DNA of 63,988 bases, filler included, from Octopus bimaculoides (Eukaryota), in assembly GCF_001194135.2 (NCBI RefSeq). It is 10 parts of 8 records of this genome, joined end to end, with 100 filler letters (N's around TTAATTAATTAA, not from the genome) between each part and the next. Parts side by side here need not be neighbours in the genome. Positions count along the whole stretch, not along the records: positions 1 to 8,966 come from NC_068987.1; positions 9,067 to 16,658 come from NC_069002.1; positions 16,759 to 19,302 come from NC_068982.1; positions 19,403 to 37,232 come from NC_069001.1; positions 37,333 to 40,867 come from NC_068984.1; positions 40,968 to 49,906 come from NC_068982.1; 4 more parts are not named here. One strand, written 5' to 3'. Positions 1-63,988 of the stretch are shown in pieces; the stretch's first letter is position 1; every line of letters starts with the position of its first letter. The notes under the pieces were generated by a model, which saw nothing but the letters and a program-made list of their open reading frames with translations, made no database searches and had not been told where the DNA came from. Both the position numbers and the translations under genes were made by a program.

Positions 1-159
1 GACTTCATCTGTCTTCCTTCCAGGGTTGACAAAATAAGTACCAGTTGAGCTGGGGTCAATGTAATTGACAAGACCCACCATCCTTAAAACTTTCAGGGCT
101 TCTACCTATAGCAGAAAAGATTATAATAATTATTATTATTATTATTATTATTATTGTTA

Positions 160-528
160 TTACCTCTGCCTTAGCGAAGGCGGAGGTATTGTTTTCAGTT
201 ATGTGTGTTTGTTTGTCTGTGGACAAGATATCTCAAGAACTGCTGGATGGATTCAGATGAAACTTTCAGGGATGTTTGGCCTCATGACTGACACAAACCG
301 ATTAGATTTTGGGATCAATTTGGCACCGGACAAGGATTCTGAATTATTTTTTCTGGTTTTTTTTAACTTAATATTTGAGAGTGTTGGGTTCATTGTTTAG
401 TTTTCTCGTTTGTGAGAGTAGTCGAGATTATTTCAGATATTCTCATTTTAAAAATCATCTCCGGCTGATCGTTGAGAGAATGTTGGTGTTGCCTTGGCAG
501 AGGTTTGCACTCTCTGAGTGTTCTTGTT
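160..528 (+). mobile_element. Non-autonomous Helentron/HINE (DINE-1-like) element in a (TAT)n tract
   Basis: 5' hairpin acctctgcc...ggcggaggt; subterminal inverted repeat ggcagaggt at 496-504; 3' hairpin cactc-tct-gagtg; T-rich flanks. Confidence 0.6.
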
Positions 529-552
529 ATTATTATTATTATTATTTTCATT

Positions 553-985
553 ATAAAGTTGGGAAGCTGACAGAATGGTTAGCACGCTGGACGAAATGCT
601 TAGTAGTATTTCACTCATCACTACATTCTGAGTTCAAATTCTGCCGAGGTTGACTTTGCCTTTCATCCTTTCAGGGTTGATAAAAATAAGTACCAGTGAA
701 ACACTGGGGTCAACTAGTCTCCTCCCCACAAATTTGAGGCCTTGTGCCTATAGTAGAAAGCATTATCATTATTATTATTATTATTAAGGTGGTAACCAGG
801 CTGAACTGTTAATGAATTGGACTAAATGCATAGCAGCAGTTCCTCGTGGCTCCTTATGTTTGAGTTCCAATGTCACCAAGGTCAACTTTGCCTTCCACCC
901 TTTCAGGGTTGATAAAATAAAGTACCAATAAAGTACCAGGGTCAACTTTTGCACCAGGGTCAACAATTGACTGTCACCAACAAAA
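553..985 (+). mobile_element. Two tandem tRNA-derived SINEs (family B, (TTA)n tail); a third partial copy lies at 1-125
   Basis: Shared gagttcaaatt B-box, gttgactttgcc...gtaccag core and agaaag-(tta)n 3' end. Confidence 0.75.
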
Positions 986-2661
986 TACANNNNNNNNNNN
1001 NNNNNNNNNNNNNNNNNNNNNNNNNNNNNNNNNNNNNNNNNNNNNNNNNNNNNNNNNNNNNNNNNNNNNNNNNNNNNNNNNNNNNNNNNNNNNNNNNNNN
1101 NNNNNNNNNNNNNNNNNNNNNNNNNNNNNNNNNNNNNNNNNNNNNNNNNNNNNNNNNNNNNNNNNNNNNNNNNNNNNNNNNNNNNNNNNNNNNNNNNNNN
1201 NNNNNNNNNNNNNNNNNNNNNNNNNNNNNNNNNNNNNNNNNNNNNNNNNNNNNNNNNNNNNNNNNNNNNNNNNNNNNNNNNNNNNNNNNNNNNNNNNNNN
1301 NNNNNNNNNNNNNNNNNNNNNNNNNNNNNNNNNNNNNNNNNNNNNNNNNNNNNNNNNNNNNNNNNNNNNNNNNNNNNNNNNNNNNNNNNNNNNNNNNNNN
1401 NNNNNNNNNNNNNNNNNNNNNNNNNNNNNNNNNNNNNNNNNNNNNNNNNNNNNNNNNNNNNNNNNNNNNNNNNNNNNNNNNNNNNNNNNNNNNNNNNNNN
1501 NNNNNNNNNNNNNNNNNNNNNNNNNNNNNNNNNNNNNNNNNNNNNNNNNNNNNNNNNNNNNNNNNNNNNNNNNNNNNNNNNNNNNNNNNNNNNNNNNNNN
1601 NNNNNNNNNNNNNNNNNNNNNNNNNNNNNNNNNNNNNNNNNNNNNNNTACTCAACCCAAGCTGCATAAATACTCTCTTATCACTCTTGCCATTTGAAATG
1701 CTGTGAACCAGCTGCTGTAGTCTTATCAGAAACCAATGACATTATTGTTCACAAAATGCACAATAAATAACAATAACAATAAGTTGGATTTGTTTGCTTC
1801 CCCTCTTAATCTACACAAACATTCTATTCTACCCAGCTGACTCTGACCCATCTTAATTTAATCTAATTCCATTTGATTTCATTGTAATTTATTGCTTTCC
1901 CTTCTCTCTTCCTTTTGTCACTGCGTAAAACCCACCTAAGTCGCCCATCTCTCTTCCTTATTGCTTTGACTCTGACATTGTCCTGATGGATATCTACCTA
2001 TTCCGTCCTATCTACTCCACCTCATTAAAGTTGGCTTGTAGCCCAAGTTGTTGTATTCTGTTTTGGAAACCACCAGCATGGTTTCCATTTCCCAATGTTT
2101 CAGCTTTCATTTCCTGATGTTTCCTTATCCACGGTGTGCCTGCCCTTGCCTGTCACCATCATCTATACCAGAAACCTTTCACGGCAACCCGTTTCTCCTA
2201 CCTCCATCAGTAGTGGCTCCCTCACTGCTGCAATACAAGCACAGTAGCTTGCTAATTTGCATCAAAGAAAACAAAACTGAACATGACTATGCAGTACTTA
2301 ATTTAATTGTTTTGTTAATTAATCAGCCAATTATCCATATCTAATGAATTAACTACCCTTATCTTATCTATTTATCTAACTTGCCTGCACTTGTATTTAC
2401 ATTGCTTTGTACTAATGCTGGCATATGGCACCCACCACCAACGGAGGTGACAATAATTAATGCATGTATTTACTTGTATCTCTACTAATACTACTTGTAC
2501 TAATGCTCGAATAGCACCCACTTCCAGTGGAGGCAGCAGTGTAACATGAATGATGATGGATTAAATGTGAGGACAACTGCTATGACATGTCTGTTGACAA
2601 ACAGATGCCAAAAGCCGCAGTTCCCCATCCCCATGTTACCACCTGCCTCCTCTTACATTCC

Positions 2662-2950
2662 CTCAGATTTGGCACTATCAATGTAGGTACATTGAAAGGT
2701 AGGTCTGGTGAGATTGGTGAAATGCTTGAATAGCGACATGTTGATGTGTGTTGCATCCAAGAAGTGAGATGGAGTGGAGCTTCAGCCAGGTTCCTCACTA
2801 GCAATAGGCATAGGTATAAATTCTTCTGAAAGGGGCAATGGAGTAGGAGCTGTTGGCATACCTCTAGCAGAGGAATGGGTAAATAAGGTAATTGAGGTAG
2901 CTAAAGTATGTGCTAAAGTACTTAAGCTTAGACTAGTTTTGCAGAGTAGC
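2662..2950 (+). pseudogene. RTE-clade LINE apurinic-like endonuclease fragment
   Basis: LRFGTINVGTLKGRSGEIGEMLE*RHVDVCCIQEVRW...GNGVGAVGI, with stops and a frameshift. Confidence 0.8.
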
Positions 2951-3485
2951 ACACCCTAACCAGGTCTGTCAGATGAACAAAAGATGAAAACTGAAAGAAG
3001 CCTATCATGTGTGTGTATGTGTTTCCACCATCGATTGACAACCAGTGTTGGTTTGTTTATGTTTCCATAACTTAGCGATTTGGCAAAATAGATTGATAGA
3101 ATATGTGTCATACTTGAAAAAGTGGTTATTGGTCAACTAAACCCTTTGAGATGGTGCCCTAGCATGGCCACAGTCCAAATAACAAATAAACAATAAAAAC
3201 AATTACATATAATATATATAAAAGGCATAAATCTATGACTTACTTGTTTTTCTTGCGAGGTCCCTTCAAAAGTGTCAGGCATGATGTGACCAAGAATAGC
3301 AAATTGATTAACGCAGTCTTTTAATATAGTGACCAAATATATGGACTCCAAACTTTTGATTTTCACAATGGAACTAAAAACAAAATAACAAAAAGTAAAA
3401 CAGAGATGTTATCAGAGTAAAGATTGTTTGCCAACATAACATGGCAGTCCTGGTTTAGGACGAATGTTGCTGTAATTTAGCCCCA

Positions 3486-3779
3486 GGAGACATCGTCTCC
3501 AATGGCTTTCCAACACGATCTGTGTCCTTATATTTTCAAACAAGGGAATCTAGCCCCCCCCCCACCACCACCACCACCACCACTCAGCTCAAAACAATAT
3601 CTGTGTATCGCAATTTCCAGGTTATTTCCCGAACAATTATTCTGTGCTGATGAAGGGAAATAACTCAGAAATCATGATACACAGATATTGTTTTGAGCTG
3701 AGTGGGGGTGCTAGATTCCCTTGTTTGAAAATATAAGGACACAGATCGTGTCGCATTGCCAGCTGGAGACGATGTCCCC
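3486..3779. repeat. Head-to-head inverted repeat (arms about 125-145 bp) around a hammerhead motif, resembling a Penelope pseudo-LTR
   Basis: 3486-3609 is the reverse complement of 3676-3779, with a (CCA)n expansion in the left arm. Looser pairing continues inward to 3630/3655. Confidence 0.85.
3641..3685 (+). ncRNA. Minimal type I hammerhead ribozyme motif
   Basis: UCUGUG CUGAUGA A GGG-AAAUAA-CUC A GAAA U CAUG A UA / CACAGA. It has a 6-bp helix I, a palindromic AUCAUGAU helix III and an AUA triplet; positions 10.1/11.1 are an A-A mismatch. Confidence 0.65.
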
Positions 3780-3937
3780 ACAGATATCATTATGGTTTCG
3801 ACACCTAGGTAGTACCATTCAATCCGGCAATGTCAACAGCACTAAAGTAAGTGTTGTTTGGGAACGAAACACACACGCTCATATATGTGTGTGTGTGTGT
3901 GTGTGTGTATATGTATGTATGTATATATATATATATG

Positions 3938-3983
<46 letters not shown>

Positions 3984-5156
3984 CATGTGTATCTTTGTGT
4001 CTGAGTTTGTCTCTCCACTACTGCTTGATGACTGGTGTTGGTTTGTTTACATCTCTGTAACTTACCAGTTCAACAAAAGAAACTGATAGGATAAGTAACA
4101 ATCTAAGAGCTGGAGTTGATTTGTTCACCTAAAATTCATCAGCTGGGGTTGATTTNNNNNNNNNNNNNNNNNNNNNNNNNNNNNNNNNNNNNNNNNNNNN
4201 NNNNNNNNNNNNNNNNAAGAAGAGTCAACCTCATTCTTTGACCAGTTCTTTATTGTTTAACGCTAAAAGACAAAACTGACCACTATGCCATTCAAATTCA
4301 GAGAAGTGAAACCTGTCACAATTACCACAAGGTATTCCATCAGATTCTCTAATATATTTCTGCTAATTTACCATTTTCTTATAGGTAAGAACAAACAAAA
4401 TTAAATACATTATCAAAGTTTTCTTTTCTGAGAATTTTCCAAGTTTTATCTAATGAAATTAGATAAAACTTGTTTTTCTGACTAATTATATATATATATT
4501 TCTTTATCCTAGTTATTTTTGGTTATTATTATTTTTATTTTTATTTTCTAATTAGCTTTTTCTAATAATATAATTTCAGCTAATCTTTGAAGTAATTTAA
4601 TTTAGCAAGTTGCTAGAACTTGCACTGAATCATTGATACAGAAATATTACCCTTGAACATTTTTAAGTTTGAACTTCTAAGAAATTACGAAAACCACTGA
4701 TTGGATTAGTTGCATTTCAGATTTAGAATCTACTAATCTAGACTCAAAAATTTGTTGTCATTCATTTTGTATTTTGTTTTGTTTTTTCCTTCATTACTTC
4801 ATCAGGAGAAAGTGAAAAGTCACTGACCTTTTTCTTAGAATCTTATGCTTCAGGAAAAGAAACCCATTTATCAGACATCTATTGTTTCTTCCTTTATCTT
4901 TTACTTGTTTCAGCCACTGGACTGTGGCCATGCTGGGACACCTCCTTCAAGAGTTTAGTCAAACAAATCACACACCCCACCAAGTACTTATATTTAAGTC
5001 TGGACTTATTCTATTGGTCTCTTTTGCTAAACCACTTAGCTATGGAGACATAAAAAGACCCTGCCCCATATATATACATATATATATAGGCGTAGGTGTG
5101 GCTGTGTGGTTCCAGGTTCAATCCCACTCTGCAGCACCTTGGGCAAGGGTCTTTTA

Positions 5157-6216
5157 TTAGGTTGTTCCGAAAATAATGGCCACTTTAAGTGTTGTGTTTT
5201 GAAACACAATTTTATCATAGTATTTTACTTATATTTTAGGTGAATTTCAACATACTTTATAATTGATGTATGCTCTTTAATAATGTTCTGCTTATTTCAG
5301 ACAGAAAACATTCTTGAAACATAGGCACCTTTAAATATGAACATGACAAAAAAGGACCTTCGCTTATTCTTCTTGCATGAGTTCAAGCTTGGGCACAATG
5401 TCTCCCAAACTGCTGCCAATATCAACAGAGCATGGGGAGAAGGGTCCACAAGTGATTGCACAGTACGAAGGTGGTTTCAGAAATTCCAGAGTGGTGATGA
5501 GAGTTTTGAAGATGAAGAAGGTAGAGGATGGTCATGCAATCTGGATAATGAACAAGTGAAAGCAATTGTTGAACAAAACCCATGTCAAAGTGTCAGAGAA
5601 GTGTCTCAGGCACTTGATGTTAGTATTGCAATGGTCTCATGCAATCTACAGAAGATTGGTAAGGTGGAAAAGCTCAATAAATGGGTACCACATAAACTCA
5701 ATGAAAATCAAAAACTTTGGCGTTTTGAAGTGTGCTCAATGTTCTTTCTGTGAAACACTAATGATCCTTTTCTTGACCGAATAGTCACTTGTGACGAAAA
5801 GTGGATCCTTTATGATAACCATAAACAATCAGGTCAATGGCTTGATCGTGATGAGCCCCCAAACATTTCCCAAAGCCAAAGATTATGGTAACTGTCTGGT
5901 GGTCTGCAATTTGTGTTGTCCATTACAGCAGAGATTTACTGCAATCAATTCGCTGAAATGCATGCTCACTTGCAAAAACTGAAATCGGTGTGGCCTAATT
6001 CTGCTCCACGATAATGCAAAGCCACATGTTGCAAGAATGATGCTGCAGAGACTCACAGACTTGGAATACGAGACTTTACCACATCCTCCATATTCTCCTG
6101 ATCTTTCCCCCACTGACTACCATTTTTTTAAGCATTTAAACACGTTTTTAAGTGATAAAACTTCCAGGTCCAAACCAGAGATGGAATCAGCTTTCAAAGA
6201 TTTATTAGCATCAAAG
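5157..6216 (+). mobile_element. mariner (DD34D) transposon, defective; 3' end lost in a gap
   Basis: TA followed by the TIR ttaggttgttccgaaaataatggcc. HTH N-terminus from 5337, WVPHKL, TCDEKW, and HDNAKPH...YSPDLSPTDY with 34 residues between the last two D. Stop at 5751 and frameshifts. Confidence 0.92.
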
Positions 6217-6273
6217 NNNNNNNNNNAACTAAAGCCTTGTGAGTGGATTTGGTAGAGGGAAACTGAAAGAAGC

Positions 6274-6318
<45 letters not shown>

Positions 6319-7234
6319 ATGGTAAGAAACTTGCTTCCCAACCACGTGGTTCCGGGTTCAGTCCCACTGCATGGCACCTTGGGCAAGTGTTTTCTGCTAT
6401 AGCCTCAGGCCAACCAAAGCTTTGTGAGTAGATTTGGTAGACGGAAACTGAAAGAAGTCCATCATGTGTGTGTGTGTTTGTGTGTGTGTTTGTCACCCCA
6501 CCATTGCTTAACAACCGATGTTGGTGTGTTTACGTCGCCATAACTTAGTAGTTCAGCAAACTTTCTGGATATGATAAAGTTATACTGCACTAAATGCCGT
6601 TATTCTTTGATTCTTTTCTTCCTACACAGAGGCACAAAATTCCAACATCTTAAATATGATAAATCTCAGTATTTCATTTGTCTGTATTCCTTAAAAGTGT
6701 TCCCTGCAGAAAAGAGCCACAATGAGGGACAATCTTCTACTATTTCTTGCACTCAAAAAAACCATTCACAGGAATCTTATTGAAATAACCTGTGATTGGT
6801 CAGTAAGAATCCTATTTAAACACAATTAACTATCATATGTAATAATCAACTATCATTAACAAATACATGTAATAATTAAAAAATAAAATTAATTGCTCAG
6901 TTTAATCAAATATCTACAGGTAGTTCTTACTTTCTGAACTTCCAATTTACACATTTACATCTTTACAAGAAATTTTTGTGATAAAATTTAAAAAATAAAG
7001 TTTCATAATTTTTTTAAAACCTGTATGCATCTCAACGCATGTTGCCTAAAAATGACATACAAGGGAATGTGCCTATCAGCTGAGCCAGAGGAAAAAATTA
7101 CAGCATTGAAAGTCAGCAGCCCATAGCTTTCCTTGCTCAGCACTGGTTATAGGAAGTTTCACCATAAACATTTTTAACACAGACAAATTCAGCATAAAAA
7201 TTTTTTTTTAAATTACAAAAAGAAAAATATTAAC

Positions 7235-7655
7235 TGGCCGTTGCCAGTACTACCTGACTGGCCTTCGTGCCGGTGGCACGTAAAAGCACCCACTACACTC
7301 TCGGAGTGGTTGGCGTTAGGAAGGGCATCCAGCTGTAGAAACTCTACCATACATATGACTGATTTCCTATCCACCACATGGTCTATTTCCAGTCCTTCAC
7401 ATGGTTAATTTCCTGTTCACCATGCAGTATTTTCCAACTAACTTTTACCCATATACCAACATCAAACCACGACACCGTGTGATCTTTCTTGACCAATCAT
7501 AACATGGCAGTCCTGGTTTAGGACGAATGTTGAAACTCTGCCAAATTAGATTGGAGCCTGGTGTAGAGATCTGGTTCGCTAGTCCTCAGTCAAATCGTCC
7601 AACCCATGCTAGCATGGAAAGCGGACGTTAAATGATGATGATGATGATGATGATG
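7235..7655 (+). mobile_element. RTE-type LINE 3' tail ending in (GAT)n, interrupted by an insert of about 180 bp
   Basis: Matches the uninterrupted minus-strand copy at 36931-37232 (ggcgttaggaagggcatccagctgtagaaactctgccaaat...ggacgttaaa(tga)n). Confidence 0.75.
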
Positions 7656-8139
7656 CAACTTCATCTGCTAACCTTCCAATTACAGAAAGGTAATTTCTTT
7701 AAAATGAGTTTTCTAGTTTACAGTCTGCTTCCTCTATGGTGAAATTTCCTCAGGCAAATTTTCCAAAGGGCAAAATATTTTAAGGTGAATTTTCTGGATA
7801 TGGCTTAGTGCCATCATATTTACTCTAATTCAATGTTCTGTTCCCAACGAACATTAATGAGACGTTTTCCAAGAGTGCCTCTCTTTGTTAATGATTTCTA
7901 TGGAATAAAAATAATAACTCCCACTAAACAAGCTATTGATTAATGAGTGTTAATTAGAAATGAGAACTACTTGTCTGCATGAACACCCAAGTACAAACGA
8001 GCTGAGAGAAAAACTGGGTATAAGAGGAATCAGGTGTAATATGTAAGAGAGAAAGAGAGGGAGAGAGAGAGAGAGAAGGCTGTGCTGGTCTGAACATGTG
8101 GTGTGCATGGAGGATGAGTGCTATATAAGGAAGTATTGA

Positions 8140-8490
8140 GTACTGAGGATACCCCCTTCGGTCATGACTGACCATGGGATTGCACCTACAAAGTTACCCT
8201 CCCAGGTACAAGTCCCGGCAAGGTGGTTTATGGAAGGCCAGCAGTCGCCCATGCATACCAGCCTCCCCTCTCTATGCCACTGATGTTATCCAAGGGAAAG
8301 GCAAAGGGGCCGATACAGCTTGGCACCAGTGATCTTGCAACTCATTTCTACAGCTGAGTGAACTGAAGCAACGTGAAATAATGAGTCATGCTCAAGAACA
8401 CAACATGCAGCCCTATCTGGGAATCAAACTCACAACCTCACAATCATAAGCTCGATACTCTAACCACTGAGCCATGCGCTTTCACTGAGT
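8140..8490 (-). mobile_element. tRNA-derived SINE (family D)
   Basis: Minus-strand head gcgcatggctcagtggttagag...gagtttgattcc; body collinear with 60863-61205. Confidence 0.75.
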
Positions 8491-8651
8491 CCTACAAGTA
8501 AATGAAACCTGTTGAAGAAGGAGGCCAAAGAAGAGTTGGTTAGCCCAAGGCTATAGCAGAAGACACTTGCCCAAGGTGTCATGCAGTGGGACTGAACCAA
8601 GAACCATGTGGTTGGGAAGCAAGCTTCTTACCACACAGCCAAGCCTGTGCC

Positions 8652-8966
8652 TGACTGGTGTAGCAGCACCATAGTCAACTGCTACAAAGGTAAAGGTGAC
8701 GCTTTAGATACAAATAATTACAGAGGCATCAAGCTGTTAGATCAGGTTATGAAAGTTACGAAGAGGGTCATAGCCCAACTAATTAGGGAGCGAATCAATT
8801 TAGATGAGATGCAGTTTAGGTTTGTGCCAGGTAAAAGCACCACTGATGCCGTATTTCTAGTGAGACAGCTGCAGGAGAAATACCTAGCCAAGGATAAACC
8901 TCTGTACCTGGCCTTCATTGACATGGAGAAAGCCTTTGACAGGGTCCCCCGATCCCTTATCTGGTG
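8652..8966 (+). pseudogene. RTE-clade reverse transcriptase fragment
   Basis: YKGKGDALDTNNYRGIKLL...QFRFVPGKSTTDAVF...LAFIDMEKAFDRVPR. Confidence 0.9.
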
Positions 8967-9010
8967 NNNNNNNNNNNNNNNNNNNNNNNNNNNNNNNNNN
9001 NNNNNNNNNN

Positions 9011-9022
9011 TTAATTAATTAA
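9011..9022. other. Assembly gap marker TTAATTAATTAA between 44-N spacers; also at 16703, 19347, 37277, 40912, 49951, 56207, 61299 and 62893
   Basis: Identical 12-mer centred in N blocks of about 100 bp (44+12+44 counted at 8967-9066), nine times; stop codons in all six frames. Confidence 0.92.
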
Positions 9023-9075
9023 NNNNNNNNNNNNNNNNNNNNNNNNNNNNNNNNNNNNNNNNNNNNTTTATACAC

Positions 9076-9112
<37 letters not shown>

Positions 9113-10022
9113 CATATATATATACATATATATATATATACATACTATATACTTCACTGCTATATCTCTCTCTTACTCTCCCTTCCTGTCTCTCGTCGCT
9201 CACCTATGTTCAAATTCCTTCCTTTTCCTCTCTCTACCACTCCTCCTGGATCACACGTGACCTGTGGTCACCCGTTCCTTTCTCCATTCGGCCAGCATAA
9301 AGGCAGCACGAACTGCTATCTCTCTCTGCTCAAGTTCGTCACATCACAGCGTTCAGTATCTCATCTCGTTCGGCTTAACGGCCCTCAACGTTGTTTTCAC
9401 TGTTTAGTTTTCCCTGTTTTGGTTTCTGTTTGCCACTTTGGAATCCTCCGCATAGCAGGTTTTATTTAATTTGCTTTGCGGGAAAAGCTATTCTAAGAGG
9501 GCGTTCTGCCTCATCTTCGAAACGCCTAGTTTAGAAATGAGGCAGCTGGGTGAAGGAAAAGTTCCATACGTGGCTTGTNNNNNNNNNNNNNNNNNNNNNN
9601 NNNNNNNNNNNNNNNNNNNNNNNNNNNNNNNNNNNNNNNNNNNNNNNNNNNNNNNNNNNNNNNNNNNNNNNNNNNNNNNNNNNNNNNNNNNNNNNNNNNN
9701 NNNNNNNNNNNNNNNNNNNNNNNNNNNNNNNNNNNNNNNNNNNNNNNNNNNNNNNNNNNNNNNNNNNNNNNNNNNNNNNNNNNNNNNNNNNNNNNNNNNN
9801 NNNNNNNNNNNNNNNNNNNNNNNNNNNNNNNNNNNNNNNNNNNNNNNNNNNNNNNNNNNNNNNNNNNNNNNNNNNNNNNNNNNNNNNNNNNNNNNNNNNN
9901 NNNNNNNNNNNNNNTGTATGTATATGTATGTATATGTATGTATAAAATATATTTGCCGACTAAATGTGATGAAAATACCAATACATACAGCTTTAAATGC
10001 GATCGCAAACAACAACAACAGC

Positions 10023-10055
<33 letters not shown>

Positions 10056-10585
10056 AACAACAACAACAACAACAACAATAATAATAATAATAATCCTTTC
10101 TACTAAAGGCACAAGGCCTGAAATTTTGCGGGAGGGAAGTTGTCGATTACATTGACCCCAGTGTTTCACTGGTACTCAAAACAAAAAATTGGCAGAGCAC
10201 CTCAAAAACATACGTCCTGAAGGTATCGAGAAGCTACTTGGGCATGTCAAACAATTGAAGAAGAGAGTTCGAATTCACTTATTCAAGTATCAGTCAGAAA
10301 CCAGCAAAAAGGAGCACGAAATCGAAGTTTGTAAAGAACTTATTATTTTTTTTAATCGCAAATGAATCTCGACCGCAAACTTACGTTTGTGTAGAGTTAT
10401 TGATGTCAGCCATTGGACCATATCTGTGGATAATGTAAAACAAGAAAAAGAACAGAGGCAAGTCCTGGGCATAGAACACGGTTTATAGAGGTTACTAGAT
10501 GTGAGGGTTACTGGTAGAGGGTTACTGGTAGAGGGTTACTGGTACACAAAGTACTGGGTATAGAGGGCCCTCGGTTTAGAGGGTT

Positions 10586-11120
10586 GGGTATTGATGGCTG
10601 TGTGGTTAAGAAGATCGATTTGCAGCCTCGTGGGTTCGAGTCCAGTACCACTGCGCGGCATCGTGGGTAAATGTCTTCTACTATGGCCTAGAGCCGACCA
10701 ATGCCTTGTGAGGGAATGTCACTGAAGGAAACTGTGTGGAAGCCCGTTTGACATACATGCATACATGCACACGTACATGTACATGTTTGTATGTGTGTGT
10801 GCGTGTGCGAGTGTGCGTGTGCGAGTGTGTGTGTGTGCGCGAGTGAATGTGTGTGCCTGTGCGAGTATGTGTGTGTGTGTGTGCGTGCGAGTGCATGTGT
10901 GTGTGCGTGCGAGTGTGTGTGTGTTTGTCTTCACCGCTTTTCGACCGGTGTTGATTTGTTTACATCCCCGTAACTCAGCGGTTCGGCAAAAGAGACCCGA
11001 CGGAATAAGTACAAGATTTAAAGAAATGAGTCCTGGAGTCGATTTGTTAAACTAAGACCCTTGAAGGCAGTGCCCCAGCTTGGCCGCAGTCCAGAGACTG
11101 TCACAAGTAAAAGGTAAACG
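10586..11120 (+). mobile_element. SINE family A, diverged, with internal (GT)n
   Basis: ggctgtgtgg head, ggttcgagtcc B-box, internal microsatellite and the family's 3' tail. Confidence 0.7.
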
Positions 11121-11508
11121 ATTAAGATTAAAGGAGGATCCGTGTGTAATGTCCTGAATATAGAGAAGAGTTCCAAGTCTTTATTCTCACTGATATTGTC
11201 GTCGTTCACACCATTCTGGGATTCGTCTCACCATTATCGCTAGAATTTCCATTGTCTTGCCTGGTTTGTCTTCGGTCAACACTCTCCCAACAACGCCATG
11301 CAAACTAATCTCAGTGTCTCCAGACCATGGCTAACACCGTCACCAGAGTCTTCGATTGAGACAGACTTAAACAATATCTAAATGAAAACCTTAACTGTTT
11401 AATTAGAAAGCCAGACTTAATTAGTTAATTTGGAGATTTAATGAATTGAAATGTGGAAACAGGTTTTGTGGTTTTCTCGGAGGTTTAAAGGACAGATGAG
11501 CCAGTCAT

Positions 11509-12322
11509 CTACTCATGGTGCTCTAATCGATTCCTTTGACTGCTCCAGCAAGTAGGACAAGCCTGAGGCAACTGTGTGAACTGGAGGCGGAAAACATGGA
11601 AATCAGTGTCGGGACAAAACGGTCCTGGGTTTTCGGAAATTTTCTCAGTAAATCCCAATTCAGGAATTAAATTCAAATTCTTGCCATTCTGAACACAGAA
11701 ACCGTTCAAAGAAAAATTTTTCTTTAATCTTTTCTCGAGAAAAACCCCAAACGGCAATCCATCCGTGGCAAGGGCGTTGGCCATTTGACATGTCTTGGCA
11801 GAGAGTTTCATCATAGCCAGTTCTGCATTTGATACGTGACCTGGGTATTTCTGTTTAGGGGTTAGATTACTGAACACTGTTTCTTTAGAATGGGGCGAGG
11901 AAACTTGGCTATGGACAACAGGTTTTTCTTCAAGAGTAACAGATGGAATCAAGAGAGTATTGTAGTTAGACCATGATGGAAATCTCAAAGTAGACATGAC
12001 AGTACTTCCAGGAATTGCGTCGTTGTTGGGATCAGGTAGTTTAGAATTTTCGGTGGAATTCGTGCGATAATTCTCGATTCCAACACGTTCGGTTGTGTTG
12101 GAATAATCGAATGCCTTGCAGTCAGCAACGCTGCCATTCTTTACCGAAGAAATAACTATTTTGTCGATATTCCCGGGAATATTACTGTCTTTAGCAACGG
12201 TGCTACTGCAGACAACTTGAAGAACATTCAAGTCTTTCGAAATCGTAGAATTAATGGCATTGGTATTTGTCACATCGTTTTCATCATTTTCTGATAGCTG
12301 AGTCTCATTTCCGGATAACTGT
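11509..12322 (-). CDS. Candidate coding exon (about 270 codons, S/N/T-rich), possibly a 3' exon of the taperin-like gene
   Basis: Long open frame preceded by a strong polypyrimidine acceptor (ttttttttttccag at 12324-12323); stop at 11509-11511. It starts in phase 2, so it cannot join directly to the phase-0 donor at 21009. No recognised domain. Confidence 0.55.
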
Positions 12323-25051: not shown

Positions 25052-26439
25052 NNNNNNNNNNNNNNNNNNNNNNNNNNNNNNNNNNNNNNNNNNNNNNNNN
25101 NNNNNNNNNNNNNNNNNNNNNNNNNNNNNNNNNNNNNNNNNNNNNNNNNNNNNNNNNNNNNNNNNNNNNNNNNNNNNNNNNNNNNNNNNNNNNNNNNNNN
25201 NNNNNNNNNNNNNNNNNNNNNNNNNNNNNNNNNNNNNNNNNNNNNNNNNNNNNNNNNNNNNNNNNNNNNNNNNNNNNNNNNNNNNNNNNNNNNNNNNNNN
25301 NNNNNNNNNNNNNNNNNNNNNNNNNNNNNNNNNNNNNNNNNNNNNNNNNNNNNNNNNNNNNNNNNNNNNNNNNNNNNNNNNNNNNNNNNNNNNNNNNNNN
25401 NNNNNNNNNNNNNNNNNNNNNNNNNNNNNNNNNNNNNNNNNNNNNNNNNNNNNNNNNNNNNNNNNNNNNNNNNNNNNNNNNNNNNNNNNNNNNNNNNNNA
25501 TATATATATATATATATATATATAGGTAAATGATAGGATTGCTTCAATTTTTCAGGGGTAGTCTGAAGTATCCAAGCAACCAGGGGATGTTTAAATCCGG
25601 AGGCACTCCTGAGAATTACTTGTGTGGGTACCGTCTTGGTTAGAGGGTATCCAGAGGCAGGTAATTTATTATATATATATATATATACACACACACAAAT
25701 ACACACACACATACATATATGCATATATATATGTGTGCGTATATGTATGTACATACATATATATTTATATAAATATACATACATATGTATTATAGATACA
25801 TGCATATATGTATATGTATATAAGTGTGTGTGTGTGTATATATATANNNNNNNNNNNNNNNNNNNNNNNNNNNNNNNNNNNNNNNNNNNNNNNNNNNNNN
25901 NNNNNNNNNNNNNNNNNNNNNNNNNNNNNNNNNNNNNNNNNNNNNNNNNNNNNNNNNNNNNNNNNNNNNNNNNNNNNNNNNNNNNNNNNNNNNNNNNNNN
26001 NNNNNNNNNNNNNNNNNNNNNNNNNNNNNNNNNNNNNNNNNNNNNNNNNNNNNNNNNNNNNNNNNNNNNNNNNNNNNNNNNNNNNNNNNNNNNNNNNNNN
26101 NNNNNNNNNNNNNNNNNNNNNNNNNNNNNNNNNNNNNNNNNNNNNNNNNNNNNNNNNNNNNNNNNNNNNNNNNNNNNNNNNNNNNNNNNNNNNNNNNNNN
26201 NNNNNNNNNNNNNNNNNNNNNNNNNNNNNNNNNNNNNNNNNNNNNNNNNNNNNNNNNNNNNNNNNNNNNNNNNNNNNNNNNNNNNNNNNNNNNNNNNNNN
26301 NNNNNNNNNNNNNNNNNNNNNNNNNNNNNAATAACGTTGAGAACCCCTTTTTTCACACCTATTCAATAGATCTCCCGTTAGTGTCAATGGCTGTTTTAGT
26401 TTGGGGTCGGAGGTATTGACAAGCCTGAATCAGAAGATC

Positions 26440-26900
26440 TTCTTCAAGTTTGGATGTAATTCCTGTTTATGGCAGACTAGAGAGAGATTGTGTGTTGTTA
26501 TGGGGGTGATTGACCCCCTCACCCTTGGCTAAGACTCCTATGTAATAGTCCAGTGGATTGAGGTCTGGTGAGCCAGGAGGCCATGTGTCTGGGAGAACAT
26601 GATCATGGAGAATGGTGCACATCCATGCTTGGGCTGTCTGAATCTGGCTGGAAGACATATGGTCTTCCGTTGTGTACTCTGTCTCTCCAGGGTCTCACCT
26701 CCGTATAGACAGCAGCATTGACTTTGGAAAAAAACAAGGGGACGTAACTTCTGCCGACTCCCAGAACTATTGTCGTTGCTGGCAACTTAGTATGCATGAC
26801 CGTTGGAACCTCATTTGGGTCTCTACCAAACCACCTGTTGGTCTTTCGGTTTATCTTTTGGTACTGATTAAGATTTTGTCATCAGGAAAAATCAAAGCAT
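26440..26900 (-). pseudogene. IS630-Tc1-mariner transposase remnant (maT/DD37D-like)
   Basis: GRPYVFQPDS and WPPGSPDLNPLDYY in broken frames. Confidence 0.7.
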
Positions 26901-28396
26901 TCCATCCTCTTGGTGTTTCCAAGTGTTGTGTCTGTGAATGTGATTACAGAATGAAGATGGGCTGAAGATCTTGCATGTATATGGCCATGCAAGGTTCAAT
27001 GAAGTGTCGGCACTCTTCTGATAAGAAGGAACAATAGTCCTATCTATGTCTATGTGTATAAAGAAATAAATATATAAGTGAAGCAATTATAAATGGTGAG
27101 GCACAACATTCCTGAATCTCTTTCACACATTAAGGTTAGTTCTAATCAAACAACACTTTGATAAGATTTGTTCCAGTTTTGACAATCCTGTCTTAGTCTA
27201 TAAATGACTACATTCTCCTGCCTGTCCTTTCTGTAGCAGCTTAAATGAAATGAAATGGTTGCGCTTATAGACTGAATATGTAGCAAATTTGGAAGAACTC
27301 TAAAGCAGGAATATAACTATATAGACCGAGTTGTGGAGTTATTAAAACAGTGATTCCATTACAGAGTTACATCAATCATAATGTCACAACAATCATTAAA
27401 ATATAACCTCAAATCTATCAACCCTTTCGTAATTAACACATCGTATACAGGTTGTGGGATTCTATTTCTAATTTTTAAATTGAATAAATCTCCTCCAACG
27501 TGTTTATTAACGAGCAAATGACTGGCCAAATATGATAAATTTTGAATGATTGATTGGATTCAAAGTTTACTTAGACATTATTCAGAGTGATTAATGAATG
27601 TTAGAAGAGGACATTTCCTCTGAAAATTTAAGAAAATCTCATTTTGAGTTGACATTCAAACAAGACTTTCAGTGACGAATAAATTAGCAAGAAATATTTG
27701 TAATATTTTAATTACATTAACCTTTATATGTCACATACAATGTGCGGGAGAATTATTTTTCAAATATATAATAATCCAAAATTGTTTTTTTAAAATTCTT
27801 CTTCTTGACTTAACTTAGTAAAGTTAGAAGACATCTACATACCTGCACGCACAAAAAAATGGAATTTTCCTGTGATGTGACTTTTAAATTAATACAAAAT
27901 GATTTCATCATCATCATTGTCATTTAACATCCATTTTCCATGCTGGCATGGGTAGGACAGTTTCACCAGAGCTGACAAGTTAGAAAGCTGTACCAGGTTC
28001 CAGCCTGATTTACCTTGGTTCTGCCCTTCCTAATGCCAACCACTTTACAGTGCATGCTGCCTGCTTTTAACGTGGCACCAACACCTGTGCCTTTTATCTG
28101 GATTGGCTTTCAAAGTACAGAAAACTTTGTTAGTATGAAAATGAATTAATGTTGGTGTAGGGGTGGCTGTGTGGTAAGAAGTTTGCTTCCCAACCACATA
28201 GATTCAGGTTCAATATCACTGCATAGCACCTTGGGCAAGTTTCCTTTGCTTTGGCCATGGGCCAACAAAAACCTTATGAATGGATTTGGTTGCTATGTAT
28301 ATACACATGATGGGATTCTTTCAGTTTCCATCCACCAAATCCATTCATAAGATTTTTGTTGGCCCACACACACAGACATATATATGTATATATTTT

Positions 28397-28740
28397 TTAT
28401 TCTTTTACTTGTTTCAGTCATTTTGACTGTGGCCATGCTGGAGCACCACCTTCAGTTGAACAAATTGACTCCAGGACTTATTCTTTGGAAGCCTAGTACT
28501 TATTCTATCGGTCTCTTTTAAACATACCAGCATCGGTTGTCAAGCGATGTCGGGGGCCAAACACAGACACACAAACATATACACACACATACATATAAAT
28601 ATATACATATATACGATGGGCTTCTTCCAGTTTCCGTCTACCAAATCCACTCACAAGGCTTTGGTCGGCCCGAAGCAATAGCAGAAGACACTTGCCCAAG
28701 GTGCCATGCAGTAGGACTGAACCCAGGACCATGTGGTTGG
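28397..28740 (-). mobile_element. SINE family A
   Basis: Reverse complement of the family consensus seen elsewhere in the window. Confidence 0.75.
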
Positions 28741-28875
28741 TAGGCCTCATGGAGGCAAAGTGACTGAGTTCCTTTNNNNNNNNNNNNNNNNNNNNNNNNN
28801 NNNNNNNNNNNNNNNNNNNNNNNNNNNNNNNNNNNNNNNNNNNNNNNNNNNNNNNNNNNNNNNNNNNNNNNNNNN

Positions 28876-28919
<44 letters not shown>

Positions 28920-29130
28920 ATAGGTACATTTTTGGTCCAACTGATGCCAGTATAGAAGACGGAAGTTAAATGATGATGATGTATGTGTGCGTTTGTTTAT
29001 ATACATTTATATAAAATCATACACACACACACACACACATACACACACAATTTTATAATGACTTGCCATGTTTGGTGAGAAATTATGACTCAGTTTTGCT
29101 GGTTTTACCATTCTTACTAACAGTACATAG

Positions 29131-29164
<34 letters not shown>

Positions 29165-30011
29165 TGTATGTGTGCGCGTGCGCGTGTGTGAGCGCATGTG
29201 TCTTCGTATGTGTGTCCATGCATGTACGTGTGTGTGTGTGTGTTCAGTCATGCATGTGATTCTTAGAAATTGTCTATGTTTAGTAACTGAACGTTTAAAT
29301 GCGAAATGGGAAATGGCGTGACAATTCACTTCATGGATTAAACCTTGTTGGTATTTATAAAAATATATAATAAATAGAAAATAATAATAAATATATATAA
29401 AACCGTTTATTTATTTCTTTTCCTCTGTAATCTAACACCATTGTCATTAATCATAAATCACATCGCTAACTGGAATAGCTGACGTTTCTTTCTTATAACA
29501 TAATTTTTTTTTTTTCTCAGAAAAAAATTTAAAAAATTACCATTAACCGGATTTTATGAAAAAGAGCAATTTTGCTATATCTTTCAATGAAATATATTTT
29601 CTTAAAAATTTTATTTCAATGTTTTCTGGCTGATTAATTCTTCTTACTGTGTTAGTGCGAACGGTTGACGTAATAGCCTTTTCTGCGGAACTGTTATTTG
29701 AAGCTGTTGCTAAGATACCGACGCGACTCCCTAAAAAATACTGTAAACATGTCGACTGTAAAATATCTTAATCCGGCTCAGAATATAAATACATAAGATA
29801 TTTCTTGTAACTTGTTTTTTCTACTGGAAAAAAGAATTCATATATTTATTAATTTATACCTTTATAAATATTATTTAAACTTGTTTTAATTTATTAAAAA
29901 AAAAAGAAGCAAAACAAATAATTAAAATTTTCAAATCTAAAAAGACGTGAGAAAGTTGAAAGAGGAAGAAAACGAAAGAGGAATCAAAATAAATAAATAA
30001 TAATAATAATA

Positions 30012-30404
30012 ATGGATAAAACAGAAAGGGTTTCGGCTAAAATGCCAGAACTAACGATTGGGGCAGAAGAATGGCGTAACAGGACCCTGCGAGGAATGAA
30101 GGTGTCGCACGGAATAATGCAGAGAAATGAGAAATACGTGGCCGCCAGAAAGTCGACAGATCCGTCGCCTTTCCTCAGAGATTTCCTCGTCCGTCATGCA
30201 AATGATGCTATATTGAAATATTGTCGCTTAATGAGGGAGGTGACGGTGAAATTAAGACAGACGGTGGTGAAGGTGAATTATGAGATTGTCTCCAGCACCA
30301 GATGTAAAGAGAGGCTGGAGAAGGAACTGGACTACATCAGGAAGGACATTGTGACGAACAGGGAGAGCCAGGCGACCAGGAGATTTCGACCGGAACGGGA
30401 ATTG
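30012..30404 (+). CDS. TEKTL1: First coding exon (131 codons) of a tektin-like protein, CCDC105/TEKTL1 homologue
   Basis: ATG at 30012, donor TTG|GTGAGA at 30404/30405. TIGAEEWRNRTL resembles the CCDC105 N-terminus (VGAPAWRE). The coiled coil ends IRKDIVTNRESQATRRFRPEREL, matching the tektin R-x-x-RP-x-x-E signature. Confidence 0.75.
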
Positions 30405-30454
30405 GTGAGACATCGTTTTCCTTTGATTTTTGATTTTCTAAAGGAAGGGGTGCT

Positions 30455-30840
30455 ACGTTTAGCCCTGGGTCAGGCCTTATCCAGTGGACCTAATACAACT
30501 ATGACCATCCCGTCGTTTATTCACACATAGTGTATCTAGGACTACATTATATAATGTGTTCTTCCTGGTTGTTGTTGCTTACCCCCCCCCCACGTTTGCG
30601 CTGGTCAGACCAGACCTAAGATGACCATACTCTGGCCATGACCATCCCATCTTTTATTCAGATATAGTGTATCTTAGACTACATTATCTAATGTGCTCTT
30701 TGCTGCTTCATATTTGCTGTGGCTATTTAACCCCAGGTCAGCCCTTAGATTAACCACACCTGTGATCAAAGACATTCCAGCCTTGGCTACCACACCTTTT
30801 TCCAATACCCAGGGAACTTAAGACTACAATGTCCAAGAAG
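30455..30840 (+). repeat. Three diverged tandem units of about 130 bp just after the TEKTL1 donor
   Basis: Recurring tttagccc/ttaacccc...gaccatcc...atagtgtatct...gactacattat motifs; related pieces near 31090-31280 and 33410-33600. Confidence 0.55.
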
Positions 30841-31401
30841 TAGCACAGCTAAAGTGGGGTGGGGTAAGGAGGTCAGTTCACTTTCGGTGATGCTTTTATG
30901 AGGGTGGCACTTTTGGGAGTCTGCTATAAGAGGTGGGGGCTGGTGGAGGAGGCGGAAAAGGCACAGGCTCCCTCAGATGGCACACATTGTGGACATACTG
31001 TTGATAATGGGGATTATTTGAAAAAAGATTTAGCTGTTATTTCTAGCAGCTCAAGTGACCACATAGAGGCTCTTTTGTTGTCTTAAGATGAAGATGTTGC
31101 CATTGTTTAGCCCTAGGCTGGCCATGATTCAGCAGACGTTCTAACTATGATCATCTCATCTTAATTTCACAGTATTTGTAGGATCACATCAATGTGTCCC
31201 TCTATTTTGTAAGATGGTACAGTATGATTTGAGGGAGACTTAGCTGCCATTTCTAACAGATTGAATGACCACATAGACTGTCTGCTGCTGTTGTGATTAT
31301 ATTCGTAACATCCTTTCAGTTTATGATGACAAATTGAAACGAAAAATGTTGGTTTCAAATTTTGGCACAAGGCCAGCAATTTCAGGGGAGATGGTTTAGT
31401 T

Positions 31402-31697
31402 CAGGGGTTTTCAAACTTTTTGACTTGCGGACACCTTTATATTTCAGGCTTTACCTTAGGGACCCCCTTATAAACGCTTATGAAATTTATACATAAATAT
31501 TTGCTTAAAATAACATATTTTTACATTTATTTATTTAACAGTATTTAACAAATAGGTTTATTGTCAATTAAAAGATTTCAATTAAAAAAACATATATAAA
31601 ATCAAATTGCCCATAAAAAGTATTTGCTGTTCACGGACCCCCTGTCTTGTCCTTGCGGACCCCCCGTGGTCCGCGAACCACAGTTTGAAAACCCCTG
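31402..31697. mobile_element. hAT-type MITE (296 bp) nested in a SINE remnant
   Basis: Perfect 16-bp TIR caggggttttcaaact; 8-bp flanks gtttagtt/gtttagcc (6/8 match) with central TA. Confidence 0.85.
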
Positions 31698-32257
31698 GTT
31701 TAGCCACCTACATCAACCCCAGTAACTCAGAACATAACGACATTGAAGCTAAAATAATTATTAACTTGCTTCAACACCCTGGTGGACGTGTCACGTATGC
31801 ACCCCACCCATTTTTGTTTGTTTCATTTTCTTCAAATACTTCCAAAGATTCATGTTTTCAACAATAAAGATTACAATTTTGCCCTCCAAAACTAGTTTTT
31901 TCAAATTCCTAATTCTTCCCCACCCCTCCACTCATAAACATTTTCTTCTAAAATTACAGTTTTTTTTTTCCTCCTCTCAAAACATCTATTTTGATTCCCT
32001 ACAATAAATCTTGATTTTCATCACATTCATCATCATCATCATCATCATCTAATGTCTACTTTTCCTGCTGATATGGGTTGGATAGAGATTATTGAGGCAG
32101 CTTTTCTTCAGCAGGATGCCTTTCCTGTTGCAAACCCTTATCTCTTTCCAAGTAAAGTAATATTTCCCTATGACCAAATATAGAATATTGGAAATGAATA
32201 GACTCTGCTTGTAGGACAGTGACACTCATTTACAACTATCATACAATGTCAAGTTGA

Positions 32258-32328
<71 letters not shown>

Positions 32329-32335
32329 ATATATA

Positions 32336-32525
32336 ATGAGTTCAAATTCTGCTAAGGTTGACTTTGCCTTTTATCCTTTCGGAGTCAATTAAATAAGTAC
32401 CAGTTGAATACTGGAGGTCGATCTAATTGACTTAATCCCTTCCTCCAAATTTCAGGCCTTGTACCATTAGTAGAAAGGATTATTATTATTATTATTACTA
32501 TTATTATTATTATTATTATTATTAC

Positions 32526-32570
<45 letters not shown>

Positions 32571-33020
32571 GGTGGAGAGCTGGCAGAATTATTGGCACAT
32601 GGGACAAAATGCTTAGCAGCATTTTGTCTGTCTTTATACATTCTGAGTTCAAATTCCACTGCGGTTGACTTTGTCTTCAAGGTCAATAAAATAGATACCA
32701 GTCAGACACTGGGGGTTGATGTAATCGACTTTCTCTTCCCTTCAGAAACTGCTGTGGCTCTGGGCCAACATGTCCAGCATTTATTATTAAAATGGTAACC
32801 TGGCAGAATTGTTGGAAGATGGGGAAAAATTCCCAGTTGTATTTGTTGTGTTTTTTTTTTTATTATATCTTGAGTTCAAATCCTGTGAACGTCAGTTTTT
32901 GCTTTCCATTGTTTTGGGTTAATAAAATACAGTTGCAGTGAAGGTCTGAGGTGGATGGTATCGCCTTACAACCCCTCCCCTCAAAATTGTTGGTCTTCCA
33001 CCGAAATTCGAAGCCATTCT
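32336..33020 (+). mobile_element. Cluster of three family-B SINEs separated by (TTA)n
   Basis: Three gagttcaaa-containing units with the same core as 553-985. Confidence 0.7.
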
Positions 33021-33805
33021 TGTCGGTGGATTAGCAATTTCAAGACAAAAACGGTGAAGCAGTGAAGTGAAGAGGCAGATTTACCATTCCAGTGAGTCTT
33101 TGATGCTAACTGGGAGTTATTAGTTCACTTTGGTCCCTACTGCAGCATAAACGAATAGGATTACAGTTGCTTTGTCTGCTGATGTAGAAAGGAAGTGGGG
33201 GAGGGGGAAGAGGGGGAGGAGGAAGAGGGGGCGGAAGGGATTACTACAGCTTCTGCTCTCTCCCCACCCCCCTGCATCCCTCCCCCCTAACACATCTCTC
33301 TCTGCTGCATCTATCAAGCATTATGATTAATTAAGCCATTTCTGTGTAGCATTAACGAAGGCTGGGGGCGAGGAAATACCACCATGTGTGATGGCTGTTG
33401 TTGTTGTTGTTGTTTAACCCTAGGTTTGAGACTGATTGGACAGGCATATGATCAGAGACGATCCACTTATGACCACCATTGTCTATTATGTGTTTTTCTG
33501 TATCGATGAATTAAACTGCCTAATGTGGCCTTCATGTATTTTTTTAAAGTTTTAGCTGCTGTTTCTAGGAGACTGAAGACCACATAGAGGTCACCTAATT
33601 GGATTGTTGTTAGTGGTGGTGATGGTGTTGCTGGTGTGGTGAGTATGTGGTGATGGTGGTGGAGGTGAGGATGATGGTGTTTGTGGTGGTTAGGTCCTGT
33701 TGTCAATGGCTATTGTTGTTGTTGTTGTTGGTAGTGGTGTTGGATGATGTAAAAAGCCAGTTAATGTCCACACAACTCCATTAGCTGATGGCCAAACGCC
33801 AGGGT

Positions 33806-33945
33806 CATGTACCAAGAGCCATACACCAGATACATACACCAGATCCATGTACCAACAACATACCCCAAGACCATACACCAGATCCATGTACCAACAACAT
33901 ACCCCAAGACCATACACCAGATCCATGTACCAACAACATACCCCA
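33806..33945. repeat. 39-bp minisatellite (about 3 copies plus a partial unit)
   Basis: Unit catacaccagatccatgtaccaacaacataccccaagac at 33833, 33872 and 33911. Confidence 0.9.
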
Positions 33946-34378
33946 GGGTGATACATCAAATCTATATCCCTTGTAACATGCCCATACCGCAGCCCTGTAC
34001 TTTCTGGCCAGGGTCCCCCCCCCCCCGCTGTTAACAATAGCTAGTGTGGTATATTCTGCCCCTGCGCAACTGAGTTCAAATCCCAGTTAATACAATAATA
34101 GCAGCTATATACTGGGACCACACTGGACTGTCTCTCTCTCTCTCTCTCTCTCTTCTTCCCTTTAAACTACAGGGACATTAACTTAATATTAGTATTTCTC
34201 TCAGGAAATGGATTACTGCCACAACATCACTGTTTCTTATAAGACACTGTGTGTGTGTGTGTGGGGGGGGGCACTGTTTGTGTGTTGTGTATATGTGTGT
34301 GTCTGTTGTGTGTGTGTGTGCGCGAGTGTATGTACTATACACGTATGTATTTGTATCATATATTGTGAATGTATGTGT

Positions 34379-34409
<31 letters not shown>

Positions 34410-34672
34410 TTGCGTTGTGTATGTTTGTGTGTAGTTTACTGTGCATGTGTGTGTGTGCTTACTTGCTCGTACTTGCCCTTATGTACAGACCTGTTTGTAC
34501 ATGCATATATACCCATGACTGCACACATACACACAGTCACTGGTGTAAAAAAGTAGATAGACAAGAGATAAGACCTTGATTGGCACAAAAGTACATGGCA
34601 CAAGAGAGGTAAATGATCCACTCGTTAGAAATAGCAGCTATACCTCTTACATATCACAAACTGAGATGGACA

Positions 34673-35088
34673 TACTCTTTTACTCTTTACTCTTTTACTT
34701 GTATCAGTCATTTGACTGTGGCCATGCTGGAGCACCGCCTTTAGTCGAGAAAATCGACCCCAGGACTTATTCTTTGTAAGCCTAGTACTTATTCTATCGG
34801 TCTCTTTTTGCCAAACCGCTAAGTTATGGGGACGTAAACACACCAGCATCGGTTGTCAAGCGATGGTGGGGGGGACAAACACAGACACGCAAACACACAT
34901 ACATATATATATTTATACATATATACAACGGGCTTCTTTCAGTTTTTGTCTACCAAATCCGCTCACAAGGCTTTGGTCGGCCCGAGGCTATAGTAGAAGA
35001 CACCTGCCCAAGGTGCCACGCGGTGGGACTGAACCCAGAACCATGTGGTTGGTAAGCAAGCTACTTACCACACAGCCACTCCTGCGCC
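34673..35088 (-). mobile_element. SINE family A, near full length
   Basis: Minus strand ggcgcaggagtggctgtgtggtaag...ggttcagtcc...(TA)n...aagtaaaagagtaaaagag. Confidence 0.85.
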
Positions 35089-36081
35089 TGTTAAATAATG
35101 TTGTCTTAGATATCTTGATCATAGGGGCTGGATCAGGTGGTGTTGTTGTTGCTGTTGTTGTTATTGTTGATTATCAGACCCTCTGAAAGATTTTGGTCTG
35201 ATAATTGCAGATGCCACGGAACTCAGTGGATCAATTAGAGAACCCCTGCATACATGGATTTATATACACGCACCTATACATCACACACACACACACACAC
35301 ATGCATATATATANNNNNNNNNNNNNNNNNNNNNNNNNNNNNNNNNNNNNNNNNNNNNNNNNNNNNNNNNNNNNNNNNNNNNNNNNNNNNNNNNNNNNNN
35401 NNNNNNNNNNNNNNNNNNNNNNNNNNNNNNNNNNNNNNNNNNNNNNNNNNNNNNNNNNNNNNNNNNNNNNNNNNNNNNNNNNNNNNNNNNNNNNNNNNNN
35501 NNNNNNNNNNNNNNNNNNNNNNNNNNNNNNNNNNNNNNNNNNNNNNNNNNNNNNNNNNNNNNNNNNNNNNNNNNNNNNNNNNNNNNNNNNNNNNNNNNNN
35601 NNNNNNTATATATATATATATTCTGCTCAATACCACAGATTTGCTTGTCAGTTGTTTGACCATAACCAGTTGAGCATGTCCCTTGGTGGCTGACAATATG
35701 TGCATCTCTGATCACAAGCAGAAGTAGTGGGGGAGCATCATTGCCATGTGTTGAGAGGAATTCTTTGGGGTTTGGATAATTCACCTCTGGAAACATGAGT
35801 GTTCTGTTCATCATCCTTAAACAACCCTTATTCAGGGACCTTTTGATTGGGATGGGTTACTTCACCTGAAGAAATTCTAACTGGGCCACACCTTCAAGGT
35901 CATGCACTGTTTATCTTGATATGAGATCACTATGTTGCACACATATGGTTGTGATGCATGTGCCTGGTGTACCCTTATCAGACGGGTAATCATGATGGGT
36001 GGTATACTGGACTTTGTATATTTGTACCCCAATGTCACTTTGATGGCATGTGTTGCTTTCTCACTTAATAACAATAATAAT

Positions 36082-36297
36082 AATCCTTTCTACTATAGGC
36101 ACAAGGCCTGAAATTTTGGTGGAAGGGACTAGTCGATTACATCGACCCAGTATTTCACTGGTATTTAATTTATCGACCCTGAAAGGATGAAAGGCAAAGT
36201 TGACCTCGGCGGAATTTGAACTCAGAACATTCTGACAGGAGAAATGCCGCTAAGCATTTTGCCTGGTGTGCTAACAGTTCTGCTAGCTTGCCGCCTT
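36082..36297 (-). mobile_element. SINE family B, near full length, between (TAA)n tracts
   Basis: Minus strand aaggcggcaagctagcagaa...gagttcaaattcc...agtagaaaggatta. Confidence 0.8.
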
Positions 36298-36901
36298 ATA
36301 ATAATAATAATGATAATAATAATAATAATAATAATAAGGATTTCATTTATTTGCCATCAAATAATGATGATGATGATGCATAATTTCCATTCTTGGCAGC
36401 AGCAGTATTGTTGCAGTTTTCTGTCACCATAGCGATTGCACCAGTCCCTCCCCCTCCATCCCAGTACCTGACAAACTCCAAAAGGTCACCCACCAGTGAA
36501 GTAGACTAGTATATCCTGTTTGTTCCCTCATTCACACAGGACAGTCCATACATGACAATCCACACTGACTAATTAGGGCGGTAAGGCTGCTGTTGCTATG
36601 TCAGAATATCAAATCTTTGTTTTGTTTTGTTTTTGCTCAATTTTTCTTCTTTCTTTTTATTTTTATTTGATTTTAAAAATTAGAAATTTCTCATTGTTCA
36701 TCTTTTGACAGACTGGAAACAAAAAAAAAAAAGAAAAACATATAAACCAGGTGTAGGTGTGTGGTAGGAAGTTTGCCTCTCAACCATATGATTTCTGGTT
36801 CAGCTCCACTGCATGGCACTTTGGGCAAGTGTCTTCTACTATAACCCTAGGCTGACCAGAGGATTTCATAGATAGAAACTGAAAAAAGTCCATCTTATGC
36901 A

Positions 36902-36930
<29 letters not shown>

Positions 36931-36932
<2 letters not shown>

Positions 36933-37232
36933 CATCATCATCATCATCATCATTGTTTAACGTCCGCTTTCCATGCTAGCATGGGTTGGACGACTTGACT
37001 GAGGACTGGTGAAACCGGATGGCAACACCAGGCTCCAATCTAAATTTGGCAGAGTTTCTACAGCTGGATGCCCTTCCTAACGCCAACCACTCAGAGAGTG
37101 TAGTAGGTGCTTTTACGTGTCACCTGCACGAAGGCCAGTCAGGCGATACTGGCAACGGCCATGCTTGAAATGGTGTCTTTTATGTGCCACCCGCACAAGC
37201 CAGTCCAGGGGCACTGGCAACGATCTCGCTCG
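36931..37232 (-). mobile_element. RTE-type LINE 3' tail
   Basis: Same sequence as 7235-7655 without the insert; (TGA)n tail. Confidence 0.75.
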
Positions 37233-37629
37233 NNNNNNNNNNNNNNNNNNNNNNNNNNNNNNNNNNNNNNNNNNNNTTAATTAATTAANNNNNNNNNNNN
37301 NNNNNNNNNNNNNNNNNNNNNNNNNNNNNNNNTTGCTCGTAGCGTAGTTTTTTAAGGCTAGCAGATCGGTATTCATCTGTATTTTTTTTGTTGATAGATT
37401 TATTTCCGAGCATAGTGTATTTTTGTGTGTGTGTGTGTGGCGTTTTAAACTTATGAATGGTTCACTGTCTGTGTTTGTTCACAAAATGAAAATAAATAAA
37501 GAAGAAAAAAAAAAGTTTTGGTTTTGCTTCGTTTGTGATATGTGTTTTCGTATGCGTGAGTGTGTCCTGTGATTTTCACGTAGTTGTGTAAACATTAAGA
37601 TGCATGTGTAGTTCTATGGGTATCAAAAC

Positions 37630-37679
<50 letters not shown>

Positions 37680-37682
<3 letters not shown>

Positions 37683-40050
37683 CACTCAACAGATTAGACT
37701 GTTGCAAAAGAAAATAATCCTAACATCGGGCTATAACAAGTTGCCTTAGAACCCATCTATCGGGTTACAGCAAGTAACCTTAGATGCCAAGAACCCTCCT
37801 AAGTATCCTAGCTGTCCCTAATAACAGTTTTCAGATCTTTAGGGATAGTTCCCAATGCACCAATAACTACTGGGATACATTTTACCAGCACTTTCCATAG
37901 TCTCTGTAATTCAATAGCTAGGTCCTGGTGNNNNNNNNNNCCAGCACTTTCCATAGTCTCTGTAATTCAATAGCTAGGTCCTGGTGCTTTGCTATTTTTT
38001 CTATACTTTTCATATTAATTTTTTCATCATTTGGGACTGTAAAGTCAATTTTCTGGCACTTTCTATTCTCTTTATCTACCAAATCAGGCCTTCTAGCTTC
38101 TATTACCCTGTAAGTCTGAAAGTTAAAGTTCCACAACAACTTGTACTGCTTACTTTCTAGTACTTTTATTAGGTTCATGTTCATACCATTTATCAGTATG
38201 TTCAAATCCTAGCTTTCTACAAAGCTCCCAGTGGATTGCTCTCCCTAGATTGTCATGTGTTTTCTTGTATTCTTTCTGTGCCAGCATGCTACATTCACTT
38301 ACTATATGAGTAACACTTTCCTCTTCTGATTTGCATAATCTACATTGGGAATCTACTTCGTTTTTGTCTATTTTGGATTTTATCCAGTTGGTCTTTAATG
38401 CTTGATCTTATGCAGCTATGAACAAACTTTCTCTTTCCCTCTTCAGCTTTCACTTCTGCAGCCATAACTATGTCTCACTACTACTATTTTCTGAAACTAT
38501 CTTTGGGAATCCGCCATTCAATGCCTCCTCCTGCCAGTCAGCTAATTTCTGTTCTTTTTCTGGTTTTTAAGTTTGTTTGGTCTTTTGGTTTCCCTATGTC
38601 TTGCTGTGACTCTAGCAGCTTTTAATAAACTTTCTTCACTATTACCTACATAGGAGTCTACATCTACTCTAGCTAATTTCATGCAGTCTTCCACTGATTA
38701 ACCTCTCTTCTACTGATTAACCACTCTTCTACCTTCCTTTCTAGGTAGGTATAATCTTGCTACTCCTGCTCTTGGGTGGAATCCTCCATTCATATTGAAT
38801 TCCTTCCTAGTTCTTCTGTCTAGCTTTGCTAATTCAGTTTTTGTTCAGTCTACAAAAGTTGCTAAATATCTAAGTAATGATACTGCCCAAGTATTTACAA
38901 CCTTCACTAGATTTGGACCATTTAGCTTTGACTTCATTAGCTTCCTTGCCCTTCTGATGTACTCCTTCTCAATTTTTGTTTTCATTTCTGTAGTTAGTAC
39001 TCTATCAGATTCTAATACTCCTAGATATTTAAAACTCTCTCCTCTTTTCAATGATTTTAATGTCTGGCCATCTGGTAATTGGATGCCTTTGCTGTTGACT
39101 ACCTAACCCTTCTCATGACTAATATTGCACAATTATCTATGCCAAATTCCATGCCAATATCTTTGCTGAAGAGTCTTACAGTCTGTATTAAGGAATCTAT
39201 TTCTTTTTTATTCTTACTAAAAAGTTTCAGATCAACCATGTAGAGCAAATGGTTAATTTTTTTCATTACTATTTCTGAACTGATACCCTGCCTTTGCCTT
39301 CCTTAATGCTAAACTGAGGGGGATCAAACATAGAACAAATATTAAAGAGAACAATGAGTCCCCCTGGAAAATACCTTTTTTAATATTAACTTTCCCTACG
39401 AGTGTGTCACCTGAGTATAGATCTACTTTCCATTTCTTCATGCTAAAGCTAATTAATTCTCTTATGTTGTCTGCTATACTGAACATACTCAAACATTCGC
39501 TTATCCATGAGAGTATATGTCATAGGCTTTCCTATAATCTATCCATGCTATTGTTATATTTTTCTTTCTAACTTTTACTTCATTTAGAACTGCTTTATCT
39601 ATATATAATAGATCATGCGTTCCTCTAGCCTTCTTTCTACAACCTTTCTGTTCTTCTGGTAGTAAATTCTGGTTGTCAATGTGCTCATAAATGCGTTCTG
39701 AAAGCATTCCTCTTAACAGCTTGGTAAGCAAGTGATTGGTCTATAGTTATCCTTCATAGTTGCTAGTGATTGGTCTATAGTTATCCCTCATAATGAGTAT
39801 TGTACTCTCTCTAGTCATCCAATTTGGTATTATTCCCTCATTAAGGAAATCCTGAAGTTGTTCCCTCAGCCTCCCACGTAAACTACTGAATTTCTTTTGC
39901 TAGTACCTTTGAACTAAATCTGGTCCTGAGCCCTTCCAATTCGGCATTTTTGCAAACAATTTAATGCACTAGTTAATCATAGATCTGATTGCTTCTCACT
40001 ACTTCTTCCCTTACTTTATTTAACCATACTGCATTTCCATTATGATTGAC
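37680..40050 (-). mobile_element. R4/Dong-clade non-LTR retrotransposon (RT, CCHC, restriction-like endonuclease), 5' truncated and decayed
   Basis: EEQKGCRKK...AWIDYRKAYD; KKGIFQGDSL; FKYLGVLE; CKSEEESVTHIVSEC; IEARRPD...IDFTVP. The 3' end abuts (TAA)n at 37631-37680. Confidence 0.88.
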
Positions 40051-40158
40051 TGGTTTGTGCAGCTGGATTGATGTAATGATTGCATTGTTCACTTGAATGG
40101 AGCTGCTTGAAGCAGCCGTGCTGCATCACTTCTTGATGTCCTGTTGCTTATTTTGATT

Positions 40159-40790
40159 TCAAATTTCCTAGACGTAACATTAGATATTAAGAATAAAACA
40201 TATAGACCCCTAACGAACCTACAGTATATAAATAAATTAAGTAACCATCCTAGGGCTATCATAGAGAATCTAGTTTAAAATATATCTTTAAGACTATCCA
40301 AATTATCTGCTAACAATAGGGTATTTAATAATGAAGCTAATTTCTATAATGCAGCACTGAAGGCAGGATATAGAGAAAGGGTTTCCTATATTGAAAATGA
40401 CAGCAACGGAATTGAAATAACTGACAGTAGTAATAATAATAATAATAATAATAATAAGAGAAAATAAACTAAATAAACCAAGGTACCTCCATAAACACAA
40501 CATAGGTAACTTAAAATTCTTTAAAAACGATATTAATAACCATGAGGATAATAATAAGGATAATAAAATCTGGCTCATAATCCCATTTGGGAGAAATATC
40601 AAGAGTAACTTGATAGCTAAGTTTAGAGAGGTGATAGGTAGACACTTCCCAAGGAGCTCACACTATGGTAAGATTATCAACACACACATAATTAGATTTG
40701 GATTTTCAAATACTAGGAACATAGCACAAATAATAGTAGCACATAACCTTAAAATACTTAAGTCTAAAGAAACAGGTAGGAATGAGAATT
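40159..40790 (+). pseudogene. Penelope-like element RT thumb/linker fragment
   Basis: NFLDVTLDIKNKTYRP...YINKLSNHPRAII...ANNRVFN; IWLIIPFGRNIKSNLIAKFREVIGRHFP...NTRNIAQIIVAHNLKIL. Confidence 0.75.
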
Positions 40791-40811
40791 TGAACAATAA
40801 TATAAATAGCA

Positions 40812-40855
<44 letters not shown>

Positions 40856-41062
40856 AATGATAACAATNNNNNNNNNNNNNNNNNNNNNNNNNNNNNNNNN
40901 NNNNNNNNNNNTTAATTAATTAANNNNNNNNNNNNNNNNNNNNNNNNNNNNNNNNNNNNNNNNNNNNCCTTCCCCCTCCCAAAAAGAAAAGCTCTACATT
41001 GTATTTGTCCCATCTTCGTTGAGCCCTGTGTGGCTAATAAAAGAAATGTATCTATCTATCTA

Positions 41063-41099
<37 letters not shown>

Positions 41100-41104
41100 T
41101 TGCC

Positions 41105-44100
41105 TGTCTGTCTGTGGCCACAGGGGGAAGGTGAAAAAAGAATAGAGGAGCAAACAAACAAAGCAGGGAGGTTCACCACTCCTGAAACCAAAACACCCGC
41201 AGAAAACAAAAGCATTAACACAAATACACAAACACCAAATGGCCCCACAATGTTGACAGCTATAAACACTAACAATGCATACCTCATGGAATACATTAGG
41301 TCAAACATCAGCACAACAGAAAACGATACCAAAACAAATAATTACCCAAGCACTACAACACCGCAACACATTAAACTCATACATATAACACAGAACACAC
41401 ACGACACATTGAAATCTCTCTACCCGGATGCAGTAGAGAGATTTCAAAAATGCCTTTCTAAAAAACTGTTCAAAAACCTTCTGGGAGAAGACTGTGAGGT
41501 GAAGGGCAAACGACTTTCGAACAGTAAGTGACTCTTTTTCTCTCATTCTCTTTCGTCCTACTTCCGTGTGTAAAACACAACTTTCGATAGGAACATGCTC
41601 AGAATAGGTTGTATAAATGTACGTAGCTTGGAGTCGCCTTGAAAACAAGGCTACCTATTAAATGACATCCAGTCACAGAATGTGAATATTATAGCCATCA
41701 ATGAGACCAAATTCCACAACTCACGGGCCCTTCAGCGCATGTTCGGCGGACATTTCGACATTTATTTTTTTCCGTGTCTGCCGGGAATGAGCGGAGGTGG
41801 TACCGCGGTGCTTCTTCGGAAGAGTCTGGACGTTAATGTAAGAGTAATATTCCTAGACCCTGGTAGGCTGGTCGTCTTGGATGTCGATGGCAATAAATGG
41901 GTGTGCTTTTCAACTGATAACAGTTTATGCACCGTCATTAACAGGTCGGCCATAGATTTCTTTCGACGTCAAGAGGTTTTCCTGGGAACGTCTCGACCTT
42001 TACTTTTAGTGGGGGATTGGAACGCTACCTTGGACACGCATCTAGACTACGTGAGCAGAGATAGTAATAGGACCAAGACTTCAACTACAAACGCGAAGGA
42101 TGCGTTGTCAGAGCTAGGATGCTTGCTCTGAGGAACAAAGGAGTTGGAGCCGGCCGAGACGCCCGCGTGGCGGTGGCGCAACGAAGAAACAAAGCCACCA
42201 TTATATCTCTGAAAAGGGCGCGAATTACTCGAGCCCGAAAGGATGTGTGAGGCCTTTCAACAATACGTTGTCCGACTGTTCGGGTCAACTGGTGGGTTAG
42301 AACGCAGAGTTGACATTAGTGCCTACCTGCATGGCCTGCCGCGACTTTCGACAAGAGGGGTGGAGTGTTGTGAAAGACCCATCACTGACGCGGACGTATG
42401 GGATGCGATGCCAAACTTGTATGGACGCGTCTTGGCAGCGGTCTACTGCAGCTGGCAGCAAAACAGGAGTATTCCCGTTTCTGTGAAGCGAACTGGAACC
42501 CTGCTAAATAAAGATCCAAACAAGGGGAACGTCATAGATAACTTCAGGCCATCACTCTGCTCAACGCAGATTTGGAAATTTTGGCCAAAGTGCAAGCCGA
42601 GAGGTTGGCGCTTGTCATTGAGAAACAGATAGACAAAACGCAAACAAGCACTGTGCTGCGCAGGCGTATCCATGACAACATGCATCTGATGCGCTACATC
42701 ATAGACAAGTTAGTTAAGGAACCTGGCATGGGTGGGGCGCTGATCAATTTGGATCAATCGAAAGCTTTCGATAGGGTCAACCATCGCTACTTGGAGGCTG
42801 TCCTTAGAGCGGCCGCTTTCGGTCCCGTCTTCCGCGATTGGATCGCTGCCTTATCTAGTGGCATCCGCTCGGTAGTTCGCGTAAATGGTGATCTGTCACG
42901 CGCGCGGTCCGTGAAGGATGCCCACTCTCGGCCCTTCTGTACGTATTAACTCTAGAACCACTACTGCGGAAGCTGGCGACGCTGAGGGGCATCTCGCGAG
43001 AACTGGGATGCGGGAGGAGCGTGTCTCCATACGCGGACGACGTCTCTGTGATAGTGTCGAGCTACAGGCATATCGACCTGGTCGGCAAGACACTAAAAGA
43101 ATACGAAGCGGTAACGCGAGCGAAAATTAACCGGGAAAAGTCACTGGGCTTGCGGCTCGGCACCTAGAGAAGCAAGCCCATGCTGTCCAACGGCGTCTCC
43201 ATCGTGGAACGCTGGGCAGACGGGCCGGTTAAATTGCTAGGAGTCTGGTTCGGTCCGGACCTCCAAATGGAGAAGAACTTGCACGAGATAACGAGTAGAG
43301 TGGTCACCCTCACCCAGCAATGGCCCGAGAGGAAGCTATCTCTAAAAGGGAGGGTTGAAGTGACCCACGCGTACATTGCATCCGTCATCAATTACCGTCC
43401 GACCCTTGTGCCTTGTTCCGACCCTACCATCACCAACCTGGAACTCATACTCTACCGCTTTTGTGGAAGGGAAGCGTTCCGATAGTTAGGCGATCCATTT
43501 GCTGTCAACACCCACTAAATGGATGGCTGGGCATGTCGTGGTTGATGATGAGCAGACTGCGAAATCTCCAGCTCTTCATAGACGACGGTGAATATGTGTG
43601 GTCACCGTTTGTGAGGCGCCCTTTCCCACAGCTCGTCTTTTTCGCCGAACTGTAGTCGTGGATCAAACAGAGACCGAGACTAGGCGAATGGCACAGCGAG
43701 TGCCGCCTTGCTCTCAAGCAACTCTGCCGTCCGGAACCAAACTTGTGTGACTTCAATTCCACGAAGGCGTTCTATAGAGGATTAGTGGAGGGAAGGTACA
43801 ACGACGTTCTCGGGGAGAATCTGGGCGTCGGCGTGGAACACCTGACCCGCCTGTTCAGGACAACATTCAAGCCGGGACCTATGGACAATCACCAGAGATC
43901 CCTGACCTGGCAGTGCTATCGAGAAGCATTGCTCGTTTGGGATAAGTTCTATAGGCACGGTTCGAGATACACCGGACCGACTTGCCCGAGATGCGGTCAG
44001 AGGGACGAAACCGTTCTGCACGCACTCGTGCAGTGTCCAACCAATTTCGGACCTGTAGGCTTATGCCGAACGGCTGCTGTCACGTGTGGGATGAATTCGG

Positions 44101-44230
44101 TTGTGGGCCGGGTCTATCATGAAAATTGCTACGCCACCTTCCCTTAACCGGGAAGGTAAGGCAGTTTTCATCGTACTGGTGGCCGTGGTGAAAGAATGTG
44201 TAGGGTGGAGTCGAGCGAAAGGTTTAGAGA
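41105..44230 (+). mobile_element. Tx1/L1-group LINE (putative ORF1 C-terminus to 41531; ORF2 from ATG 41595), with frameshifts and an internal deletion
   Basis: RIGCINVRSL...IIAINETK; VGDWNATLD; LDQSKAFDRVNH; PYADDVSV; KLLGVWFG; CPRCGQRDETVLHALVQC. Confidence 0.88.
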
Positions 44231-44343
44231 CAAACCCTTGCCTCTCATATTTTCATATATTTTACTTTTATTGACAACAAAGAGGTAAATTAGAAATAAT
44301 CCATTTCTAAATCTCACAGAAAGACTTTAGCAGTGGTGATGCG

Positions 44344-44693
44344 ATAAAGTAGTTGTATACCGTCAACTTAACGTGACAGTCCTAATAAGGAACTAATTTT
44401 TGTAATCAGTGAATGTGTTTCGCTAGAAATATATATGTTTACGAGAGCTTGACAGGCATCTAAAGAGAATTAGTCATGCTACTTCAGGCTGATGACGAGC
44501 AAAAACTCAGAAACATGTCCCTGAACGCAGGCTAGGCTGGGTGGAGGTGCTTGTCTCCCCATCGTAAACATAAGGACACAGGAAATGTGTCAAGGCCGAC
44601 AGGAATCGGTCCAGCTTCCTAGGGCTAAATAGCAGTAGCATGATTCCTTTATTGGGACTGTCACGTTAAGTTGACAGTCTACAACTACTTTAT
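44344..44693. mobile_element. 350-bp non-autonomous element with 45-bp terminal inverted repeats and an internal hammerhead motif
   Basis: 44344-44388 vs the reverse complement of 44649-44693 match at 42/45 positions; no coding capacity. Confidence 0.8.
44483..44525 (+). ncRNA. Minimal type I hammerhead ribozyme motif
   Basis: UUCAGG CUGAUGA C GAG-CAAAAA-CUC A GAAA C AU G UC / CCUGAA. It has a 6-bp helix I, a palindromic ACAUGU helix III and a canonical GUC triplet; positions 10.1/11.1 are a C-A mismatch. Confidence 0.7.
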
Positions 44694-44722
44694 ATATATA
44701 TAAATATATATATATATACACA

Positions 44723-45354
44723 CAGAGGGTGTTCAAAAGGTCTATCTGCAGTAAGTATTTTATTGGTATAAGACTACAAAATAAGGTGACGAGCTGGCAG
44801 AATCGTGGTATTTCGTGTCTTTACATTCTGAGTTCAAATTCACCCGATGTCGACTTCGGCTTTCATCATTTCGGGCTCGATAAATTAAGTACCAGTTACA
44901 TATTGATGTCGATATAATCGACTGACTCCCCTCCAAAAAGATTTCGAGCCTTATGCCTAGAGTAGAAAAGGTATATGACTACAAAAGATTATATTAGTTT
45001 CGTCTGAAAGAACAGTAGGCCTACCACTTCTTTGTACGTCCTCCAATGAGCCTGTGTTTCTAAATTTTCTTATCAAATTCCGCACAGTGTCACAATGGGG
45101 AACAACAGTATTTGGAAAATTTCACTGAACTTCTGTTTCACAGTATCTGTGTATTTGTTTCCAGCTCGAAACACCAATTCAACTAAAAAAGTACGTTCTT
45201 CAATGGTTAACATGTCACGTAGAAGGGTAAAACAATGACTGAGGGAGAATGGCTGACACCCGGCTGCCCACGCATTGACAGCCAAGTTGCGCATGCGCAT
45301 GCGCATGCGCAGGAGGAAACAATTCACTGGGGAGAGACTTATTGAACACCCTAT
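44723..45354 (-). mobile_element. Internally deleted mariner-like element keeping the transposase N-terminus, with a family-B SINE inserted at 44782-44971
   Basis: Inverted ends agggtgttcaa(a/t)a(g/a)gtct; MLTIEERTFLVELVF...TVRNLIRKFRNTGSLEDVQRSGRP. Confidence 0.7.
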
Positions 45355-45831
45355 ATGTATACTTCTTTCCGTTTCCGTCTATCAAATCCACTCAAATGGC
45401 TCTGGTCGGCCCGAGGTTATGGTAGGTGACATTTGTCCAAGGTGTGAAGCAATGAGACTGAACACAAAACTATATGGTTGGGAACGAAGCTTTTTACCCC
45501 ACAGACACCCCCGTGTCTAATATATTTATATTCTAATCATATTTCCTTTGGCAACTCGTAGTCGTTTCATAATTAATACTGAAAACAGCAATGTGACATA
45601 AAGGATATAATATTAAGATACCGTGGTATCATGCAAAATGAAATATAGGATTAACTGAAATATGCTAAATTCTGAATTACAATCACATTTGCTCTATCAC
45701 CACATTTCCCCACTATGAAGCCTGCAAATTGAAAAAGTCACTAATTCACTTACAAGGATTCACCAGGCTAAACTCTTTTTCTTGAAGAAATAAGAATCAT
45801 TAAAAATAAAAAATAAAAAAGTCCTTCTATA

Positions 45832-45999
45832 GGCGCAGGAATGGCTGTGCGGTAAGTAGCTTGCTTACCAACCACATGATTCCGGGTTCAGTCCCACTGC
45901 GTGGCACCTTGGGCCAGTGTCTTCTACTATAGCCTCGGGGTGACCAAAGCCTTGTGAGTGGATTTGGTAGACGGAAACTGAAAGCTTCTCGTACACACG

Positions 46000-46090
<91 letters not shown>

Positions 46091-46326
46091 GCACACATAT
46101 ATGTATATATGTGCGTGTATGCATGTTTGCTTGTATTCGTTTCCCCACCATCGCTTGACAACCGATGCTGGAGTGTTTACATCTCCGTAACCTATCAATT
46201 CGGCCAAAAGTGACCGATATAATATAAACTAGGCTTACAATGAATAAGTCCGGGTTGGGGGTGCATTAGTTCGACTCCAAGATGGCCGCAGTCAAATGAC
46301 TGAAAGAGATAGAAGAATAAAAGAAT
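45832..46326 (+). mobile_element. SINE family A with a long internal (CA)n
   Basis: Head, core, (CA)n at about 46002-46087, and tail. Confidence 0.85.
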
Positions 46327-47145
46327 ATTGTTCCTATCAAATTCTTGGCAATATATTTTAAGAACACAATTTCAGTATCTGAATTTCAGAAATATTTTAA
46401 AGACATATTAATGGTTATTAGAGGAACAACGTCACAATTTTTGTGAGATAATTTCATTTAGAGTGAAATGCAATTCCTTGCAGCGACACAATATATTATA
46501 TGCACATTAAAGTGGAGAACTGGAAGAGAAAGAGGGCGAGAGAGAGAGACACACACACACACAGAAGACTGTAAAGGAGAGCGGGGGAGAAAAAGAGTAT
46601 TAGAGAAGGATGGAGGAAGAAAAGAGTATGTGACTCTCTGTACTGTTTTTTCCTGCATCCTTCTCTAATTCCCTTTTTTCTACCCTCTACCGTTTTTTCT
46701 CTCTCTCTCCTTGCTCACACGTGACCATCGTCCATCTTTCTTTTCCTCATGTGACCATCTTTCTTTTCCTGCATGGACGTTCTCCTCCCTCTCTTTTATC
46801 TTTTCAAACAAAGTGTCTCTCACAGCGTTCACTATTTTCCTTTCGTTCTGGCCTAACGGCTCTCTATGTTTGTTTTTGTTTGGTTTCCTTGTATGTCTCC
46901 ACTGTCACCTTTTTGTAACCTACATTGACCCTCCAAAAATCCAAAATTTTATTTTAGAATTTATGGGAGCAACTGTCTTTGAAGACTCATATTTTGGTTG
47001 AATGCTCGAAATGAGGAGTAGATAGACAGCCGACAACTGATAAAGCGTCCTTTCTCTGTGTTAACTTGTCCTGTTTTCCATTCTTCTCTCATTGTTTACA
47101 TATTTCATGTCATTTGTACCGTTGGCGATGTCCTGTAGCCCTATA

Positions 47146-47188
<43 letters not shown>

Positions 47189-47203
47189 GCATATTCATTT
47201 ATA

Positions 47204-47680
47204 CAAGGTGTGATGGGTGAATTGTCGCTATCTTATATTTGCATTTTGCGCATGCGCATCGTTTGTTTTTGTTAGTGTCGACTACATCGTATAGTAGGTT
47301 TAGTTGGGCACCCTCTGTTAGAAAAACACAACAATGACACAATTTGCTCTGCTAGAAATTTGGAAACTACATGCTGTACTGCTTGGCATTCGCGCCTGAA
47401 GCTCCAGTACGAACATTTCAGAGTTTTGGGGTGTCAATCTGAGGCCATGTAACAAGAGGGATAAAAATCAAACATCCAGACAACAGTATGCTGTTTGGAG
47501 TAATAGCTAGTTATGGTCATGTTATGCCTTCATTCGTCATTCCACACGGTCTCAGGGACAACACGGAGGCCCACCTCAAATGCCTGGGGGGAAGTAGCGC
47601 AATCATTTCTGTGACCACATCACCTCTAACATCTGGCCATCTAACTCGCCAGACTGCAACCCGCTTGATTATTACGTTAT
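47204..47680 (+). mobile_element. Deleted maT/DD37D-like transposon
   Basis: TA followed by caaggtgtg at the 5' end; KHPDNSMLFGVIASYGHVMP; IWPSNSPDCNPLDYY. Confidence 0.7.
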
Positions 47681-47778
47681 GCGAATGTAAACATACTGAC
47701 ACCGATTTTTAAGCAGTGGGGGGACAAACACAGACGTAAAGATACTCCCGTATACACAAACACAAGCACACACAAACA

Positions 47779-47865
<87 letters not shown>

Positions 47866-48173
47866 TTATGTGTAATTGAAATGACTTATATATGTTTCGA
47901 CCAAATATTGGTCTAGGCCGTGTCTAACGTAATAGCACCACCTGCTAGGATTAACTAAATTCGTTTTGGTGTATCATGGTCCATTTGAGTAGGGAGTTCT
48001 TGTTGTGGGAGTTGCATCCAGGTATAGGTGGCTTGTCTGGTATTCCTTGAAGAAATTTGTCCAAATTCCATTGTGAGATAATGGGACCCTTTACCTTTTT
48101 TTATCTGTTTCGGGACAATGTTAAATAGGGCAGGGTTTCCTGAGGAAAAGACATTGTCTTGCAATGTATTTAC

Positions 48174-48214
<41 letters not shown>

Positions 48215-49234
48215 TACGTACGACCGACTTCTTTCAGTTTCCGTCTACCGAATGACTGCATAAAATTTGGGTTGGTCCAAGGTTATAGTAAAAGATACTT
48301 ACCCAAGGTGACATGCAGTGATACTGAACCCGAAACTATGTGGTCGGGAAGCAAATTTTTACGACACATTGGCCTGCGCCAATGTGTACATATATGTATG
48401 AATGTGTGTTCGTTCCGATGCGCGTTCGTATACTTACCTATTTCTCAGTAGTTCCGCTAATTAGAGTTAAGAATCTGTAGTATCATCTTCAAACGTCTTA
48501 GTCAATTATGTCGTTCCTACTATCTCGTGTGATAGACTTTCGATTTTCTTTCATCGAATGGCTGAACCGTCTTGTTGTATCACCCGTCTGTAAACACTGA
48601 AAGGAATTCCCCTATTTATGTCAATATAAACCAATATTGACATATATGTACACACACATACACATACACTCACAACTGTATACACCTAACTTCCTAGCAG
48701 TTGCCATCCATCAGATTTCACAAGTCATTATTCTATGTGACAATCAACTAGAAGATGCTTGCCCTGGGTATCGCATTGCGAGACACTACACGCAACCACG
48801 TGATTGCGGAGTGAAGTTCTTAATCATACAGCCATGTCTTACGTTGTTTTTCATTTGTCTGTCTTTCACGTAAAAGTACAAATGTGTTCAATACACATAT
48901 TTCTTAAGATTATGTGCACACCTTTGTAATTGTATTGCAGTTAAAATTATTATATCCTGATAATGAAAGAATACGTGCTATCGACTCTACAGTCAACCAC
49001 ATTCATCACCGAATTCAAAATTGTAAAAATGATGCTTAGGATATTTAAATAAGTTGGACACATTTTATAAGTAATTGAGTAGTTGACGTGGATATTCGAC
49101 TATTCCGAAAATACCAGAAGGTAGTTCTGTCTTCAAGTTAATAAGAAGCAGTGTTTAAGTTCAGTTCTATATTGAAGAAATGAGGAATTATTTACATTAT
49201 TTACATTTGACAGATATTTGTTCTCATTTTTTTT

Positions 49235-49280
49235 GTTAACGCGTTTCGGCTGATATACTCTCGAGCTTTCATCAGGTGTC
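49235..49280 (-). ncRNA. Degenerate hammerhead-like motif
   Basis: Minus strand GACAC CUGAUGA AAGCU...AGCC GAAA CGCG UU. The core and palindromic helix III are present, but helix I does not pair in this copy. Confidence 0.4.
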
Positions 49281-49322
49281 TTGGGGAAATTTGGAACCTG
49301 GGTTCACATGACCGTGGGCAAA

Positions 49323-49397
49323 CGGATATATGGCATAGTGGTTAAGAGCGAGGGCTACTAACCCCAAGATCCCGAGTTCGATTCCAGGCAGTGGCCT
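49323..49397 (+). mobile_element. tRNA-like SINE head followed directly by (AAT)n
   Basis: A-box tggcatagtgg and B-box gttcgattcc; no CCA or clean acceptor stem, so treated as a SINE rather than a tRNA gene. Confidence 0.6.
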
Positions 49398-49419
49398 GAA
49401 TAATAATAATAATAATAAC

Positions 49420-49451
<32 letters not shown>

Positions 49452-49455
<4 letters not shown>

Positions 49456-49906
49456 AGATAAAGCCAATGAAATAAGAGAACTAGATCACTAGATAAAGCC
49501 AATGAAATAAGAGAACTAGACACTAGATAAAGCCAATGAAATAAGAGAACTAGACGAAAACCAACCATGTAAATATTTAGGAGTCAATGAACTAGATAGG
49601 ATACAACATACACAAATGAAAGAAAAAATAAAGAAAGAGTACTATAGACGAGTTAGATCAATACTAAAAACAGAGCTCAATGCTAAAAACAAGATAATGG
49701 GTATCAACACTTTACCTGTCCCACTTATAAGCTACAGCTACAACATCCTTAACTGGACACTAAACGAACTATCTAAAATAGACAGGAAAACAAGAAAAAT
49801 AATGACAGGATATAGAATGCACCACCCAAAATCTGACATAGAAAGGCTATATATACAACGCACAGAAGGTGGCAGGGGTCTTATACAGCTGGAAAACTAT
49901 TATAAA
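49452..49906 (+). pseudogene. Second R4/Dong-clade RT fragment, 5' truncated
   Basis: CKYLGVNE...KKEYYRRVRSILKTELNAKNK...HHPKSDIERLYIQRTEGGRGL. Confidence 0.88.
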
Positions 49907-50025
49907 NNNNNNNNNNNNNNNNNNNNNNNNNNNNNNNNNNNNNNNNNNNNTTAATTAATTAANNNNNNNNNNNNNNNNNNNNNNNNNNNNNNNNNNNNNN
50001 NNNNNNGGGTGTTGGTCTTAATAAA

Positions 50026-50939
50026 AAGAAACCGGGTCCCTGAGGTAAAGTCTGTTTTTATTGATCCAGAAGGCAGGCTGGTCGTCCTGGATTTGACATT
50101 CAGTTGTGGTAAGACAGTCAGGTTGGTCGCAATTTATGCACCCAATTCAATTGGTTCACAGAGTCGATATTTCCGTGACCTCGGGAAATTTCTTTCGACG
50201 TTGCATTCTTTAGTCGTGTTAGGTGACTTCAACACAATTGACGATGCGCGTGTTGATTGTGTTGGCTCGCAGACAGATAGAACAGCAAATCCTGACTTTC
50301 GGGACCTGCTCAGCCACTTTCAGCTGATAGACCCGTATAGACTGGAACACCCAAACGCTCCACAGTGGACGTGGTCAAATAGCAATGGGTCTTCCAGGTC
50401 TTATCTAGATAGGATATTGATAAGAAAAGTAGATAAAGACATATTTAAGTGTCCACAGTTTTACCCAGTCAGCTACAGTGACCACAAGATGGTCACAAAC
50501 GAGCTGACTGTAGATAAGATGTATAGACAGGGATCTGGCTACTTGAAACTCAATAAGTCCTTATTGGAAAACGAGGAGTACAGAAAGCGGATCAAGTTAA
50601 TTATTCAAAGGGCACTTACAGGTGCCATCATTAATAATAAATGGTGGTACGCCCTTAAGCAAGCCATAAAGTACGAGTCAATTAGATTTAGTCTAGGCAT
50701 AGCTAAGAAGGAACGTAGTATAGGAGATGGCCTAGCTAAGGAGTTAGTTAAAAACCATGGAGAATGGTAATGTGGGCCAAGTGAAGGCCAAGAGACTGGA
50801 ACTAAACCAGCATCTCGAAAAACAACACATGGGAAGTATTATTAGAGCAAAAATTCGTGCAATGGGTTGTGAAGGAATCAAAGCTGCCAGATGGGCCCGA
50901 GTGGTGGAGGCTCAACGGAGTAATGACTCCATCATTCGG
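50026..50939 (+). pseudogene. Tx1/L1-group endonuclease fragment, well preserved
   Basis: AIYAPN, LGDFN, WTW, YLDRIL and SDHKMV motifs in one open frame; bounded by gaps. Confidence 0.88.
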
Positions 50940-51040
50940 NNNNNNNNNNNNNNNNNNNNNNNNNNNNNNNNNNNNNNNNNNNNNNNNNNNNNNNNNNNNN
51001 NNNNNNNNNNNNNNNNNNNNNNNNNNNNNNNNNNNNNNNT

Positions 51041-52282
51041 CAAAATTTCTGATCTAAGCGTCTTAATATGTTTTCAGCAGTGTAGAATTCACAATGTAAT
51101 TATTCCTTTTCATTCCAGGTGCCATTATATTAAACATATGCTAAGAGTAAGCATGCCATGCACAAAAAATTCAGCAGAACTGTCAGACTTTCAAAGAGCT
51201 CATATTGTTGTGCAATCTGAGGCTGGTCTTAGCCAGTGAAAAATTGCCGAAAATCTTCAAATTCCTCTTGCTACAGTTAATAGAATTATAGTGCAATTCA
51301 AAAGTCAAGGAAAAGAATCAACAGATTCTCATCCTGACCTGGGTCCTCGGAAAGGAAGCTTCACTGTTTGAAGAGAATTGTGGAAAAAAAAACCCTGTTT
51401 GAAGGCTTCTGACATTGCAAAACACCTAGAAGTTAGTCCAAGATCGTGTTTTACATATCTGCATAAGCTTGGGTATTATGGACAAGCAGCTAGAAGAAAA
51501 CCTCTCCTTCAACCAATTAATATCATGAAAAGAAAGAAATGGGCTAAAGAGATGTCAGAAAATCAATCCAGTTCATTTTGGCATAGAGTGATTTTCTCAG
51601 ATGAATCCAGATTTTCATTATTTTCAGACAGTGGACGTGTTTGGGTCTGGAGGCTTCCCAATCAACAATTTGATTTGAAACGAGTCCAACCAACTGTGAT
51701 ATATGGCAGTATCTCTATAATGGTATGGGGAGCTGTCTCCAGCAATGGTCGTTATGAACTGATCGAATGTGTTGGAACCATAAACTCTGAAAAATACATC
51801 GAAATACTTAAGCAAGGACTACTTCCGATGTGCTCACACAATAACATAATGAAAAATGAGTTTTTATTCATGGAAGTTGGGGCTCCATGCCACACAGCAA
51901 AAAAAAAAATCAACAATGGCTGACTGAAAATGGGATGCAAAAGCTTCCTTGGCCGAGCAAATCTCCTGACATGAACCCAATTGAAAATCTTTGGAACATA
52001 CTAAATAGAGCTATAAGAAAAACTTGACAGATACCTAAATCTAAAAATGAATTGTTTCAATTGTTGCATGAAAAATGGGTAGAAATTCCATAAGAAACAA
52101 TCACAAAGTTCATCAGTTCAATGCCAAAAAGAGTTTCTGAATTAAACACTGCAAAGGAAATGTCAACTAAATATTAAAGTATGTAGTCCTACCTATCAAT
52201 TACATTTCAATTGTTCGCTTTGCGTATTAAATGAAAGATTTTGAAAATTAAAAGGTGTCTATTTACTTCCCGCATGTCTGTG
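51041..52282 (+). mobile_element. Tc1-like (DD34E-type) transposon; near-complete but inactive transposase at 51153-52177
   Basis: RRKPLL, VIFSDES, IMVWGA, MEVGAPCHT (second catalytic D appears as V), WPSKSPDMNPIENLW. The 3' end reads ...cgcatgtctgtg followed by TA; the 5' end is in a gap. Confidence 0.9.
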
Positions 52283-54109
52283 TATATGTATGTATTTGTG
52301 TGTGTGTGTGCGTGTGTGTGTGTGTCTTTGTGACTCTGTTTGTCCCACCACCATCATTTGACAACTAATGCTGGTGTGGTTATGTCTTCATAGCATAGCA
52401 GTTCAGCAAAAGAGACTGATAGAACGAGTACCAGGCTCAAAAAGAGAAAGTACTTGGCTTGATTCAATTGACTAAAAATTCTTGAAAGTCGTGCCCCAGG
52501 ATAGCCGCAGTCTAATGACTTAGACAAGTAAGAGATAGAAGATATGTATGTGTGTGTGTGTGTATGTAGACTTAAAAGATAAGCCCTGAGGTCAATTTCT
52601 TCCACTAAAACTGTTTAAGGTGGTGCTGCAGTATGGCCACAGTCAAATGAGTAAAAGAATAACAAAATTACTTATGATAGGATAGTTTGAATGGCAAGAA
52701 GTTAAATATCTTAATTTTTGAGAGCATTTCATTGGGAGTCTAGGTCCTTGTAGGTAAAGGTGTAGATAAGCAGCAGCAGAGGACATACTGAAGTTTCTGG
52801 CCAGGGTTCAATACCATCCTGTGCAGAGCCAAATGGTTTTTCACTTACTTTTTGTTTCTACATCTGCAAAAATATAAAATTATATAATAATAATAAATGT
52901 AGGAGTAGCTGTATGGTAAGAATCTTGTTTCCCAACCTTTCTGGGTTCAGTCCCACTGCTTGGCACCTTGGACAAGTCCTTCTCTGTAGGCTCAGACTGG
53001 CCAAAGACTTGCGAGTGGATTTGGTAGACAGAAACTGAAAGAAGCCAGTTGCATGTGTGTGTGCTGGGAAAGATGAGATATTTAAATCTATTTTTATTNN
53101 NNNNNNNNNNNNNNNNNNNNNNNNNNNNNNNNNNNNNNNNNNNNNNNNNNNNNNNNNNNNNNNNNNNNNNNNNNNNNNNNNNNNNNNNNNNNNNNNNNNN
53201 NNNNNNNNNNNNNNNNNNNNNNNNNNNNNNNNNNNNNNNNNNNNNNNNNNNNNNNNNNNNNNNNNNNNNNNNNNNNNNNNNNNNNNNNNNNNNNNNNNNN
53301 NNNNNNNNNNNNNNNNNNNNNNNNNNNNNNNNNNNNNNNNNNNNNNNNNNNNNNNNNNNNNNNNNNNNNNNNNNNNNNNNNNNNNNNNNNNNNNNNNNNN
53401 NNNNNNNNNNNNNNNNNNNNNNNNNNNNNNNNNNNNNNNNNNNNNNNNNNNNNNNNNNNNNNNNNNNNNNNNNNNNNNNNNNNNNNNNNNNNNNNNNNNN
53501 NNNNNNNNNNNNNNNNNNNNNNNNNNNNNNNNNNNNNNNNNNNNNNNNNNNNNNNNNNNNNNNNNNNNNNNNNNNNNNNNNNNNNNNNNNNNNNNNNNNN
53601 NNNNNNNNNNNNNNNNNNNNNNNNNNNNNNNNNNNNNNNNNNNNNNNNNNNNNNNNNNNNNNNNNNNNNNNNNNNNNNNNNNNNNNNNNNNNNNNNNNNN
53701 NNNNNNNNNNNNNNNNNNNNNNNNNNNNNNNNNNNNNNNNNNNNNNNNNNNNNNNNNNNNNNNNNNNNNNNNNNNNNNNNNNNNNNNNNNNNNNNNNNNN
53801 NNNNNNNNNNNNNNNNNNNNNNNNNNNNNNNNNNNNNNNNNNNNNNNNNNNNNNNNNNNNNNATGCAATGCTATTGAACTAATTATAAATACCTTTATTC
53901 AGAAGGTCGTCTCTGCAGCAACAAGAACAAGCTTAAAAATAGGATATTTATTTAAATCTATTCTCAATAATGATCTGATGCTGTGTTAGATTTAAATATC
54001 TCATTTTTTACTGAACCCAGAAGTGGGAGACCCAGTAAACCAGTGGGTTAATGGCATGGTGAGGCAGAACAACAGCTAAGATGCGAGATTCTGTCCATGG
54101 TTCAATAAT

Positions 54110-54965
54110 GCGCAATATTATCCAACTCTCTTTCTTGGTCTACCCTAGGTCCACAACTTGTTGTTGGGGCAGAATCCTCAAGTACCTCCGCCATAGGGTC
54201 CTATCAGAAGCAACTGTCATTAGACCTTGTAGATGGATTCCCAAGCATGACCAACACAGGCTATGGATGTTAACCAACCATTTCATTCTTGGCCTACCCC
54301 TTGGTCTCCTATCTGCAGAGGGAGTAGAGTCCTCAAGCACCTTCTCCACAGGGTCCTTCTTGTTTTTGGTCTACCCCTTGGTCTCCTGCCAGTTGGCTCG
54401 GCTTGAAGAATCCGTCTTAAGACCCTTTCTTGCAACATTTTAATTACATGTCTGTACTACCGCACAGGTGACTTCTTAATATGGAGCGGTAGATGCACAG
54501 GGTGTAGCGACTCCCTGATCAACAAGCTACATACCCTGTGGAATAACTTTCCTGCAGACACCTTTCGGAGGAAAACCATTTTGGCTGATTGTATTCTCGA
54601 TCCTGCTCTTTCGGTCATTATTCAACACTCATGACAGAAATTCCATGTCGTCTGCAAATATCAGCTAAGCCATTCAATGAATGCTGGAGATTATCTTCTG
54701 ATGAACCAAGTAGCACCATTTGTCTTCAAATATCAGCTAACCAACCCGATCATTGTGATACCATTTCCACAACTGCTGCACATGTTAATCCAGTTATGAA
54801 AGCTATGAAGAAGAGAGGTAATGATATATATATTCCTGCTGAGTCTAACACCCACGTTGAAAGCCTTTGACTTAGCACCGTCTGGGCATTTGTATAGGGA
54901 CTTCATGGCAACCAGAAGCTGCCCATTAATCCCAAAGTCCTGAAAACACTCCACAGCATGTCCTG
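54110..54965 (-). pseudogene. Decayed RTE-clade LINE (RT to C-terminus)
   Basis: FGINGQLLVAMKSLY; RRPRGRPRMKW...ASDRTLWRR. Confidence 0.7.
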
Positions 54966-55595
54966 AGGGTGTATGTTTTTTGAAAGTTTACAAAGCAAAG
55001 TTGCATCATGTCTGCAAATATCAGACGGCCGTGAACGTTACTGGAATAATATTTTGCACAGTCTTCCTTTTATCATTTATCCTACACTTGTTTCAGTTAT
55101 CAAACTGTGGCCATGCTACAGCGCCTCCTTGAAGTATATAAGAATAAACATTATTTTCCATCTTCTTGTTTAGTGTTGTTTCAAAACAAATATATATTTT
55201 ATGGTTTATTAATTATTGTTTATATTTTGAATTATATATATAAGTGGGTACCAAAAATCTATTAAATTCTAAGGGCTTCATCAGGTCTTAATGCGGCCCT
55301 GGTCTTGGATTTGACTTTAAACTTGCTAAAATAATATTCCATGTGGTTTATATGATCGGAAATGTAATATCGATGTGTTCGTAGTGCCATTGTGAGGATC
55401 TGATCAAACATTTTGCATTACCTCCCATAATTCTATTAACTGGAAATTTTTTTTTTGTGAAACTTTGATTTCTAGCATAAAACAGCCTTAGAAACACGCT
55501 GGAATGATCAAAATAACATTTTAAATAGAAATAAGCGAGATATTGGGTGAAAAATTAGCAAACCTCATTTGAATATCAGAGAAATATACTTAGAT

Positions 55596-55977
55596 GTGGA
55601 GGCGCAATGGCCCAGTGGTTAAGGCAGCGGACTGGCGGTCATAGGATTGCGGTTTCGATTCCCAGACCAGGTGTTGTGAGTGTTTATTGAGCAAAAACAC
55701 TTAAAGCTCCATGAGGCTCCAGCAGGGGATGGTAACGAACCCTGCTGTACTCTTTCACCTCAACTTTCTCTCACTCTTACATCCTGTTTCTGTTGTGCCT
55801 GGAATTCAAAGGGTCAGCCTTGTCACACTGTGTCACGCTGAATATCCCCGAGAACTACGTTATGGGTACACGTTCTGTGGAGTGCTCAGCCACTTGCACG
55901 TTAATTTCACGAGCAGGTTGTTCCGTTGATCGGATAAACTGGAACCCTCGACGTCGTAAGCGACGGAGTGCCAACAC
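55596..55977 (+). mobile_element. tRNA-derived SINE (family C)
   Basis: ggcgcaatggcccagtggttaagg...ggtttcgattcc head followed by a body not shared with the other families. Confidence 0.7.
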
Positions 55978-56299
55978 ATACCTAGTAGATATAGCAAAAA
56001 GGTTAGATATGTGTAAATATTGACAGATAATTACAAAATTTGTAATGGGTTAAAAACGAGTAGGAGAAAATTTTTCGAATATAAATGAAACGGAAGTATA
56101 CAAAAATACACATTATTTTCCATCTTACTGAGTTTTGTTCTAAGCACTTTGCTGAGAGTACTNNNNNNNNNNNNNNNNNNNNNNNNNNNNNNNNNNNNNN
56201 NNNNNNTTAATTAATTAANNNNNNNNNNNNNNNNNNNNNNNNNNNNNNNNNNNNNNNNNNNNATATATATATATATATATATATATACATGCTACAATG

Positions 56300-57714
56300 C
56301 CTCTGTGCATTGCAGTGTAGGGCCAATCCTCCAAAAAGATGATTCCCTTACTGGAACCCAATGAGGATGCGCAAGACACTGAATGAACAGTTCGAAAGTG
56401 TTTTCACGGAACTTGTAATTTAGCAAACCTAAACGGGAGGCAGTTACAAATGATTGCATCAACATCGAAGAAAAGGATGTAATGCTAGCAATAGATGATA
56501 TAGATTGCCCTGATGGATTCCCAACAATCCTTCTTAAGTCATTGCAAAACAATTGCAGCTACTTTTTCAGAGCTTCCTCGCAAATGGTAAGCTCCCGGAC
56601 AAACTAAAGAAGGGAATAACATGCCCTATCCATAAAGGAGGAAGCAGAGCAGATGCTCTGAAATGAATAATTAGAAGGAAATTAATTGCATTCTTTGAAG
56701 AGAATGACATGCTGACTGACGTCCAGCATGGTTTTCGATCAGGTAGAAGCTGCTTGACACAGCTCTTGCGGCATTATGACTAGGTGCTAAAGCAGCTGCT
56801 CAACAACACAAACGTGGACGTGACATACATCTGGAAAACTTGGAGAATGGTTACATAACTTTCTAAAAGATAGAAGTCAGGTAGTGGTGGTTAATGGACC
56901 TCTGAGGAAACACAAAAAATTAGTGTTCCACAGTGCATTGTCCTGGGGCCGCTGCTATTCAGAGTAGCCCTCTCTGACATACCCTCAGCTGCTCAAGTAG
57001 CCACCCTTGCTAATTATGCAGACGATACCAAAGTCTCTCAGAGGAGTTGGATGCAATATACAGGTAGGCTGAGGAAAATAACATGCAATTTAATGCAGGA
57101 AAATTCGAAGCCCTGCGCTACCAACACAAGAAGCTCAATGAAAGCAGATAGGATACACTATCCCAGGAAGGATTCCAATTTCCGAACCAATAATATTAGT
57201 GCGTGACCTGGGCATCGACATGAGTAATGATGCATCTTTTCAGGTGCACATTACCAAGTGGGCAATAAAATGCAGACGCTTGGTCGGATGGATCCTTCGA
57301 ACGTTCAAAACAAGGGAAAAAGAAGCCATGGAAGACTTTTGTTCTCAACCGTCTGACTCACTGTTCCTAACTGCGGTCACCAAACAGTACAAAATTAATG
57401 ACAGAACTCGAGGCGACCCAGCAAAGCTACACAGAGAAGATCGACACAATGCGACATAACAGTTACTGGGTGAGACTGAAAGAGTTAAGACTTTACTCCT
57501 TGGAGCAAAGGGGAGAAAGATATGCAGTAATATACATCGGGAAAGTTCTAGAAAAACTTGTGCTAAACTTTGGCAATGTCATTTACATAAACAACAGGAC
57601 GGGACGCCATTGTATAATACCAAAAACCCCAATATTGACATCAGGATACAGAACCAGAAACTGCAACAGCTTGGGCTCCAAATGTCCACAGCTCTTCAAT
57701 ATCCTCTCACAAAG
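56300..57714 (+). pseudogene. Decayed CR1-group LINE ORF2
   Basis: PIHKGGSR, QHGFRSGRSCLTQL, YADDTK, RDLGI, and YWVRLKELRLYSLEQR. Confidence 0.85.
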
Positions 57715-59447
57715 CCCGTACGACTTGTTGCGGTTTAGCTATCCACCTTAGAGGTATTACTAAAAATATAGATATATCGGGCAGGGAATCGTTAATTAGT
57801 AATAAAATTAATAATCAACAATTTTGCCCGGTAGCTCAGTTCTGTGTGTACCGCAACAAGTCGTACGGGACTTTTTTCTATGCGGGACTATTTATGACAC
57901 ACACTGAATTAAATTCATTGGGGTGAGAGATTTTAAACTCACTGGCCGATAAATTTCTTAATGTCTGCCTCACGTGGTCTTGATGTCGCATGGTCAAAAN
58001 NNNNNNNNNNNNNNNNNNNNNNNNNNNNNNNNNNNNNNNNNNNNNNNNNNNNNNNNNNNNNNNNNNNNNNNNNNNNNNNNNNNNNNNNNNNNNNNNNNNN
58101 NNNNNNNNNNNNNNNNNNNNNNNNNNNNNNNNNNNNNNNNNNNNNNNNNNNNNNNNNNNNNNNNNNNNNNNNNNNNNNNNNNNNNNNNNNNNNNNNNNNN
58201 NNNNNNNNNNNNNNNNNNNNNNNNNNNNNNNNNNNNNNNNNNNNNNNNNNNNNNNNNNNNNNNNNNNNNNNNNNNNNNNNNNNNNNNNNNNNNNNNNNNN
58301 NNNNNNNNNNNNNNNNNNNNNNNNNNNNNNNNNNNNNNNNNNNNNNNNNNNNNNNNNNNNNNNNNNNNNNNNNNNNNNNNNNNNNNNNNNNNNNNNNNNN
58401 NNNNNNNNNNNNNNNNNNNNNNNNNNNNNNNNNNNNNNNNNNNNNNNNNNNNNNNNNNNNNNTATATACTTCTCTGTACTTCTCTTCACTCCTACTTCTC
58501 TTCACACCTACTCTTTCTCTCTTCTCTCTTACTCTCTTTCTCCTCGCTTTCTCCCTCCTCCCATACCCACCTTCCCCCTCTGTTATATTCACCTTTCCTC
58601 TCCCCCCTTCATCGTCACCCCTCCCCATTCATCGTCACCCTCCCTCATAAACTCATCCCACCCAAACACACTCCTACTCTACCTTCCCATCCGACCCCAT
58701 CCGATTCCCTTACACCCACCCCAACCTCTGCCTACCCACATACCCCTACCTCTACCCCCACCCTCAGCCTAACCGACACACCACCCATGCTTTCCCCACT
58801 CTCACATCACACCACGCTACACCATATCACACAACACATCACTTCACAACACACCNNNNNNNNNNNNNNNNNNNNNNNNNNNNNNNNNNNNNNNNNNNNN
58901 NNNNNNNNNNNNNNNNNNNNNNNNNNNNNNNNNNNNNNNNNNNNNNNNNNNNNNNNNNNNNNNNNNNNNNNNNNNNNNNNNNNNNNNNNNNNNNNNNNNN
59001 NNNNNNNNNNNNNNNNNNNNNNNNNNNNNNNNNNNNNNNNNNNNNNNNNNNNNNNNNNNNNNNNNNNNNNNNNNNNNNNNNNNNNNNNNNNNNNNNNNNN
59101 NNNNNNNNNNNNNNNNNNNNNNNNNNNNNNNNNNNNNNNNNNNNNNNNNNNNNNNNNNNNNNNNNNNNNNNNNNNNNNNNNNNNNNNNNNNNNNNNNNNN
59201 NNNNNNNNNNNNNNNNNNNNNNNNNNNNNNNNNNNNNNNNNNNNNNNNNNNNNNNNNNNNNNNNNNNNNNNNNNNNNNNNNNNNNNNNNNNNNNNNNNNN
59301 NNNNNNNNNNNNNNNNNNNNNNNNNNNNNNNNNNNNNNNNNNNNNNNNNNNNNNNNNNNNNNNNNNNNNNNNNNNNNNNNNNNNNNNNNNNNNNNNNNNN
59401 NNNNNNNNNATATATATATATATATATATACATACACACATATGTAA

Positions 59448-59490
<43 letters not shown>

Positions 59491-59895
59491 CATATATACA
59501 TACATACATACATACATACATTGCACGCATGCGAGCATATGTATGTGTTTATGTGTGTATGTATATGTTCATAACAGCCCTAAACATGCTTATGGTATTT
59601 TTCTCGTTCTTGTATCCTTTTGTCTTCTATAAATTAGTTATTCTACAAATAGAAGCTAATAAAATAGTACTGTGCTCGGTATGACCAACAAAATCCCTGA
59701 TGGCGATAGTATAATGACTGAAACCAGCTAACAAATCTGTGGATTTTAAACTTATTTTATTTCATATTGTGTTTACTGAATAATGGGGGATTTTGCAGGT
59801 TTCCGTAAGACAATCATTGCCTCTGTTCTTGAGTAATCTCGAGTAATCTTTTCTTATTTCGTATCCATATCCTATTGAGTACGCACGCACGCACG

Positions 59896-59926
<31 letters not shown>

Positions 59927-60708
59927 ACACACACAAAGACACACATAAACACACTTACATGCATGTACATACACACAGTACATATAACACACAGACACAC
60001 ACACACAAAACACACACATACGCACACGTCTATTTATATTCATACACAATATGTATGCAGGTATTTATATTTATGTGCGCATGTACATGTGTGCGTGCGC
60101 GTACGCGTTCATGTGCATGTGTGTATGTGTGTGTAGTGTATGTGCGTATGTGAGTGTGAATGTGTATGAGCGTGTGTGTGTGTTACTGTATGTGTATGTG
60201 TGTGTGTGAGTGCGCGCGCGCGTGAGTGTGTGCGCGCGCGTATGTGTGTGAATGTGAGTGTGTGATTGTGCGTGTATATGTGTGTGCGTGTGTGTGTGTG
60301 TATGTGTGTGTGTGTGTATGTGTGTGTGTGTATGTGTGTGTATGTGTGTGTGTGTGTGTGTGTGTATGTGTTGGTTGTTTTGTATGTAAACTTTGCTGTT
60401 ACTAATTTATTCTTACTCTGCTTGTTGTTATTGCTGTTGTTGTTGTTGTTGTTGTTATTGTTGTTTGCTGTTGTTATTGCTGATGGTTGCTGTTGTCGTT
60501 ACTGTTACGTTCCGTTTTTGTTTCTAAAGATAAGGTCAGTATATTTTAAATAACAATGATAACATGTTGAAATACTTATAATGGAATTAATGTAGAGATA
60601 AGGCATTTGCTGCCTTCAAAAGGTTTCCACATGAGCGGCATGAGAAATCGAAATGCGTATGCATAATTAATATTACGTTCATATAAACTTAACGTATATC
60701 ATATGCAC

Positions 60709-60746
<38 letters not shown>

Positions 60747-60862
60747 NNNNNNNNNNCATACGCACACACACACACACACACATTCAATATATAGTATATA
60801 TATGTCTGTGTGTGTATGTGTGTGTGTGTGTGAGTGTATGTGTGTGTGAGAGAGTGTATGTG

Positions 60863-61205
60863 TGTATGTCCGTGAAGGCGCATGCTTCGGTGGTTAGAGC
60901 GTCGGGCTCAGAATTATGAGGTAGTGAGTTCGATTCCTGGACCGGGCTGTGTGTTGTGTTCTTGTGCAAGACACTTTATTTTACGTTGCTCCAGTTCAGA
61001 AATGATTTGCGACGTCACTGGTGCCAAGCTGCATCGGCTTTTACCTTTCCCTTGGGTAACATCGGTGGCACAGAGAGGAAGGGATGGAGTGGGGTGGTAT
61101 GCATGGGTGACTGCTATTCTTTCATAAATAGCCTTGCCCGGACTCGTACTTTGGAGGGTAATTTTCTCGGTGCAATCTCATGGCCATTCATGACCGATGG
61201 GGGTC
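60863..61205 (+). mobile_element. tRNA-derived SINE (family D)
   Basis: gtggttagagcg...gagttcgattcc head; collinear with 8140-8490. Confidence 0.75.
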
Positions 61206-61377
61206 TTTGTATGTGTATGTGTGTGTGTATATGTATATATATATATATATATATNNNNNNNNNNNNNNNNNNNNNNNNNNNNNNNNNNNNNNNNNNNNTT
61301 AATTAATTAANNNNNNNNNNNNNNNNNNNNNNNNNNNNNNNNNNNNNNNNNNNNGAATTTATATATGTATATATATA

Positions 61378-61521
61378 GGTGCAGGAGTGGCTGTGTGGTA
61401 AGTAGCTTGCTTACCAACCACAAGTTCTGGCACCTTGGGAAGGAGTCTTCTACTATAGCCTCAGGCCGACCAAAGTATTGTGAGTGGATTTGCTAGTTGG
61501 AAACTCAAAGAAGCCCATCGC

Positions 61522-61559
<38 letters not shown>

Positions 61560-61755
61560 ATTTGTGTGCTTGTGTTTGTCCCCCACCATCACTTGACAAC
61601 CGATGTTGGTGCGTTTACGTCACCATAACTTAGCGGTTAGCAAAAGAGACCGATAGAATAAGTACTAAGCTTACAAAGAATAAGTCCTGGAGTCGATTTG
61701 CTCGACTAAAGATGGTGTTCAAGCATGGCCACAGTCAATGACTGAAACAAATAAA
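61378..61755 (+). mobile_element. SINE family A, near full length
   Basis: Head, core, (TA)(TG)n and tail. Confidence 0.85.
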
Positions 61756-62717
61756 ATATTTAAAAAATATATATATAAGACAAGGTATAAATAATGGTCT
61801 ACTAAATGCACTCACAAGGCTTTGGTTGGCCTGAGGCTATAATAGAAGAGACTTGCCCAAGGTGCCATGCAGTAGGACTGAACCTGGAACCATGTGGCTG
61901 GTAAGTAAGCTACTTACCACACAACCATCCTGCATATAATTTTCTTTTGATTTTCCTTCTTTTGTTATATATATTTTACTATATATAGATATAGATATAA
62001 ATCATCATCATCATTTAACATCCTTCTTTTGGTGCTGGCAAGACATACATACACACATGCATACATACATACACATATACATACATACATACATACACAT
62101 CAGCCTATCTTAACAATTCTTCACTAACCTTCTACTTAATTCTTTTTCCCACTCGTTGCTCCATCTCAAACAATACTTTTCATCTTTCTGTTCTCATATT
62201 TTCCACCACCTTCACCTCTTCCATTTCATCCCTCTCTGCCTCTCTCCATCACTGCTGCCTCCCTCCTCTTTTTCTGCATTCGGTACAGCTATTCCACCTT
62301 TGTCTTAACTCGTTCTGAAACTCCTCTTTTGCTCATCGTCCCCGTCATCTATTCATTTATACCTTGCACATATATTTTTTCCTCCTATATGTACCATCCT
62401 AATCTACACAGTTCCCTTTACGTTTGTCCCCATCTTCTACACCGACCATTACGTAACAATATTGCCCCCCAAAAACAGTTGTGTTGTTATAGTCTTATAA
62501 TATAAACTTATCTATTTAACACAATCCCAAAATTTTGCCATCTCCTCCGCTTTCCTTTAATCTTACTTTCTATGTGTGAACACACACAGGCACGTGTGTG
62601 TGAGTGTTCTCTTACGTGTATACATATCCTTATATACCTACGTTTGTGTATGCAGATATACATATATATATATATACACATATACATACATACACACATA
62701 TACATACATACACACAT

Positions 62718-62766
<49 letters not shown>

Positions 62767-62948
62767 CATACATATATAATATATATAGTTTGATTATGAT
62801 CTACACACACACACATATATATATGTATATGTATATATATATGCATATNNNNNNNNNNNNNNNNNNNNNNNNNNNNNNNNNNNNNNNNNNNNTTAATTAA
62901 TTAANNNNNNNNNNNNNNNNNNNNNNNNNNNNNNNNNNNNNNNNNNNN

Positions 62949-62970
62949 GAAGAAGAAAAGGAATAATAAT

Positions 62971-63042
<72 letters not shown>

Positions 63043-63988
63043 AAGAAGAAGAAGAAGAAGAAGAAGAAAAGGTATGAGAAGAAGAAGTAGAAGATGAAGA
63101 AGTAGAAGATGAAGAAGAAGAACAACAACAAAGAGAAGAAGAAGAAAAAGGAACAAGAAGACGAAAAAGGAGAAAAAGAAAATGAAGAAGAAGAAGAAGA
63201 AGAAGAAAGCGCAGAAAATAAGAAGAAGAAAATGAAGAAGAAGAAGAAAAAGAAGAAGAAGAAGAAGAAGAAGAAGAAGAAGAAGAAGAAGAAGAAGAAG
63301 GAGGAGGAGGAAGAGAAGGGAGGGGAGGAGGAGGAGGAGGAGAAAAAAAATAAGAAGAAGAAGAAGAAGGATAGAAGGACATGCAGGAGAAGATGAAAAA
63401 CGTTGCTTAACAAAAAGACACCTAATGAGAAGAAGAAGAACAAGAGGAAAAAGAAGAAAAAGAAGAAGAGGTAGAAGAAGAAGAAGAAGAAGAAAAAGAA
63501 GAAGAAGAAGAAGGAGAGGAAGAAGAAAAAGAAGTAAAAGAAGAAGACGACGACGACGACGAAGAAGAAGAAGAAGAAGAAAAAGAAAAAGGAGAATAGG
63601 TAGAAGAAGAAGAAGAAGAAGAAGAAGAAGAAGAAGAAGAAGAAGAAAAAGAAGAAAAAGAAGAAAAAGAAGAAGAAAAAGAAGAAAAGAAGAACAAACA
63701 GGATGAGAAGAAATAGAAGATGAAGAAGAAGAACAACAACAAAGACAAGAAGAAAAAAGAAGAATAAGAAGAAAAACGAGAAGAAGAAGAAGAAGAAGAA
63801 GAAGAAGAAGAAGAAGAAGAAGAAGAAGAAGAAGAAGAAAAAGAAGCAGAAGAAATAGAAGGAGAAGAAGCAGAAGAAGAAGAAGAAGAAGAAGAAGAAG
63901 AAAAAGAAAAGGAAAAAGAAGAAGAAGAAGAAGAAGAAGACGGCGACGACGACGACGACGACGAAGAAGAAGAAGAAGAAGAAGAAGA
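62949..63988. repeat. Compound (AAT)n to (GAA)n degenerate array, more than 1 kb, running off the window end
   Basis: Nearly pure purine + strand. Confidence 0.9.

What the first reader, a model, noticed from the sequence alone, without database searches (positions are those of the whole stretch)
3641..49280. Several dissimilar repeat elements share one atypical hammerhead architecture (A before GAAA, palindromic mini helix III, inverted-repeat context)
Seen: five motifs in 64 kb (3641, 16929, 18692, 44483, 49235) with flanks that look unrelated by eye. Four have an unpaired A immediately 5' of GAAA. Four have a self-complementary helix III (AUCAUGAU, ACGCGU, ACAUGU, ACGCGU). The three best-formed copies all lie within inverted repeats. 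Known: palindromic helix III permits dimeric cleavage in minimal metazoan hammerheads. Inference: a diverse, high-copy ribozyme-bearing retroelement system in this genome, perhaps with a lineage-specific core variant. I cannot say from here whether it has been described.
Basis: partly seen in the sequence, partly recalled or inferred. Interest (0 to 1): 0.72.

Follow-up and report, generated by a model that had tools for sequence, protein, structure and literature searches.

The report
Hammerhead repeats with mismatched helix-II base
The five motifs are worn copies of five abundant repeat families, likely spread by Penelope-type jumping genes, each carrying a known small self-cutting RNA motif; the odd base before GAAA is an inherited A in two families, a private change from G in two and absent in one, and it likely replaces a normally paired position rather than being an extra base, with cutting untested.

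Summary
The motifs are real: 3 of 5 pass a hammerhead descriptor against 0.045 per shuffle. A random genome sample gave 14 hits in 687 kb against 0.2. The five are copies of five families. 3641 and 44483 are sister ~350-nt circularly permuted units, 61-67% identical, so not unrelated. 16929 is a 541-nt unit; 18692 and 49235 are 3' ends of Penelope-like elements (PLEs). The unpaired base is inherited, but it is A only in the 44483 and 16929 families; the 3641 and 18692 families mostly have G (58/100, 17/19). 49235 is a decayed canonical motif. The 14-nt spacer, 6-nt loop and U1.7 match a canonical G-C family of the same genome, so the base likely is position 11.1 in a C.A, A.A, A.G or U-A pair; only 16929 is a true bulge. 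Palindromic helix III, inverted copies and an optional 'extra N11' are published PLE features; a U.U mismatch here is published for axolotl. No trace of cutting was found. The scan noted both traits before in other genomes. Verdict: a high-copy, untested variant of a known kind.

The parts
3641..3686 (+). Family F1 type I hammerhead: helix I 3641-3646/3680-3685, core 3647-3653, A10.1 3654, 3-bp stem with 6-nt loop, base 11.1 at 3667 (A here, G in most family copies), GAAA 3668-3671, palindromic helix III, predicted cut after 3679, U1.7 3686
3629..3779 (+). F1 element, 5'-truncated forward copy of a ~350-nt circularly permuted unit
3415..3628 (-). Inverted copy of the F1 3' end placed 5' of the forward copy (PLE-type inversion)
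16929..16986 (-). Family F3 hammerhead: no base after A9, GG/CC stem, true bulged A at 16945 before GAAA, extended helix II, helix III ACGCGU, predicted cut after 16935
16762..17015 (-). F3 element, ribozyme-bearing copy ending in a (TA)n tract; unit about 541 nt, circularly permuted
17014..17368 (+). Inverted partner copy of F3 with an internal deletion; keeps only the CUGAUGA half (17122-17128)
18367..18800 (+). Family F4: 3' end of a GIY-YIG-bearing PLE; hammerhead 18691-18738 with U4C core, 7-bp helix II, A10.1 opposite 18722 (A here, G in 17 of 19 family copies), helix III damaged in this copy
44483..44526 (+). Family F2 hammerhead: helix I 44483-44488/44520-44525, core 44489-44495, C10.1 44496, A11.1 44509 (family state), helix III ACAUGU, predicted cut after 44519
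44393..44693 (+). F2 element, ~347-352-nt unit, sister of F1
44322..44392 (-). Short inverted copy of the F2 3' end
49162..49305 (-). Family F5: decayed copy of the commonest, canonical minimal PLE hammerhead (base after A9, G10.1-C11.1, helix III ACGU); core 49275-49269; no extra base before GAAA

Best explanation
The motifs are type I hammerheads at the ends of repeats likely copied by Penelope-like element (PLE) enzymes, and the odd base before GAAA is an inherited purine that likely sits in the 11.1 slot of helix II as a non-Watson-Crick partner of 10.1 (C.A, A.A, A.G, sometimes U-A), except at 16929 where it is a true bulge. Shown: five families; F1, F2 and F3 are ORF-less units of about 350 and 541 nt with partial direct repeats, clustered 3' ends, variable 5' ends and 5' inverted copies; F4 and F5 lie downstream of PLE ORF remnants. 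Inferred: read-through of a tandem or partial-tandem copy is cut at H17, probably by two copies pairing their palindromic helix III; the monomer is ligated to a circle; a PLE RT/GIY-YIG protein primes at a fixed site 165-205 nt past the cut site, often in (TA)n, runs up to a little over one unit, and leaves truncations and inversions. Inferred structure: 10.1.11.1 forms a sheared (trans Hoogsteen/sugar-edge) pair stacking on G12.A9, keeping helix II at canonical length so that loop-2 A L6 still meets U1.7. Cleavage is predicted to be slower than canonical and dimer-dependent.
For: Register: a canonical G10.1-Y11.1 family in the same genome has the same 14-nt spacer, 6-nt loop ending in A and U1.7 (11 loci with a 14-nt spacer from L300-L311 plus two in L299). 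Exact 14-nt-spacer patterns: 1986 vs 30 control, 460 vs 8; counted by eye in the first 100 printed rows, 11.1 = A in 76 and 87. In 30 unselected loci: 10.2-10.4 paired in 26, 23, 23 of 30, L6 = A 29 of 30, U1.7 23 of 30. In 13 hand-picked representatives two of the three inner pairs change on both sides and the third is G-C/G-U in all 13, while 10.1.11.1 is unpaired in 8 and U-A in 5. F2 chosen by its 3' half only: A in 28 of 28 readable of 30; no other letter at 3% or more in contigs of three other organism labels or in RNA reads. F3: A in all 18 loci with the motif, of 20. Element anatomy; circular folds z -4.1 to -8.8 (40 shuffles each). PLE link: F4 upstream ORF remnants shared by L289, L290, L292 (89-92% over ~400 bp), similar to an L107 piece that matches GIY-YIG clusters at 0.96; F5 lies 160 nt past an RT-EN ORF in L131. 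tHS A.G and A.A are isosteric (PMC8450098, passages); C.A in the same group and the sheared G12.A9 pair are recalled.
Against: No cleavage assay. No footprint of cutting: 0 of 30 F2 5' ends lie at the cut site (range -5 to -210); RNA-seq reads lie on both strands with no piled ends. None of the five window copies folds better than shuffles (z -0.1 to -1.6), and the predicted lowest-energy folds of F1 and F2 are not the hammerhead (in F2, C10.1 pairs G12). Perreault 2011 says U.U is the best tolerated mismatch here, so others should be slower. Helix I pairing in the old class is weak (111 of 180, shuffled mean 96.7, maximum 115). No autonomous partner was found for F1-F3. Pfam gave no hit for the three PLE pieces tested, so clade names rest on recalled motifs. 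'Mismatch' and 'two insertions' are not separable by sequence alone.
Confidence: 0.65

Rival explanations
1. Two independent insertions: the known base after A9 plus an extra base before G12, around an intact G10.1-C11.1 pair of a 3-bp helix II.
For: The pair next to the odd bases is G-C in 12 and G-U in 1 of 13. F3 has the A with no base after A9. F4 has the long helix II and short helix I of minimal PLE motifs. The published descriptor has 'extra N10' and 'extra N11'.
Against: The spacer is exactly the canonical 14 nt with the same loop and U1.7 as the G-C family of this genome; U10.1 exceeds what CpG decay gives (TG 25 vs CA 7, p = 0.002, counted by eye, test), so some masters likely had a true U-A pair; only 2 F1 copies lack the base.
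Confidence: 0.2
2. The mismatch disables the ribozyme; the families spread by PLE enzymes regardless, carrying a dead motif.
For: No cut-site footprint; Naiad PLEs spread without canonical hammerheads (PMC8557442, passages); minimal PLE motifs cleave poorly in vitro (PMC4209133).
Against: Core bases, compensated helix II, L6 A, U1.7 and a palindromic helix III of different sequence are kept across lineages only 60-70% alike; the axolotl U.U motif still cleaves (22% in 1 h as monomer, more as dimer).
Confidence: 0.12
3. The A is a by-product of mutation decay in dead copies.
For: True for single copies: in F1 rows with AGGG, CA 19 vs TG 20 of 77 is symmetric CpG decay from G (by eye); F4 has G in 17 of 19.
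Against: Decay cannot add a base: 293 vs 2. A is fixed in F2, F3 and the old class.
Confidence: 0.03

Closest known systems
Metazoan non-LTR retrozymes (Cervera and de la Pena 2020, PMC7229834), esp. axolotl HHR_Amex2/Rtz_353 and the 350-390-bp mussel units
   Same: Type I hammerhead in an ORF-less ~350-nt, low-GC, strongly self-paired unit; weak palindromic helix III; a mismatch at the base of helix II (U.U in Amex2, one of two groups of ~60,000 motifs).
   Different: Mismatch is C.A, A.A or A.G; copies here are mostly dispersed, 5'-truncated and inverted, with few tandems; circles and cleavage not shown.
Minimal hammerheads in PLE pseudo-LTRs (Cervera and de la Pena 2014, PMC4209133)
   Same: Base after A9, palindromic helix III, opposite-strand pairs 100-700 bp apart; F5 fits fully; descriptor allows 'extra N11'; 1 of 56 representatives reads AGAAA (29th line, by file order the Cotesia bracovirus PLE; PDF layout uncertain).
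   Different: There the extra base is a rarity and G10.1-C11.1 is called highly conserved; here whole families of hundreds to thousands of copies carry it; F4 adds U4C.
PLE insertion anatomy (Craig et al. 2021, PMC8557442) and retrozymes as non-autonomous PLE derivatives (Li et al., bioRxiv 10.64898/2026.07.22.740005)
   Same: 5' truncation, partial tandems, inverted 5' copy, tail at one end, (TA)n targets, solo monomers.
   Different: No partner PLE identified for F1-F3; octopus not among the passages found in Li et al.
Natural U10.1-U11.1 hammerhead (Perreault et al. 2011, PMC3088659)
   Same: Non-paired 10.1.11.1 in a natural motif.
   Different: Rare there; that study rejected hits with a mispair at 10.1-11.1 from its final alignments, so this class would have been filtered out.

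Membership tests
Type I hammerhead ribozyme | Core C3 U4 G5 A6 N7 G8 A9 / G12 A13 A14 A15.1 / U16.1 H17 | tested here: met
   F1, F2, F3, F5; F4 has C4 in 19 of 19
Type I hammerhead ribozyme | Watson-Crick R10.1-Y11.1 pair closing helix II | tested here: not met
   F1, F2, F4 and the old class have N.A or A.G; met in F5, and in F3 with a bulged A
Type I hammerhead ribozyme | Three helices with covariation; loop-2 A L6 and U1.7 | tested here: met
   (helix I support weak in old copies)
Type I hammerhead ribozyme | Match to an Rfam hammerhead model | tested here: not met
   0 gathering-level hits on 8 loci; none among the 150 of 270 rows shown for the window
Type I hammerhead ribozyme | Site-specific self-cleavage | not testable with these tools
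   No assay; indirect tests gave nothing
Non-LTR retrozyme (F1, F2, F3) | ORF-less 150-400-nt unit with one hammerhead, self-paired as a circle | tested here: met
   F1 350-353, F2 347-352 nt, circular z -4.1 to -8.8; F3 541 nt is longer than the published range
Non-LTR retrozyme (F1, F2, F3) | Tandem arrays with two or more hammerheads | tested here: inconclusive
   One F1 dimer, 350 nt apart (L153); mostly partial tandems and solo copies
Non-LTR retrozyme (F1, F2, F3) | Abundant circular and linear monomer RNA | tested here: inconclusive
   F2 reads on both strands, 70-78% running on into unlike sequence; joints back to the unit start also fit genomic partial tandems
Penelope-like element (F4, F5) | RT plus GIY-YIG ORF upstream of a hammerhead-bearing 3' end | tested here: met
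   F4: L289, L290, L292; F5: L131; ORFs are broken remnants, Pfam silent
Penelope-like element (insertion mode, all families) | Fixed 3' end, 5' truncation, inverted 5' copy, partial tandem | tested here: met
Penelope-like element (F4, F5) | Clade placement by RT phylogeny | not tested
   No reference RTs at hand

The most novel reading that the evidence does not exclude
An active hammerhead subtype in which the usually invariant G10.1-C11.1 pair is replaced by a sheared C.A, A.A or A.G pair that extends the G12.A9 stack, kept by at least five retroelement lineages and thousands of copies in this genome, found in other animals too, missed by searches that demand the pair, and used to tune cleavage down so that only dimers cut.
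Probability: 0.35. Interest if true: 0.6.

Novelty: new variant of a known kind. Interest (0 to 1): 0.36.

Why it matters
If these motifs cut, the most conserved variable pair of the hammerhead can be swapped for a purine mismatch at scale, which widens the consensus, means descriptor-based censuses undercount animal hammerheads (5 of 14 random hits here are of this type), and offers natural isosteric series (A.G, A.A, C.A, U-A, G-C) for kinetics. The retroelement system itself is known biology.

Tried and rejected
Rfam: window scan gave microsatellite-driven miRNA hits only in the rows shown; 0 hits on 8 loci. Sequencing runs: no RNA holder listed on record; a loose end at the cut position in 12 reads of X21 is a diverged copy of the normal downstream sequence, not a junction. 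Metagenome scan for the F2-like pattern: 8 matches, most without helix I or II; only L257 has repeat context; not used. Viral contigs: 0. A PLE ORF remnant upstream of F3 in L069 is separated by an N gap and (TA)n and seen at one locus only: rejected as a partner. No PLE ORF was found near 20 loci picked for the odd motif. F3 is not detectably related to F1/F2 (z -0.4 to -1.5). 'Inverted repeat as part of the ribozyme' rejected: opposite-strand copies cannot form the helix III dimer. Not available: Lunse et al. 2017 (PMC5785218), Nelson and Uhlenbeck 2008, Arkhipova 2017; the supplement of PMC7229834 and file 1 of PMC4209133; any of these may already show this variant.
Full report
Observation. 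The window is a pack of ten stretches of a 2.34-Gb animal genome, probably an octopus (SINE look recalled). A hammerhead descriptor finds 3647+, 44489+ and 16980-; shuffles give 0.045, 0 of 200 reaching 3. 18692 and 49235 are degenerate. Inverted repeats surround the three good copies and not the other two. In 80 evenly picked 10-kb stretches (687,460 non-N bases) a similar descriptor gave 14 hits against 0.2 in 20 shuffles, about 20 per Mb (95% CI 11-34), so the window is not enriched (P = 0.12). Genome-wide exact patterns: 6127 vs 643 reversed control, 2021 vs 155.

Five families. F1 (3641; 2098 first-look candidates) and F2 (44483; 2676) are ORF-less units of 350-353 and 347-352 nt, seen as partial direct repeats and one tandem dimer, with clustered 3' ends, variable 5' ends and frequent 5' inverted copies. 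They are sisters: 61-67% identical outside the ribozyme, z 12-14. F3 (16929; 379) is an unrelated 541-nt unit in (TA)n with the same inverted layout. All five units tested fold as circles far better than shuffles (z -4.1 to -8.8). F4 (18692; 2505) is the 3' end of a longer element; three of ten extended loci share colinear endonuclease-like ORF remnants upstream and L289 has an inverted hammerhead end 5' of the ORF; the query that detects them matches GIY-YIG clusters at 0.96. F5 (49235) is the commonest motif, canonical, and lies 160 nt past an RT-EN ORF in L131. This anatomy is that described for PLE insertions (PMC8557442, passages).

The base before GAAA. F1: 293 copies have it, 2 lack it; by eye in the first 100 rows G 58, A 41, C 1, and in the AGGG subtype CA 19 vs TG 20, symmetric CpG decay from G; the window copy has also lost both helix III CpGs, so its A is probably decay. 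F4: G in 17 of 19 copies chosen by an upstream query. F2: A in 28 of 28 readable of 30 copies chosen by the 3' half, and no other letter at 3% in contigs of three other organism labels (contigs drop rare variants). F3: A in all 18 of 20 loci with the motif. F5: none. An older, diverse class adds 460 matches vs 8: A in 87 of the first 100, facing U 36, C 24, A 22, G 5 (by eye; one row is a microsatellite).

Mismatch, not insertion. F1, F2 and the old class have 14 nt between CUGAUGA and GAAA: one base, three pairs, a 6-nt loop ending in A (29 of 30), one base, with U1.7 in 23 of 30. A G10.1-Y11.1 family in the same genome has the same spacer, loop and U1.7. Two inner pairs covary across 13 hand-picked representatives while the outer position is unpaired in 8 and U-A in 5 (relatedness inflates the shuffle test). 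So the base likely is 11.1. A.G and A.A are isosteric sheared pairs (PMC8450098, passages); C.A in the same group, the sheared G12.A9 pair and the L6-U1.7 contact are recalled. The third sheared pair is my inference. F3 has GG/CC directly after A9, so its A is a true bulge.

Mechanism. Shown: anatomy, inheritance, palindromic helix III with self-duplex energies of -4.6 to -11.1 kcal/mol for F1-F4 and the old class. Inferred: dimer-assisted cutting of tandem transcripts, circles, PLE-driven reverse transcription from a fixed site. Against activity: 0 of 30 5' ends at the cut site; RNA reads on both strands without piled ends (about 6 in 100 of each run read); window copies fold no better than shuffles; predicted lowest-energy folds are not the hammerhead.

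Known relatives. Cervera and de la Pena 2014 (PMC4209133; main text parts 1-2 of 4, supplement file 2 parts 1-2 and passages): minimal PLE hammerheads, palindromic helix III, opposite-strand pairs, descriptor with 'a possible extra N11', one AGAAA among 56. Cervera and de la Pena 2020 (PMC7229834; passages and section 14; supplement unreadable): 350-390-bp mussel retrozymes, axolotl Amex2 with U.U at the base of helix II, still cleaving. Perreault 2011 (PMC3088659; section 8 and passages): natural U10.1-U11.1, other mispairs filtered out. Li et al. bioRxiv (part 1 of 5 and passages): retrozymes derive from PLEs. PMC6765202: passages only. Searches showed no paper on a high-copy C.A, A.A or A.G class or on cephalopod retrozymes; Lunse et al. 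2017 could not be read. Earlier AI notes report octopus retrozymes and PLE ends in this genome and the extra A or a C.A mismatch in other genomes; they are leads, not support.

Verdict. Observation partly confirmed; interpretation partly supported. Known system, with an inherited, under-described and untested variant of one core-adjacent pair. Novelty: new variant of a known kind. Interest 0.36; 0.6 if the sheared-pair subtype proves active (probability 0.35).

Noticed in passing
window:18695-18701; L221-L250: Family F4 has C instead of U at core position 4 in 19 of 19 copies chosen by an upstream query, on top of the A.G mismatch: a double core variant at the 3' end of a PLE.
   Followed up: partly
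window:49317-49395 (+) and L131 (- strand, just past the ORF): A tRNA-like segment followed by (AAT)n sits next to the F5 hammerhead end; in L131 it lies between the PLE ORF stop and the hammerhead. ARAGORN calls no tRNA.
   Followed up: partly
G000, rows: An F1 subtype with AGAG on the 5' side of helix II (23 of the first 100 rows, by eye) mostly has A at 11.1, so an A-bearing master probably also existed in F1.
   Followed up: no
L130:9165 (+), L147:924 (+), L085:8198 (+): Further hammerheads with U.U, A.C and C.A at the base of helix II in the random sample; L085 is distantly related to F1.
   Followed up: partly
L167: A relative of F3 has A after A9 and A or U before GAAA, so F3's bulge may have arisen by loss of the 10.1 base.
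   Followed up: no
window:20953-23154 (-): 734-aa open frame, probably a host exon; no Pfam hit at E 0.01.
   Followed up: partly
window:50009-50767 (+), 43656-44144 (+), 49560-49906 (+), 51372-51920 (+): LINE remnants (Exo_endo_phos, zf-RVT), an RT-like piece and a Tc1/mariner-like frame (last two by recalled motifs).
   Followed up: no
window, e.g. 17430-17590, 44790-44970: SINEs that look like the octopus OR and OK families (recalled); the genome is 2.34 Gb in 145,327 contigs, consistent with an octopus.
   Followed up: no
L257: A metagenome contig has the same A.A motif with a direct repeat 260 nt on and an inverted flank, possibly an animal element of this kind.
   Followed up: no
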